Assembly (NCBI GenBank): GCA_002189035.1
Contig: CM007990.1
Location: 1,736,001-1,800,000 of the forward strand
Direction: 5' to 3'
DNA: 64,000 nt
Source: Utricularia gibba
Taxonomy: Eukaryota > Plantae > Magnoliophyta
Both the position numbers and the translations under genes were made by a program. How positions within the stretch are numbered: position 1 is the first letter of the stretch; every line of letters starts with the position of its first letter. The notes under the pieces are model-generated. The model was not told the origin of the DNA, ran no database searches, and was given only the letters and a program-made list of their open reading frames with translations. This document shows, one piece after another, positions 1 to 64,000 of the stretch.

Positions 1-489
1 AATTCGCACCTTCTCCTTCTTTCCTGCCTGTTGCTATCCGCAGAATGCGTATACTAAAACATGCCGTGTTTTCCCTCTGTTCCCCTCCCACCCCACCATT
101 CATTCGCAGAAAAGATGGGATTTTTTAGGAGACTTAAAAGCAACTTCGAGCCCTCCAAATCCTCACGTTGTTGTTGTTGATGATGTTGTTTGTGCAAACC
201 TCGCCACCCGACAAGCAATAAATATCATCGAAGATTGGGGCTTTTGATTTAAAGCATGTGTAGTTTGTTCTAGGCTGAAAGTCCAATGAAAATTTTGATG
301 TAAAAGAAGGCAAGACTGCAGAGCAAAATATGCTTGAAAATCTTATCCCACAAGAGATCACAAAGATGAAATCTTTTTTTAAAAAAAAACGAATGAAATT
401 GGGAAAAAGAAACAAAAGATAGGACAAGTTTTCCAATGGCATGCCAACATTAACTCGTCCCATTGAATGCTGTACATCGCCGCCATGGC

Positions 490-673
490 TATATAAATGC
501 CCCCAGGCACCCCTCGTCTTCCTACTAAAACAACTCTCCAAACATGCAGCACCTCAGTTGCCTCTCCGACAAGTAAGAATCCTCAACGAGACTTTTTCGA
601 ATCCCCTTTTGTCTGTTCGCGTGTCAATGTCAATGTCGATGATGATCCCCTCCCTCTTCTGTCTGCTTTTCAG
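490..673 (+). promoter_or_regulatory. TATA box and 5'-UTR intron of the GIR-like gene
   Basis: TATATAAAT at 490-498; donor AA|GTAAGA at 573; pyrimidine tract ending TTTTCAG| at 673; ATG 23 nt downstream. Confidence 0.6.
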
Positions 674-695
674 GTTGAACAGCAAGCCCTGTAAG

Positions 696-953
696 ATGGA
701 AATGGAGCACATGGACAGCAATCTGCAGCTTGAGCTGAAGCTGAGGCTATCTCCACCCGGAGAGCATCGGGATCGAATCCTTTCCATAGCCGCAGCCGAG
801 GTCGATGCTGCAGGCAGCTCGATGATGTTGGTAGGGTGCCCCAGGTGTCTCATGTATGTTATGCTGCTAGGGAGTGATCCAAAGTGCCCCAAGTGCAAGA
901 GCACTGTTCTGCTTGACTTCCTAAGGGAAGACAAGCACTTCATCAACACTTAG
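696..953 (+). CDS. GL2-interacting repressor (GIR1/GIR2)-like small protein, 85 aa
   Basis: From ATG 696: MEMEHMDSNLQLELKLRLSPP...MMLVGCPRCLMYVMLLGSDPKCPKCKSTVLLDFL. An LxLxL EAR motif followed by SPP and the C-terminal CPRC...CPKC block are characteristic of the GIR family. The longer ORF from 441 starts upstream of the TATA box. Confidence 0.88.
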   Translation: MEMEHMDSNLQLELKLRLSPPGEHRDRILSIAAAEVDAAGSSMMLVGCPRCLMYVMLLGSDPKCPKCKSTVLLDFLREDKHFINT

Positions 954-1153
954 AGCAACACTGTGCGCCTTCTGTGTTAGCTTGTTGCACCAACAAAAAC
1001 CTCTATAGTTTTTCGCCATTTGCAGCTTTTCTAAGAGGAGTTCCTTTCGTGTATAAATTAGTTTGGACCCAAAAATTTCCACCTGTTCAGAAATCAACTG
1101 ACAAAACTAAGTACCGCTGCTGCTTATATGCCAAGAGTTTGGCTCGCTTTCTA

Positions 1154-4100
1154 TCAGCATTCTATGCGGACACTGCCGCTCTCTGATGAGATGAACTTGG
1201 GCTTCCGAGTGACCTTCACGAGGCACTGAATGACGTCTCCTACCTGGAAGTCATGGCAACCGTCGATCACGAGCCCGCATTCGTTCCCCTGGCCAACAGC
1301 CTCCACATCCTGCAGCTCACGCTTCAGAGAAGCGCAGATGCCTTCGAATACGGTTTCTCCACTTCTGAGGAGTCTCAGTGTCGCTGACTTGGAGACACGG
1401 CCATTGGTCACGCGGCAGCCGGCGATCTTGACGTCTTCTCCCTTGGCCTTGCTCCTTCCCTTGAGTTCAAAGATGTTGAGAACCTGGGCCTCGCCAGCAA
1501 CCTTGGTTTCAAGTGTCCCTGGGGCCTTTTCAACGATGAAGTTGCCGATATCCTCCAAGAGATGGTAAATCACACGGTGCAATTTTATCTGGAATCGAGA
1601 TCCATGCGATTGTGATGTTAGAAACATGTTAAAAAAATGAAAAATAAAAAGCACTGCCTCAGAGTGGCTGATTCGTACCTGCACCTTTGCTTGTGCAGCA
1701 GAATTGCTGATTGCAGCAGGAAGATCCCGAACATTGAATCCGACAATGCAAGCGCCACAAGCTTGTGCCATATCAACATCGGACTGTGAAACGGGACCAA
1801 CTCCTGAATGGATAACCTTCACAAAAACCTACCAAGGAAAAGCAGAAACGGCAGGAAGAGGTTAAACACTGGAGAAGCGTAGAAAATCAATCACGTCTGA
1901 GAATCAGGATGATAACCTGTGGACTGTTTAAGCATCTCAATGCATCGCTGACTGCTTGGACGGTGCCCTGCACATCTCCTTTGACAATAACCGGGACTTC
2001 AACTCTATTAGTTTTCTCCGCGCCATCCTCATTCTCATCCTCATCCTCATCATCTTCCAACGCTTTCTGCTTCTCCTCTTCCATTTTTATGAGCCTATCC
2101 CTTTCAATTTTCTTTTTCCTTCCTTCACTGAGCATTCTTGCCCTTTCCTCAGACTCAACAGCCACAATGTCATCACCTGCCATTGGGAGCCCCTTCAGAC
2201 CTTCGATTTCAACAGGCATGGCAGGGGTAGCATGGGAAATTGTTTTTCTGGACATGTCCCTAATGCATCTAATTTTTCCCCACTCAGCACCTACTACAAC
2301 ATGCTGTCCACAAGCAATGGTTCCTGCCTTTACTATTGCCGTGGCAAGTGGACCACGGCCCTTATCAAGCCTTGCCTCCACAACATACGCCTGAGCTGGT
2401 CCATCAATTCGTGCTTTCAAATCCATTAGCTCGGCCTGGAGCAGCAAAGCATCCTCGAGCTTGTCCAGTCCAGTCTTTTTAAGAGCTGAGACTTCAACAA
2501 CTTGAACATCACCACCCATATCCTCTAAGGCTAAGCCTTCACAGCCCAGCTGGATTTTCACTCTTTCAGGGTTTGCATCTGGTTTGTCGCACTTGTTGAT
2601 AGCAACAACAATGGGAACATTGGCAGCTGTAGCATGAGACATGGCTTCGAGAGTTTGAGGCATCACCCCATCATCTGCAGCTACCACTAGCACAACTACA
2701 TCCGTAATTGCTGCACCCCTTGCTCGCATCGCACTAAAGGCTGCATGGCCAGGTGTGTCAAGGAATGTAATGGATGCCCCAGATTGCATGCCAACAACAA
2801 ACGCTCCTACATGCTGGGTTATGCCTCCAGCTTCCTTAGCAGCTAAAGATGTTTGACGAAGGGCATCCAACAGAGACGTCTTGCCATGATCGACATGGCC
2901 CATGACTGTTACAACTGAGGGGCGTGGTAACACTTGGGCTCCTTCATCTAAGTGCATCCTGCGAACCTTGAGACCAACTTCCTACATACGATAAAACATT
3001 AGTGAAAACTGACAGACAATTCGGAAGCATGTGCTTTTTGTGTTTGGCATACAGGTCAACTTCAAAATACTGACAGGGGTCAAGTAAATACCATTGCCAC
3101 TAATTCCGCTACGTCAATACTGAGAGAATCAAACTCTGAATCAGCTTTCTCCCCAACATTTATTATCATATTCTGAATAAAAGATGTGGATTCTCCACAA
3201 CGCTTAGCAAGCTCCAAAATTGTCATGCCTTCAAAAATCTCAATTGTTTTATCATGGGAGGACATTTTGGCTCTTCTCAACTTCGGAGGTACATACGGGG
3301 TTTCCACAGGAGGTTGAGCCTCTTTCTTTTTCTTTGAGAACTTCCCACTATTTGTAGCCTTCACTCTCCTCGATAACTTTAGGCCTAATGATTCTTCCTC
3401 TTTAAACCTAGCAAGCACTGGACTTGCATGAAAGTGCCTGAAAAAAGTAAGGGTCATGTACGCAAAGTAATGCTTGAGAAAATCATCACGGAAGATCAGG
3501 GGTAAAAATCGGTTTTTAAAGATCTATGCAAGAAATAAATAATCTCCTGCTGATATGCTTCTCACTGCCTGATCCTCTACAATATGATGAAAAATTTATT
3601 TATACAAAAGCCAATTTACTACTTATAAATCAATGAACATATGAAGACTTCAGCTTCCAGGGATTTGCCCATACTAGTGAACTGGAGGATTGCTGTCAGT
3701 GTTTAAAGATTTCCCATCAAGGCCTGATAAAAATAGCCCCATTTCATTTCTTCAGTTATTTTATTTTCAAGATATTCCATCCTCCAAAGGAAAAGCAAAA
3801 TCAAGAGAGAGCATCATGAAAATTTTAATCAGCTTATAATGTAAAAGAAATACACTATGGTTAAAAAGAATGATGGTTCCATGTGATTATTCAGCATTGA
3901 CTCCTAGCAAATAAATATTCTGCTTCTTCATTTTAGCAGGCAGATTTCATGATAGAGCAAGTGAATGGTAGAACGCAGGTTTGAGAAATTAAAATTAAAA
4001 CATAATAAACACGAAAATGACTACCTCATCAAGCATCTTTCAGATGAAAAAGTGGAGTTCCCATCATCCCCATGAAACCCTATGGAGTGGAGACATCCTG

Positions 4101-4667
4101 AATTGATTGCACGCCATTGCAGCAGGCAAAAAGATGAATATAACATCATTGACGAGAAAACAAATCATAAGAAAAACCCTGTTAAACATGGCATCCCCTA
4201 CGGCCTCTAATATCAGGGTACACGCATAGAAACGTACAATGTTCATCAACAACGAAATTTAATAACTTCAAACTTACCACGAAACTGTCTAACTGAACCT
4301 GAGAGCGTTCTCGCAGCATCCAGAAGGGAAGAATCTTTACATACCACAGTCATGGCATTACCATGAGTTACGGGAAGGCCCTGCAAGCAATTGAACGCAT
4401 TTACACTAAATTTCCATGCCACTCCAAAACAGAATCAGGGTGAAACAGTTCAACATCAAGAAATACACAATTCACAAATAAAATTACTCCACAACACTGT
4501 TAGTCCCCAATTCACACACAATAAGGGCTACATTGAAATGCTTATCGACTCAGATTAAGAAATAGAAAGGTGGAATTTTAAGAATAAAAGCAAATTATCT
4601 ACTCTTATAAGGCGGAGATTGGAACAATAAAAGCACTAACCTTTCTTGCGATTGCTCTCCAGGCCAT
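1154..4667 (-). CDS. Translation initiation factor IF-2, mitochondrial (7 exons, ~732 aa)
   Basis: Exons complement(4641-4667, 4278-4380, 4025-4097, 3092-3437, 1917-2981, 1679-1828, 1154-1588), all GT-AG and phase-consistent (2199 nt). G-domain motifs [37 protein letters not shown]-terminus MAWRAIARK...RHFHASP looks like a mitochondrial presequence. C-terminal IF2 domain GQGNECGL. Confidence 0.96.
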
Positions 4668-5406
4668 CTTGGGGCGCCAATTTCCTCAGCTCAGCCTGGA
4701 CCCTATACAAACCATTAACTCAGTCTGTCAGCCAACGATAAGCGGTGGAAATAGGACGGCCGACGACGGCAGCGTAACCAGTAGCTTAATTCGGCACTCC
4801 TGAAAATGTTCGACGTATCTACCGGAAATTGCCGGGGAGAAAAGTTAAAAAAGGGGGTTGAATAAACATAATGGAGATAAAAAAACGCAACTTTTTAACT
4901 TAACAGTAAAATTAGTTATCGCTATTGACATAATTGATTTCTAAAATTTTATATACTGGATATATTAATCTTCAACATTTTTAATGTATAGAATATAATT
5001 AATCTATGTAATTCCATACCTTAGGCATTTTTAATCTCTAATATAGTTGAAAAAATGCTTTTCACAATCATTCAAATTTTAGGTATGTGTTTTGGGCATG
5101 GTTTATTTTTATGAAATAGTAAGAAAAAAACATGAGTAGTGATATCAAAAAAATGAGAAAATCGAGACGTCTTTTATTCAGAGAAATCATCAAATTGGTC
5201 CTCAATTTCATGCAGATTTTATTTCGTCCCCCTTTTTAGTGTGGATCCAATTGAATCTTTTTTTGTCTATTCTCGTGTTACTTTGATCCTCTCTGTTACA
5301 AAACCGTGTATTTTAACGGATTGACCCGGCCCTTTTAACAAACCTGACTCAAAAAATGATATATGTTGACCCTGTAAATTGGTGAACCCTAGTCGAAGAA
5401 TTGCGA

Positions 5407-5956
5407 ATGTCGAGTGGTAAGTCTCAAATCGGTGCAGCATCCGGCAAGAAGTCGAAAAAGAGGAAGGCAGGGAAAGACGTGGGTGGTGAAGAGCTATGGA
5501 CGCAAGTGAAGAGGGCATCCACGACCAATGCTAACAGGACTATCGATGAAACTATCAATCAGCTTGTGTCAACAGTAAAGAAGTTGAAGGAAGAGTTGGG
5601 TTTGGAGTCATCTGATGGGGTAAAAAATAATTCCTTGACTCCCTCTAAAGTGGAGCAGCAGGTTAGGTTTCTTTCGATTAAAATTGATGTTCATATTGAT
5701 TCCCAAGAGTGATTACAGACCATGTGTTTTTAATTCCAGATTCGGGCATTAGAGGAGGTTAATATGGATCTTGTGGAGAAAATCTGTGAAGCACAAATGC
5801 GTGTTGAGGAGGTAGGAATGTCTTGATATATTTGAGATTGAATACGATTAATTCTTAGAATTGAATGATTTATGATTTGTAAAATCTAATCATTTCCTAA
5901 AATTGTTTCAGTATCGTACTAATCTACAATAACATCTCGAAAGGTTGATTGGCTAA
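5407..5956 (+). pseudogene. Second, convergently oriented 3-exon ORF of MULE-1 (mudrB-like position; basic stretch plus coiled coil)
   Basis: Exons 5407-5661, 5740-5811, 5912-5956 with GT-AG introns in phase 0. MSSGKSQIGAASGKKSKKRKAGK...INQLVSTVKKLKEEL...IRALEEVNMDLVEKICEAQMRVEE|YRTNLQ*HLERLIG*, with one premature stop. Confidence 0.55.
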
Positions 5957-6199
5957 AAAAAAGTGCTTAGCATTGGAAGCTTATGTTGAAGAGGGTTCTT
6001 AGTATCGTGTTTTTTATTTTGAAGTAGTTTATGTTGTACAATTAATGTGTTTTAAAGAACACGTTTGTTAGTTTTAGTGGACTTGATTTTATTAAAATGC
6101 AAATTGCTGTTGCTTTAACAAGGCAGTATCACAAAAAGCCAAGGTAACTTCGAATTACAAAAGATATGCTTGACATTACAACATTTTCAAAAACTAACG

Positions 6200-8883
6200 C
6201 CTTAACAGGCCATTACTACATATGCCTTAGCAAGTGCCTTAACAAGCCATCACAAAAAGCCATTACTACATATGCCTTGACAAGTGCCTATGCCTTTGAT
6301 GCCTTCTTCTTTCCCCTCTTCCTTTTAGTGCCACTTCACTGTGACTGTGAATCCACCTGTGTGTCTTTTTTAGGACAATTCTTCTTGTTGTGCCCTTTGG
6401 CCCTGCAAATGGAGCATCTATAGGCACTGATGCTTGTGTACCTTTTGCGCGGTTCATCTTTTCGTCGACGCCAACTTTGCTTCGGTCTGCCATTTCACCT
6501 AACAGGAACCAATGGTGGCAAAGGTGGATCCCCCTCATCTAACGGCCAGTACAAGTTGCCATGCATAGGTGGGATAGGCATGCTGTAGCACATTTCATAG
6601 GCAATCACACTATAGTGAGGACTTATGAAATTGTGGATGGCTTCTTTCTTTGCCTTCAATGCTACTAATACATGTTTGCACGGTATGCCTAGAAAAACAC
6701 AAATTAGAAAAAGAAAGTATGTGCTACACTTATTAATATCAGTACCTATTAGTTGAAATTGGTGACAAGTGCATGTTTTCCTTGCAAGATCCACACAGTG
6801 CTGATCTTCGCCATCCGTGCATTCTCAATTCCATCCATCAGATGGAATAACTCTTCCAATGCCTTGTTTTTCCTCACTCAGTTGGACAATTTTCCATATT
6901 TGAGGGCATATTGAAGTCTTCCATTTTAGGTAGGCACAGAGATTTTTTGTAAAACATTCCACAAGTTTCTTTCTGATCCCCTCTAACATTGGCACCAGAG
7001 GTAACTTTCTTGCGGGCAAAATCATTGAGTTCAAGGTTTCAGCCATGTTATTTAGCAAAATATCACAAGTGGTGCCCTCTGAAAATGTGTACCTAGCCCA
7101 AAAATGCCGAGGTATATTACACATGTAAGCATAGGTACCTTCACTAACCTTCTCAAGTTCAGAAAAGTGAAGGTCGAATGCTTGTTTAGTTGCTGTTCGA
7201 GCAGCACATCATACAATGCTTTGAATCGCCATAGCCCCGTAGTCATTATCTTTTAAATTTTGGATCATATGTCTAACACAGTGCCTTACCTGGAATCAAG
7301 AGTCATATGTTAATGTGACAAAAAATAAAAAAAAACATTACAAAGTAAAAAATGTAAATCTGGATATTGGGAAGAATAATTGTGATAGCATACTTCAATC
7401 ATTTATCTCGATCAGACATGATCACATACTCTTACATGCTGTCATCCGTAATGCCAATATCCTCCTTTAAATAGATAGAAACCAGCTCTAAGCCTCTTTA
7501 TTTTATCCTTCAACAAGTGCATATGTTATTGGGTAAACTCCATTATTTGCATCTAGAACTACTGCAGTAAGCAACTCGCCCCCTACATTTTCAATCAAAA
7601 AACATCCATCTACGCTGAAAATTTTTCTACAACCAAGCCTAAAACCATTTTTACAAGAACCTAAGCAAATGTACAGCCTTCGGAATCGTTTGCGGCCTAG
7701 TTCAATAGAATCATCAACTAAATCTAATTTAACAGTCGAACCTGGGTTGGTGGCTTCTAATTGTTGGCAATAACCCATTATCTTGTTAAATTGTGTCTCA
7801 TATGTTGCCTTAACACAATCATGAACAATTTGTCTAGCCTTCCGTGCTTGATTGTAGCTTATGCAAACCTGCAATTTCCTGTTTAACTCATTTCTAAAAC
7901 TGTCTATGTCCAAGTTTGGATTTTCACAGAACCTATACATGAACCTTTGAGCCAACCATGAAGTAATGATCGTACTATTGGACAACACCTTCCCACAGTT
8001 AGATGCATGGTTGGGGTTAACTAACCTCTTAACTAACCATCCATTACCATCCTTGAGTTTACGAGCATAGACCACCCAGCCGCAATCTGGTGTTGCACAC
8101 TTAGCCTAAATGAAAAAAAAAATGTTATCCAATGCAACAACAAAAACAGAAAATAAAACAATATAAAGTTACATACTCTCAAACGGATTGAATCATTTTT
8201 TTTCCATTGAATCTCCTTTCCATTCTCAATTGCATGCCTAATAATGGCTTCTTGGGCATGTGATTTTCCAAAAAAATGAAGCCCTTCCTTAAGTTCTACA
8301 TACTTAAATCCATGTTTAGGATTGTACACTGGTTTGTGGCTACCTTCCTGAATATCGTCATTACCATCACCTATGTTTACATCTAATTCATCATCTGAAG
8401 CTGCACAATTAGGATCATTAACTTGTACTTCGTCTTCATCTTCCTCACTTACATTTTTCTGTTGTTCGTCACTAGGTTGCGAAAGCTGCTCATGATTAGA
8501 CTCTATATCGGACAACATGTAATAATCATCTTCAAGAACTATCTTATCACTGTCCTTATTAAGCTCATCATCCAAAGGTATATCTTAGAGACTAGTATCA
8601 TTATATTGTTCAAGCTCATAACATATAGTATCCAAACCCCCTTTGATCACATCATGATTGAAATACTCCAAAAAAAAAAAATACTAGCACGCCCCATAAA
8701 CTTCATTCTAACTATATCACAATCTGCCTCATTAGAAATAGTCTTCCAAATTTTATTCCTCCCTTCAATATACTTAACCCAAAAACACATACGAGTAGGA
8801 ATCGTAAACCCGAAAGGCCTTACCAAATTTAATAACATACCCACTGATAAATCGAAACCCTTGGCATCACGCAGAGCTTCCAT
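6200..8883 (-). pseudogene. MuDRA-like transposase of MULE-1, with in-frame stops
   Basis: MuDR DNA-binding region (GLHFFGKSHAQEAIIRHAIENGKEIQWKKNDSIRLRV...GWLVKRLVNPNHASNC), MULE catalytic domain (IFSVDGCFL...GGELLTAVVLDANNGVYPITYALVE), CDILLNNMAETLNS, and SWIM CTCHQFQLIG|IPCKH across an intron. Stop after VEG at 7503. Ends are approximate. Confidence 0.88.
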
Positions 8884-9639
8884 ACCTGTTCCTCATTAGT
8901 TTTGAGGTCCATCATATGCCATGAACCCACTATGACGCAAGAATACAGTTTTACACCCCATTTTGCAACCTTGCCCACAAGCAATTCCCAGTCGCAATTG
9001 ACAGAGGAACGGAAAAGATGAAATCAAGAAACGAACCTCTGAAAACGGAACATATGATTTTCGCGGCACAAATGTGTGAAATTACACGTTTAGCCTTCGA
9101 TTTAACGGAGTCAAACGACACTTCACGTTGAGGGACGCACATGAAATAACATTCACCTAATGAGGATTAAATTGGTATCACTTTAAAAATGGGGACAAAA
9201 TCGCCGCAACATGGGAAGCACTAGGGATCAAATCGGCTCGTTGGCCTCTTTTATTCACGTCACAAAGTAAAATGTACTAATGATAAAAAAAGAAGTTTGT
9301 AAATAAAAGATAATTGACAATTGTGATGGATTTTAATAGACAATGATAGAAGGAAAGTATGTTAATAAAGATCTTAGGAAGTCTTCCAATAACTTGAGTG
9401 AATTCAAAGAATACAATATGTCCTTGTATGTTAGATTTGATATATTTTTAAAGATGAGTTTTTATATTTTGGAGAATCTTTCTATCTATTGATGATTTTA
9501 TATATAAAAGGATATACAAATGATATTATCCATATATTATTTTAGAAAAAATATCTTTTTATGAAAATTATTTCCTTTTTATTTTTTGGATCATTGTTAT
9601 TAGAATTTTCAAGGTTGTTTTTTGGTTCTTAAGGCTTCT

Positions 9640-12470
9640 TGAGCTCATTATGACTTTTCGGGTGTTTGTTGGACTTTAGGTATTGGTGTGATGCCACTTG
9701 TTGGATATTATTGTAGTCTTCTATAAACCTTTTTTCCTAAGTTTTCTATGAAATTACCCCAGACATTGTATACTTAAATGTTCCCTTTCTAAGAAATATT
9801 TTCATAGATGGTGCATTATATAGTCTTTTCTAATGGTAGGTTGAGTTAGACATATTGTGCCTCCTACTTGAGACCATTATGAGACCTTCTTTTGAGCACA
9901 TCCTACGTGTGCCTTGTCCATCCAATAATGCCACCTAGGCATTTCCTTCTCGGGGCATAACTCTATTTAGATTCCTTGTTTACAAATTCATTACAATTGC
10001 AACACTAGCCTCTTTGGATAGCAATGATCTTCAGAGTGTTGTTGGACAAATACATGTTTGAGTAATGAATTTATAGACAAGCTTTGATGATTACATGTGA
10101 AGGAGAATACATCCATTTTTGGATGAGATGAGAGCACCTTCACTTGTTGATTAGTTCATATCTTTTTAGATAATATAAAATTGAGAGCCACCAATATGCT
10201 AAGCTGTTAGAAGGTCATAGAGTTCACCCAAGATGATTTAATATAGACAGCCTTGAAAGGGAAGTTTCCCTTGACAAGAGCCATATTGTCCTGATGGAGA
10301 AGTTTGATTTGTGATGTTTCTTGAGTTCTCTAAAAAATGAAGGTGTGAGTTGCGTTAGACACACGAAGAAGCATGATCCAAGTCATTGCTTGAACTCCCT
10401 AAGCCTTCAGCAAAGCTGAAACTTTCTCTAATAGTGAATATGATATCAGAAGAACATGCTGATTCTTGGGTTGAATAGTCATTGAGGAGAAAGAGAACCA
10501 CTCATTAAATATAGTCAAGTAATAGAGATCTTTGTTGGCATCTCACTTGAGAGATGGTCTTCATGTCTCAGAATTCTTGAGCGACGTTTTCTTTCCTTTT
10601 CATCACCTTGATATAGTCCTTTGGGGTGCATAATATGCGTAATATTTCTTCAGGTGATGGATGTTCCCAAACATTAGAAGTTCTTCTCCATTGAGTGTCT
10701 CTAGCTTGTATGCTTTGGCCTTTGAGTGATACCACTTTCTTAACCTGGTAGGATCCTTCCCACTTACTTTTGAGTTTTTTGAGCTTCCTTGCGGCTACAA
10801 TGCTCTTAAGTACTATGTCTCCTTATAAAATCCAAAGTTATACCTTTAGTTGCATGCTTGCTAGACTCTTTTTTTATACATAGTTATTAATGCCTGGATT
10901 TTTTTCTTTTCCATGTTCCAATAGAAGAAGCTCCAAGCATCTTAATTCTTCATTCATTTCCCTGTCATAGGCTTGTACCTAAGCACTCTCCGATTGTAGT
11001 TCTATGGGTAATAATGCCTCTATGCCATACACTATCATAAATGGCATCTTTTGGGGTGGTGGTTCTAGGCATTGTTTTGCAGCCCATAGAGTATCTATGG
11101 GAGTAGTTTGTCAATTCTTACCCAAGTCTTCCAATTTGCTCTTCAAACTTTTGAGGATACCTATTATGGTTTTCCATGTGCTTGTTAGTTTGTGGATATG
11201 TGATAGAAGTGAACTTCTAATGTACTCCAATATCATTGCATATCTCTTTCACCTTGCTTTCGATAAACTAAGTCTCATTGTCAAAAAACCAAATTTTTAG
11301 TTTATATTCATCTAGTCAAAGACTAGAATAGTATTTTACTTCAATCTACTTAGAGAAATACTTGATAGTTACAATGCAGAATTTTCTCTATCCAAAAGTC
11401 ATAATACCCATCCAGATTGAAACATTTGAGATCACAAATCCACATGTGTTTGATCCGGATGAACCTTCCATAGCCAAGAGTGATGAATTGATGTTCTTAC
11501 ATGGTTGAATGGCTCGTTGATTGAAGGTTTATAGGTTTCGGAAGAATGGTAGGTAGTTCATTGCGAGAACTCTTGGTTGGGCAACTACTTCCTCTTGAAT
11601 GAGGTTGCAAGAGCTTCCTTGATCCATTAAGACTTGGTGAACTTTGGGCATTTTTTGAGATGATAAGCGAGTCATAAACGATAGGCTATTTGAATCAAAA
11701 TTGATAAGAGATTCATAGATGGGTGAGGCCTTATAAGGTGCTTTCTCTGGGTGAAACTCCTTTAGAAGTTGTAGATTTGATACTATCGTTTCCTTTATTT
11801 TCCAGAGGAGTCTATGAACGTTTCTCTTGAGATAAAATTGATGGCCCATTCCCTTTTGGATGAATATTAACAGAATGAATTTCTGAAAGGTATAGATTAG
11901 ATGCTCTACTCCCATAAATCTTGACCGTATTTTTTGAGTGGAGGGAGATTTTTGGGAAAGGCTAGGCTATCCGGGATAATATTGTTAGCTTCATTGAAAC
12001 ATCCAGGAAGAGAAGGATCATAGAAGATGTTATAGAGCCTATGTATGTGTTTTTGGTTCAATGGCACTACCCAATTGATCTTGATCTTATTGCCTACTAA
12101 ATGAAATTTTCTTATCATGATGCAACATGTGATTCATTCCCATAGTATTTTGACTCCGAATCACATAGTCTTAACTCATCAAGGAGGTTTAGAAGATGAG
12201 GTCAGGAGACTAGGGCATGTTATGAGTCCCTAGTGTGCCTATGCAAGATAAAGGAGATCAATGTGCATATGCTTGTGGAGTTACACTTTAAAATTTCGGA
12301 GATTATTGATTCCAATCCTATGAGTTTGAACTAAAATAATTGTGAGATAGAACTCATCATGGGTAACCTCATGTCTGATCCGGACTATGATCCATTTGTT
12401 GTGAACTTCTGTGGTTGTGGACATAGCTTTGTGCATGACTGAAAACCTTTCTTTTGGCGTGCATTTGCAC
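9640..12470 (-). mobile_element. Highly degenerate Tat/Retand-lineage Ty3-gypsy remnant (RNaseH-integrase)
   Basis: Minus-strand translation with frameshifts gives DNET*F...KFTSITYPQTN (integrase core, ~11200-11290), VYGIEALLPIEL (~11000-11040) and KSKWEGSYQVKK...AYKLETLNGEELL...HLKKYY (~10640-10780), the typical Tat-type integrase C-terminus. No LTR or TSD recognised; boundaries approximate. Confidence 0.6.
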
Positions 12471-12697
12471 ATTTTATGCTACGTTTCGACGACCGGTTAA
12501 AGATGGCGGCCGAGATGGCATTGTAACCTAGTCGCCAACCAGTAACGTGGGTATGCGATGCACATGCTACAAGTTTCTTGTCTCACCCTTTGTATTCGGG
12601 CTGACCCATCAACACCAGAGAACCAGAGTACAAGCAGCAACATCAATTTCAACAGTCGTCTCCCAAGACATGATCAAAGAAGAACAGCATCAGCCTC

Positions 12698-14705
12698 CTA
12701 CTGTTGGGCGCATTGCACCCGCTGGGCGCCACCGTGCATGTCTTCGTCCTCCTCGTAGGCTTCCTGATGCTGTGCTTGCTTTCTCCTCAGCTCCTCCTCG
12801 ATGTTGTTGACATTATGAAGGGTCGTCTCCTCGCAGTCGTCCAGCTCCATGTCCGTCAGCTGGGGCTGCGCCTTTGGAGGAAGAACTTTCACAAGGGCAT
12901 CCACCTGATCTGAGCTCAAGGAATCCGGGAACTCCACATTGAAGTGGATGTACAGACTACCCTTCATGAAGGGCCTCTGATACATCGGCATCCCTTCATC
13001 ATTCACCGCCTTGAAGGAACCTGTAGTGTTCAGACATAATCAGCATGGAAATGGACGAGATGCAATGCTCCACTCAATACTCACCAGGCTTCACAACTTC
13101 CCGTGGTTCTGATTTTATGAGCAGGCGTCTTCCGTCTAGATGGATCATTACAAACTGGAAACCGCACAGAGCCTCAGTAAGTGAAAGTGCGTGCTCGATG
13201 AAGAGATCATCACCCTTCCTCTTGAACTTCGAATGGTCTTTTTGTTGGAGTACAAAGACTATGTCTCCTGTAACTGTGTCTGGCTGCAAAAAGTATAATT
13301 GCACCAAAGCTCATGAGTGTGTGCACTCTCATGTACAAGAGGAAGAGATCAATTAAACTGAAAGTCAGCATACCGCTTCATCTGCTTCACCGGGAAACGT
13401 AATACGTTGTCCATTCTGCATCCCCTTCTCGACGTGAACCTCCAGAACCTTCTTCTCCTGAACAACTTTCGCTCCCTTGCAATGAGGGCAACGGTCTCTG
13501 TCGTTTATGGTTTCCCCCGTCCCCTTACACTCATTACACGCATGCTGCATTTGCTGAATCATTCCAGGCCCAAGCTGCCTGATCGAGACCTTCATACCGC
13601 TTCCTTGACACCCTGAGCACTTCATCGATGCTCCAGATTTTGATCCTTTGCTGCAAGCACCCAAAGAGTATGAATGCCTGCCCTAATCCCATCAAAATAC
13701 CAGCAGTAAACAATGGCCAGAGGCTCACCCATCACACTTGGTACAGATCACATTACGCGATAAAGATAGCTTCTTGGTGGTTCCAAGATATAAATCTTCA
13801 AGAGAAACCTTCAGCTGATGCACCACATCCTCGCCTCTTCTTTGCCTCCTTCCTCTGCTACTTCCACCTCCTGGTCATAACCCACAAAGTTTTAGGCTGA
13901 GGGTTATACTTGGCTACCAGACAATCGTAATAGCACAAGCCACAGCGATGAAGATACAGAAAGCTATCTTCAATTGTTCCTTACCTCCAAACGGGCTGCC
14001 ACCAAAGAAGGATGAGAAAATGTCGAATGGGTCGTGCATGCCACCGGCTCCACTGCCCATTCCTTCCTTGAGTGCATCTTCGCCATACTGATCATATATA
14101 TCACGTTTCTCAGGATCACTGAGGACCTCATACGCGTGTGCAAGTTCCTTGAACTGTAGCAAACAAGTTTTTCTTCTGTTAGTTGTCAATGATTAGAGAG
14201 ATCTCTAGCGCACCATATACGAAACGAGTGGTTGCTGCCATACATTAAGAGCAATAAAGTACGCTTACACCTCTAATTCCTCTAAACTACCCCCCACGGA
14301 ATCAAAGACTGCTGATGCCAAATGACTCACTGATACATAATGAGACATAATTCTGACCACGATTCATTTCTTTTGGCATGAGGAGCCAAAAGGCCGTCTC
14401 TAGTGAACAAATTGCACCTATTTAAAATATACCCGCTACATCTACCCGATTTAAATCACTTCCAGAATCACATGGGTAGAAAAGATCAAGCACCCATTCT
14501 ACGAAAGAAACTCTTACGCAAACATTACAAAAAAAGATGGGAAAAACCAAGATACCTTCTCCGGATCACCACCCTTATCGGGATGGTTTTTGATAGCTGC
14601 TTTCTTGTACGCTTTTTTCAGATCATCGGGCGATGCTGTTTTGGGCACTCCGAGGATATCGTAGTACCTAGTGCTGTCGCTCTTCTTTGGCGCCCTCCCA
14701 AACAT
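12698..14705 (-). CDS. Type I DnaJ/Hsp40 co-chaperone (Arabidopsis J2/J3-like), 6 exons, 419 aa
   Basis: Exons complement(14556-14705, 13985-14153, 13729-13870, 13374-13650, 13085-13283, 12698-13020) = 1260 nt. J-domain with HPD ([16 protein letters not shown]), G/F region, CxxCxGxG repeats, C-terminal CAQQ farnesylation box. Confidence 0.97.
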
Positions 14706-14911
14706 GTTCACTCTCAAGGAACCCTAACTGGGCAACCAAGGAATTTGCGGACCGACAGAGAGAACCAGGCACAAGATCTCGGCGACGGTAACGCACACGG
14801 AGAGCCAAGAGAAGCAACAGACGGGTGGATACCGGCTGTGGCCTCACATACATATAAAACCTACAGACGGTGATGATTAGATCCATCAAATAATGGACGG
14901 CCAGGAAATTT

Positions 14912-14926
14912 ATTCTAGACAGTTCT
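14912..14926. promoter_or_regulatory. Putative heat-shock element upstream of DnaJ
   Basis: aTTCt aGACa gTTCt: three alternating nGAAn/nTTCn pentamers with one mismatch, ~210 bp upstream of the ATG. Confidence 0.4.
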
Positions 14927-16289
14927 AGGGGTTTCGCGTTGAACCATTTGTTCAATACATAAATAATACTATTTCTGCTTTGGGGGTGTCTTGTGAACAT
15001 TGGTTGCCATTTCTGACTCCAGCTAGCCTCCAATAATAAATCAATTTATTTTTATTCTTAATAAATGAATTTTATTTCATAAAAACATCAATTTGCATCA
15101 ACTGACTCTAGAGGAAGGAAAGACATAGCATATGTAGGACGAGGGTGAAGGGAAGTTTCTATCATCTTGGCCTATGAACAAAATCGGTGTGACCCATCGT
15201 TGGAGCAAAGAATGGATGTACAAGAAGAAAAGGTGCACCACTTAGTCATGAGTTTTGAGTAATATGTGCTCTCAAGGGAGGGATCACCATATCAAGAGTG
15301 TGGTTTTTCGGTCTCGTAAGACTTCGTAACAATGGATTAGGGGATCAAATTAGACATTATTCTGTAGATCGACAATGGGAACATGGTATTTGTATTGATA
15401 TTTTTGAGTTTCATGGGAGGTTCCAGATATAGAATTTTCTGGGCTACTTAACGAATGTGGAGTGGGTTTTGGAATATAAGTTTGGGAGGAATATTTGGTG
15501 GCCCTAGTAGAGCATCGGCCTAGAGGGAACAAGTGAAGATGATTCAGCATCATATGGGTATTCCAACATTGTAGACCTGGAATAAAATGAAGCATTTGAG
15601 AGTAGTCTTTCTGTACTAAAATTATCATTGGCAACTCATCCAACAATTGGTGGGACTTCAACAGGTATTCAAATGAGTAGAAGAACACACTCAAGATTTT
15701 CTTTCATTTAATTATGAGAGTTGACCTGAAAGTAAGTAGAGATTAGTACATTAAGAGCTTGGAGCCAATCATTCATGAGAGATTGACACATGTTCTATTG
15801 ACAAATGAAAATTTCGAGTTGTTGTAAAATATTATTGTTTAATTAAATAAAATTTATAAAATATTATTGTACATGAATCTAGAAATTCACAGAAAATGCA
15901 TAATAGTTTGGGGTCAAACTCAAGTATTATGGATAAAAATCAGCTTAAGGGTGACTGTCAATATGAGAGGGAAAATCGATAATTGGCCAATTTACTAAGA
16001 TCGTTTCTAGTTTTAATGGCTTGAAAAACAATAAAAAAGAGATGAAGATTTTTACATGGAAATTGCCATAACGAAAAATCATAGAACTGGAGGAGCTCCT
16101 CCGGAGAAGATGAGTTTCACTAATATGAAAATAGAAAACTACAAAAGAGGGTAGTGGGTGCAGAATGCCGTCGCCCTATTCCCCCAATTTGAGTTCATAT
16201 CTATAGAGAAGATTTTGGATGGATCACGTACTTTTGTGTCTGACAAAATATGTCTGATCCTATTTGTGGTTTTGCTGGTGGATAACAAC

Positions 16290-17050
16290 GGGTCCATTTG
16301 AAAAGTACCCATCTCTCTCCTACCTAATTTGAAAAATATCCATCATCTCAAAACCTTTTGCAAAGTACCCATCTTTAATATTGTATTTATAAATAAATGC
16401 TAAAAAAACGAAATACATTGACATATCAGTGTATTTCCTGATTTTGTTTTTTTATATATGAGAATATATATATATGTATATAACTATATGCATATTCATT
16501 ATTTTATTAAAATTGTATGAAACAATAATTAATAATATACTATAGAATGTAAATTGTATACTATTGAAAAACGTTGTAATAAAATTTGATATATAATATT
16601 ATTAAATCTAAAAGATATAAAATAAATAATAATATAAATATTAGGTAACAATTATCCATATATTGTAATATTGAATCATTTCGTAAAAAATATGTAAATA
16701 TTATTTTTAATTATTATATTAAATGATTTCATCATATTATGTTTAATTCTAAAATATTGGAAATATGTCTCTATTAATGATATAATTGATATATATAACA
16801 ATTTATTTGAAACATATATTTTTTATAAAATAAATAAACATAAATATTTCTCGAACGCTTTTTAGAATCACAATTAACGTCCAACACATTTTGGACGCTG
16901 TTTCGAGTAGGAAGCCACGCCTAGGAAAGGTCTCATAAGTGAACACATATTGCATCACTCTTTCCAAACATGCGTATTCCGATAGAGTGATAGATCAACA
17001 ACCTCAGGGTTGTCCCCAAAATATTTTCATCCATTAAAACAACAAAATCT
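16290..17050. repeat. Left long TIR of MULE-2 (partner 28395-29078)
   Basis: Inverted matches throughout, e.g. CCCATCTCTCTCCTACCTAATTTGAAAAATA, AAAGGTCTCATAAGTGAA vs rc AAAGGTCTCATGAGTGAA, and TTGTCCCCAAAATATTTTCAT (17017-17037) vs rc of ~28424-28444. Confidence 0.88.
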
Positions 17051-17363
17051 TTGTGTGTTGGACGGTGCTTACAATAATAAGTAGCGGCAAACATATTTTT
17101 GGGCATCACTTCCAATTAGAAGTAGCGCCCAGGAAAGGTCTCATAAGTGATCCATACTGCATAACTCTTCCGGAACATTAGCATTCGAGTAGAGTGATAC
17201 AGTTTTCAATTTATACATATGAGATCAACAACTCAAGATTTCTCCCTAAACCGAAAGTGTAGTCATACACAAAACATTCCAAATAACCAACCAAAAAACC
17301 AAAAGTCTGTCACTACTACGAAATATCCATAAAAACATTCAAAATAAAGATCATGGCCATCTC

Positions 17364-18533
17364 CTACCATTTCTTCTCCTTTCCCTTCCTTCTTCCTTGA
17401 TTTCTACATGGCTCTTCCTCGGGATAAATTACTTGGATTGGGATTGGAATATCTTCAAGAGGCACATTCAAGCTTTGAAGTGTAGTCATGTAAGTGAAGA
17501 TTTGTCCTTCCTTTTCTTTCAGAAGGTGGTTGACATTATCTAGCTGCTTTTCCAATCTTTTATTTGCTGCATTGCTAGCCCTTACTTGTGACCTTTGAAC
17601 CGTGAGCTCCGCATTCAGTTGTTGTGCTTGTTTTCTCATTTCTTCAACTTCATTCTTGAGAGTAGCAATCTCGAGTCTAGCATTCTTGAGGTCCTCAACA
17701 ACACCTTCATTTTCCTTCACCAATTCTCGTAGTTGTTCTATCTCTTGTTGCTCAGAAGCCATCACGTCTTCCCCCATCTCCTCATTTTCACTTTCTTCAT
17801 CTATTTGTCTCTACTATGCTCTTTTCCTTCGACGTCCCCATCTTGCTTCCTCCTCTGCATGACTCCACTTTGGAACTCCATGAATATGCTGTAAACCTGC
17901 ATTAGATGTATTTGTAACAACAGAAAAGGAGCATGAATGATAACACAAAATTTACCTCGAACATTCCTAAGCACATGAGTAGTATTAAGCTCTTTTATTT
18001 GTTGCCATTGATAGTTTTTCCCCTGAAGACACTCCATCATATCATCATAGTCCTCTTTAGGCAGTTTGGATAGGACAAGGGAAATGTCCAATTGGCATAT
18101 GACGGTGGTATAACAATAATATTATACTTATACCAATTGGAAAATGCTCTTGGTGCCACATAGAGTAAATGTTGGTGATTGTAAGACTGAAAATACCAAC
18201 CACGAGTTCGGGGTTCTTGCTTCATCCATACAATGCAAAGGAAATGAATTATAGTAGGTTCGATTTCTTCTTCAGTGCAAAATTGCAAGAAAGTAAATGC
18301 TATAAGCAATGCTGATGGTGTAAGTGCACCCAATGGAAGATTCAAGTGAGTGAGTAAGTTGATAAAAAACGGATTCAAAGGAAATTTTATGCCAATTTGA
18401 AATGCCTTCACTGGGATTACCGTCCCTGCCTCATACTTAATGAGAATGACATAGCAGGAGTAGATTCACCACTTGGTATTTCAAGAGTATAATCATGTGG
18501 AATACCATATTTAGCACGAAATAGGTCCACCAT
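17364..18533 (-). pseudogene. Accessory gene A of MULE-2: TRP28-like domain + coiled coil + basic tail
   Basis: Acceptor TTTCAG|ATAAA ATG; MVDLFRAKYGIPHDY...AFQIGIKFPLNPFFINLLTHLNLPLGALTPSA...GWYFQS; intron 17897-17955; heptad-rich EQQEIEQLRELVKENEGVVEDLKNARLEIATLKNEVEEMRK ending QGRRKGKEKKW*. Carries frameshifts. Confidence 0.65.
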
Positions 18534-19327
18534 TTTATCTGAAAATGCATCATATCAGCAAGATACGCATGAATAGCAATATATTTTGTTGAATGTAGCT
18601 CAACTAATATTTCATTTTTCTCACAACAATGTCAACAGAAGTACATATTCTATCATCACTACGAATGAATAAGCCATTACACATTAACATGGACGACAAT
18701 TGTGTAAGAAGCGAGAAATTGCAATGTAATCTTAAAAATCGAAAAGCACCACCAGAAATCAGCAACATTGAAGTTACCTAATGGAGAAGGTCTATCTAAC
18801 ACCTATATTTTCCCAGAGCTTCACATTCGAGCACAATTGTATTGGCGCTGTGTGGTATGCGCTCGCGCAGAAGAAACCCCCAATTTTGATTGGTTTATTT
18901 CAACCTAATTTGCCTCTGTTGAGTAATTTGCGAAACCGGCTGTTTTATTTTTTTAGACATTGTATTACTCTTTCGGATTATACACAATCCAGAAGTGTCA
19001 TACCGTATGTTCGGGACGCTGCATGTAATGAGAAGTAGCGTCCAGGCAAATATCATCCTAAGTAGCGCCCTTCTATCCTTTGAGTGGAAAACATGATATG
19101 ACATAAAGCTAAAGTAAAATGTAATGTAGATTGTACGATTTAATCCAAACCATCCACTTGATGGAGATCCACCGGTCTAGATCTCATGATTTGCTAGCAC
19201 TATTTTGCTTCACCTTTTCAACTTGCTAATAAAAGGGCGTATTCTCATACTTCTTCATCTTTCACTCAAAGCTAGACTCTCATTTATAAGCAAGTCTGTG
19301 AGTGCTGCAAGCTTTGCAAACAAGGAG

Positions 19328-22300
19328 ATGAATACCAACAGCATCCTCGCAAAGATCTTTTATGGAGGTAACACAATTGAATACCCCAACAATTATAGGG
19401 CATATGATCGGCCACCAATATCCATATGAAGATTTGAGAGTTGTATTTCACTAAATTCTCTTCATGAAGAATTGTATTTGGTTTGTGGTATAGACCCAGC
19501 ACAAAACGAAATCCGAGTAATAATACAGGTTTTTGATTCTTCTTCTAACTGTACTCGAGTTTTGCGGATTACAGCAAACTGTGATTTGTTGTATGCTTAT
19601 AATCCAAGCCATGCACAAATGGGTTTCGACATTTTCGTGGAACGCATTTCAAAGAAAGTCCCTGAAGAAGTCTTTAACGTGGATTTAAATGTTTGCTATG
19701 CTGAAGAAGAAATGAATGAAGGTATGGTGACATAGAGAGAGAAGGGATTTTTTAATGTGTTGTTCCTGAAATTTAGCTTGACCATTATATAATCTATATG
19801 TGCGTAGGTGAGGAAACTCATGAGTACGATGTATACGCTTCTGATGATCCTGTAGGTTGCAATGATATTCCAGTAGATTATATGCAACACTGTGACGTCG
19901 ACTTCGATGTTCAGGGCAATGAGCCACTTGACGAAGATGACAATGGAACTGAGGAAACACAAGAAGAGGACGAGATGATCATGTTTGAATCATCAAATAG
20001 GCGATCTAATGTTGGAGATGGACGATGGATACCTCCATCTTTTATTACCAATAATATGGAAGATGAAGACGAATACTCCATGGATGTCACAGACCCTCTT
20101 CATGTGATAAGCTCTCCTTTTTCTAAACATCAGAGATTTGCATCAAAGGACGCCTTTCATAATGAAATGGTGATGTACACAATCAAAATTGGACGTGAAT
20201 TTAGGACATACTAAGTGCAAGATGGGATGCATATCGAATATCGTTGTTACAAGATGAAAGAGCAAGGATGCAAATGGCGGATTCGCTGTGCATACTTCAT
20301 TCGTGATGCTATTTGGAAGATAACTGCCCTAGAGGAGCCACACACATGTAAACGTTTGGTTCCAAAGTCACTATCTCATTGAAATATCACACCGGCGTAC
20401 ATAGCAGAATATGCAAGACCTTTTCTTGAAGTAGACTTCGGTATGAAAGTCAGCATTTGATAAACGAAAATTCCAAATGTCGTTGCAAAAATAGAAATTT
20501 CGTTATCAAATAAATTTATAAGCCTTAGTCTACACAAAATACAAATTTAGAAAACTTGTATAGTGGATGTCGAGGTCGATCACAAGGAGATGGTGCTTGC
20601 TAAGTGTTTTAGTAAATGTATGATTTCGGATAACAATAGGTCTTAGTCTAAGCTCGGACCAACAGTGGTAAACAAGTTCGGTAAATAGGATCAGTAAACA
20701 ATATCAGGTCTTAACGCTAAGGTAACAGGTACTGGTTTTAAATCAAAATAAAACTAACATGCCTTAAGGATCTACAGGTGGTGTGGTGCCAAAATTCCTA
20801 ATTTAATCTACCATGTTTCTATACTCACAACTTGAAATAACCTAAGTCTACCCAGGTCATTCACCATATTTTCGGCTAAGTTAGTCCTCCATATCATCAC
20901 CAACCTTACAATTAGGTCTACCCGCATGCAAAGCATATAGAACTAGGTCTACCCGGTTCTACTGGTTCTACCCCGGACTAACACCTACTGCTCCTGTCTT
21001 GATTTGTTGGTTTACCTCTAAACCAAGCATTTAAGTTGTGAAGCTACTTGTTCCCCTCCTTAGGTCTACTCATGGTTTGATAGAAACAAGAGCTAAGGAA
21101 CAATGGTCAATTTTATTAAAACTCCTAGACCCATACCACCATGGCTTACCTTAAGGCACTCATAGGGTTTAGCTACTTATGCTTTGAAGGTAAAAAGTAG
21201 TGGCATTAACAAAAAGAAACGAAAATGTTGAGAACATCGTGCAAAAGTTTGTTGCAGAAACTAAAAACATCAACAAGGTAATATAAAGCAGTAAACAGTC
21301 TGGTTTCCGTCTGCTACTGTTCCTAGACCGGAACAGTAGCGCTGAACTGAGTCTTGATCTTCTTCCTTCAAGCTGGAGGTTCTTCTCCAAAAAAATTCCT
21401 TTTCTTCTTCCTTCTCCTTCAGTTTCTTTGTGTTTGAGTTGGGGTTGGGGGAGAAACCCCCTCGTGTGTGTTCTTTGAAAATTCTAGGGTGAACTCCCTT
21501 TTTGGAACTCTCTCTCCTCATCTTTTCTCTCGCCTCCCATTGTCCAAGGCAAGTACATTCTCTAATAGATCTGTTGCTCCAGGCCCTGACTTGTAGACTG
21601 CCGCCATGACATTGTACTCATTGCCCCCCCCTGCACCTTGGTTACTTGCACGAAATCCAGATTTTTCCTTGATTCTTGGGTTGCTGCTAGACTCCAAAAT
21701 GAGGTTAGATATGGGGTGGGCTAAATCCTTTGATTTAGCCCACTAATTACACTAAAAATCACATTTTCCTAAATTGCCTAAAAACACTTAAAATTATAAA
21801 ATAAACACTTAAAAATAATTAAAAATTTATGATTTTCATATCCTAAAAACATGAAAATTTGTGTGCTATCAGCATTGTTCAACAAGTTATCAAAGAGAAA
21901 ATCGGCTATACTGTCTCCTATTATTGGTCATGGTATGACATGCCAAAAAGCTATGAAATTATTTATGGGATATGGGAGTCTTCAGTACCCCTTCTACCTC
22001 AATTTCTTTTGGAAGTACAACTTAGAAATCCAGGCACCATTGTGGAATATCAACATAGGCAGCCGGACATATATGAAACCAAGGTACTAAAATACGTATT
22101 TTGGTCTTTTGGACAATGCATTCAGGCATTCCATTTTTGTCGACCTGTGATCACGGTGGATGCCACCCACCTGTATTCGCGATACTCTCATAAATTATTG
22201 ATTGCCGTAACAGTAGACGCTTCTGGTCTCCTTTTGCCTCTTGCATTTGCGGTTGTAGACAGTGAAAATGATGACTCGTGGTATTGGTTTTTTCAGTTAC

Positions 22301-23358
22301 TGGATCAGCATGTGGTTGCTAACAGGGCATGTTGCATTATATCAGACCGGTGCCCCTCTATAGAAAATGCGACATCAAAAGTTAGGGCATTCATGCCTTA
22401 CAAAATACACCTAGAAGCATGGGAGTACCTAAATCGATTACAATCTGAATCCTGGACTCTAGCATATGATGGAGGAGCAAGGTGCTGTCACAAATATTTT
22501 AATGCTCATCTAATGTTTAATCAACATGATTGCATATTATGTAGGTGCGGGACCTTAACAATAAATCAATTTGAAGGCATGAATGGAGTATTGAAGAGCG
22601 CGAGACACCTACCCCTGTGCTCATTGGCACAGGTACCATTGATTCTAGATGCATATCCACAAATATAGTTACCAATGCTTTCCTTTTTTATGAGCAGGCT
22701 ACATTTGCGCGATATGAGCACTACTTTTTTGATAGACTACAAAAAGCACTACATCAATGTCAGCGACACATTATGTTCGCAGACCAACCTCATAAACTAT
22801 ACTCAAATTGAGATAAACCAATCCCTCATGCATCAATAAAGATAGTTAGAAAATGTTCAAAAGAAGATTCTGGTTACTACTCGTAGGAAAAATGGAAAAC
22901 AAAAGAAGTTCATAGTGATGGTTAGTCAAGGCACGTGCGAGTGTAGGAAGTGGCAAAATTTTGGAATTCCATGCTCCCATGCCCAATAGGTACATGCTCG
23001 ATTCCGTTGATTATGTATTTTATCTTTTGCATTATACTCACTTGTAACTTCATGTTTGAAGGCATCCCGAATGCTAAACATTGATCCTAAGGATCTGATC
23101 GATTCCATGTTACATCTTGACCAGCAGATTCGAATATATGAGAATCAAATTCAGCCATTGCAATATGAGGATAGATGGCCACCGGCACCGTTTTTAATGG
23201 TCCATGACTCCAATCGTAAAAAAAATGTCTACCGTGGGAGACCCCAGTCAACAAGGTTTACAATGACAATGGATTATCAAGGTAGAAAATCGGGACGATA
23301 TACGGGTAGACGGGACGAGTCACTTGAAACAGAGTTCACTCAAGAAAGTCAGTCATAG
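19328..23358 (+). pseudogene. MuDRA-like transposase of MULE-2, interrupted by a solo LTR
   Basis: N-terminal IFYGG (PB1-like) region, acidic linker, MuDR DBD (RFASKDAFHNEMVMYTI...CKWRIRCA...LEEPHTC), MULE domain (VITVDATHLYSRYSHKLLIAVTVDASGLLLPLAFAVVDSENDDSWYWFF), SWIM (CECRKWQNFGIPCSHA). Removing the LTR restores MKVSI|VQQVIKEK. Confidence 0.9.
20458..21871 (-). mobile_element. Solo LTR, 1414 bp
   Basis: TGATA...TATCA termini; perfect 5-bp TSD GCATT (20453-20457, 21872-21876); no internal retroelement sequence. Orientation is inferred. Confidence 0.88.
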
Positions 23359-23629
23359 AGACATCGTGCATCATTTCAGGCATCGTACCATCCGAACCAA
23401 TACCCCATCGATGTGCAACCTAGATCATCGATGCATTATTCTACGACACAAGGAATGTATGATACACATGAGTCCGGTACCTCTACTACACAGAGTGTTC
23501 GTGGGAAAAAGTTATGGGGTTTTTCTTTGTAAGTAAAAAATGAATTAGCATGTCATTATCATTGTATTGTAAAGAATGTCATATAAATTATTTTACACTA
23601 TGCCATACACAAAACAACACTCTTTCACC

Positions 23630-23890
23630 TCTTGGGCGACGCATAGACACGTAAATAGCGCCCAAGGATGCTGAAGGTGTCGTTTATATCCATAAGCAAC
23701 GCCCATAGCATCCTTGGGCGCCGCTTATACATCTAAGTAGTGCCCATGACATTATGAACCAATGCCCAATGCATTTCTGGGCGTCGCTTATATCCATAAG
23801 CAACACCCATAGCATCCTTGGGCGCTGCTTATGATTTGTAAGTGACGTCCAGGAATGTCTAGGCGCTGCTTAACATAGCAAACAACGCCC
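23630..23890. repeat. Array of alternating-orientation AAGYRRCGCCC-like motifs
   Basis: About 12 copies at ~20-21 bp spacing, e.g. TAAATAGCGCCC, TAAGCAACGCCC, GGGCGCCGCTTA, GGGCGTCGCTTA, GGGCGCTGCTTA, TAAGTGACGTCC. The same motif occurs at 16870-17130, 19010-19075 and 28535-28600. Confidence 0.85.
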
Positions 23891-24367
23891 TTTGCTTAGA
23901 GAGTCAGAATTTTGTAATAATAAACTGTTAATTATTTACTTCTTTGCAATTTGTAGTCATAATGTTCTATTTTGTTAGTAAAAATATACTCAAGACCTTG
24001 TAAAAAAAAATTCTAGTTAATTTTTTCAAATATTGTTGGAAAAATACAAAATACTTCAAAAAATTAAATATATACCTACCTCACTTAAATATACACCAAC
24101 TCCCTTTTCAAACCCTATACCCTCTTATTCTCTTCTCCTCTTCTCCTCTTACCCTCTTCCATCGCATCTTCACCAACTTTCACCTTCAAAATCTCCACCT
24201 TCTTCTTCACTGTGTATGTAAATTTTTCTTCACATAACTGCTTCATCTTGAGAAAAATCTTCTTTTGATAAGCACAACATTTCAAATCCAACCAACTCAT
24301 TCAAGGTATATGATGTCTTTCTGTTTTTTATATTTATTACTAACTCCACTAACATTCGTAATGATAG

Positions 24368-25548
24368 ATGACTTTTGGAGACAAGATTAGACAAAAGATA
24401 CTTAGTTCCTGAAAATTTCGTTATATCAGAGAAAGAAGAAGATGAACAAATTTCAGATCAACCACCACAACGTGTTGGCACTCGTGCTTTTGCAGTTAGC
24501 ACCGAACATTTTAGATGTGGGTTAAGGTTACCTATCCAACCCTTTGTAGAGTCCGTGCTTCGTTCGGTGCGGCTTCCATTATCTCATTTAACACCAGCTT
24601 CTATTGGAAATAGTATTGCATTCATGAGGTTATGTGAAGATGATGGATATCCGCTTAGTGTTGGTGCATTGTTTAGCATTGCAAAGTGTTCCAAGGTTGC
24701 TCACACAAATCATTTCACAATATCATCAAAGGCAGGAATTAAAATAGTCATAGGTTTATGAGATTCTTATGGAGATTGGTGGACTAATTTTGTATGAGTC
24801 ACTCCACCGAAAGACATGCAAATAAGAATACCTAGACATCTTTCAACCTCATCCATTGTTGGAAAACCAACAGGTAGAAAATGCTTCCTTTGCAAGACTC
24901 TTTTAATTTTCTTAACATTTTGTATGTTTTCAACTAATAGTTTTTTTTAATATTATAAGGTATCCAACTATTGGATGAAGATGACAAACAGTGTCTTAGA
25001 GCATTACTAATAGCAAAAGACATGAGATGGAGAGATATTGAACCACCAATTTCAAATGTCAGAGGTGCAATACGTATTTGGTGTGGCACTCCTTGTAGGA
25101 TAAGAACAGTGCAGACTCATCTCGAAAAACATGATGTAGAAGAAGAACATACAACACATCATGATGTTTATGAGGAGGAGATGGTTGGTTCATCGGCTCC
25201 ACAACAAGTAGAGGATCATGATGTTGTGCAATTGCGTTCTGAGCTTGAGGAGGCCAGAAAGGAAATAGACCAATTGAAGAAAACCATCTACCAATATGAA
25301 ACAAGATATCCAATGTTCACTTTGCAGTAAATTGATGCTTCAAGTCCAAAGAAACTAATCATTTTAGATATTAACGGTCTACTTGCAGATGTTGTGTACA
25401 TGGACAAGGGACGTGCAGCAAGAAAACCTAACTGCATCATCGAGCGAAGAGCAAGTAAGTAGTACAATTTTGTCACTCTAACTACTTGTGCAGTGACGAC
25501 ATTCTTTTTTTTTATTACAGTTTATTTAATACCAAATTGTAGCGAATT
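24368..25548 (+). pseudogene. Accessory gene B of MULE-2: TRP28-like domain fused to FCP1/NIF-like HAD domain (3' truncated)
   Basis: RYLVPENF...STEHFRCGLRLPIQPF...LPLSHLTPASI; phase-1 intron 24874-24959 keeps the frame; coiled coil ELEEARKEIDQLKK; KKLIILDINGLLADVV (D at 25367); phase-1 intron; then IYLIPNCSEFIK, cut off by an Athila-like fragment. Has stops and a frameshift. Confidence 0.75.
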
Positions 25549-28271
25549 TATTAAAGGGCACCTGCTCTTTTAGTCTTGAACAGGTATTTGGGAGGCTGTT
25601 AAAGTGCCACTCGACAAGGCACCAGCATCATTGCCAAGGTGATCGTGTTCTTTTTGTGGGCGATGATGAAGAAGCTCCCATCAATTTGGGATGGTGAATT
25701 GCAACCCAAATGCACTTCATCACCGCTAAAAATGAAAGAGTGCTGCCATTTGCTTCTCTCATAACCAAGCTCGCCCAACATCTCAAAGTGAACCTTGACA
25801 AGCAGACCCCTCAGGTAGACAATTATTTTCGTTATCTAGATTTGGATGACCTGTTTTCTAACAGCTACCTGAAGGAGGTTGAGGGGAAGGCCATATTTGT
25901 TTAAGCGGGTAACAAAAGTACCATTACTTCTATGCCTCCCTCAATTGTGAATCCATATGGTGCGCCAACAGACTTTCCTCTTAGCACTACACCTTCAAGC
26001 CCCACCAAACACACCCTTCTGCTAGCTATTCAAAGTCTCTAGGAACAGGTTTCTGCACTTTCAACGAAACTGGACACTCTGATGGCTATTGCTTCACACT
26101 CCAGCGTGCCCCATGACTAAGGTACCCTCCGCTGCACTTGATGATGAGGACATCCTCAAAATTAAGTGTGGGGAGGAGTTTATGTTTCTTTTTATTTTCT
26201 AGTATTTTCTGGGCATTAGGACTTATGTGTTGAACTGTGTTGAATTTTTTTTATGTTTTCATGCTTCATGTTTTGTTTTTCTTTTGTTTTTTGTTTGTGA
26301 AAAATCCCCACTATGCTCCTCAAGTACATTTGCTTCCATGAATAAGGCTAGAATTTTAAGGATTGATCATGCTTAGATTCATGAATGTCTTGTTGCTAGG
26401 AAAATACTTCAATTATTTTTCCTTCTAGATATCAAGCTTTTGTTGCATGTTTTAGGAAAGATTATGCCGTGGCTATGATTATATTTTCAGTCCTTGTATA
26501 TATTATGTTGTGAATAATTTTTTGCTGCTCATATAGTGACCTGACCGAGATTGAAAAAAAAAGAGAAGAAAAAATACAAGGGGTGCCAAAGGTAAGGATG
26601 TTTGGCGAAGCCGTGGTTAACACCACACATAAGGTTTCATAATTCAAGCTCTCTTCCCCAAAGCGGGGACCTCTATCAAAAAAAAAAAAGAGAAAAAAAA
26701 AGGTCTTGAGTCACTATAGCATATGTTCTTTGCTGTTTTTGCCTTGATGATTTTAGTGTATAAGTAGTCATTAGTTGAGTCTTATCCTGATGCATGCAAA
26801 CTTAAGTGGGCTGCCTTAATTTGATTGAAGGATAGGAAAAGAATTGGAGTAAATGCCTGCTGTAGGAATGAACGTACCTTATTCGTGACTTAGGTTCTAC
26901 CCTTTTTCGTGGATTGCTATGATTTTCATATTTGAGGACAAGCATGATTTAAGTGTGGGGAATATGTTAAGTGTCATTTTCTAGTTAATTATTAGATATT
27001 ATTATGTGTTAATTATGTATGAAGTTGCCCAAATTAAGAGTCTTATTATTACGTATTTGATTTTTACTAGAAAATTCTTATTTTCCCGTTTTATGTACAT
27101 TTTATGCCTTTTTTTTCACACTTTAACCGAGACATGTCAGGAGACTGTCATGGAGTGTTGCAGGAGGGTGGTCAGAGTTTGACTTTTCGTGCCTTGTACG
27201 CGACTTGGAACGATTGTGGGCGGAAGACTTACACTAATCAAGGCCCCTGACTTACGGCATGTCAGAGTTTGCAGCAATGATTGGGCGCAAACTTGCACGC
27301 AAAAAAAGTCTGGTGGCACACGCAAGACAGAAGGAATTATGGGAAGGGGACCCAATGGAGTTAATGCACGTGCGGAGTGATATAAAAGCCACTTGGAGCA
27401 CTTAGTTTCGAACTTTTACCATTTTTCCTTTCTAGACTTAGACCTTTTGAGTTCTTCCTCCCCTCAAGGAGGAAGAACACTTAGCTTACTTTTCGTTTCT
27501 GTTTTGATGGCCCTTTTGGGCTAAAAACCTTTAGTTTTTTGGGAAGTAGATGAAGTTTCCTTCTAAGTCCTGAGCAATACACTCGATTCTTCGTTGAATT
27601 GATTTCGGATTCTGCATACTTCCATGCGTATTGTTGTAGTCTTTTTGTAATGAACTCTTAGTCAAGGTTCATGAGTAGCAGGCCACTCCTCGCGGATTTT
27701 GGTGAAGATCAAGGTGAAGAGCACCAATTCCAACCCCGTCGGTTCAAGGGAAGTAGCGGATTGTTTGTGGCCTAGGTACCACGATAGTGGACAGGTTGTG
27801 ACCTCGGACGTGCCACTGGCCATTGGCAGCAGCTGGGCACACGCGCGCAATTCGGTTTTGAAGGCAATCGAAGGCAATCCTCTTGTATTCCTCATCGTCC
27901 AAGGGGGAATCACATGAGGCTATTCCCGTGCCTCCTTGTCAATCAGAGTGTAAGGGAGAGTAGGCTATTCCTTACTCTTATAACCAGCTATTAGGAAGAA
28001 ATCAGTGAAAACCGAGGCAAGGATGGACAAAGGCCGGAGATGGAGTCTTATTCCCAGGAACTACGTCCCGTAATCAAGGCCCATCACTTAGGTTGTAACT
28101 TTCATTTCTGCATTTTAAAAACACCCTTTTATAAAACCATGACATTTTGTGGAAGTTTCTTACAAAACACTTTTCACGAAAAACAAATCCCTATGATCGA
28201 TACTCGTACTACGCTTTCTAGTGTCTTACGTTTTAAATATTTAAAATTTGTTGAGGAAACGACGCGCAACA
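25549..28271 (+). mobile_element. 3' part of an Athila-like Ty3-gypsy element (ORF2/env-like remnant, PPT, 3' LTR 26965-28271)
   Basis: INLG..IATQMHFITAKNERVLPFASLITKLAQHLKV remnant; AAGTGTGGGG purine tracts at ~26165 and 26951-26964; LTR TGTTAAGTGTC...GACGCGCAACA homologous to 46701-48001. No TSD; the 5' part is missing. Confidence 0.8.
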
Positions 28272-28394
28272 ACACCATAAAATATATCTCATTTTATTAC
28301 AAAGTGTTTTTAATAATATATAGTTTAAATACAAATCAAGTTATATTTATGATTGTTGTTTAAATTACTAATATACACAATGTACTTTTATCAT

Positions 28395-29078
28395 GAACAT
28401 AAAGATTTAGTTTGTTTTAATGAATGAAAATATTTTGGGGACAATTCTAAAAGTTGTTGATCGAAACTGTATCACTCTATCGGAATGCTCATGTTTCCAA
28501 AGAGAGATGCAGTATGTATTCACTCATGAGACCTTTGTTGGGCATCGCTTCTTATTCAAGCGGCGTCCAGAATATATTGGGCGTTGCTTGTGATTTCAAG
28601 AAGCGTTCGAAAAATATTTATATTTAGTTGTTTTTTAAAAATATATATTTCAAATAAACTATTATACACCAATTATATTATTAATAGAGATATGAAATCA
28701 TTTAATATAATAATTAAAAATAATATTTACGTAATTTTTTATGAAATGATTTAATATTACAATATATGAATAATTGTTACCTAATATTTATATTACTATT
28801 TATTTTATATCTTTTAGATTTAATAATATTATATGTCAAATTTTATTACAATTTTTTTCAATAGCATACAATTTACATTCTATAGTATATTATTAATTAT
28901 TGTTTCATAAGATTTTAATAAAATAATGAATATGCATATAGTTATATATATATATATATATATTATTAGAATTTATTTATAAATACAATATTAAGGATGG
29001 GTACTTTGCAAAAGGTTTTGAGAAGATGGGTATTTTTCAAATTAGGTAGGAGAGAGATGGGCGCTTTCAAATTAACTC
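28395..29078. repeat. Right long TIR of MULE-2
   Basis: Reverse complement of 16290-17050; includes a (TA)n tract at ~28944-28963. Confidence 0.88.
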
Positions 29079-29439
29079 GGATAACAACCATTTGCTCTGA
29101 ATTTCTGCAGGTCAGCAGCCGTTGTTAGGTGCAGGTTGTCAATATCTCTTTTTTGTCCACTTCATGATTGTTTCCGATTTACCAAGAACATCTGGGATTT
29201 ATTATTCATAGGATAGTTCGTGGTCTTTATTCTATTTATCCGGCTTGGGTCTTTATTCTGATTTATATCTCCTTGCTAATATGTGAAGACTCCTCCCAAT
29301 TCATTTATTTACTGATTTAGTATCCAAGCTGGCTCTTCCAATTTACTTCCTGAATTCCATGATTTGGAACCATCTTTTTTGTGTTTTACCTTCTCTATGC
29401 TGCATGCCGAATTTCAATACCATCATCAATGAATGGAAT

Positions 29440-30587
29440 TGATACACAAAAATTTACACGTCGTAAATGTGAATCTTCCTATCAAATAAATTTATAACCT
29501 AATACACATTCTAGCATAAAACAATTATGAGCATAGTGATTAGGATCGAACACGAAGAGCAGGTGCTTGCTATGTGAAAGTTAATGCATGAAATCAGTGT
29601 CACGTTGGTAAAATTGGTCTTAACTAGGACTACGGATGGAATGCAGTAAAGAAAAGTAACAAGTTCTGGAGCTCAGTTGTTTCTGGAATGGAATGGCTGA
29701 TGCCTTGGGAATCCTAGGGGATACATGCTTATCACTAAACAAGCTCACACAAACCACAAATCATACAACTAACTCGCAAGATCTAGGTCTACCCGGATTC
29801 TTGTTTTTCCCCCTAATCTTTGGTCTACCTCTAATTAGGGTTGTTAAGTTGGGTTTCACTACTTCCTCTTCCTGGATCTATCCTGGTTTGTTAATAAAGT
29901 GGCGTGACTTATGGTTTATTAAGTGTAAGGATGGATTAGCATATTTCTCCCCTTTTCACCCCAAGTCACCCCCCTAAGTGCTTAGCCACTAATGCTTAAG
30001 GTGAACGAAAGTGGAAAAGAAAAGATCACCCACAGTATGCTCATTTCACAGTCGAATACTAGAAAGCAAACAAGTAATGTGAAATGTCGACAAAAACTAA
30101 AAACGTCGCTAGCTACTCTTAGCTAAGAGTAATATTCTTCGAAAACAGAAAATAGTCTTGAACTTCAGCTTCGTTCCTGTTTGTCTTCCTTCTTCTTCCT
30201 CCCTAGAAAAATCTCCATAAACTTGTCGTGAGTCTCTAATGGGAGATCTGCCTTCTCTCTCCTCTTCCCTCCCTTTTTGTCCAAAATCTCACTTTTTCAC
30301 CTCCTTGGATTTTGTGCGTACTCTTTTTCAGACTTCTGCCACCTTCTCTACCACTACACTGTTCATATTCGGCTCCTTGGGATTTGTGTTGCGACCTTTG
30401 CTGCATTGCTCGAAGGAAACTATTAGAAGGTTGGAACTAAATCGCAAATTTAGTCCCAACTAAGACTAAATTGGCACTACTATGGTACTTATGTGCAAAA
30501 ATATAGAACTAGGCAATAAAGCTTGATTTTTGTAGCACAAAATGAGTTAATTCCATGCATTAAGTCACTCAAAAATATGCGTTATCA
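29440..30587 (-). mobile_element. Solo LTR, 1148 bp, related to the LTR at 20458-21871
   Basis: TGATA...TATCA termini; perfect TSD GGAAT (29435-29439, 30588-30592); shares TATCAAATAAATTTATAA at the same relative position as the 20458 LTR. Confidence 0.87.
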
Positions 30588-31249
30588 GGAATATTTGTTA
30601 TCCTAAACTTCATGTATTTTGATGTCGAATACAATTTTTAGTCTTAAAACAACTATCATAAATTCAATAACAATGTGAAAATAAAAATACAATGTAATGC
30701 CCAAGGGTTTCATGAGTGGAATGCTCACTCAATTTGAACAAAGTCTATCAAGAACGATCTCTATTATTTTTTGGTTTCTATTTATTTAGGTTTCCTAAAC
30801 TAGATTATATTAAAGTTTACTATTTTATAAAATTAATAAGACTAGATCTATTTGATTCTGTTGATTTCTACTTAAAAAAATTATATATGTAAGTAAATTC
30901 CAAACCCATTGGTAAACCTCTAGGTTAGGTCTCCTAAAATATGATTATTTTCCTCTTTCACTTCTGAATTTATCCTGAATTGTTAAAAACATTTACATAG
31001 GTATATTATCACTTTTAGAGTTAGACTAAAATGAGTACTTCTTTCCCTTCTTTCCAAGGCATCACTCTTAACTCAATATTCATGTTATATATAAGTAAAA
31101 TATTATCACAAAATGAAAAAAAGTAAATAGAAACAAAAAGTAATGTGTATTCCTAAATGTTAAATAGTCGATTCGATTTCCATAGCATTATTCTTAGTTG
31201 GGAGCAATAAATCATGGAATTGAGTTGAATTCTTGAGTTGGGTTGAGAT

Positions 31250-34200
31250 TTTTAAACAAGATCATCATGAAGTATCACTTCTCCATTAACCATTTTGATG
31301 ATTGGTTGAACCACATAGTAGGCGCCTCTGTATTTTCAAAATTAGATTTAAAGAATGGTTATAAAAGATTTGTATTTGACCGGATGATGTGTGGAAGATG
31401 ATGTTCAAAATGTAAGAAGGACTTATGAGTGTTTGGTGATGCCATTTGGATTGTCAAATGCTCCTAACACTTTCATACATGCAATGTATCACTTGCTCCA
31501 TCCCTTCATTGAAAAATTTTTAGTTGTATATTTTAATGATATTTTGATCTTCAACATCAATAGAGCTTCTCATTCTTATCATTTCCAATAAGTTTTGAAT
31601 GTGCTTCAGTAAACACATTTCTTTTTAACAAAAACCAAGTGTTATTTTTTGTAGAGCTAGTTTTTATCCTTGGGGTTTATCATCTCCAATTATAGCTTGT
31701 CAAGGGACCTAATGAAAGTCAATACTATTAAGTAATGATTGGTGCCCTAAATGATTGATTTCATGGTTTGGCTTCTTTTTATCACTACTTTATACCAAAT
31801 TTCAATCAAGAGATGTTGACCATTACGGATTGCTTGAACAAGGCTCTTTTACATGATCCAAAGAGTCTCATCGAGCTTTCCACTAGTTCAAAAAGAAGTT
31901 GAAAACCACCTCAATATTGGCCATTTTGGATTTTAACAGCCTTTTGAACTCCATTTCAATAAAGGGGTCAATCAATTGTTTATTTCAACAAAAAAACTAA
32001 GGGATGCTTAGATTTATTATGTTGCTTATGACTTATTATTTGCTCTAGTGAGAGCAATTGGGTATTGGAATCATTATTTGCTACATTAGGACTTTATATT
32101 ATGGACAGGTCATGACTTGAAGCACCTGAACAATTAAGAAAAGATACTGGTTTGTCATGCCTATTGGACTGCATTTTTTACAATAATTTACATTCACCAT
32201 TAAACACACAAGTGGAGTTCACAACCATGTAGCTGATGCCCTTGGTCACAAGTGAAGCCGTTTATCCACTATGTGCATTCAAGTCACGAGTTTTGAATCA
32301 ATGAAGGAGTTATATGCTGAAGGCCTATATTTTAGGTGAATCTTGGATAAATTTTTGATTGGGCAGAATGGTGATTATACTCAAATGGATATCCTCTTAT
32401 TTAAAGGGCATGATTGTGTGTATTTGACTCTAGTATTTGACTTCAATTAATCCAAGAGTTACATTGTGAAGGACATGTGAGCCGTGATCAAACACTATTT
32501 TTCGATGAGAAATGCTTAATTTTTGCCAGAGCACTAGAGGTAGGTGACACATTTCATGAGGGGATGCCAAGTGTGTCAACGTAGCAACAATGAGGCCACC
32601 AATACAAACTTGTATTTCCCTTAGACAATTCCACAACACCCTTGGTTGGATATCGATGTAGATTTTATGCAGGGTTTGATGCTACTTTTATGGTAGTGGA
32701 TCTTTTTCGAGATGTCTCATTTACTATTGTGCAAGCAAACCATTGATGCTAGCCAAATGACATAATTATTTTTCTGAGAGATATAACATCTTCATGGGTA
32801 ACCACTCTTCATCGTCTTTGATTGCAACCCTCGTTTTGTGGGATATTTTCGGAGAAGTCTTTGGAAACTCATTGGAACCACATTAAAATGCAACTCTATC
32901 TATCACTTGGAAACATATAGTCAAATAAAGATGGTCAACCACTTCTTTGGTAATCTACTTTGCTTCCTTGTTAACAAAGATCACAAGTTATGGGAATCAT
33001 TGATCATTCTTTCTAAGTATGCGTACAATCACACAAGCAACCATAATACTGGATTGATCCCCTTTTAGGTAGTATACTCAATTCAACCTCAAGGATTGAT
33101 GCGTGTCATTTTCACAACAAATTTTAAAGATTTTTAAACTCGTAAAACACAAATTGCATAGTACGAGTGTCGAACATAGAATGTTATTTTTCAGTGAAAG
33201 ATGAAATAACACCAAATTCAAGTATCGCAATTTGTAAAGGGTTCGGAAGTAAAAGGTGCAAGAAACGTAAATGATGAAGCTTGAGTAAGGAAGTAAGGGG
33301 GGTTGCAAACAAACAATAGAAATAAACGTAAGCGATGAACCTCAAATAAAGAGAATGTTCTTGGGATTGGAATTCGGCCCAGCTATGTTTATCGTGTCTT
33401 CACTCTTCTCTGATCTTCTCGAGTACTCGGTTATAAGAATAAGGAATTGGCTACTCTCCCTTACACTCTCTTGCAAGAAGGCATGAGAATAGCCCGATGT
33501 TGCTCCTCCTCGGACGAACGTAAAGATAAGAGGTACTGCCATCATACCCTCATGGTCGAATTGCGTGCATGTGCCCAAGTGTTGCCAAAGACCCAATGAG
33601 TCTAGATACGAGATCACTATTTTTCCATTGATCCTGAGGTATAGCCACAGACAAAATGTTGTCTCCCTCCTGCTAAAAGAGCATGAATTGGTGCTTTCCA
33701 CATTGTTCCTCTTCAAAACTCGCGGGTAATAATTAGCTAATCATGAATCTTGAATAATAGGATTGTTACAGAAAGACTGTAACATAGTCATATGAAGACA
33801 TATAGAACTCAATCAGATTCAAAGGAAAAATGAAGATTAACTAACAAAACATAGAATTGGGAGTCTCCCAACCCAAAAACAAAAGTTTCTAGCTGCGAAC
33901 GGTCATACAAACTAAGGAAAATGGAAATAAGGTTCTAGAGAGAAGCTAGAGGAAAAATCCTCTAGAGAGGGAAACTAAGTCTAAACTAAAACTGGGAAAG
34001 TGAATGCTCAATGTTTGAATTGAACTAAAATGAATTACTTTGTCTGAGTTTTCATGTCCCCTTGGTCTTGTTATGAATTAGAGTGACTTGCAAGAAAGTT
34101 CTTCTCTGATACTTATATGCTAATAATTTTATCTGTCAGAGACTCACGCGTACCGCACGTCAAGGCTCATCATTAGGCGTCTACAATATTCCGGAAATCA

Positions 34201-35000
34201 AGGAGATTTCAGTTCGGAAAGATCCATTTTGTCGCCATTTGCTGCCTTCTTTCTTTCATTTCTTATCATGTGTTTGCCTCTAGAAAAACTTAAACAAAAC
34301 TAACAAAAATATTAGATAAAATATAGGATTTAGGATAATTACCCTAATCTACATAAAAACCTAAATCTTATATTATAAACTCCTAGCTCAATAACTTTAA
34401 TCATATTTAGATATAAAAACGACATAAAAGATAATGAGAAAATGACATTTAACAAGGACTACCCCGCTAGACTCAATGGAAAAGTCGAGGATTTCGTAGG
34501 GTTTGCATCACACCTAAGAAATGGTCAAGTTGCATCTCACAATGACCAATGCAGCCTACAAACATCGAGTTGATCAAAAGTGCCATCATTTGGAGATTAC
34601 GATTGCAAATTTAGTTTTGGTGATATTATTAAATGAGTGATATTTAACTCATGAGTATCATACGTTGGTAGCCAAGAAGATCTAACCTATAGAAGTGTTG
34701 GCTTACATAAATTTCAATGTCTATAAGGTTTGATTACTATCTCATATCTACTATGCAGATGTCTCAAAAATTCAACATATGATTCCCTATCATTCACTTG
34801 TTCTATACTTGGAGGAGAGTTGTTCTCGAGTTAGTGGGGATGATGTAGACCTAGTAATAGGCCCAATGGACCTTGATCTTGTTTGCATAAAAGCCTAAAT
34901 GGAATCTTAAAAACCTCAACAACACTTGATGGAAGCACCTCTTGCATTTCTAAATAATTTTCAAGTCTTCTCTATCTACTCTTTGCTTGGACACGGGAGT
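31250..35000 (+). mobile_element. Degenerate chromovirus-type (CRM/Tekay-like) Ty3-gypsy pol remnant, split by a solo LTR
   Basis: [19 protein letters not shown]...[11 protein letters not shown]; RNaseH end NHVADAL; integrase ..DIDVDFM.GL..., YHLETYSQIKMVN. The integrase C-terminal sequence resumes after the 33097-34454 LTR. Boundaries approximate. Confidence 0.7.
33097..34454 (-). mobile_element. Solo LTR of the Athila-like family
   Basis: Reverse complement of the LTRs at 26965 and 46701 (TGATGCGTGTC...AATGACATTTAACA); near-perfect TSD AGGAT/AGGAC. Confidence 0.85.
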
Positions 35001-35899
35001 TGCATGTATTCAACCTGATTATTGTGTGTTTCATGTGGAAGTGAGTTTCATGTTCTTCTTTCATTAATCCTTGAGAGTTTTATTCATTTGTTAAAGGTTT
35101 TCTAACATTGAGTGTTTTCTCATTTGTTACAATAAGCAGATACGATCACATTCCAAGAAAAAAAAAGATCAAAAAAAGATATGAGGAAGAAGCAAATAAT
35201 GAAAAAAATATGGAAGAAAAAATAGAAAACATAGAGGGAAAAAGTAGAAGAGGAGATGAAGGAGAAGAATAAGATCTTTCACTTGCTCGACTAAGAAATC
35301 TATCACGGGAACACTATTTATTGCCAAGAATAAACTAGAAATTTATCATCTAACTTTCTTTTAAAACCCATTCTATTGAAGTTACTATTCATCTTTTCTT
35401 TTCGTTGCCTGATACTACAGAAAAGGATGAATTATTCTTTGTCTATTAATTCATAACATAAGCCTTTTATTCTTTTTCTATCAAGAAAAATTGATTCAGG
35501 AGAAGCAAAGAGTAATATGTTTATCCAAACAAAATCTAACTAGCAATAGACTAAAGTTAAGGTAGAAATAAGATTTAGGTAGATTTAAATCTCTTATGGA
35601 ATAAAATGTGTTTACGTTTAGCTGAAATGAAAATAGTGTGGAGTATTCTATCCCTTTAACCTTGAGGTGTTAACTTATCTTTTATGCATTTTAATCTAAT
35701 CTATTTCATCATATGTATTTATTGTAAATTGTGTTCATGATTTATTAGTTCAAGCATAGATTTTACCTTTTATCGTGACAAATATAATTCATTACACCTT
35801 TATGTAACAAGCACGTCATTTTTTATGATCAATCTTGATTTATTATACAATTTCGTCTGATTTGTATTTGTTAAGAATTAGACTATATAAATTTAGTTG

Positions 35900-36400
35900 A
35901 TAGAAAAAGTCTAATATTGCAATAACATGGATTTTCTGTTTATCACATACACATCATTCCTCAATTCCTCAAACTCAAAAAGTTTAAGCTTCCTATGATT
36001 TGCAATAAGGCTTTTGTCTAAATTCAAGCTTTTCACTACCTGCCATTTCTTATGCTCAAGTGATGCTGCTAAATATATAAGGTTTCCTATAGATGAATTG
36101 GAGTGATGATTTTCCAATTGGGATCTTCTATATTGTCTATATCACCCAATATATCTTACAATCTCATGCTTTAGTCTTTCATGCTTGAGTTTACAATATT
36201 CTCTAAAATTTGCATGATTTTCTTATTAGAAACTTCAATTTGACTATTAGTTTGTAGATGATATGCTCTTGAAGATTTGTAATAAATATTCAATTGCTTC
36301 AGGATACTTCTCAAGGTCTCATTCAAAAAATGAATTGAATGATGGTTGATTAGTGCTTTGGCACAAGAATATTTCACAAGAATATTGAATTGGGAAGTCA
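35900..36400 (-). pseudogene. Ty3-gypsy (Athila-like) integrase fragment
   Basis: HFLNETLRSILKQLNIYYKSSRAYHLQTNSQIEVSNKKIMQILENIVNSSMKD and LIANHRKLKLFEFEELRNDVY. Confidence 0.7.
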
Positions 36401-36758
36401 TATCACACAAGAATATTGTTGCCTAGAAAACTTACAACCATCATACTACTAATTGATTCAATTCACTTGGCACACATTGAATAGTAGCCAGAATAACTTA
36501 AATTATATTATATTTAGACTTTTATTATTAATTCTCGGAAATTAATTGAAAAGTCAATGCCTACGTGGTTTGAATTACTCAATTGACCATGATGAAAATA
36601 AATAATCTTCCTTGTTTGTGCTTTTGTTTTTCCATTGCAGTTTCTCGTTCTCGACGTCCCTGCCTCCGCCGTGAAAAAAGCTTTCCCCTCCGCCGATATA
36701 ACTTTCAGTTCGGCGCTCCCCCTAAGTTCTTAGCCGGTTTTCATTGTCGTCACCTGAA

Positions 36759-37829
36759 ATGGTCTCCTCAACTCTCTCCGCCGTTATTCCTGCGATTGTG
36801 CTCGTTTTCTGCTTGCCCCTTTTCTACTTGTTCTCACTGCACTTTCATCCGTCCCCCATAACCTCCATTTTTGTCCCCGATGATACGTCTCTTCTTCACA
36901 GAGCTGTCGCGGTGGATGCCGGCGGTTTTACCCCCCGCAGCTCCAGGCGCCACCCTCCCGTAGTATCCCGTCTTTCCAACTCCGTGAACTCTCCCAAAAT
37001 TGCTTTCCTGTTCCTCTCTAACTCGGAACTCTATTTCGCTCCTTTGTGGGAAGAGTTCTTCCAGAATGCAAACGTTGAACAGTACAACATCTACATCCAC
37101 CTCGATCCTGACGTGAAAATTCCTCCTCCGAAAGGCGTTTTCGAGGGCAAACTCATCCATTCGAAGAAAACATACAGATCTTCACCCACACTCATCTCCG
37201 CCGCGCGCCGCCTTCTTACCACGGCGATTCATGATGACTCAGCCAACACCTACTTCGCCCTCATCTCTCAGTACTGCATCCCACTTCACTCTTTCCCCTA
37301 TTTATACAGCTTCCTGTTTGATCAGAAGAAACTGTCGAGGGATTCAGCTTTCCAAAGCTACATTGAGATCCTTGACAAGGAACCCACATTATGGAGCAGG
37401 TACAACGCTAGAGGTGAGGGCGTAATGATCCCTGAAGTTCATTTCCATGAATTCCGAGGGGGTTCTCAGTTTTATATGCTCACTCGAAAGCATGCTTTGA
37501 TGGTGATTAATGACACGAAGCTATGGAGCAAGTTCAAGCTGCCATGTTTGAATGTGCACACATGCTATCCAGAGGAGCATTATTTCCCTACACTGCTGTC
37601 CATGAAGGATCCAGACGGCTGCAGTCACTACACCTTAACGAGAGTCAACTGGACCAACAGCGTAGATGGCCATCCATATACTTATCAGCCTTCTGAAGTC
37701 TCCCCCAGTCTTATTTACAACCTCAGGAAATCAAGTTTCACATACTCTTACATGTTTGCAAGGAAATTCTCTCCGGACTGCTTGGGCCCTTTGATGGAGA
37801 TTGCAGGTTCTGTTATTTTCAAGGACTAA
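36759..37829 (+). CDS. Core-2/I-branching beta-1,6-N-acetylglucosaminyltransferase family (GT14-like/DUF266, BC10-like), single exon, 356 aa
   Basis: N-terminal membrane anchor; PKIAFLFLSNSELYFAPLWEEFF, YNIYIH, LISAARRLL..A..DDSAN.YFALISQYCIPLHSF, GSQFYMLTRKHA, CYPEEHYFPTLL, LFARKF-like MFARKFSP. The first in-frame ATG is 36759 (the ORF track starts at a TTG). Confidence 0.93.
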   Translation: MVSSTLSAVIPAIVLVFCLPLFYLFSLHFHPSPITSIFVPDDTSLLHRAVAVDAGGFTPRSSRRHPPVVSRLSNSVNSPKIAFLFLSNSELYFAPLWEEFFQNANVEQYNIYIHLDPDVKIPPPKGVFEGKLIHSKKTYRSSPTLISAARRLLTTAIHDDSANTYFALISQYCIPLHSFPYLYSFLFDQKKLSRDSAFQSYIEILDKEPTLWSRYNARGEGVMIPEVHFHEFRGGSQFYMLTRKHALMVINDTKLWSKFKLPCLNVHTCYPEEHYFPTLLSMKDPDGCSHYTLTRVNWTNSVDGHPYTYQPSEVSPSLIYNLRKSSFTYSYMFARKFSPDCLGPLMEIAGSVIFKD

Positions 37830-38886
37830 CTTTACATGATAAGTCATTACTGTCGCTGATGTCGCTGATGTCGCTGCTACGTGAAATTCGAGTTGTATTG
37901 TCTTCTTGCATGAAGCACATCTCTTGTGTGATAAACTGGGAATTGGTGATTCCCGGGTAGTTTTTCTTTAAATTTAATAATAAATATTTATTTATTTAAT
38001 TAACGAATCAAAATATTAATTTATTTATTTGATTTCCTGCATGAAGCACATCTCGTCATTTATTTGTTATCGTATTAATTTTTGTATTGTTTTTTTATGA
38101 ATATTTAATTTTGATTAAAAATTATTTTATTTTAGTATTTTTAACAATAATTAAATATAATTTAAATATTATTATTTGAATTTTTGAAATCACATATCAA
38201 CACATTCGAATCCATAAATCAATGAATCCACATATCCTCACCTATACATCGTAGATAATAAAAGATTTCCTTGTAGTCTCTTGTTGCTATTGTAACTAAA
38301 CATGAATGGATCTCAGTGGTATTTGAAGGCAATGTTATGGTTGTTTAGGTGGGACAATTGTTCAGTTTGTGGTCACCATTTAGGTTCTTTATGTGGAACT
38401 GTACTTTTGGAATCTTAGGCCACCATTCTAACCAACCCTAACCCTTAGCCATTTGTGTTTACTCCATATTGCTCCCGTCTGCTCATTGAAAATAATGTCT
38501 ACCCTTCCCTTTGCCTACTAACTTTGCAGACTCTAAGAAGCAGCATGTAAACTTTTTGGTTACTTCTGATGACCATCTCTGACTCATTCAACTACCAGCG
38601 ATTTATGTGTGCTTCAATCCTGCAGTAAACAATATTTGCTAGATAAAACATCAATCCTAGCATCATCTTTCAATTTCTTCACAAAAATAAGGTTATATTT
38701 GAAATGGGTATCAACAAAGTATTTAAAAGCTGCAAGTTATCCGTTAGACTTATATTGCCAACACCTTGCACTGGGACAGAACTTCCATTCAGTAAGTTAA
38801 CTTGCATATTCATCACTAGTTTAAGCAAATGAAAGTGTTCTATTGGATATCCAATATGAGTGGTTGCACCTGAATCTATTATTCAC

Positions 38887-40174
38887 TGTAGTGGGCCATC
38901 ATGCATCAAGGCCCAAAGCCAGCTGACCCACCCACAAAAAGGCCCACTGCAAATAACGGCTAACCATTGTGAAATCCCTGAGGCTAAGCTATGAAGAGAG
39001 CAGAAGGGGGACTCAAAACAAGAACATAGCACATTCTGGGAATTCAAAGAAGAAGAGTTTTCTTTCTTTTCAAGAATACGATCAAGGAAGAATCGAATTA
39101 GAAGTTGGCTGTAAAGAATTCTGTTTTGCTCTGTAAAGAATCCGTGTATGTGAAGTTGGCTGAACCTAGCTGTGATTGTTCGGTTCAGAAAGCCTGTTCT
39201 AGGAGCTGTAGATGTTCCTGTAATTCATTGAAGATCCTGCTTGGCTATGGTGAAGATAAAATGGGGTACAGACTGTGGGATCCGATTGAAGACAAGATTG
39301 TGAGATCAAGTGATGCAAAATTCATTGAAGATCAGACCATCCTTGATATTCATGAGAACTCGGACAACAAATCAGTCACACTTCCCCTCAGAACAGAAGC
39401 AGAATGGATAAAGGACCTGGAAGAAGAGACCCCTAATGATATATGGAGACCCCACATCAAGACGAGATAGACTTTGAAAGAGCTCATCCAGTGATCAGAA
39501 GATCAGGGATTGAATCTGAAAGAAACATTGCTGATGCCCTGACTAAATTGCTGCCATCAGCGAAGTTCATGTTCTGCATACAGGGCATGAGCATGTGCAA
39601 TGGAGAAAACATCTCTGTAGGTGAGTTCAGCTGGAGGGGGAGATTTGTAGTGGGCCATCATACATCAAGGCCCAAAACCAGCTGACCTACCCATAGAAAG
39701 GCCCACTGCAAATAACGGCTAACCGTCGTGAAATCCCTAAGGCTAAGCTATGAAGAGAGCAGAAGAGGGGACTCGAAACAAGAACATAGCACATTCTAGG
39801 AATTCAAAGGAGAAGAGTTTTCTTTCTTTTCAAGAATACGATCAAGGAAGAATCGAGTTAGAAGAGGTTTCTTCTTCTTTGGGGGAATTTTGTTTTGCTC
39901 CGTAAAGAATCCGTGTATGTGAAGTTGGCTGAACGTAGGTGTGATTGTTCAGTTCAGAAAGCCTGTTGTAGGAGCTATAAATGTTCCTGTAATTTCATAT
40001 CGGTGATAGTGGATTCTTTAACTTGGTGTGAAGCACCCGAGGTTTTTTTCCACAAGGGTTTTCCTCGTTAAAATTGCTTGTTCCATTCTTGTTCATGCTC
40101 TGTGCTCGCAAGATTCTATAGTCGTATGCTTGTATTTCGTGAAGTCTAGGTTACATTGTTCAAAGATCCTGTCA
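38887..40174 (+). mobile_element. Internally deleted Ty1-copia (Tork/Tnt1-like) element, 1288 bp
   Basis: Perfect TSD TTCAC (38882-38886, 40175-40179). 5' LTR from 38887 (internally deleted) and 3' LTR 39646-40174, both starting TGTAGTGGGCCATCAT. PPT GGAGGGGGAGATT. The internal ~400 bp keeps only LGYGEDKMGYRLWDP (integrase C-terminus) and NIADALTK (RNaseH end). Confidence 0.9.
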
Positions 40175-41439
40175 TTCACTCCCATGATTGACACGTAATA
40201 TCGTTATGTGTATCACTTGTCAAGGAGAACTCTACAAGTGACACACCTGAAAATTCCAATTTGGAGAGATTGACAGCTGCTTGTCTCAATGTGGGAACTT
40301 TCTAATGAGTCCTTCCTTGTTGTAGTTTACGTAGCTCACGTTCGATTAACTACAATGAATCAAGATATGTACCAGAGTTCTCAACATTCTTGACTGAAGG
40401 GATATGCTCCTCTAGTGGAGCTTCGACACAATGAGCCATTGGTTTATAACTCTCATAGTTCACGGTCTGTTGAGAGGGAACATATGAAGTTCACAGCTAT
40501 TGTGAATATCCATAGTTTTGTGTAGTGTTCCTTAGATATGATACCTTTCTTCCTACTCCAAGGGGGTGGTTCCTTGACAAAAAAACAATTATTCTGCGTA
40601 TGACCGGATTTCTTATAGATGACACATTCTCTAATATCTTTTTTCTACCTTGTATTGAAATTTACGTCGCTGCACTGAGGTTTACTCACTGCTGAATTTG
40701 TATGAATGTTAGCCCCTTCTAGTATCCATTGATTCATCTGCTGCTCGACATTCAGCAGCATTGCATATGGTCTAGAAACGGACATAGAGTCATCTATGGC
40801 TAAGATTTGATTTCTGGTAGTGTCAAATTTCAAATCAAGGTCAATCAAAAAAAGGCTAAGTTTCGTTGGTGCAAAGAACTTATCAATACAGACAGGTATA
40901 TGACACTGTTCACATCTAATTTCTTGAAAGAGCACATCAAAATTTTCCCACAAAGTATCAGCTTAGTATAGTATTGACCAATGGTAGAGGTGTGATAGGT
41001 TCGAATCGGAATCGCGGTTCGAACTGGAATCGACGGTTTCGGTTCCGATTCGGTTCCTGTAGATCTACATTTGTATAATTTCGGTTTCATTTGAGAGACA
41101 TTGAACCGTGGAATTGTTAGTTCCGACCCATGTGGACCGTCACAATCGATGTTTCCGAACCGTGAGCCATACGGTTTGGAATAAAACATTCTACAATTCT
41201 AAATATTCAACAAATGTATATAAAATCAAAAAATGGTCATTTTTTAAAAAATATGAAAATTTTTGTAAAAGACTATGAATAATTATTGGATTAATATTAT
41301 AAAATTATAAAGAGATTATTCAATATAAAATATATTATTTCAATAGAAAATTATTAAACAATCCTAATTTATTTAATAATTTCGATAGTTCAACCAAATA
41401 CATATCTTAACACTTTGCTATTTATATGTTTATCCCAAC

Positions 41440-41930
41440 GACTAGTCACATGTTGCCAATGTTACTAATTACCTCAGTTTTTTCAAACTAGATTATGTTT
41501 AAGGTGTGATAATAGTGTAGGATTATCCAATTTTATTTTTAATTATAATTTTTTTCAAATAACTCTGGTGCGTTATTGGATATTTAATGAATTTTCTTTT
41601 TCATTAGTGGAAAAACCTTTATTCGATGGCATGTTAAAACAAGCTTAACCAGGGTACAAATTTTTTTATAGAAAAACCGTGCATGATATTACACTTGACA
41701 ATTTTAAAAACATGTGTGACTCTTTAATTTCTACTTTTAAATCTCTACAATGTATTTTTTGTTATTTGTGATGATTGGAAAGATTGTAACAATGAAAGTT
41801 ATTGTTATTACTTGTTCTTGGATGGATAATTTTTGGTGTATGCAAAATGAATTTTATCTTTTGAACAATGGCTATCACCACATAATAATTTTTCCATTAC
41901 AAAAATGATAGAAAAAGTAACAGCATTTTT
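41440..41930 (+). pseudogene. hAT transposase fragment
   Basis: Collinear with ~53660-54120 (CAAACTAGATTATGTTTA...GTGGAAAAACCTT...TGTGATGATTGGAAAG...TGGTGTATGCAAAA); ends at a deletion junction into the accessory gene near 41940. Confidence 0.8.
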
Positions 41931-41944
41931 GTTTAACTTGTGAT

Positions 41945-44875
41945 GGTTCTTGACACCGAATGAATATAAGATTTGAGACAAATAACCCGATGAGTTGATT
42001 GACATTGAATTTCCAACCCGTGTGGGCCCAATGAGATTTGCATTGAGCACGAGGTATTTTTGTTGTGGTTTGCACTTACCATTAGTGTCATTTTTAAAGA
42101 GATATTAGAATGTTTAGAGATTCTTTTGTCTCATTTGACTTCAAGATCTATTTGCTATGAGTGTATGCTCTAGGACTTGCGACACAAACCAATAAGAGGT
42201 GATAAGAGGAAAAAAGGGTTGATGCTTGATGCTTGTCGTTTCCACAATTGTCACAATTTGTAAGGAATTTTTGGAAGTAAAGGTGCGAGAAACATTAATG
42301 ATGAAGCTTGAGTAAGGGAATAAGAGAGGTTTTGAACAGAAAACTGAAATAAACGTAAGCGATGAACCTTAAATAGAATGGATGCTCCTGGGTTTGGAAT
42401 CCTGTCCAACTATGTTTGTTGCATTTTCACTCTTTTTTGGTCTTCTCGAGTACTCGGTTATAGGAGTAAGGAATTGTCTACCCTCCCTTACACTCTCTTG
42501 CAAGAAGGCATGAGAATAGTCCGATGTTGCTCCTCCTTGGACGAACGTGAGAATAAGGGGTCCTGCCAACATACCCTCATGGCCGAATTGCGCGCGTGTG
42601 CCCCGAGTGTTGCCAATGATCCAATGAGTCTAGATACAAGGTCACTACCTGTCCATTAATCCTGAGGTACGACCACAGACTAAATGTTGTCTTCCTCCTA
42701 CCAAAAGGGCACGAGTTGGTGCTCCCCGCCTTGCTCCTCTCTAAAACTCGTAGGTAGTGATTAGTTAATCATGAATCTTGAATAAGGGGACTATTACAGA
42801 AAGATTGCAACATAGTCGCGTGAAGACGTATGGAACCCATTCGGATTCAAAGAAGAGATGAAGATAAGCTAACGAAACATAGATCAGGAGGTGTCCCAAC
42901 TCAGAAACGGAAGTTTCTAGCCACAAACAGCCATACAAACTAAAGAAAATGAAAGCAGATTCTAGAGAGAAGCTAGAGGAAATTCCTCTAGAAAGAGAAA
43001 CGAAAGTCTAAACTAAACTAAAAGTAAAACTAAACTTGTCCAAACCGAATTGAGCTGAACTATTTTGTCTGAGCTTTCATGTTCCCGTGGTTCTGCTGGA
43101 CTTGGCATAACTTGCAAGCAAACGTCTGCTCTGACACTAGTACGCTAATGATACCGCCTGTCAGAGACTCCCGTGTTCCGCACGTCAAGGCTCATGATTA
43201 GGCATCTACAGTCTTCCGGAAATTAAGGGAATGTCAGCTCGAGACGATCCAATTTTTCGTCATCTACTGCCCTCTTTCTCTCACTTCCTGCCATGTGTGC
43301 GTCTTTAGAAAAACTCAATTAAAACTAGCAAAATTATTAGATAAAATACAAGATTTGGGATTATTACCCTAAACTAGATAAAAACCTAAATCTCATATTA
43401 TAGACTCTTAATTAGGCATTTCTAATCACAATTAAGCTTAAAAATAACCTAAGAAATAGTAAAAAATTGACACTTAACAGTGCTTATGAAAAAGGTGATA
43501 TAAGAATTTGAAAAATGATGGACAAGTTTTTTTTGGATACGTTCTCCAATGAAACATAAGTTTTCTCAAATACACCCTAATTTTAATGAAGTAGGTAAGG
43601 TAAAAGGTAAATCTTTTATTGTACATTTAGAAAAAAATGTGAACAAAAATATTTAATATTTTATTCAATATTTTTATTTCTCCATTTTAATGACAGATTT
43701 GATACCTTGCACAAGAGGATATGCAAGATCTCATACTCCTCTTTTTAAGTACGCAAAGGAATTTTAGTGGCATATTACCACCCTTTGTGGATGCACTGGG
43801 GATTAAACGCGATTGGTGTGGTGTGTTGAAGAATCTTAGAGCACCTAAGAAAAATGAAGATGAGTCTAGAGATGAGAGGACACATGATGATAATGATGCT
43901 GAAGGGAAGTACACGCATGATCTGAATGATGTAGATGATAGACTTGCATTCATAACAAAATAGAATGAAGAACTTCGATACAAGTTGGTATGAGAGCCAT
44001 TGGGCGTATATCGGATCCTCTTTGAATGCCTCTGAGTCACAACAAAAGTTGATTATATTGGACGTAAATGGTGTGTTCACAGACATCATATAAAATGTTG
44101 GACCATCAAGGTCACGAATACCTCTAGACAAAATCATATATGACCAATCAGGTACCTTAACACAACACTTATTTTTATCTGTTATATGCATTAAAACTGT
44201 GTGAGATATCATAAATAATCTTTGGCATAATTTATACAGTCTTTCTACATCCATATGCACGTGACTTTATTAGGGTGGTGTGCTGCATCTTTTTTTTTTT
44301 TTTTGGTATTTAGAATTGCACAAATACCTTGCAAATACTTTCTTTTGTAGGGAAATAGCTGCAAGCAATCACTAAATGAGTCTTTCAACCTTCATTATTT
44401 AATAAACTCAATTTCATGTGGAACTAATTGATGACTACAGACACAAGTGTACGTGTTCACAACAATCCTTGCAACACGGTCTACATGAAGGAGTTGAGTC
44501 GTGTTTAGGCTATGAATAATGGGTTGAACACAAGATATGATCGTTACGATATTGTATTGATTGATGACTCACCTCACAAGTTAATGAAAAATCCGATAAG
44601 CCATTTTTCTATTTTCGTCTAACATATACTTGGTTATATATCAAAACTAACCTTGTATTTTTTAGGAAAATAATGTTATTTTTCCAATCCCCTATTCGCA
44701 TACCAATAAGGATGATGCATGACTAAATATTGATGGTGAGATACAGACTTTTCTTAAAGGATTACGGTTTGCTTATGATGTTTGAAGCTATGTTAATGAC
44801 AATCAAATTAGACAGCCCCCCATACATAAGAGACATGTCTTATGGGATTATTATGCGTGCCTACAGGATAATTAG
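41945..44875 (+). pseudogene. Copy of the TRP28-like/FCP1-like accessory gene in hAT-1
   Basis: Collinear with 56940-58896: VGPMRFALST..., QQKLIILDVNGVFTDII (~44040), LIDDSPHK (44557-44580), same splice sites. Interrupted by the solo LTR at 42227-43479. Confidence 0.8.
42227..43479 (-). mobile_element. Solo LTR of the Athila-like family
   Basis: TGATGCTTGTC...GACACTTAACA; TSD ATGCT/GTGCT; homologous to 33097-34454. The flanks rejoin into the accessory-gene sequence. Confidence 0.85.
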
Positions 44876-46700
44876 AGGCAGTCTCTATATTAGTTCTTGT
44901 GAACAATTATATTGAAGTTTTAATACTTTTGTTGTTGACTTTTTTTCCAAAAGATAATTAGACCATTGTTTGGATGAAATTCATCATATTTTCATGCTAA
45001 TCATGTGAAATATGTTCCAGTGAATAGTGATCCATGAAATCACTTCTCATGCACTCATAATGATTTCTAAGGATGCATCTGATCACTTACGGACACGTAT
45101 AAGCTCTATTAAGTGTGCCTGGGCAGCGTATTCTTTTATCGTTTTGGTTGTTAAATTTCTAGACATTCATATCTATTTTTCACGATGTTTAGGATCTTCT
45201 CTAGATACCTTAATGATTGTTAAGGATATCTTAAAATGGTTTCGCAAAATATATGTGAAATGTGATTTAATTTTATAAATCTAATTTATTTAATCATTTT
45301 TACTTTTGGTTTGAAAAATAGATGAAGTTTAGAAAAAGTTTATGAAATAGAGATGTTTTGATTTTAATTTGGAAAATACACAATGTTATATTTATTTCAA
45401 AAAATTAAATTTTATCATAGATATTTTCAATTGCAGCTAATTTCATCATTTTAATCATTTATTTCATTAATTTAATTTAGAGGTATCATATGTATTATCA
45501 TATCGGTTCACAAATCATATTGATTTCATTTATAATTTATTGGGTATTTTACTAAGTACTCTAAATTAAAGTATTTTATAAATTAACATTGTATATCATA
45601 TAATATATCTAATGAAATACAAAAATTAATATTGTTATATATCATTTACTAATGACAAAACATACAAAATTAAAAATTGTTGAAAACTTCACTGCTAGAC
45701 TCCCACAATGGTTCATATGGGTGCTGAAAAATGCATTCAAATAGTAACCGCTCGGTTCCGGTTACACTTTAATTCGAGATTATCGGTTCTAATTTTGAAC
45801 CATAAGCGTCCGTACAGTTCCAGTTCTGGTTGGTTCAAGGTTTCAGAATCCGGTTCCAAACTTAAATTGGAACTATGGTTCACGGCAAACCGTGGTTTTG
45901 GAACCGAAGGGTCGCTAGAACCGTATGATTTCGAATTGAAACCGTACGGTTCAGAACCTGTTGCACCACTAAGCAATGGTCATATCGCCTTCTTTAGATT
46001 ATATAAATCAAGCTGCACTTAGTAGAACATGCTCTTATTCATTTGTCCATAGTGTGCATCGTGTGTTGTCCATAGGCCATAGGAACTCACAGAACCAGTG
46101 AAGTTCATCACTAGATCACGGGAAATGGAATTTAACAACCATGACATTACCATATAATCATTCCTCATCCAAAAGGTTGTGTGTAAGCTCATTCGGAGAT
46201 GGTTTAGCATTATTGTCATATGTGATTCCTAACTTCTTCTTAGCTCCTAAGTTCAGGCGTACTTCTATTCGTCAATCAAAATAATTGCATATTGTTAGTA
46301 AATCACTTACAAGCGATGTATTAGGATGATCAGATCCGCTCAGGTGTAAGGCATTTGCTTTGTCCGTCTCAATATCAGCAGCTAATGGTCAAATCAATGA
46401 TGAGTTGCCAATGCTCATTTTCATCCTTGTTGTTGAACTAAGATGGTATTGCATGTTTGATCCATACTCACTCCACCATAAACAAACAATGGATTGATCA
46501 AAAGTTTAATCAGATGGATTCAGAGAGTAGTAGAAGAGAAGCAAAGAATGTAATTGCTTGATATTCAAATTCTACAATCGTATTTAAAGCAATAGAAAGA
46601 ACATCCTAAAACCGTTATGAAACTAACAGCTAAAAATATGTGTAACTATAAGATCCCCTGCAATGCACTCCATCATATGACCATCTATCCACTCAATTGG

Positions 46701-49700
46701 TGTGAAGTGTCATTTTCTAGTTATTTATCAGGTATTATTATATGTTAATTATGTATTAAGTCGCCAAAATTAGGAGTCTTATTATTAAGTATTTGATTTT
46801 TATTAGAAAATTCTTATTTTCCTATTTTGTATATATTTTCTGTCTTTGTTCTACCGAGGCATGTCAAGAGACTATCGTGGAGTGTTGCAGGAGTATTGCA
46901 GGTGGTCAGACTCTGAGTTTTCGTGTCTTGTACGCGAGTTGGAACGATTGTGGGCAGAAGACTGACACTAGTCAAGGCCCCTGACCTACGGCATGTCAAA
47001 GTCTGCAGAAATGATTAGGCGCTAACTTGCACACAAAGGAAGTCTGGTGGCGCACGCAAGATAGAAGGAATGATGGGAAGGGAACCCAAATGAGTTAATA
47101 CACGTGGAGAGTGATATAAAAGCCACTTGGAGTACTTAGTTTCTAACTTTTGAACCTTTCTTTTTAGACTTAGCACTTTTGAGTTCTTCCTCCCCTTCAA
47201 GGAAGAAGAATACTTAGTTTCCCTTTTCGTTTTTTGTTTTCATGGCCTTTTGTGGCTAAAACCCTTTAGTTTCTGGGAGAAGCTGAAGTTTTCTTCCAAG
47301 TCCAGAGCAATATACTCGATTTTTCGCTGAATTGATTTCGGATTTTGCATACTTCCACGCGCTTTGTTGCAGTCTTTCTATAATGACTCCTAGTCAAGGT
47401 CCATGAGTAGCAGGCGACTCCTCGCGGATTTTGGTGAAGGTCAAGGTGAAGAGCATCAACTCCAACCCTACCGATTCGCGGGAAGTAGAGGATTGTTTGT
47501 TGCCTAGGTACCATGACAGTGAACAGGTTGTGACCTCGGACCTGCCACTGGCCATTGGCAACAGTTGGGCACACGAGCACAATTCGGTTTGAAGGCAATC
47601 GAAGGCAATCCTCTTGTTTTCTTGATCGTTCAAGGTGGAATCACATGAAGCTATTCCCGTGCCTCCTTGTCAATCAGAGTGTAAGGGAGAGTAGGTTATT
47701 CCTTGCTCTATAACCAGCTATTCAGAAGAAATCAGTGAAAACCGAGGCAAGGACGGACAAGGGAACGAGATGGAATCTTATTCCCAGGAACTGCGTCCCG
47801 TAGTCAAGGCTCATCCCTTAAGTTGTATCTTTCATTTCTGCATCTTAAAAACCCCCATTTACAAAACCGTGATATTTTGTAGAAGTTTCTTACAAAGCAC
47901 TTTTCACGAAAAACAACTCCCTGAGATCGATACTCGTACTACGCTTTTTGGTGTTTTACGTTTTAAATATTTAAAATTTGTTGAGGAAACGACACGCAAC
48001 AAATTTTTGGCGACGTTGCCGGGGATTTGTGTATTTTTGTGTTTAGTGTCATATATAGTTTTTCTTTTTCTTTTCTTTTTCATTCTTTCTTCTTGTTTTT
48101 CTTTTGTTTCTATTTTACTGCTGTTTTTCTCTGTTTTTATGCATTCAGCTCCACCAAAGGGTCACCGAAGCTTGAGATCATACCGAGACATCTTGTGCTC
48201 CTTAGATCCGGAGATTGAGCGCACATTTCTGGCGAAAAAGAGGGAACAAACTTCAAATTTATTTCATGACGAAGAAATGGATGCTCAACCACCTACTGGA
48301 GTCCCTACAATGCACGGAGAATAGGAGCAACAGCATCTGCAATTTTTACCAGTCCTGCCAATCACTAATCATGGCCTAGCACTAAGGACCATCAAAGAAG
48401 AAATCACCGCCAACCATGCTGACCGATCACTTTGTATCATCTTTGACGTGGAAGACTTTGAGCTTCGCCCATATCTGTTCAAGACCCTTCCTAAGTTCGC
48501 TGGGAGAGAAAATGACGATCAATGGCCCTTGTATCCATGCGGCCAAAAGGTGCTACGGAGAACCAAGTCAAGCTGTGGGTCTTCCCTTTCAGTCTCACTG
48601 AGTGAGCCTTGGAGTGGCCGTATGGACTGCCACCATCCTCTATTGCAACCTAGGAGCAAATGGTTCAGAATTTTCTTGATCGATATGCACCCCTAGGGAA
48701 AAGCCTTCGCAGGAAGAAGAGCTTTAGCTACCATGTTACAAAGTGAAGGCGAAAATTTACAGGAGTATTATGACAGATTCAATCGGATCTGTAATACTTA
48801 TCCACAGCATGGACTTACCAAAGGTCAAATTTTACAACATTTTTATGAAGGACTGACCCCTATGATCAGAGGACAAATGGATGTCACTTGTAATGGGTCA
48901 TTACGAGAGAACCGCCACAGCACTGACGCCCGAAGATTGATAGAGCAAATGGCTGCCAATTCTTATTCTACTTCCAATCGTTATGACTACTCATACTGAG
49001 CATCTGGAGGAAATTCTCAGCCTATAAAATCAGTGCATGAAGTGGATAATTCTGAAGTTTTAGCCCAACTTGCTGCTATGAGTGATACCTTGAAGTTTGG
49101 CTTCCAATCACTTCTCCAACAACAAGGAAGGTATCAAGGAGCTTCAACCTCTTATCATTCTGATCCAGGACCTATGACACATGAGATGCCAACAGAAGAG
49201 GTGAACACATTTTTCCAAAACCAAGGAGGAACCTACAATTACGGAAACTACCAAATGCCGAGAAGAGATCATCCTGGTTTCCGCTGGAGATCAAGCCCCA
49301 TTACTAGGAAACCCTTCTACTGTTACTCAAAAAACTCTCACTGCTCCACCTCAGCCTTTGCAAATCACTGGAGTTCAAACCAACCTCTCGTTCCTTATAA
49401 GCCGAATCATAATCTGGAGTCCATGGTGAAGTCTCTTGTCGAGAGCACCACCAAGATGCATGCCGCGCAAAAAGATATGGATGGACGAATCACAAGCATG
49501 CAAACCCAGATCACCCAGCTGGTGCAACCCATGAACCAACTGGAGACGCAAGGAGCACTGCCATCACAGCCAATAAAGAACCCAGAGCGCATCAACGCTA
49601 TATCTTTAAGAAGTGGGAAGGATCTACCGGAACCTTACCCATTGTTCATGACTAAGGCGGACAGATATGAAGAAAAAGAATTAGAAGTCTTGGACAACGA

Positions 49701-51104
49701 TGATGACGTGGATGAGGAGATTATTTTAGAGAATCCTGATGATTCTCCAGTCCAGAACACTGTTGTACCGATGCCACCTGAAGAAGTGAAGGAGAAGGAG
49801 CCACAAGAAGTTGATCAACCCAAGTCTTTAGTCATTCCACCTCCTTTTCCTATGAGACTTCGAAGGAAGAGCAAGGACAAACGTGGACTGAAAGCATTCA
49901 TGGAGGTGATGAAGAAGGTGAACGTGAATATTCCCTTGCTGGACAAAATGGCTGGTGAATGTGCGTAGATTACCGAAAATTGAACGCAGCCACCAAGAAA
50001 GACCACTACCCACTTCCATTCATTGACCAAATCCTGGAAAGACTTGCTGGAAGGAGCCATTATTGCTACTTGGATGGATACTCCGATTTTCATCAAATAC
50101 CCGTGGCTCATGAGGATCAATCTAAGGTTGTTTTCGTTTGCCCTTTTAGAACTTTTGCTTACCATAAAATGCCTTTTGGACTTTTCAATGCACCAGCAAC
50201 ATTTCAGAGATGCATGGTTAGTATTTTTTCTAAATATGTTGAGAATATTATCAAGGTTTTTATGGATTTTATTGCTTACCATAAAATACCTTAAGATATC
50301 TCCTCATCAAGAAGGATTCGAAGCCTAGACTCATTAGATGGATTTTATTGCTTGAAGAATTCGACCTGGAGATCAAGGACAAGAAAGGATGCGAGAATCT
50401 AGTAGCCGACCATCTTAGCCGCATCACCTCTGAAGAAAAATCAAGTCTTATCGATGAAAGCTTCACGGACGAGCACCTATTCATGATCCATGATGAGAGC
50501 TTCGCTGACATCATGAATTTTTTAGTGACTAGATAATTTTCTGCAGATTTCCAGCACTATGAAAAGGAAAAATTGAGGAGCGACAACTTGAACTTCATCT
50601 GGGACGATCCATATCTCTGGAAAATCGGAACTGATCAGATTATTAGGAGATGCATCCCCCAAGATGAAGTGCACTCTATTCTTTCATATTGTCATGAACT
50701 ACCTTGCGGTGGACATTTTGGTGCAAAAGTTACTGCAAAGAAGGTCCTGGAGGCTGAATTTTATTGGCCTACAATATTTAAGGATGCCTGCATTCATTGC
50801 AACACATGCCCAAATTGTCAAAGAGGAGGAAATTTGGGATACAAGGATCAAATGCCACTTCCACTCATTATCATGGGCGAGATCTTTGATGCATGGGGCA
50901 TTGACTTTATGAGACCATTTCCCCTTCTCAAAGGAAGCTCTACATCCTTCTTGTTGTTGATTATGTTTCTAAATGGGTGGAAGCCATTGCTTGTTAAAAG
51001 GATGATGCCAAAACCGTGGGTAACTTCTTGACTAACATCTTGTTTCCTAGGTTTGGACATCCAAAAATTATTATTTCAGATCATGGCACTCATTTTGTAA
51101 ATCA
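46701..51104 (+). mobile_element. Athila-like Ty3-gypsy element, 5' part (LTR 46701-48001, PBS, gag, deleted pol)
   Basis: PBS TGGCGACGTTGCCGGGGA near 48008 (Athila/Tat tRNA-Asp type); gag QSEGENLQEYYDRF...QHFYEGL; RT CVDYRKLNAATKKDHYPLPFIDQILERLAG; [23 protein letters not shown]; integrase HELPCGGHFG...CNTCPNCQR, truncated at ISDHGTHF. Confidence 0.92.
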
Positions 51105-52450
51105 TGTTGGGTTTCTCGTAGACATCGTATGTCTCAAAAGCAGCGGAATTTTAAAAATTTTGAGAAACCTCCAACGCAGATCTTAGAATACGGTATACAT
51201 CAGACATAGAGATGTTCAAAGTACCTTTCAGATGACTCCATTGTTCACCAACCGCCAATAGCAGATGGACTCTATGGTATCCACACGTGGAGCACTCCGT
51301 CGATAACCTTTTCAAGGCTCTTGAATGCTGGTCGAATTTCTCAGGTGCTAGTAGAGAAAAACGTCTCCTTGTGGATTAGTCTCAGAGAGCATGAACACCT
51401 TCGAGCACAACTCAAGATCTAAATCTTTTGATGATAGATATTTTGTGACATATCAAATCATATCTATATGAGATCTTTTATTTTGAGTTTAATCAATATT
51501 AATCTCAAAATAATTCTCTATTTAATTTATCCACTTTACCAATTACATCTCATGTAATTGTGTCATTCTATTTTATATCGATGAGTGACTCCACTATTGT
51601 GTGTGACCCTATAGACTTCCTCAATCAAGACCGTAATAATGGATTTATTAATTAACTCTTAATTAATCAAATCCATCATTATCGATCATAAGTGATGTCT
51701 AGCAACATATCATGATCCCTAAGATTAAAGAATAATCAGGTGAATTGATTGAGCCTTTCCATGACTAGCCATCATCACCATGCAATGAACAGCTTTCATC
51801 ATACTTATATCTCATTCGGTACCAGAACATGGGTGTGTGTCTTTTTGATGTATCGAACTTATAATTGCATTCAAGTACTAACACTCAATGACCTACTCAA
51901 ACAATTCGAGTGTCATTACCCTGGGCCCAGGACTTACTATTAGGCTTTGACGCAATTACTTGAGATATGATCTCATCGCTAACATGAGTGATGAATCCTT
52001 TATTGATCAATCAACTATCTCCAACCTTAAGGAGTCACATCCCTACTCATCCATACTAGGCAAGCCATGGTTAGGCTCCCATTAATAATGAGCAAAAATG
52101 TGAGCTTAAGATCAAGATAACTTTGTTGACCTCAAGTCTAAGCTTACTTGCAAAGCTGTCATATTTGAGATCTTGCTACTGACACTTGGTTAGTATCCCA
52201 TAGTAGCATCTCGAAGATGAGTCATCCAGTTAATTGATTCTCTAATCGACACCCACACATAGGTTCTAGTAATCTCATTACATCAATTGTGAGAACCATT
52301 GCCTAAACTGTTTAGGGAACTCAATGTGTGCCAGCTTATCTGTATTTGTGATATCCTAATTTCACAAATACTCTAGCCAGGGAGATTTAACTTGATCATG
52401 AGTGCTTAAAGAATTTCACATTATGATCTCATCATAATTTCTATAGCACA
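51105..52450 (-). mobile_element. Probable Copia-type (Angela-like) LTR sequence truncating the Athila integrase
   Basis: Abrupt TGTTGGG start inside the integrase, followed by CAGCGGAA...GATCT...GTACCTT, which resembles an inverted Angela-type LTR end. The other end and a TSD were not found. Confidence 0.4.
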
Positions 52451-53287
52451 TAGATCAAGTAGAGGATTTTATCAATGATATAAATTTGATTACAATTCAA
52501 AGTAAATATCAAAAGATAAGATTTTTCAATGAGTTGATTGTCTCATTGAATGTTTAAAAAATTTAAATACATAAATCAAAGTTTATGTTGAATGTTGTTT
52601 TTTGTTGTAAAACAGATTAGTAAAAAAAATTAATATTTAAAAAATTCCAATTTATGTGATTATTCGAGAATGAAATATATGTTTTATATTATTCACATAA
52701 AAATAAATTATTAATTTTTGATGTAGACATATATTAAGCTCACTTGTTTATTGAATTATAACTCAATAGATTTATATGCTAAAATAGAATAACAATAATT
52801 CACAAAATATTTTAACATTTCATTATCTATATATTTTTCTCAATAAATAGTTATGCATTGCCAAACTAATGTATTCATATTGGTAACGCAATGTATATTT
52901 AAACATAAGTATATATTTAAAATGTTCATGTGAAGACTACTGTGGCAGCATCATGTCTGAAATTTTTATTTAAAATATATTTGTTATGTATATTTTTATT
53001 TCAACGGCTAGTACAAGCATTTGTGACTGTGCAGACTATGGAGTTGCACATGGTTTTGAAAGTAACAGTTGCTATTACTTTATTAATAAAATTTGTCTAT
53101 ATATATGATATGGTTATCTTATAGTTTTCCACTACTTTATCTTATTGTCTCATCACTCATTACTAGAAATAATTCTATTTCAACTTCTACGTGATTGGAG
53201 GTACTCTCAAGTGTCAAGTTTCAGATTTCCACTTGGACGACATTGGTGAAGCCTACAAGGTAATAGGTTTTTTTTATTTTTTATAGA

Positions 53288-55401
53288 ATGGAGGGGTCTG
53301 GTTTGCAAAATTCTTCTCAAGCTTCTCAAACTGATTCTACTATACCTTGCGTTTTTGAAAATGAAAGAGAATTTTCTTTTGGGGAAGACCTTCAATTTTT
53401 ACAAGAGCTTGAATGTGATCCTTTACCCGAACAAGATGATTTTTCTAGTCCTCAAGAAGTGGGTTCTTCTACCTCATCGAGTCTCCTTTGTCATAAAAGA
53501 TTGAAAAACACTAGTAATGATTCTCTGGATATTCAAGAGCATTTTGTTTTTTGTAATCCCAAAAAAATTTCTTGCAAACATTGTGGTAAAGAGTACAATT
53601 TCATAAAGGGTTGGGGAACCGGTACATATAAGAGGCATGTTAAGGAGAAGCATAATGATAAATTACCTCAGTTTCGTCAAACTAGATTATGTTTAGGGGG
53701 TGACAATAGTGTGGGATTATCTAATTTTTTTTTTAATTATAAACTTTTTCAAGTGTGGTGCGTTATTTGATACTTAATGAACTTCTTTTTTCATTAGTTG
53801 AAAAACCTTCTTTTAATGATATGTTGAAACAAGCTCAACTGGGATACAAAAAATTTTCTAGGAAAACCGCACATCATATGGCACTCGAGGATTTCAAAAA
53901 TATACATGACTCTTTAATTTCTACTTTTAAATCTCTACATTGTAATTTTTGTTTGACTTGTGATGGTTGGAAAGGTTGTAACAATGAGAGTTATATTGTT
54001 ATCACATGTTCGTGGGTAGATAATTCTTGGTGTATGCAAAAATGAATTTTAGCTTTTCAAGAATGACCATCACCACATAATGGTTTTTCTATTGCTAAAA
54101 TCATTAAAAAGGTCACAGCATTTTATGGAATATCTGATAGGATTTTTTCTATTTCTTTGGATAATGACTTTGCAAATACAAATGCTATAGACATTTTGAA
54201 AAGTAGCATGAATCCTATGTTAAATAGCATTTTTTTTTCCACACTAAGTGCACTTGTCATATATTAAATTTGTGTGTTCAAAATGATTTGAAAGAATGCG
54301 AAAATTTTTTAACTCCTATTTATGATTTAATTAGTATGATTAGAACTACTCCTAATAGAAGAGAAGATTTTAAAAGGATTTGTCAAGAAAGGAACATCTC
54401 TTATCGTAAATTCAAAAGTGATTGTTCAACTAGATGGAATTCTACATATAACATGTTACAATTTTTTATTCCTTATGAACATGTTCTTATTGAATTTTGT
54501 GAATCTGTCACAGGTTACAATTTCTTGACTCATTCTATTTTTGAAAAAAATAAGAGGTTTAGTAAATTTATTAGAAATATTTTATTCTTGTACTAAGATT
54601 TTGAGTGTTATTTACTACCCAACTTCTCAACTTGTGCTTTCATGTATTTGTAAAATTTCGTTTGCTTTTTATGACCATCAAAGTGATTGTGATTTTTTGG
54701 GAGATGTAGTGCAAAAGATAAAAAATAAGTTTTTGAAATATTTTGATGAAATCCCACATTTGTTTCTTATTGCACCTGTTTTGGATCCCCGGGTTAAGTC
54801 TAGAAGTATGAAAACATTACTTGAATGTATTTCGGAATCATTTAGTGCGGATGATGTTGCTTTTTCCATTAAAAATTGTGAAGAAATAGATGTTGATGCC
54901 AATAATGTTCTACGTGTCATGTATTCCCTTTATGCATCTAAATATAGTGATCCTAGTGTTCCTATTCCTAAAGCATGTAACAATTCGACATTTGATAGTC
55001 GCAATCCAATGGACATTATTCGTAGGAAGCATAGTTCATTTGTGTCCTCCTCTTCATCATCTTCATTAAACTCTGTTGATCAAATTACACTTTACAATAA
55101 TACTCCTATTGTTGAGGGTGTTGATGATGACAACTTTGATATATTGGGTTGGTGCAAGACAAATTCTACTACTTACCCTGTCTTGGCTAGAATGGCCAAA
55201 GATCTTCTAACACCTTCAGTATCTACAGTGGCATCCGAAAGTGCATTTAGTGCAGGGGGACGAGTTCTTAATCACAAGCACTCCAAATTGAACGAAGAGA
55301 CTCTGGAGGCATGCATTTTTCTAAAGGATTGGGTGGAGGCTGTGAAAAGAAATCAAACCTTATCCTCAAGTTCAAGTGAAGATGAAGTTGAAGACTCCTA
55401 A
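53288..55401 (+). pseudogene. hAT (Ac/RICESLEEPER-like) transposase with frameshifts and stops
   Basis: BED finger CKHCGKEY...TGTYKRHVKEKH; CLTCDGW; TRWNSTYNML; C-terminal dimerisation domain YPVLARMAKDLLTPSVSTVASESAFSAGGRVL...KDW. Broken near 53760, 54045 and 54545. Confidence 0.93.
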
Positions 55402-55475
55402 TTTGGAAACATTTAGTGCTCCATGAAATAATATTACTTTGTAAGAAAATGTTGTATTCATGTTTTTAATTAAAA

Positions 55476-56220
55476 GTGGGTGCCTGGAATTCGATCACAG
55501 ACTCGCAAACATCCTCCCAAGGCACCCACATGAGGGAAGAGGGTGTCTGGAAAACTGTCTCAAATACTCATTCCCAAGCACCCATATAACAGAGGTGGGT
55601 GCCTAGAAATCACTCTTCTCAGACACCCACACAATGCATTATTTTGTAGGTGCCATCCAACTATCTTTCTTGGACACTCTCCCGAGGCACCCACATGAGG
55701 GAAGAAGGTGTCTGAAAAACTGTCTCAAATACTCCTTCCCAGGCACCCATATAACAGAAGTGGGTGCCTGGAAATCACTCTTCCCAGACACCCACACAAT
55801 GCATTATTTTGTAGGTGCCATCCAACTATCTTTCTTGGACACTCTCCCGAGGCACACACATGAGGGAAGAGGGTGTCTAGAAAACTGTCTCAAATACTTC
55901 TTCCCAAGCACTCATATAACAGAAGTGAGTGCCTGGAAATCACTCTTCCCAGACACCCACACAATGCATTATTTTGTAGGTGTCGTCCAATTATCTTTCT
56001 TGGGCACTCTCTCGAGGCACCCACATGAGGGAAGAGGGTGTCTAGAAAATTGTCTCAAATACTCCTTCCCAAGCACCCATATAATAGTTGTAGGTACCTG
56101 GAAATGGCCTTACTCACTCTTTCTAGACACCCACACAAGGCATTATAGGTGCCTCGAAAAGGATATCTGACTCTCTTTCCAGACACCTACACGAGGCAAT
56201 GTGGGTGTGTGGAAAATGGT
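55476..56220. repeat. 165-bp tandem repeat, ~4.5 copies, inside hAT-2
   Basis: Units start GTGGGTGCCTGGAAATCACTCTTCCCAGACACCCACAC; the 55-aa periodicity of ORF 55634-56170 confirms 165 bp. Each unit carries several GGGTGYC/GRCACCC motifs in both orientations. Confidence 0.92.
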
Positions 56221-56905
56221 CTAAGCAATAGGTGAATATTCTTTATTTATTGAAATTAATTTGTAGTAATTAGGATATATAAAATCATTTCATTTTCAGA
56301 TTTTTATATTCCAATTAATGCACCAAAAAAATTTTATATTTATGAAAATTAAGAATACCTTCAAAGATTGCACAATCCCCAAATTTCGGGTACGGGTGCC
56401 TAATTTTTCATTTCTTCTGCCAGTCGCCCACATTAGCGATTCTGGGTGCTTCAAAATTGGAGTATTAATTACACGATGGATTCGCATCAATTCAAACAAA
56501 CGGCACACACCTTGTCTGAAAATAACGGAAGCTATTACCGACAACCTACGAAAGTAGGGATATCATTGCGCGTAATCATTAGCTTATGATTTGGTGTATT
56601 AAACCAAATCCCCACGCACCCATACACAGCGCTACACATCACCACCCCACTCCCCACGTTGTCAATTAAGACAACCCTAATCCCCACCCATGTGGTAAGA
56701 AAATTTTCTTACCTCTTTCCCCCTCCCCCCAGCCGAAAGCGACCGGACGCCCCCACAATCCCATCACCTACTTGGAGTGTTCTTTAAATTAAACAAGGTA
56801 AGTGATTTATTTTCCACCATGGGTTGCTGATCTATGTTCCAATTTGTAGTACCTTGTCGAATTATTGTAGTTTGAATTTTTATACAATTCTTATGAGTGT
56901 TTGTA

Positions 56906-58896
56906 GATACACACTTCTGAAAAATTGAGAACTAGATTCTTGATACCGGATGAATATGATATTTGGGACAAAGAACCGGATAAGTTGATTGAGAATGAAA
57001 TTCCAAAATGTGTGGGTCCAATGAGATTTGCCTTAAGCACGGAACATTTTCGTTGTGGTTTGCGCTTACCATTATTGCCCTTTTTAGAAGAAATATTAGA
57101 ATGTTTAGAGATTCCTTTATCTCATTTGACTTCAAGATCTATCTCATATGTGTTGGCCTTTATTAGTATTTGTGAGGAGTTATGTCTTGAGGTGGAACTT
57201 CACTATTTTTTTGCTGTGAGTGTATACTCTATGACTCTAAATAAGAACCACTACACCCTAAAGGAGAAAAAAGGGTTGGTACCAGTAAAGGATGTGAGAA
57301 GAGGATTTGAAGAATGGTAGACAAGTTTTGTTTGGATATGTCCTCTAAAGGAAACCAAATTTCCTCAAATTTATACTAATTCGAGCGAAGTAGGCAAGGC
57401 GAAAGGTAAATCTTGCTTTGTATTGTTAGAAGAAATATGAATAAAAATATTCCATATTTTTATTGAAATATGGAATATTTGTATTGAATGTTTTTATTGA
57501 AGATATTATGATTGAGTGTTTTTTTTAATCTACTCTTATTAAAACTATTGTGATTGAATATTTTTATTCAATATCCTTTTTGAATATTTTTACACTTATC
57601 ATGTTGAATATTCTTATTCAATATTTTTGTTAAATATATTGTTAATAAATTTACTTTTATTGTAGGATTTGATACCTTGTCCAAAAGAGATATACAAGAT
57701 ATTATTATCCTCTTCTCAAGTATGCAAAGGAGTTTTGTTGACATTTTTCCACCATTTATGGATGCACCGGGGACAAAACGCTATTGGTGTGGTGTGTTGA
57801 AAAATCATAGAGTCTTCCAAAAGAATGAAGACTTGTCTAGGAATGAGAGTACACAAGATGGGAATGATGTTGAAGGGGACGAGATCACACATGGTCTCGA
57901 TGATGTCGATGATAGACCTGAATTTATAACAAAGGAGAATGAAGAGCTTCACTACAAATTGGATTGGTATGAGAGTCGTTGGGCATATACCGGACCTCCT
58001 TTTAGTGCCTCTGAGCCTCAACGAAAGCTGATTATCTTGGATGTAAATGGTGTGCTAGCAGACATCGTTTACAGGGCTGGAGCGTCAAGGTCACGAATCC
58101 TCCAGATAAAATCATATATGACCGATCAGGTATGTTAAAACAATACTTATATTTGTGTGTTATGTGCATTAATGATTTGTGAGATCATAGGTAACTTTTG
58201 GTGCAAATTATGCAGTCTTTCTACGTCCACATGCCCGCGATTTTATTAGGTGGTGTTTGGATAATTTTGATGTAGACTTATGGTCATCCCGTGGGGGTAT
58301 GTGTGCTGCATCTTTTTTTTTGTTAGTATTTATAATTGGTGCAAACACTTGCAAGTGATTTATTTTGTAAGGAGCAACTACAAGCAATCACTAAATGGGT
58401 CTTTCCACCTTCGTTATTCAACAAACTCATTTTCGTATGGGACCAAACCATGATGACGGACACCGGCGTACATGTTCACAACAATCATAGCAACACGGTT
58501 TACATGAAGGAGTTGGGTCGTGTATGGGCTGTCAACAATGGATTGAACACAAGATATGACCGTCACAATACCTTATTAATTGATGATTCACCTCACAAAT
58601 CAATGAAAAATCCGGTAAGTCATTTTTTGCTAGTATACTCTTGCATACACTTGGTTATACCTCAAAACTAACCCTTCAATTTTTTGGAAAATAATGTTGT
58701 TTTTCCAAGTCCCTATTCGCATACTAATAGGGATGATGCATCACTCAATGTGGATGGTGAGATGCGGACTTTCCTTGAAGGGTTACAGTATACTAATGAT
58801 GTTCCAAGTTATGCTAATGAGAATCAAATAGGCCAGTCTCCCATACGTGAGGGACATGTCTTATGGGAGTATTATGCATGCCTACAGGATTGTTAG
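56906..58896 (+). pseudogene. Accessory gene C of hAT-2: TRP28-like domain fused to a complete FCP1/NIF-like (C1271.03c-like) HAD domain
   Basis: LRTRFLIP...STEHFRCGLRLPLLPF...IPLSHLTSRS; phase-1 intron 57406-57665 joins the exons in frame; RKLIILDVNGVLADIV, VFLRPHARDFIRWCLDNFDVDLWSS, FVWDQT, YMKELGRVW, NTLLIDDSPHKSMKNP|ENNVVFPSPY, IGQSPI...LWEYY. Lesions: TAG at 57318, a 1-bp deletion near 58100, an altered acceptor near 58686. Confidence 0.82.
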
Positions 58897-59079
58897 AAGG
58901 AGCCTCTGATTTCTAAAGAGCCGTCCCATTTATTTTCAATTAGACATACACTTACGAAATGTCACATTTTGATTATGCCATTGAATTTATTTTAAAATAA
59001 ATGAATAAATTAATGACAATACCTACGAAACAACTTATTTATACTGTATGGCACTTATTTTGATTTTTTAAATTAATTT

Positions 59080-60300
59080 ACAGGGACGGCACATACATAA
59101 AAATGTTTCTTGTAGGGGCCGCCAAAATATTGAAATACTATTAAATTTGATTACAGATGTGAATTGTTTATTAAACGATTTCAAATTACCATTGGCATCC
59201 ATATTTTAAAAAATATTTTTTCGTGCATAATTATTTTAAATAATTTTATGCTAAAACACAGAATTATAAGTGTGTTGTTGACGTACAATCACATTCTAAT
59301 TTAAAACATTTTTAGCAAAAATATGATACGAATGTAAGTTCTTGTCTAACTTAACCTTAGATGTTGTGACGTTAAGTAGAGTAAAATATTTGAGATACAA
59401 TATAGATATCGTGTGAAAAAACTTAATTTTTATAATCCTACCTTAAATATTCAGCACATTACAATATTTATGATGATAAACGTCATCATCAAGGACCATT
59501 TATATTAAAGAAAACATAAATTTCCATTTCGTGGTTTAGGGTTTTCAGGGTTTTAGGGTTTATGGTAAATGAAATATCTGAAATATTCCTGTCTTTTTAA
59601 TATGTTGCAAATGTGAAATTTTGGACAACACATACGTAACATTGCATTTTGTAAGGGCGGCAAAAACAATTTATGGAAACACTCTCAAATGTACTTATGG
59701 ATGTGAATTGTTTATTAAATAATTTACAATTCAAATTGACGTCCATTAGATACAAAATATTTTTTGTATCGAATTTCTATTTAAAAAAATTGGTTCAAAA
59801 ATCTGAAATTACAAATGTATAATTCAATTGTAATATAATGACATTAAAGTTTATAAATAATCATCCACATTTACATTAGACACTAATGTATCTTGTTCTC
59901 TAATTTAAATCAAATATTATGATGCTTTATAAAATAAATATTGAACATATATTTGCAAAGAAACGTGGTTTTTATTATTTTTAACGTTACAATATTGGTG
60001 ATGATAAACTTCATTACTATGAACAAAAACTACTAAAATTTTAAATGTGTAGTATAATTAAGGGTTTAGGAAAATTAAATGTGTAATAAATTCTCCTCAT
60101 TTTTTAAAAAAACGTAAGAATAGTTGGATTTTGAGAAGGTACATACAAACACACGTAATGCATAGGTGTTGATGAAATATATCCATAACCTTTTTCGTTT
60201 ATCATTTTTAAAATAATGAAAATTTGAAATTTGGGACGGCACATCAAACAATGAGTATTTTATAGGTGCCGCAATTTTTTAATTATTTTAAACAATTGAT
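59080..60300. repeat. Degenerate ~550-600 bp tandem repeat (2+ units) between genes C and D
   Basis: GGGACGGCACAT...TAGGKGCCGC-like block recurs at ~59083, ~59622 (variant) and ~60232, with shared downstream GATGTGAATTGTTT...ATTAAA and ACAATATT..TGATGATAAAC segments. Confidence 0.55.
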
Positions 60301-60717
60301 TTAGACTATATATGGATATAAATTTTTCTATGCAATATGCTTTTCTAAAAAAGTTGGCGTCCACTATATAAGTGTACAACCCTACCTAGTTTACATCGCC
60401 TTTTGCTGCATACAAAGGCTCTTCTTATCATTGTCATCGCGCTCCTGAAAACCCAGAATTCGTCGGCTTAAAATCCGGTAATCTTGTTATTGCAACTTAT
60501 ATTATTTTTTGTGAAATGTATTCCATGCATTTGTTGCTGTAGTATGCGTTATATATTAAGTTGGGTTTAGTTATTAAAAATTGTCTTTTCATATAATTAT
60601 GTATTTAGTTGGGTTTAGCTGCGTTTTTTCATCGTTAATATCATGTTTGTTTTGCTATTTTCCATTTCCTTATGTTTAGAATTTCATTCTTATTATGTAT
60701 CCTTTATTGATTAGGGA

Positions 60718-62154
60718 ATGGATAGATTTCGTGTTAAATATTTCATCCCAACCGATTGGTTGACAAGTCCTGCTCCGCAAAACACACCTCTTGATGCCAA
60801 TCCCCCTCATGAACATTCCAATGCTTGGCTTGTGTCTCGTAAAACATTTGATGTTGGTCTTAGGCTACCTATTCATCCCTTTGCTCTTGATGTGCTCACC
60901 TACTTAGATTGTCTATTGGGTTTTTAGCACCATCTTCCTATAGTATCTTAGACTTCTTACACTTGTGTGAAGAAGAATATGTAGAACCTTCCTTGTCAAA
61001 TTTTTTAACTTCCAAAAAAAAGCTCCTACTGGAACATGGTATTTTCAAGGATTACCAAATACTAGATTTTATCAAAACCTACCTAGAACTGTGGCACGAT
61101 GGGATAAACTTCTTTTATGGATTGTACCACCTACATCTTTTGAAATTTCAAGGCATTATCCATTAACATATCCTGGGGATGATGTTATAAATTCTCGTAT
61201 TGAAAAAATCAATGTGAATGAGGAAACTAGACATGCATTAAAAAGTCTTTTGCAATCAAAAAGATATATGACTGAAGACATCATCCCAAAGTATGCTCAA
61301 ATTCGAAGTAAGTCTTGTTAATTTACATTATTTTTCCAATATGTTATTTTACTTATTTATTCAACACTATGACAGCACTTCAAAACATTCATGGTGTCGT
61401 TGAGTGGCGGTCTACACCAACATCAAGGCGAAATCGTCATCAGCTTGTTGTTTATGAACAACCCATTCCGCTAACCATCGATAGCAATGAACAACAGGTA
61501 AATAAAGTAGGAATATTATTTAAATTTTTAATTTTCTCTTCAAATAAATAAGGTTTGCAATATAAAAAAATTTTTGTGTAGAAGAATTCTGAACAAGAAA
61601 ATGGAGATGAGGAGAATGAAGTACCTATTCATGAGAAGGCTGAAGTGTATATTAATGAGGAGCTCTCAGTTGCACGCCAACATGACAAAGAGCTCATTTT
61701 AAACCAATATAAACACATTCAACGGATGGAAAATGAGGTAATAAAAATGAAACTTATTTTGCTAATACATGTGATAGTTGTTTTTTTATGTTTTCTAATT
61801 TAGTTTTTTTTCTTCTTTAGATAACAGATCTGAAGTTTCAGATTCAAAAAAAAAAACAGAATGGATGATTTGGTAGCACACCAATCTGTATACAAGGTTG
61901 AATTGAAGATAAAAGGCGATGAATTGATTGCTGGACAACAAAAATCTATCAACTTTCAATTGGAAATAATGAAGCTGAATGAAAAAATACAGGTGTTAGA
62001 AGAAGAATTACAACTTCACAGATTGCAAGCTCAATTGAATGAAAACGATGTTATCGCAATGGCTCAACAAAGAGACATACCTTCGACAAGTGCGGGCACA
62101 AACAAAGATAAAGGAAAAGGTAGAGGCAGACCCAAAGGAAAGGAAAAAAAATGA
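60718..62154 (+). pseudogene. Accessory gene D of hAT-2: TRP28-like domain + coiled coil + basic AT-hook-like tail
   Basis: TATA at ~60364; 5'-UTR intron ending just before the ATG; MDRFRVKYFIPTDW...KTFDVGLRLPIHPFALDVLTYL; later exons; coiled coil FQLEIMKLNEKIQVLEEELQLHRLQAQL; ends KGKGRGRPKGKEKK*. Frameshifted. Confidence 0.68.
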
Positions 62155-63552
62155 AAAAGAGTCATTAACAATGTTGTGTTTTTTTTTTCAAAAGATTTGA
62201 CTTATTTTGTAGTATTATATTTCATTTGTGACAATCTAATTATTTCGAAAATGTCGCTTAATTTTCTAATAACTAATTGACATTTTTTCTAGTAAAATTA
62301 TAAAATTAAACGTAAAAGCAAACATACAAATTACAAAAGAGATAACAACAATATTTGTTTTTTCCAGTAAAATTAAATTATTTCGTATTATTATGGCTCG
62401 CTCATACCTAAACGGCACCTACTTATTTAGTAGGTGCCACTACTAGAAAATTATTTCGTATCATTTTTTTATACGTCCTACTAAATTCTCTAATGTGTAG
62501 GTATCGCTTCAAATTTTTAATAACTGAATCATGTTTTTTCTATTAATTATAAAATTGAACATAAAAAACAATCATACGAATTACAAAATGGACGATAACA
62601 ATATTTATTAATTTTTAGTGAAGTTAACTTATTTCGTATTATATTATATATTGAACATATACCAAATTATTTATTATATATTGAACTTATATCAAATTTA
62701 TTTATTTCATATTATTATATTAAACTCCCACCAAGTTACTTATTTTACAGATGATGTTAATATAATATTATTATGTTTCATTTTTATGTGAAACTGTAAG
62801 ACTAAATTCTTTAAATGTATTCACTTTTTAATAATAAAAAAATATTTTCTCATAAATACTAAAGATTTAAATTAAAAATAATTTATTAGAAATATAGTTG
62901 AAAAAAATAATTTTTCGTATATATATATTAATTTTATTTAAAATAAAAATCAATTCTTTAAATATTTAATATTTATTAAAAATTTCAATTACACACACCA
63001 ATAATTATTCATATAGATGCCTGGAAAGCAACTACAAACAATAACCGCGGTTCCGGTTACAGTTCGGTTTCGTAAATCTCGGTTTCGGTTTTGAACCGAA
63101 ACCGTCCGTACGATTCCAGTTTCGGTTCGGTTCAAACCTTCCGGATACGGTTCCGAACCGAAACCGGAATCGTTGCCCATGACGAACCGTGGTTTTGGAA
63201 CCGACGATTCGCTGGAACCGTTCGAACCGAACCCACCTCTAGTTCCATATCACACAAAAATATCGTTGTCTACAAAACTTGTAACCATCATTCAATGCAC
63301 TTGAGACACTCTTATTGGCTAGTAACCAAAATAATTTAAATTATATTATATTTAGACTTTTAGTATTAATTCGCAGAAATTAATTGATAAGTCAATGCCT
63401 CCGACCATGATGAAAATAAATAATCTTTTTTGTTTGTACTTTTGTTTTTCCATCGCAGTTTCTCGTTCTCGACGTCACTGCCTCCGCCGATATGACTTTC
63501 CGCTCGGCGCTCCCCCTAAATTCTTAGCCGGTTTTCATGGTCGTCACCCGTA

Positions 63553-64000
63553 ATGGTCTCGTCAACTCTCTCCACCGTTATTCCTGCGATCTTCCTCGTT
63601 TTCTGCTTGCCCCTTTTCTACTTCTTCGCGCCGCACTTTCATCCGTCCTGCATAACCTCCATTTCTGTCCCCGATGATACGTCTCTTCTTCACAGAGCTG
63701 TCGCGATGGATGCCGGCGGTTTTCACCGCCGCAGCTCCAGGCGCCACCCTTCCGTCGTATCCCGTCTTTCCACCTACGTGAACCCTCCCAAAATTGCTTT
63801 CCTCTTCCTCTCTAACTCGCAACTCTATTTCGCTCCTTTGTGGGAAGAGTTCTTCCAGAATGTAAACTTTGAAAGGTACAACATATACGTCCACATCGAT
63901 CCTGATGTGAAAATTCCTCCTCTGAAAGGCGTTTTTCGAGGGAAACTCATCCATTCGAAGAAAACTTACAGATCTTCACCCACACTCATCTCCGCCGTGC
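63553..64000 (+). CDS. Second core-2/I-branching glycosyltransferase paralog (runs off the window)
   Basis: Collinear and in frame with 36759 onward (MVSSTLSTVIPAIFLVFCLPLFYFF...PKIAFLFLSNSQLYFAPLWEEFF...SSPTLISAV); the upstream ~300 bp is also homologous to 36400-36758. Confidence 0.9.
   Translation, partial: MVSSTLSTVIPAIFLVFCLPLFYFFAPHFHPSCITSISVPDDTSLLHRAVAMDAGGFHRRSSRRHPSVVSRLSTYVNPPKIAFLFLSNSQLYFAPLWEEFFQNVNFERYNIYVHIDPDVKIPPLKGVFRGKLIHSKKTYRSSPTLISAV

Follow-up and report, generated by a model that had tools for sequence, protein, structure and literature searches.

The window analysed here, a 64,000-nt stretch of Utricularia gibba DNA, raises the question of how DNA transposons of two superfamilies come to carry the same kinds of accessory gene. 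A first-pass annotation had placed genes A and B in a MULE (MULE-2), genes C and D in a hAT element (hAT-2) and a second copy of C, here C′, in another (hAT-1), and the element ends and Pfam matches agree with this. It had also regarded the A/D pair and the B/C pair as unrelated to each other. We find instead that a single family of transposon accessory genes, with a TRP28 domain and a long helix, takes in A, B, C/C′ and D, and that it holds two old paralogous types, one short (A, D) and one long (B, C, C′). That one TRP28 family in two types occurs in both a MULE and a hAT element is a reading we hold with good confidence; the full explanation, in which a mechanism is added to this structure and history, is favoured more cautiously.

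Carrier elements

MULEs are recognised by a MULE transposase domain, long TIRs and a TSD of 8-11 bp. MULE-2 (16290..29079, plus strand) is bounded by a perfect 9-bp TSD, GATAACAAC, at 16281-16289 and 29080-29088. Its TIRs measure about 0.7-0.9 kb, the left one (16290..17205) being 78-95% complementary to the right one with which it pairs (28397..29079). The mudrA-like transposase survives in pieces on the plus strand (19430..23355) and includes the MULE domain at 21847-22665, also on the plus strand (PF10551, 9e-15). Gene A lies on the minus strand and gene B on the plus strand, so that the two flank the transposase on opposite strands. Between mudrA and gene B, a motif count located an array of TGGGCGYYGCTTA (23693..23872), a motif with seven matches across the whole window against 0.11 expected. 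An LTR copy (26965..28272, plus strand; 87% identical to 46701-48002) is nested in the element, and a weak Transposase_32 match was observed at 25698-25901.

The hAT class is defined by a hAT dimerisation domain, an RNase-H-like fold, short TIRs and an 8-bp TSD; here the domains come from hAT-2 and the TIRs and TSD from hAT-1, the ends of hAT-2 being covered at 3′ only. By Pfam, the hAT-2 transposase (53267..55398, plus strand) comprises a BED finger, an RNase-H-like fold and a hAT dimerisation domain (PF05699, 1.9e-21; PF14372, 6.6e-10), with PF02892 sub-threshold at 19.0 bits against a cutoff of 20.6. Genes C and D follow in tandem on the same strand, between the transposase and the 3′ end. 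A repeat search identified a 165-bp tandem array (55509..56222) that contains three of the six copies of TTTTRTAGGKGCCR, all of them confined to non-coding parts of hAT-2 on either side of C and of D. The 3′ subterminal repeats (CGGTTC/GAACCG) and 3′ TIR occupy 62966..63241 and are followed by a candidate TSD, GTTCCATA, at 63242-63249; the DNA beyond is host, with an uninterrupted paralog from 36399 onwards. Searches by TIR pattern, subterminal repeat density, TSD and paralogous host-gene flank did not find the 5′ end. An LTR retrotransposon adjoins hAT-2.

The second hAT element, hAT-1 (40985..45971, plus strand), has the TIRs TAGAGGTGTG and TAGTGGTGC and an 8-bp TSD pair, ACCAATGG (40977-40984) and AGCAATGG (45972-45979), which agrees at seven of eight positions. 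It is an internal-deletion derivative of the hAT-2 family and contains C′ without D; a search of hAT-1 for a remnant of D gave AT-rich low-complexity matches only.

One gene family in two types

TRP28 (PF04195) was matched above its gathering score of 26.2 bits by A (27.6 bits), B (37.2 bits) and C (31.8 bits), and Pfam scans of A and B returned no other family above cutoff. The piece of D, which is split by a frameshift, gave no Pfam match; it aligns with the conserved TRP28 core, and its assignment rests on this alignment and on the gene tree. A structure model of TRP28 (pLDDT 84.8) found no solved structural relative in a fold search, and a winged-helix reading was dropped at a best Z of 3.4. 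In all four genes a long helix, potentially a coiled coil, follows TRP28.

The short-type genes end in a basic tail. Gene A (17367..18533, minus strand) encodes TRP28, a 113-residue helix and the tail GRRKGKEKKW, and the predicted model of its C-terminal piece is a single helix of this length (pLDDT 95-98) followed by a disordered tail. Gene D (60718..62151, plus strand) encodes TRP28, a helical region and the tail GRGRPKGKEKK. The motifs quoted for both pairs in the first-pass annotation were all recovered in place: RxKYxIP at 18498-18518 in A (minus strand) and at 60730 in D, GR(R/P)KGKEKK directly before the stop at 17379 in A and 62125 in D, STEHFRCGLRLP at 24498 in B and 57036 in C, and KLIILD(I/V)NG at 25352 in B, 58025 in C and 44046 in C′.

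In the long type, TRP28 and the helical region lead into a NIF/FCP1-like domain. Gene C (56907..58893, plus strand) has all three parts, and C′ (41947..44886, plus strand) is 51-72% identical to it in protein per aligned block. Gene B (24368..25459, plus strand) extends only about 25 residues into the NIF domain (KLIILDINGLL); the downstream NIF exons are absent, and the LTR copy nested in MULE-2 is probably part of the cause. The two phase-1 introns described at equivalent positions in B and C are confirmed by GT donors at aligned codons, both retained in B: in C, intron 1 comes after ..GKAK(G) and intron 2 after ..YDRS(G), and in B they come after ..GKPT(G) and ..ERRA(S), respectively. A 5′-UTR intron had been suggested for all four genes. 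Acceptor-like AG sites 0-7 nt 5′ of the start codon fit such a putative intron upstream of A, B and D, but C has ATA at the expected ATG.

The NIF assignment in C comes from two exons that, searched singly, score 14.5 bits (profile 34-67) and 13.7 bits (profile 91-126) against PF03031, each below the gathering score of 21.8 bits. The exons are collinear on the profile, NIF is the sole family matched, and the simple sum is 28.2 bits; UBLCP1 matches C weakly (E 0.18). Both Pfam families had been anticipated in the first-pass annotation; PF04195 is matched above cutoff by A, B and C, and PF03031 by these two sub-threshold exons of C. The catalytic motif I, D-x-D-x-T/V, is replaced by LDVNGV in C and C′ and LDINGL in B: all three retain the nucleophile Asp but have Asn in place of the second. 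The later HAD motifs (Ser/Thr, Lys, DD) were assigned in C by eye from the sequence, as DLWSSR (with the WSS core), YMKEL and LLIDDSPHK, in that order behind LDVNG.

All five gene copies in the window carry frameshifts or in-frame stops and are pseudogenes. Gene A has frame breaks near 18440-18456 and 18064 and more breaks or introns downstream; in B the ATG is out of frame and the frame is interrupted by stops at 24759 and about 24795; C has ATA where it should start, meets a stop at 57318 and shifts frame near 58080-58090; D has frameshifts near 60903 and 61022; and C′ contains a 1.2-kb LTR-like insert at 42245-43479 as well as stops and a deletion. Intact copies, which the first-pass annotation had proposed to look for, are absent from the window. 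The two hAT copies that carry C at an identical place agree at 72-84% of their DNA (about 20% different), and the dN/dS of C against C′ is 0.33 (bootstrap CI 0.23-0.46), a sign of purifying selection which identifies C as a selected part of the hAT lineage.

The proposed homology within each pair was upheld. B and C align at 41% identity over 119 aa (E 2e-31) and 30% over 161 aa. With each gene translated past its frame breaks and an X placed at each of them, B and C gave 32% over 319 aa (3.5e-51, 159 bits) and A and D 27% over 336 aa (3.4e-26, 94.7 bits), with cross-type pairs at just 39-58 bits. A gene tree built from the first 200 residues only, and thus excluding tail and NIF domain, recovers the types, not the carriers, as groups ((A,D) 100/99; (B,C) 94/89), with path lengths of 1.87 between A and D and 1.59 between B and C. 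AU tests reject pairing by element, for (A,B) at p 0.0026 and for (C,D) at p 0.0018. In the same tree, TRP28 proteins from the databases fall outside a clade of A, B, C and D (89/89).

Movement between superfamilies

The split between types is therefore older than the split between MULE-borne and hAT-borne genes, implying at least two moves between superfamilies, or one joint move, long ago. No DNA similarity was found between type partners in MULE-2 and the hAT elements, and their protein identity is 27-32%, so any movement must be ancient. In this sample, with one MULE and one hAT element carrying both genes, one joint transfer, two separate transfers and uptake from a third source are indistinguishable.

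The portable two-gene cassette of the first-pass annotation is the most specific form of joint movement: one physical unit copied from MULE to hAT or in reverse. It would explain why both types are present in both elements, and the similar A-D and B-C path lengths fit one event. Against it, A and B are not adjacent, sitting on opposite sides and strands of the MULE-2 transposase, whereas C and D are in tandem in hAT-2; hAT-1 has C without D; and the MULE-2 and hAT elements share no DNA similarity. What survives of the proposal is the occurrence of the same two types in both superfamilies and their grouping by type. Its contiguity does not, and given the divergence of the partners, the split layout and the missing D we consider transfer as a single unit unlikely.

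The genes might instead belong to separate nested elements that landed by chance in a MULE and in hATs, for example pieces of Retand or a transposon of unknown kind. In favour of this, Retand is a known carrier of TRP28 (PMC11963269), MULE-2 contains an LTR copy 1.5 kb downstream of B, the neighbour of hAT-2 is an LTR retrotransposon, the nearest database TRP28 examined has an antisense position behind a pol gene, and no 5′ end of hAT-2 was found. However, none of the four genes has TIRs or TSDs of its own; around C and D in particular a search for private TIRs or TSDs found no nested-element ends, and C is common to two diverged hAT copies, at the same place and under selection. Retand TRP28 ORFs are antisense (PMC11963269), but B runs in the same direction as the LTR near it; two intron positions and phases are common to B and C, and the separate clade of the four genes likewise counts against chance insertion, which we regard as quite improbable. 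Capture of host-gene fragments by Pack-MULE transduplication, without function for the elements, would suit the frequent capture of host fragments by MULEs (PMC6446971), the host-type NIF domain and the broken state of every copy here, but is highly improbable given the dN/dS of C against C′, the whole multi-exon architecture kept across superfamilies and the lack of TRP28 similarity outside transposable elements (PMC11963269).

Known systems and possible function

One TRP28 family in two types, carried by a MULE and a hAT element, thus remains the preferred reading, and the occurrence of the same two gene types in both therefore points to an undescribed accessory-protein family of unrelated transposons. 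The first-pass annotation knew of no description of this combination, and in the literature searched TRP28 is likewise reported only from Retand retrotransposons. Database searches turned up no close relatives, which limits how far the family can be generalised. Compared by phmmer with 1.84 billion protein representatives, the TRP28 piece of C gave 15 weak matches, the best at 38% identity and none with NIF; word-index searches with the C middle piece and the C NIF exon gave no matches; a TRP28 profile search gave only Ipomoea relatives of one earlier match and a few others, all without NIF; and metagenome contigs searched with the B+C alignment yielded no confirmed locus. The closest database TRP28 protein examined (P0002, locus L001) is encoded antisense about 3.6 kb behind reverse transcriptase and integrase, a Retand-like layout; the surroundings of another match, P0008, are ambiguous.

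In Retand Ty3/gypsy elements, an antisense TRP28 ORF sits between pol and the 3′ LTR (PMC11963269, PMC6317226, PMC7264820). This ORF has the Pfam domain that A, B and C match above the curated cutoff and is a transposon-borne, non-enzymatic extra gene, and its TRP28 is often followed by coiled-coil-like regions, as by the long helix here. By contrast, MULE TIRs and a TSD enclose A and B, and C and D are placed between a hAT transposase and the 3′ end; none of the four is antisense between pol and a 3′ LTR, and they are spliced, of two types, one of them NIF-fused, and form their own clade. TRP28 is widespread in flowering plants and has hitherto been a Retand hallmark; it is now seen to cross transposon classes.

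In this it resembles the plant mobile domain (PMD), which occurs in Ogre retrotransposons and MULEs and, in the host, in the PMD-phosphatase module MAIN/MAIL1-PP7L and in MAIL3 (PMC6446971, PMC6317226, PMC7156037). PMD is a precedent on two counts: one accessory domain is common to LTR retrotransposons and DNA transposons, and a transposon-type domain acts alongside a phosphatase domain, or is fused to one, in silencing and gene regulation; the partner phosphatase of PMD is of the PPP type, whereas the phosphatase-like domain here is of the HAD/FCP1 type. Homology of TRP28 to PMD itself was not supported: PF10536 gave no Pfam match at E up to 0.1, and MAIN/MAIL were not among the matches of a fold search of Swiss-Prot models, with one PMD-named AFDB cluster at rank 19. 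Among MULE accessory genes, mudrB of maize MuDR and vanB/vanC of Arabidopsis Hiun/VANDAL, of which VANC is anti-silencing (PMC6446971), are like A and B a second or third gene beside the transposase. Unlike the present family, which crosses superfamilies, mudrB and VANC are restricted to particular MULE lineages. With the FCP1/SCP/UBLCP1 (NIF) CTD phosphatases, C shares the order of HAD motifs, the DD motif LLIDDSPHK and collinear weak profile matches; it differs from them in a D-x-N-G motif I, without the general-acid Asp in three of three copies, and in its fusion behind TRP28 and a long helix.

An AT-hook has the core R-G-R-P with basic residues on both sides. The D tail, GRGRPKGKEKK, and the A tail, GRRKGKEKK, look like AT-hooks, but A has GRRKG instead of RGRP and Pfam gave no AT-hook match on the 30-residue tails of A and D. 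DNA binding has been predicted for TRP28 (PMC11963269). These features allow us to hypothesise a mechanism. TRP28 domains, together with the AT-hook-like tail of the short protein, would bring the proteins to the element or to AT-rich DNA, and the long helices may pair short with long proteins. Catalysis by the NIF-like domain has probably been lost or weakened because its general-acid Asp is Asn; the domain may instead hold, or act on, a phosphoprotein, for which the RNA polymerase II C-terminal domain is the obvious candidate. The outcome would be that element transcription is favoured or silencing opposed. As a whole, this chain of DNA targeting, short-long pairing, phosphoprotein engagement and anti-silencing is offered tentatively. 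The conserved D-x-N-G in a CTD-phosphatase-like fusion suggests a transposon protein engaging host phosphoproteins.

A broader conjecture, no less tentative, is that TRP28-helix proteins form a two-part accessory system across several plant DNA-transposon superfamilies, in which an AT-hook-tailed DNA-targeting partner and an altered CTD-phosphatase-like partner would act on polymerase or chromatin phosphoproteins against silencing, and that the antisense TRP28 of Retand may descend from such a gene nested in an ancestral Retand. The Retand study set aside a nested-TE origin of the extra region because no similarity to other known TEs was found (PMC11963269, 2025); A, B, C and D supply TE similarity that bears on this origin. 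TE annotation has also taken PF04195 to mark Gypsy elements (PMC9055855), a practice that would mislabel MULE and hAT elements carrying TRP28 genes.

Two types of TRP28 gene

The Mutator-like element MULE-2 contains genes A (17367-18533, minus strand) and B (24368-25459), and the hAT element hAT-2 has genes C (56907-58893) and D (60718-62151) between its transposase and its 3′ end. A second copy of C, gene C′ (41947-44886), is found in the related element hAT-1. A, B, C and D form a single family, in which a helical region comes after a Transposase_28 domain (TRP28; PF04195). For A, B and C, the N-terminal piece scores above the curated Pfam cutoff for PF04195, and gene D aligns to the same conserved TRP28 core. 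All of the motifs which that annotation quoted for these genes were found where it placed them.

We compared the genes pairwise by reading each across its breaks, with an X placed at every break. Read in this way, the proposed homology of A with D and of B with C was borne out: A and D are 27% identical over 336 residues (E 3.4e-26) and B and C 32% identical over 319 residues (E 3.5e-51), while the four cross-type pairs reached only 39-58 bits. The two introns said to be common to B and C are both in phase 1, and their GT donors fall at codons that align. A predicted 5′-UTR intron fits the AG acceptor-like sites 0-7 nt upstream of the start codon in A, B and D; in gene C, ATA occupies the expected start position.

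Genes A and D constitute a short type with a basic tail. The C-terminal 148 residues of A are predicted to form a single 113-residue helix (pLDDT 95-98) and then a disordered basic tail, a model with which weak Pfam matches to numerous coiled-coil families are consistent. The tails stand directly at the stop codon, as GRRKGKEKKW in A and GRGRPKGKEKK in D. The latter includes R-G-R-P, the core sequence of AT-hooks; Pfam did not report an AT-hook in the tail of either protein.

The long type (B, C and C′) runs on into a NIF/FCP1-like HAD domain (PF03031). Two separate exons of gene C match this profile at collinear positions (14.5 and 13.7 bits, each below the Pfam cutoff), and NIF is the only Pfam family that they match. 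The closest solved structure is UBLCP1, a weak match. Motif I reads D-x-N-G in all three long-type copies. Given that the same substitution is present in three copies so diverged, D-x-N-G is ancestral rather than a product of decay. Later HAD motifs, including LLIDDSPHK, are retained in gene C.

A fold search with the predicted TRP28 model (pLDDT 84.8) did not find a solved relative. Among Swiss-Prot models, Arabidopsis ASY2 (residues 761-856) and At3g60930 (residues 158-278) matched it, both at probability 1.0 and E of about 9e-3, so these host proteins may hold domesticated TRP28-like segments. In P0017, a database gene model from Ipomoea batatas, TRP28 is fused with a lipid-transfer-protein domain (PF14368); this model is probably a chimeric annotation spanning a transposon.

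The carrier elements and their genes

The window consists of plant DNA in which transposons are nested and a few host genes occur. MULE-2 (16290-29079) is flanked on both sides by a perfect 9-bp duplication, GATAACAAC, and bounded by terminal inverted repeats (16290-17205 and 28397-29079) that are 78-95% alike; its transposase contains a MULE domain (PF10551, 9e-15, Pfam). Both A and B lie between these repeats, with the perfect duplication outside. A second MULE transposase, unrelated to that of MULE-2, occupies 6498-8584 on the minus strand, with a SWIM finger and a match to the MULE domain that falls below threshold. It has no TRP28 gene nearby and is adjoined by a 108-residue lysine-rich ORF (5386-5709).

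In the hAT-2 transposase (53267-55398), an RNase-H-like domain and a hAT dimerisation domain are accompanied by a BED-finger match that falls below threshold. The 3′ end of the element, at 63241, carries subterminal CGGTTC/GAACCG repeats and is well defined, since host DNA resumes about 5 bases past it and the host paralog at 36399-37206 is uninterrupted. Two paralogous Core-2/I-branching enzyme genes (PF02485) are present, at 36399-37826 and 63246-64000, with upstream regions 84% identical; as their homology begins about 5 bases past the hAT-2 end, the first serves as an empty-site control. The 5′ end of hAT-2 was not found by TIR pattern, repeat density, target-site duplication or flank homology. 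It probably disappeared along with the 3′ half of the adjoining LTR retrotransposon (46701 to about 51100), a Ty3/gypsy element with a 5′ LTR, gag, reverse transcriptase (RT) and integrase that ends abruptly after integrase.

hAT-1 (40985-45971) is bounded by TIRs TAGAGGTGTG / TAGTGGTGC, and the two copies of its 8-bp duplication agree at 7/8 positions. It is a member of the hAT-2 family derived by internal deletion, and it is 72-84% identical to hAT-2 in four blocks (41467-41929, 41947-42177, 43495-44886 and 45670-45924). Gene D is absent from hAT-1. A 349-bp direct repeat (38887-39225 / 39646-39994, 89% identical) flanks short ORFs resembling retrotransposon fragments.

An alternative reading, that the accessory genes are separate elements nested within their carriers, is unlikely. 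C and D are without inverted repeats or duplications of their own. Gene C occupies the equivalent position in two hAT copies whose DNA is about 20% divergent. Between C and C′, dN/dS is 0.33 over 292 codons (bootstrap 95% interval 0.23-0.46) and falls to its lowest, 0.21, in the NIF exon; the transposase fragment common to both hATs gives 0.49. Given that later neutral decay raises dN/dS, the value of 0.33 points to real constraint during the activity of the hAT family. For gene D, the distribution of the motif TTTTRTAGGKGCCR ties its surroundings to the rest of hAT-2. The window contains six copies of this motif where 0.15 would be expected, spanning 55642-62439, and every copy is on the plus strand in non-coding DNA of hAT-2: the tandem array that precedes C includes three, and single copies follow C, precede D and follow D. 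These copies could serve hAT-2 in regulation or as sites for protein binding. The motif arrays of the elements are TTTTRTAGGKGCC and TGGGCGYYGCTTA; the latter has seven matches against 0.11 expected (23693-23872 and 28578-28590), six in an alternating-strand array in the interval from mudrA to gene B, the seventh in the right TIR region.

None of A, B, C, C′ and D is intact. Frame breaks occur near 18440-18456 and 18064 in gene A, and frameshifts near 60903 and 61022 in gene D. Gene C is interrupted by a stop at 57318 and, near 58080-58090, by a frameshift; C′ is broken by stop codons, by a deletion and by an LTR-like insert of 1.2 kb. Gene B has two in-frame stops, an out-of-frame ATG and only the first ~25 residues of its NIF domain; the exon after its second intron was not found, though the second donor persists. 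The expected site of the missing B exons holds a weak Transposase_32-like piece and a second copy of the Ty3/gypsy LTR (26965-28272), which lacks an obvious 5-bp TSD. A related LTR-like repeat occurs in two copies, at 33219-34454 and, inside gene C′, at 42245-43479.

Grouping by type and probable movement between superfamilies

We built a maximum-likelihood tree from the first 200 residues only, excluding the tail and NIF regions, of A-D and 12 database TRP28 proteins. This grouped A with D (support 100/99) and B with C (94/89), and placed A-D together (89/89). Duplication within each element is the natural alternative; AU tests, for which the groups were named after inspection of the tree, rejected both A with B (p 0.0026) and C with D (p 0.0018). 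The C-terminal features are consistent with this N-terminal tree. Grouping by type rather than by carrier indicates that the split into two types predates the separation of MULE-borne and hAT-borne copies.

The first-pass annotation had proposed a portable two-gene cassette that moved between the MULE and hAT superfamilies. The presence of both types in MULE-2 and in hAT-2 stands, but contiguity does not: C and D are in tandem in hAT-2, whereas in MULE-2 A and B are on different strands with the transposase between them. MULE-2 and hAT-2 share no DNA similarity, and type partners have 27-32% protein identity. These data fit a history in which both gene types moved between superfamilies long ago. 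The data do not separate one joint transfer, two events, or separate uptake from a third carrier, and the similar tree path lengths of A-D (1.87) and B-C (1.59) are a weak hint of a joint event.

Possible mechanism and known systems

In a possible mechanism, TRP28 would target DNA, with the short type also doing so through its AT-hook-like tail, and the long helices would pair the proteins. The NIF-like domain, without the general-acid Asp, would act slowly on, or bind to, a phosphoprotein, with the polymerase II C-terminal domain as one example, and element transcription would be favoured or element silencing opposed. Taken as a whole, we consider this chain of DNA targeting, helix pairing, phosphoprotein engagement and pro-transcription or anti-silencing outcome unlikely.

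We regard as real the finding, from dead copies in a single window of one species, of a transposon accessory gene family common to superfamilies and carrying a new domain fusion. The searched literature held no link between NIF/FCP1 domains and transposons. As a precedent for linking a phosphatase with a transposon-type domain there are the MAIN/MAIL1-PP7L host module and the MAIL3 fusion (PMC7156037). The nearest precedent for an accessory domain common to retrotransposons and MULEs is PMD (PMC6446971); profile and fold searches did not support identifying TRP28 with PMD. In the same literature, the one reported setting of TRP28 is an extra ORF, in antisense orientation, of Retand Ty3/gypsy elements (PMC11963269, PMC6317226, PMC7264820). 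The 2025 paper among these gives the domain no known function but predicted DNA binding, and describes the Retand TRP28 region as lacking similarity to other known TEs (PMC11963269). The nearest database match with a readable locus, the protein P0002, has this Retand layout, lying antisense ~3.6 kb behind RT and integrase in its locus, L001. The RT at that locus is 73% identical to that of the Ty3/gypsy element at 46701-51100.

Follow-up and report, generated by a model that had tools for sequence, protein, structure and literature searches.

A pseudogenised TRP28-NIF fusion gene carried on hAT and MULE transposons in Utricularia gibba

Results

Structure and lesions of the gene at 56907-58896

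The window, that is, the whole 64-kb stretch of DNA that was analysed, contains at 56907-58896 a split gene in which an exon encoding a TRP28 (Transposase_28) domain is followed by exons encoding the motifs of an FCP1/SCP (NIF)-type HAD domain. Two further copies of this TRP28-NIF gene are present in the window (copies 2 and 3, described below). The exons and introns of copy 1 are as follows, with a slash marking each splice junction.

56907-57405, plus strand: exon 1, TRP28 (Transposase_28) domain and W..F segment (PF04195 match, translation)
57406-57665, plus strand: intron 1, 260 nt, GT..AG, phase 1, AT-rich, with short internal repeats
57666-58129, plus strand: exon 2, acidic linker of ∼115 residues, short coiled-coil remnant, then motif I, LDVNGVL
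58130-58215, plus strand: intron 2, 86 nt, cag/GTATGT to TGCAG/ (splice-site search)
58216-58296, plus strand: exon 3, FLRPHARDF..WSS segment corresponding to HAD motif II (Pfam NIF match)
58297-58384, plus strand: intron 3, 88 nt, ggg/GTATGT to CTACAAG/, containing an indel relative to copy 2
58385-58614, plus strand: exon 4, motif III Lys (YMKEL) and motif IV (LIDDSPHK) (Pfam NIF, Atlas)
58615-58686, plus strand: intron 4, donor ccg/GTAAGT intact, acceptor destroyed
58687-58896, plus strand: exon 5, C-terminal segment D..SL...L.GL....DV, stop codon TAG at 58894-58896

The original prediction, made from this sequence, held that a splice from 57405 to 57666 links the TRP28 exon and the HAD-encoding exons in one reading frame. 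Translation and a splice-site search bore this out, with the donor aag/GTAAAT at 57406, the acceptor TTGTAG/ at 57665, and an open frame continuing from exon 1 into exon 2. Because ∼115 non-NIF linker residues precede motif I within exon 2, intron 1 itself is not the fusion point. The retained introns make capture at the DNA level plausible. The most likely start of exon 4 is 58385 rather than 58372, and its acceptor (CAAG/ at 58384) is common to copy 2; this shared, in-frame acceptor ruled out the exon 3/exon 4 junction as another frameshift. Exon 5 is 68% identical in amino acid sequence between copies 1 and 2.

Both predicted inactivating lesions proved real, and the damage is heavier than had been claimed. 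A premature in-frame stop in exon 1 (TAG at 57318-57320) occupies a position where the MULE paralogue has a Trp codon, and a 1-nt deletion in exon 2 (58098/58099), where copy 2 keeps an extra A, causes a frameshift; according to the splice-site search, exon 3 reads on in the frame created by this shift. In addition, the intron-4 acceptor is lost, with TG at 58685-58686 in place of the AG of copy 2 (TTAG/GAAAAT), and the splice-site search yielded no canonical in-frame substitute in copy 1. An initiator ATG or a first exon 5' of 56907 was looked for in copy 1 and not found. All three TRP28-NIF copies in the window are dead relics.

Domain evidence

Exon 1 of copy 1 matched Pfam PF04195 (TRP28/Transposase_28) with 31.9 bits (E 1.6e-7), above the gathering cut-off of 26.2 bits, which was also passed by copy 3 (37.4 bits) and by a second TRP28 gene of the MULE (26.3 bits). 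Recovery of the NIF domain (PF03031, cut-off 21.8 bits) by profile search had been anticipated; it was obtained exon by exon and not from any single piece above the cut-off. Exon 3 gave 13.5 bits over profile positions 36-61 and exon 4 gave 13.2 bits over positions 91-125, so that the two matches are colinear; the gene being split and broken, it was scored in pieces, and each piece lies below the cut-off whereas their sum lies above it. The individual matches are weak (E 0.05-0.07), and the two exons independently found the same family among 24,736. In the ESM Atlas, 93 of the 100 neighbours of exon 4 were NIF clusters (top 0.92, 198 features), and 73 of the 100 neighbours of the exon-2 ORF carrying motif I belonged to the NIF set. 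The best PDB sequence match of exon 4 was the weak one to UBLCP1 (3shq, E 0.72), with an alignment spanning the motif III-IV region; PDB sequence searches with other short pieces returned chance matches to unrelated entries or nothing. An AlphaFold2 model of the TRP28 exon, built on an alignment of four rows, was of too low a confidence to be used (pLDDT 43).

The predicted HAD motifs were all found on translation of copy 1 and in the right order: motif I LDVNGVL in exon 2, motif II WSS in exon 3, and the Lys of YMKEL and motif IV LIDDSPHK in exon 4. The NIF succession of a motif II Ser/Thr, a motif III Lys, and a motif IV acidic pair is thus complete. Canonical HAD motif I is DxDx(T/V), comprising the nucleophile Asp and a general acid/base Asp at +2, whereas copies 1 and 2 have LDVNG and copy 3 has LDING. 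The nucleophile Asp is retained and the +2 position is Asn in three of three copies, which therefore lack the general acid/base residue. Judged by these motifs, the conserved Asn would fit a weak or substrate-holding pseudo-phosphatase and points to one at least as much as to an active enzyme.

hAT carriers of copies 1 and 2

The features of the two hAT elements are listed below.

53288-63241, plus strand: traceable extent of hAT copy 1 (transposase domains, right TIR ending at 63241)
53288-53767, plus strand: BED-finger ORF of hAT copy 1 (weak BED match)
54541-55401, plus strand: RNase-H-like and dimerisation domains of hAT copy 1 (PF05699, 76 bits; PF14372, 39.6 bits)
60718-62150, plus strand: TRP28-coiled-coil gene of hAT copy 1, encoding a TRP28-like domain, a coiled coil, and a basic tail (translation, homology to the MULE)
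40985-45971, plus strand: hAT copy 2, a deletion derivative (TIRs, TSD, homology blocks with copy 1)
41947-44886, plus strand: TRP28-NIF gene copy 2, 77-84% identical in nucleotides to copy 1

Elements of the hAT superfamily are recognised by short TIRs, an 8-bp TSD, and a transposase with a BED finger and RNase-H-like and hAT dimerisation domains; here the TIRs and TSD are seen in copy 2, and the transposase domains and right TIR in copy 1. The TIRs of hAT copy 2 are TAGAGGTGTGATAGGT and TAGTGGTGCAACAGGT, and its 8-bp TSD is ACCAATGG and AGCAATGG, matching at 7 of 8 positions. The claim that the gene is transposon-borne therefore held, copy 2 lying within hAT TIRs and TSD and copy 1 between the hAT transposase domains and the matching right end. 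Searches by TIR pattern, TSD, subterminal-motif density, and paralogous flank did not reveal the left end of hAT copy 1, and no TIRs of a nested element were found around the cargo region inside the hAT. Besides the TRP28-NIF gene, hAT copy 1 contains a 165-bp tandem array, subterminal GGTTCG-type repeats, and the TRP28-coiled-coil gene at 60718-62150, which is frameshifted, has an RGRP (AT-hook-like) motif in its basic tail, and scores 18.4 bits with PF04195, below the cut-off. Copy 2 of the TRP28-NIF gene is interrupted by many stops, has lost half of exon 3, and carries a foreign repeat of 1.24 kb at 42245-43479 as an insertion. The order of hAT 5' region, gene, and hAT 3' end is common to both copies, and we conclude that the TRP28-NIF gene was present in the common ancestor of the two hAT elements of the window.

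A MULE carrying copy 3

The third copy lies in an element of another superfamily, whose features are the following.

16290-29078, plus strand: MULE, with TIRs of ∼770 bp, a perfect 10-bp TSD, and a MULE transposase domain
21859-22668: MULE transposase domain (PF10551, 55 bits)
24372-25460, plus strand: TRP28-NIF copy 3, diverged (tblastn E 8.6e-32 and 8.8e-12; PF04195)
17367-18411, minus strand: gene encoding TRP28, coiled coil, and basic tail, the counterpart of 60718-62150 (PF04195)

MULEs have long TIRs, a 9-11-bp TSD, and a MULE transposase domain, and all of these are present here, the TSD (GGATAACAAC, perfect over 10 bp) standing at 16280-16289 and 29079-29088. Copy 3 consists of a TRP28 exon, intron 1 (donor 24874, acceptor 24959), a linker with a coiled coil, and motif I as LDINGLL; it is interrupted by three stops, and the NIF domain beyond motif I is gone. 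Amino acid identity between copies 1 and 3 is 38% over 164 residues in exon 1 and 34% over 140 residues in exon 2, with 13 of 16 residues identical in the motif-I block, and the position and phase of intron 1 are equal in the two copies. Because the same architecture and the same intron-1 position and phase recur in the MULE at 38% identity, the TRP28-NIF fusion is real and not a chance juxtaposition. On these alignments we take copy 3 to be a much older relative with equal architecture. The TRP28-coiled-coil gene is likewise carried by both hAT copy 1 and the MULE, and the TRP28 domains cluster by type of gene, not by carrier element.

Transcripts and relatives

RNA reads across the 57405/57666 junction had been proposed as a check on the fusion; no contig covering the exon 1/exon 2 junction was found in four RNA runs (80% likeness). 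The sole RNA piece from these runs is 83 nt long and lies over exon 5 at 82% likeness, and represents a transcribed relative of that exon. An exhaustive HMMER search with the 153-residue exon-2 ORF gave 0 matches against 1.84 billion representatives. Word-indexed protein searches with the exon-4 and TRP28 ORFs gave none among proteins of 0.55-1.75 times the query length, a range outside which full-length fusions fall. The hAT transposase ORF, used as a control query, recovered plant hATs with identities of 38% or less, which indicates that close relatives of the source genome are poorly represented in the protein collection. Two metagenome scans, one using exon 4 and one using the TRP28 alignment, returned nothing; distant hAT loci, from Citrus unshiu and Silene latifolia, carry neither TRP28 nor NIF; and no literature linking Transposase_28/TRP28 with NIF/FCP1 was found.

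Selection on the fusion gene and its alternatives

Between copies 1 and 2, dN/dS was 0.42 in the coding frame; the two shifted frames gave 0.77 and 0.81, and a permutation null gave 0.70 ± 0.11. None of 1000 spectrum-preserving permutations was as low as the observed value. For the NIF part, dN/dS was 0.32 against a null of 0.71 ± 0.17 (p about 0.002), whereas the TRP28 exon alone, at 0.62, did not differ significantly from neutral. The gene was under purifying selection in the past, most strongly on its NIF part. In the original prediction, a dN/dS of about 1 across copies would have pointed to neutral cargo; the observed ratios fall below a null that itself lies near 0.70.

According to that neutral explanation, an ancestor of the hAT elements and, separately, the MULE transduplicated host NIF pieces beside a TRP28 gene, and the reading frame is a leftover that was never of use to the elements. 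All three window copies are broken, no transcript of the gene was seen in the four RNA runs, the TRP28-exon ratio is not significantly under neutral, and copies 1 and 2 are no more alike in their exons (∼82%) than in the alignable parts of their introns (74-84%), as such cargo would have it. A Pack-type fragment, that is, a captured host fragment without coding constraint, is nevertheless at odds with ratios lying below all or nearly all permutations and below the shifted-frame controls. The fusion, the position and phase of intron 1, and motif I also persist in another superfamily, in a copy with three stops at 38% identity, and this survival of the frame counts against neutral cargo because neutral decay that far would erase it. 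We regard neutral cargo as unlikely.

Improbable, too, is the alternative in which the functional gene is a domesticated host TRP28-NIF fusion, comparable to the PMD-PP7 fusion MAIL3, and the hAT and MULE copies are captured or converted passengers; capture from, or conversion by, such a host gene would mimic selection on the transposon copies. MAIL3 and VvMAIL2.2 are precedents for host fusions of this sort (PMC7156037), and the one RNA contig shows that a relative of exon 5 is transcribed. Against this, three of three copies lie inside transposon boundaries, the gene occupies an equal internal position in both hAT copies, the partner TRP28-coiled-coil gene also travels on hAT copy 1 and the MULE, and no host copy of TRP28-NIF outside transposons was seen within the single 64-kb window searched. 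Finally, a coincidence of NIF-like motifs and an in-frame splice in AT-rich transposon DNA, as the weak single NIF matches and the unrelated PDB matches of short pieces might suggest, is very unlikely given two exons that find one family colinearly, the NIF neighbours in the Atlas, four correctly ordered motifs, and a coding frame kept across copies.

Discussion

Taken as a whole, the results make it likely that 56907-58896 is a pseudogenised copy of a once-selected accessory (non-transposase) gene family of DNA transposons, and not neutral Pack-type cargo. The protein had a TRP28-like N-terminal half (Transposase_28 domain, W..F segment, acidic linker, short coiled coil), and its C-terminal half was a HAD domain of the FCP1/SCP (NIF) type in which DxN invariably replaces DxD at motif I. 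Such a protein may have served the elements as follows. Through its TRP28 part it would be recruited to element DNA or to the product of the partner TRP28-coiled-coil gene. A nuclear protein phosphorylated on Ser/Thr, for example the Pol II CTD or some silencing factor, would be bound by the NIF part and either held or slowly dephosphorylated, and this action might favour transcription or transposition of the element.

A more specific proposal, possible although we hold it doubtful, is that the TRP28-NIF and TRP28-coiled-coil genes form a portable two-gene module that moved between the hAT and MULE superfamilies, in addition to the Retand setting known for TRP28, in which the TRP28 parts target element chromatin or each other and the DxN NIF domain acts as a trap for the phospho-CTD or another phospho-protein, working against silencing or boosting transcription. 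If this were true, the module would represent a class of transposon factor, acting in counter-defence or in transcription, that has not been described before. TRP28 is a widespread transposon domain of flowering plants, and its fusion to a signalling domain provides a handle on it, suggesting that it may bring an effector to something. The gene family would also be the second independent case, after PMD-PP7, of a transposon domain paired with a phosphatase-like domain in plants or their transposons, and if intact copies exist, a transposon-borne CTD-phosphatase-like factor becomes directly testable.

Comparison with known systems

TRP28 (Transposase_28, PF04195) is known from antisense ORFs, of unknown function, of Retand Ty3/gypsy LTR retrotransposons (PMC11963269; PMC6317226), and TRP28 proteins have hitherto been described only from these elements. 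The genes studied here resemble the Retand ORFs in having the same N-terminal domain followed by a coiled-coil-prone region, in being accessory genes of mobile elements, and in the tandem arrays that adjoin the TRP28 gene, as in the Retand POL-3'LTR region. They differ in that the carriers are hAT and MULE DNA transposons, the TRP28-NIF gene is in sense orientation to the transposase, and the C terminus is a NIF-type HAD domain, which is not among the TRP28 ORF domains given by the Retand survey (PMC11963269). Whereas Retand TRP28 ORFs lie between pol and the 3' LTR and antisense to gag-pol, the TRP28 genes of the window all lie inside the boundaries of a hAT or a MULE; beyond these boundaries, and on the same strand, the window has a single Ty3/gypsy pol fragment (49033-51100).

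The C-terminal half shares with the FCP1/SCP/CPL/UBLCP1 phosphatases (NIF, PF03031; HAD superfamily) the order of motifs I-IV, the colinear Pfam matches, the UBLCP1 PDB match, and the Atlas neighbourhood. Those proteins have DxD where the present copies have DxN, and the present gene differs further in its transposon-type N terminus and in being element-borne and dead. The host C1271.03c-like subfamily may share the DxN variant, as the original prediction proposed.

MAIL3 and VvMAIL2.2 are host genes in which a phosphatase is fused to a domain derived from a transposon (PMD-PP7), and the Arabidopsis MAIN/MAIL1-PP7L module affects transposon silencing and gene expression, such fusions having arisen more than once (PMC7156037). 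As in those systems, a phosphatase-like and perhaps catalytically atypical domain is paired, in cis or in trans, with one that stems from a transposon. The domains are nonetheless unrelated (PMD as against TRP28, and PPP-type PP7 as against HAD-type NIF), and the PMD-PP7 fusions are host genes, whereas the TRP28-NIF copies are inside transposons.

Accessory proteins of plant TIR transposons include MURB, VANC of VANDAL, and Peptidase_C48/ULP1 of MULE and CACTA elements (PMC12973397); the likeness lies in a non-transposase gene that is retained in autonomous DNA transposons and is common to several elements. Pack-MULEs and Pack-hATs likewise contain intron-bearing, host-like coding sequence inside a DNA transposon, but the TRP28-NIF gene carries a complete domain instead of a fragment, its in-frame fusion has been kept across two superfamilies, and its dN/dS is well below the neutral control.

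Structure and domain content of the gene

The window is transposon-dense plant DNA of 36% G+C, and the decayed gene under study (copy 1) was modeled by translating positions 56900-58900 in three frames and searching all GT/GC donors and AG acceptors. The model has five exons.

Exons of copy 1
56907-57405, plus strand, exon 1: TRP28 domain
57666-58129, plus strand, exon 2: linker, then HAD motif I
58216-58296, plus strand, exon 3: motif II (WSS)
58385-58614, plus strand, exon 4: motif III Lys (YMKEL) and motif IV (LIDDSPHK)
58687-58896, plus strand, exon 5: C-terminal segment D..SL...L..L....DV, stop

The original prediction of a Transposase_28 domain (TRP28, PF04195) fused to an FCP1-type phosphatase-like HAD domain (NIF, PF03031) held at the exon 1-exon 2 splice, which joins the two exons in frame (phase 1) through the donor aag/GTAAAT (57406) and the acceptor TTGTAG (57665). 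The TRP28 domain of exon 1 passes the Pfam cut-off (31.9 versus 26.2 bits). Exon 2 starts with an acidic linker of ∼115 residues containing a short coiled-coil remnant, from which motif I is reached without an intervening intron. On translation the HAD motifs read as proposed: LDVNGVL (DxN), WSS, the Lys of YMKEL, and LIDDSPHK. Motif I is DxN in every copy, and the general acid/base Asp of the NIF family is therefore missing.

With the gene split and broken, NIF scoring was performed on pieces only. Exon 3 matched PF03031 with 13.5 bits (profile positions 36-61) and exon 4 with 13.2 bits (91-125); these independent, colinear matches selected the same 1 of 24,736 families. The predicted NIF domain was thus recovered exon by exon, but no single piece reaches the 21.8-bit cut-off, which only the summed scores exceed. 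NIF clusters made up 93 of the 100 ESM Atlas neighbors of exon 4 (top score 0.92, 198 shared features), and 73 of 100 neighbors of the ORF ending in motif I were in the NIF set. Among PDB sequences, exon 4 matched the NIF-family phosphatase UBLCP1 best, though weakly (E 0.72), across the motif III-IV region. On these sequence comparisons we judge the NIF assignment to be sound, with formal family membership appearing incomplete.

Carriers of the gene

Self-comparison of the window revealed a second gene copy (copy 2) at 41947-44886 with 77-84% nucleotide identity to copy 1. It sits within a 4,987-bp hAT element (hAT copy 2, 40985-45971) that has TIRs TAGAGGTGTGATAGGT / TAGTGGTGCAACAGGT, an 8-bp TSD ACCAATGG / AGCAATGG, and GGTTCG-type subterminal repeats. 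hAT copy 2 is a deletion derivative that lacks the transposase C-terminus, the gene 5' end, and half of exon 3, and its gene contains numerous stops and a foreign 1.24-kb insert. A 1.24-kb repeat pairs 33219-34454 with 42245-43479 (80% identity), the latter interrupting exon 1 of copy 2.

Copy 1 lies within a second hAT element (hAT copy 1), which retains the transposase and for which the following parts were located.

Features of hAT copy 1
53288-53767: BED-finger ORF
54541-55401: transposase RNase-H-like and dimerisation domains
ending at 63241: right TIR

The two hAT elements share a 5' segment (53661-54124 in hAT copy 1, 41467-41929 in hAT copy 2) and a 3' subterminal region (62966-63221 and 45670-45924, respectively). 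The order of 5' segment, gene, and 3' subterminal region is identical in both, indicating that the gene was already within their common ancestor. This result, along with the TIRs and TSD that enclose copy 2, bears out the proposal that the gene is transposon-borne.

No left end was found for hAT copy 1; a Ty3/gypsy pol fragment (49033-51100, plus strand, RVT_1 and integrase zinc-binding domain) lies just 5' of its expected position and may be linked to its absence. On the right, 63246-64000 is 84% identical to 36399-37206, where a Core-2/I-branching enzyme gene (PF02485, ORF 36744-37829) starts, so that the element abuts a paralogue of this host gene region; the homology begins 4 nt past the TIR. 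A 165-bp tandem array (55509-56222, at least 3.6 units, 87-93% alike) separates the transposase from the TRP28-NIF gene.

A diverged gene copy (copy 3) was detected at 24372-25460 by tblastn, with E values of 8.6e-32 (exon 1) and 8.8e-12 (exon 2). Its carrier is a 12.8-kb MULE (16290-29078) that looks complete, with ∼770-bp TIRs, a perfect 10-bp TSD (GGATAACAAC), and a mudrA-type transposase (MULE transposase domain). Copies 3 and 1 share 38% identity over 164 residues in exon 1 and 34% over 140 residues in exon 2, 13 of 16 residues in the motif-I block KLIILD[VI]NG[VL]LAD[IV]VY, and the position and phase of intron 1 (following ..SS.VGK..G). Copy 3, which has three stops only and lacks the remainder of the NIF domain, is a much older relative of the gene. 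Within the MULE, the segment 26965-28272 matches 46701-48002 at 87% identity and probably represents a nested repeat.

A second accessory gene in two of the carriers

A gene encoding TRP28, a coiled coil, and a basic tail accompanies the TRP28-NIF gene in both hAT copy 1 and the MULE.

TRP28-coiled-coil-basic-tail genes
60718-62150: hAT copy 1
18411-17367, minus strand: MULE

The tail of the hAT copy 1 gene has an RGRP (AT-hook-like) motif followed by KGKEKK, and the MULE gene ends in a similar RRKGKEKK tail. In hAT copy 1, the AT-rich spacer between this gene and the TRP28-NIF gene holds three occurrences of a 40-nt motif, GGGACGGCACA...GGGGCCGC (59083-59122, 59622-59661, and 60233-60272; spacings 540-610 bp). 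The TRP28 domains cluster by gene type, not by carrier, and both gene types are thus older than their present spread over two superfamilies.

Comparisons of TRP28 domains
NIF type, hAT versus MULE: 42% over 118 residues, alignment score 263
Coiled-coil type, hAT versus MULE: 40% over 55 residues, alignment score 111
Cross-type pairs: 30-32%, alignment score 81-104

Past selection and inactivation

Copies 1 and 2 were compared by Nei-Gojobori dN/dS across an alignment of 415 codons, with a null in which the substitutions seen between them were reassigned among these exon positions with their spectrum preserved.

dN/dS between copies 1 and 2
Whole gene in frame: 0.42; null 0.70 ± 0.11, 0/1000 permutations as low; p below 0.001
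NIF part: 0.32; null 0.71 ± 0.17; p about 0.002
Linker: 0.39; null 0.73 ± 0.25; p 0.03
TRP28 exon: 0.62; null 0.83 ± 0.26; p 0.2

Shifted-frame controls for the whole gene gave 0.77 and 0.81. The values for the whole gene and the NIF part argue against neutral Pack-type cargo, the case that would have refuted the original proposal, although raw exon identity (∼82%) is not above the 74-84% of the intron parts that could be aligned. As neither copy is alive today, the low ratio indicates that a considerable share of their divergence arose under constraint.

The two lesions originally assigned to copy 1 are real. At the TAG (57318-57320) the MULE paralogue has a Trp codon, and the 1-nt deletion, placed at 58098/58099 relative to copy 2, is confirmed because exon 3 continues the frame that the deletion creates. 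The exon 3/4 junction was ruled out as a frameshift, its acceptor at 58384 being common to copy 2 and in frame. A further lesion was found in the intron-4 acceptor, TTAG/GAAAAT in copy 2 and TG at 58685-86 in copy 1; a splice-site search yielded no canonical in-frame replacement for the intact donor at 58615. Neither an ATG nor a first exon was found 5' of position 56907 in copy 1, and copy 3 likewise yielded none. The copy 1 locus itself is a wreck.

None of the RNA runs of the species was shown to contain the stretch, and no junction-covering contig was found at 80% likeness in four runs, whose small contig sets make this no evidence of absence. The sole match covered 83 nt of exon 5 (58700-58782, 82% likeness) in a 673-nt contig (run X13) that is otherwise diverged but recognizably related, indicating transcription, somewhere in the species, of a sequence related to the gene's 3' end.

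Discussion

The original observation was correct and beyond chance, and the transposon-encoded fusion is supported and now spans three copies and two superfamilies, with a partner gene and a history of selection. Copy 1 is a transposon-borne, formerly constrained gene in which a TRP28 N-terminal half is followed by a NIF-type domain whose DxN is invariant. As a functional hypothesis, TRP28 would act as the targeting or partner-binding part and the NIF part would bind a phospho-Ser/Thr nuclear protein. In HAD phosphatases, Asn at the general-acid position usually cripples turnover; hence, an active enzyme would fit the NIF part no better than would a slow phosphatase or a pseudo-phosphatase that holds its substrate.

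Public protein and metagenome searches returned no relatives, with a length filter that leaves out full-length fusions, and a control search found relatives of the U. gibba genome to be poorly represented in the searched collection; for both reasons the blank searches are no proof of novelty. In the literature collection searched, no paper connects TRP28 with NIF/FCP1. PF04195 is described as the antisense ORF that characterizes Retand Ty3/gypsy elements, has no known function, is predicted to bind DNA, and is said to be absent outside transposons (PMC11963269; PMC6317226). The 165-bp array beside the TRP28-NIF gene recalls the tandem arrays adjoining TRP28 ORFs in Retand elements. The nearest concept to the fusion is the PMD-PP7 pairing, seen in MAIN/MAIL1 with PP7L and in the MAIL3 and VvMAIL2.2 fusions (PMC7156037).
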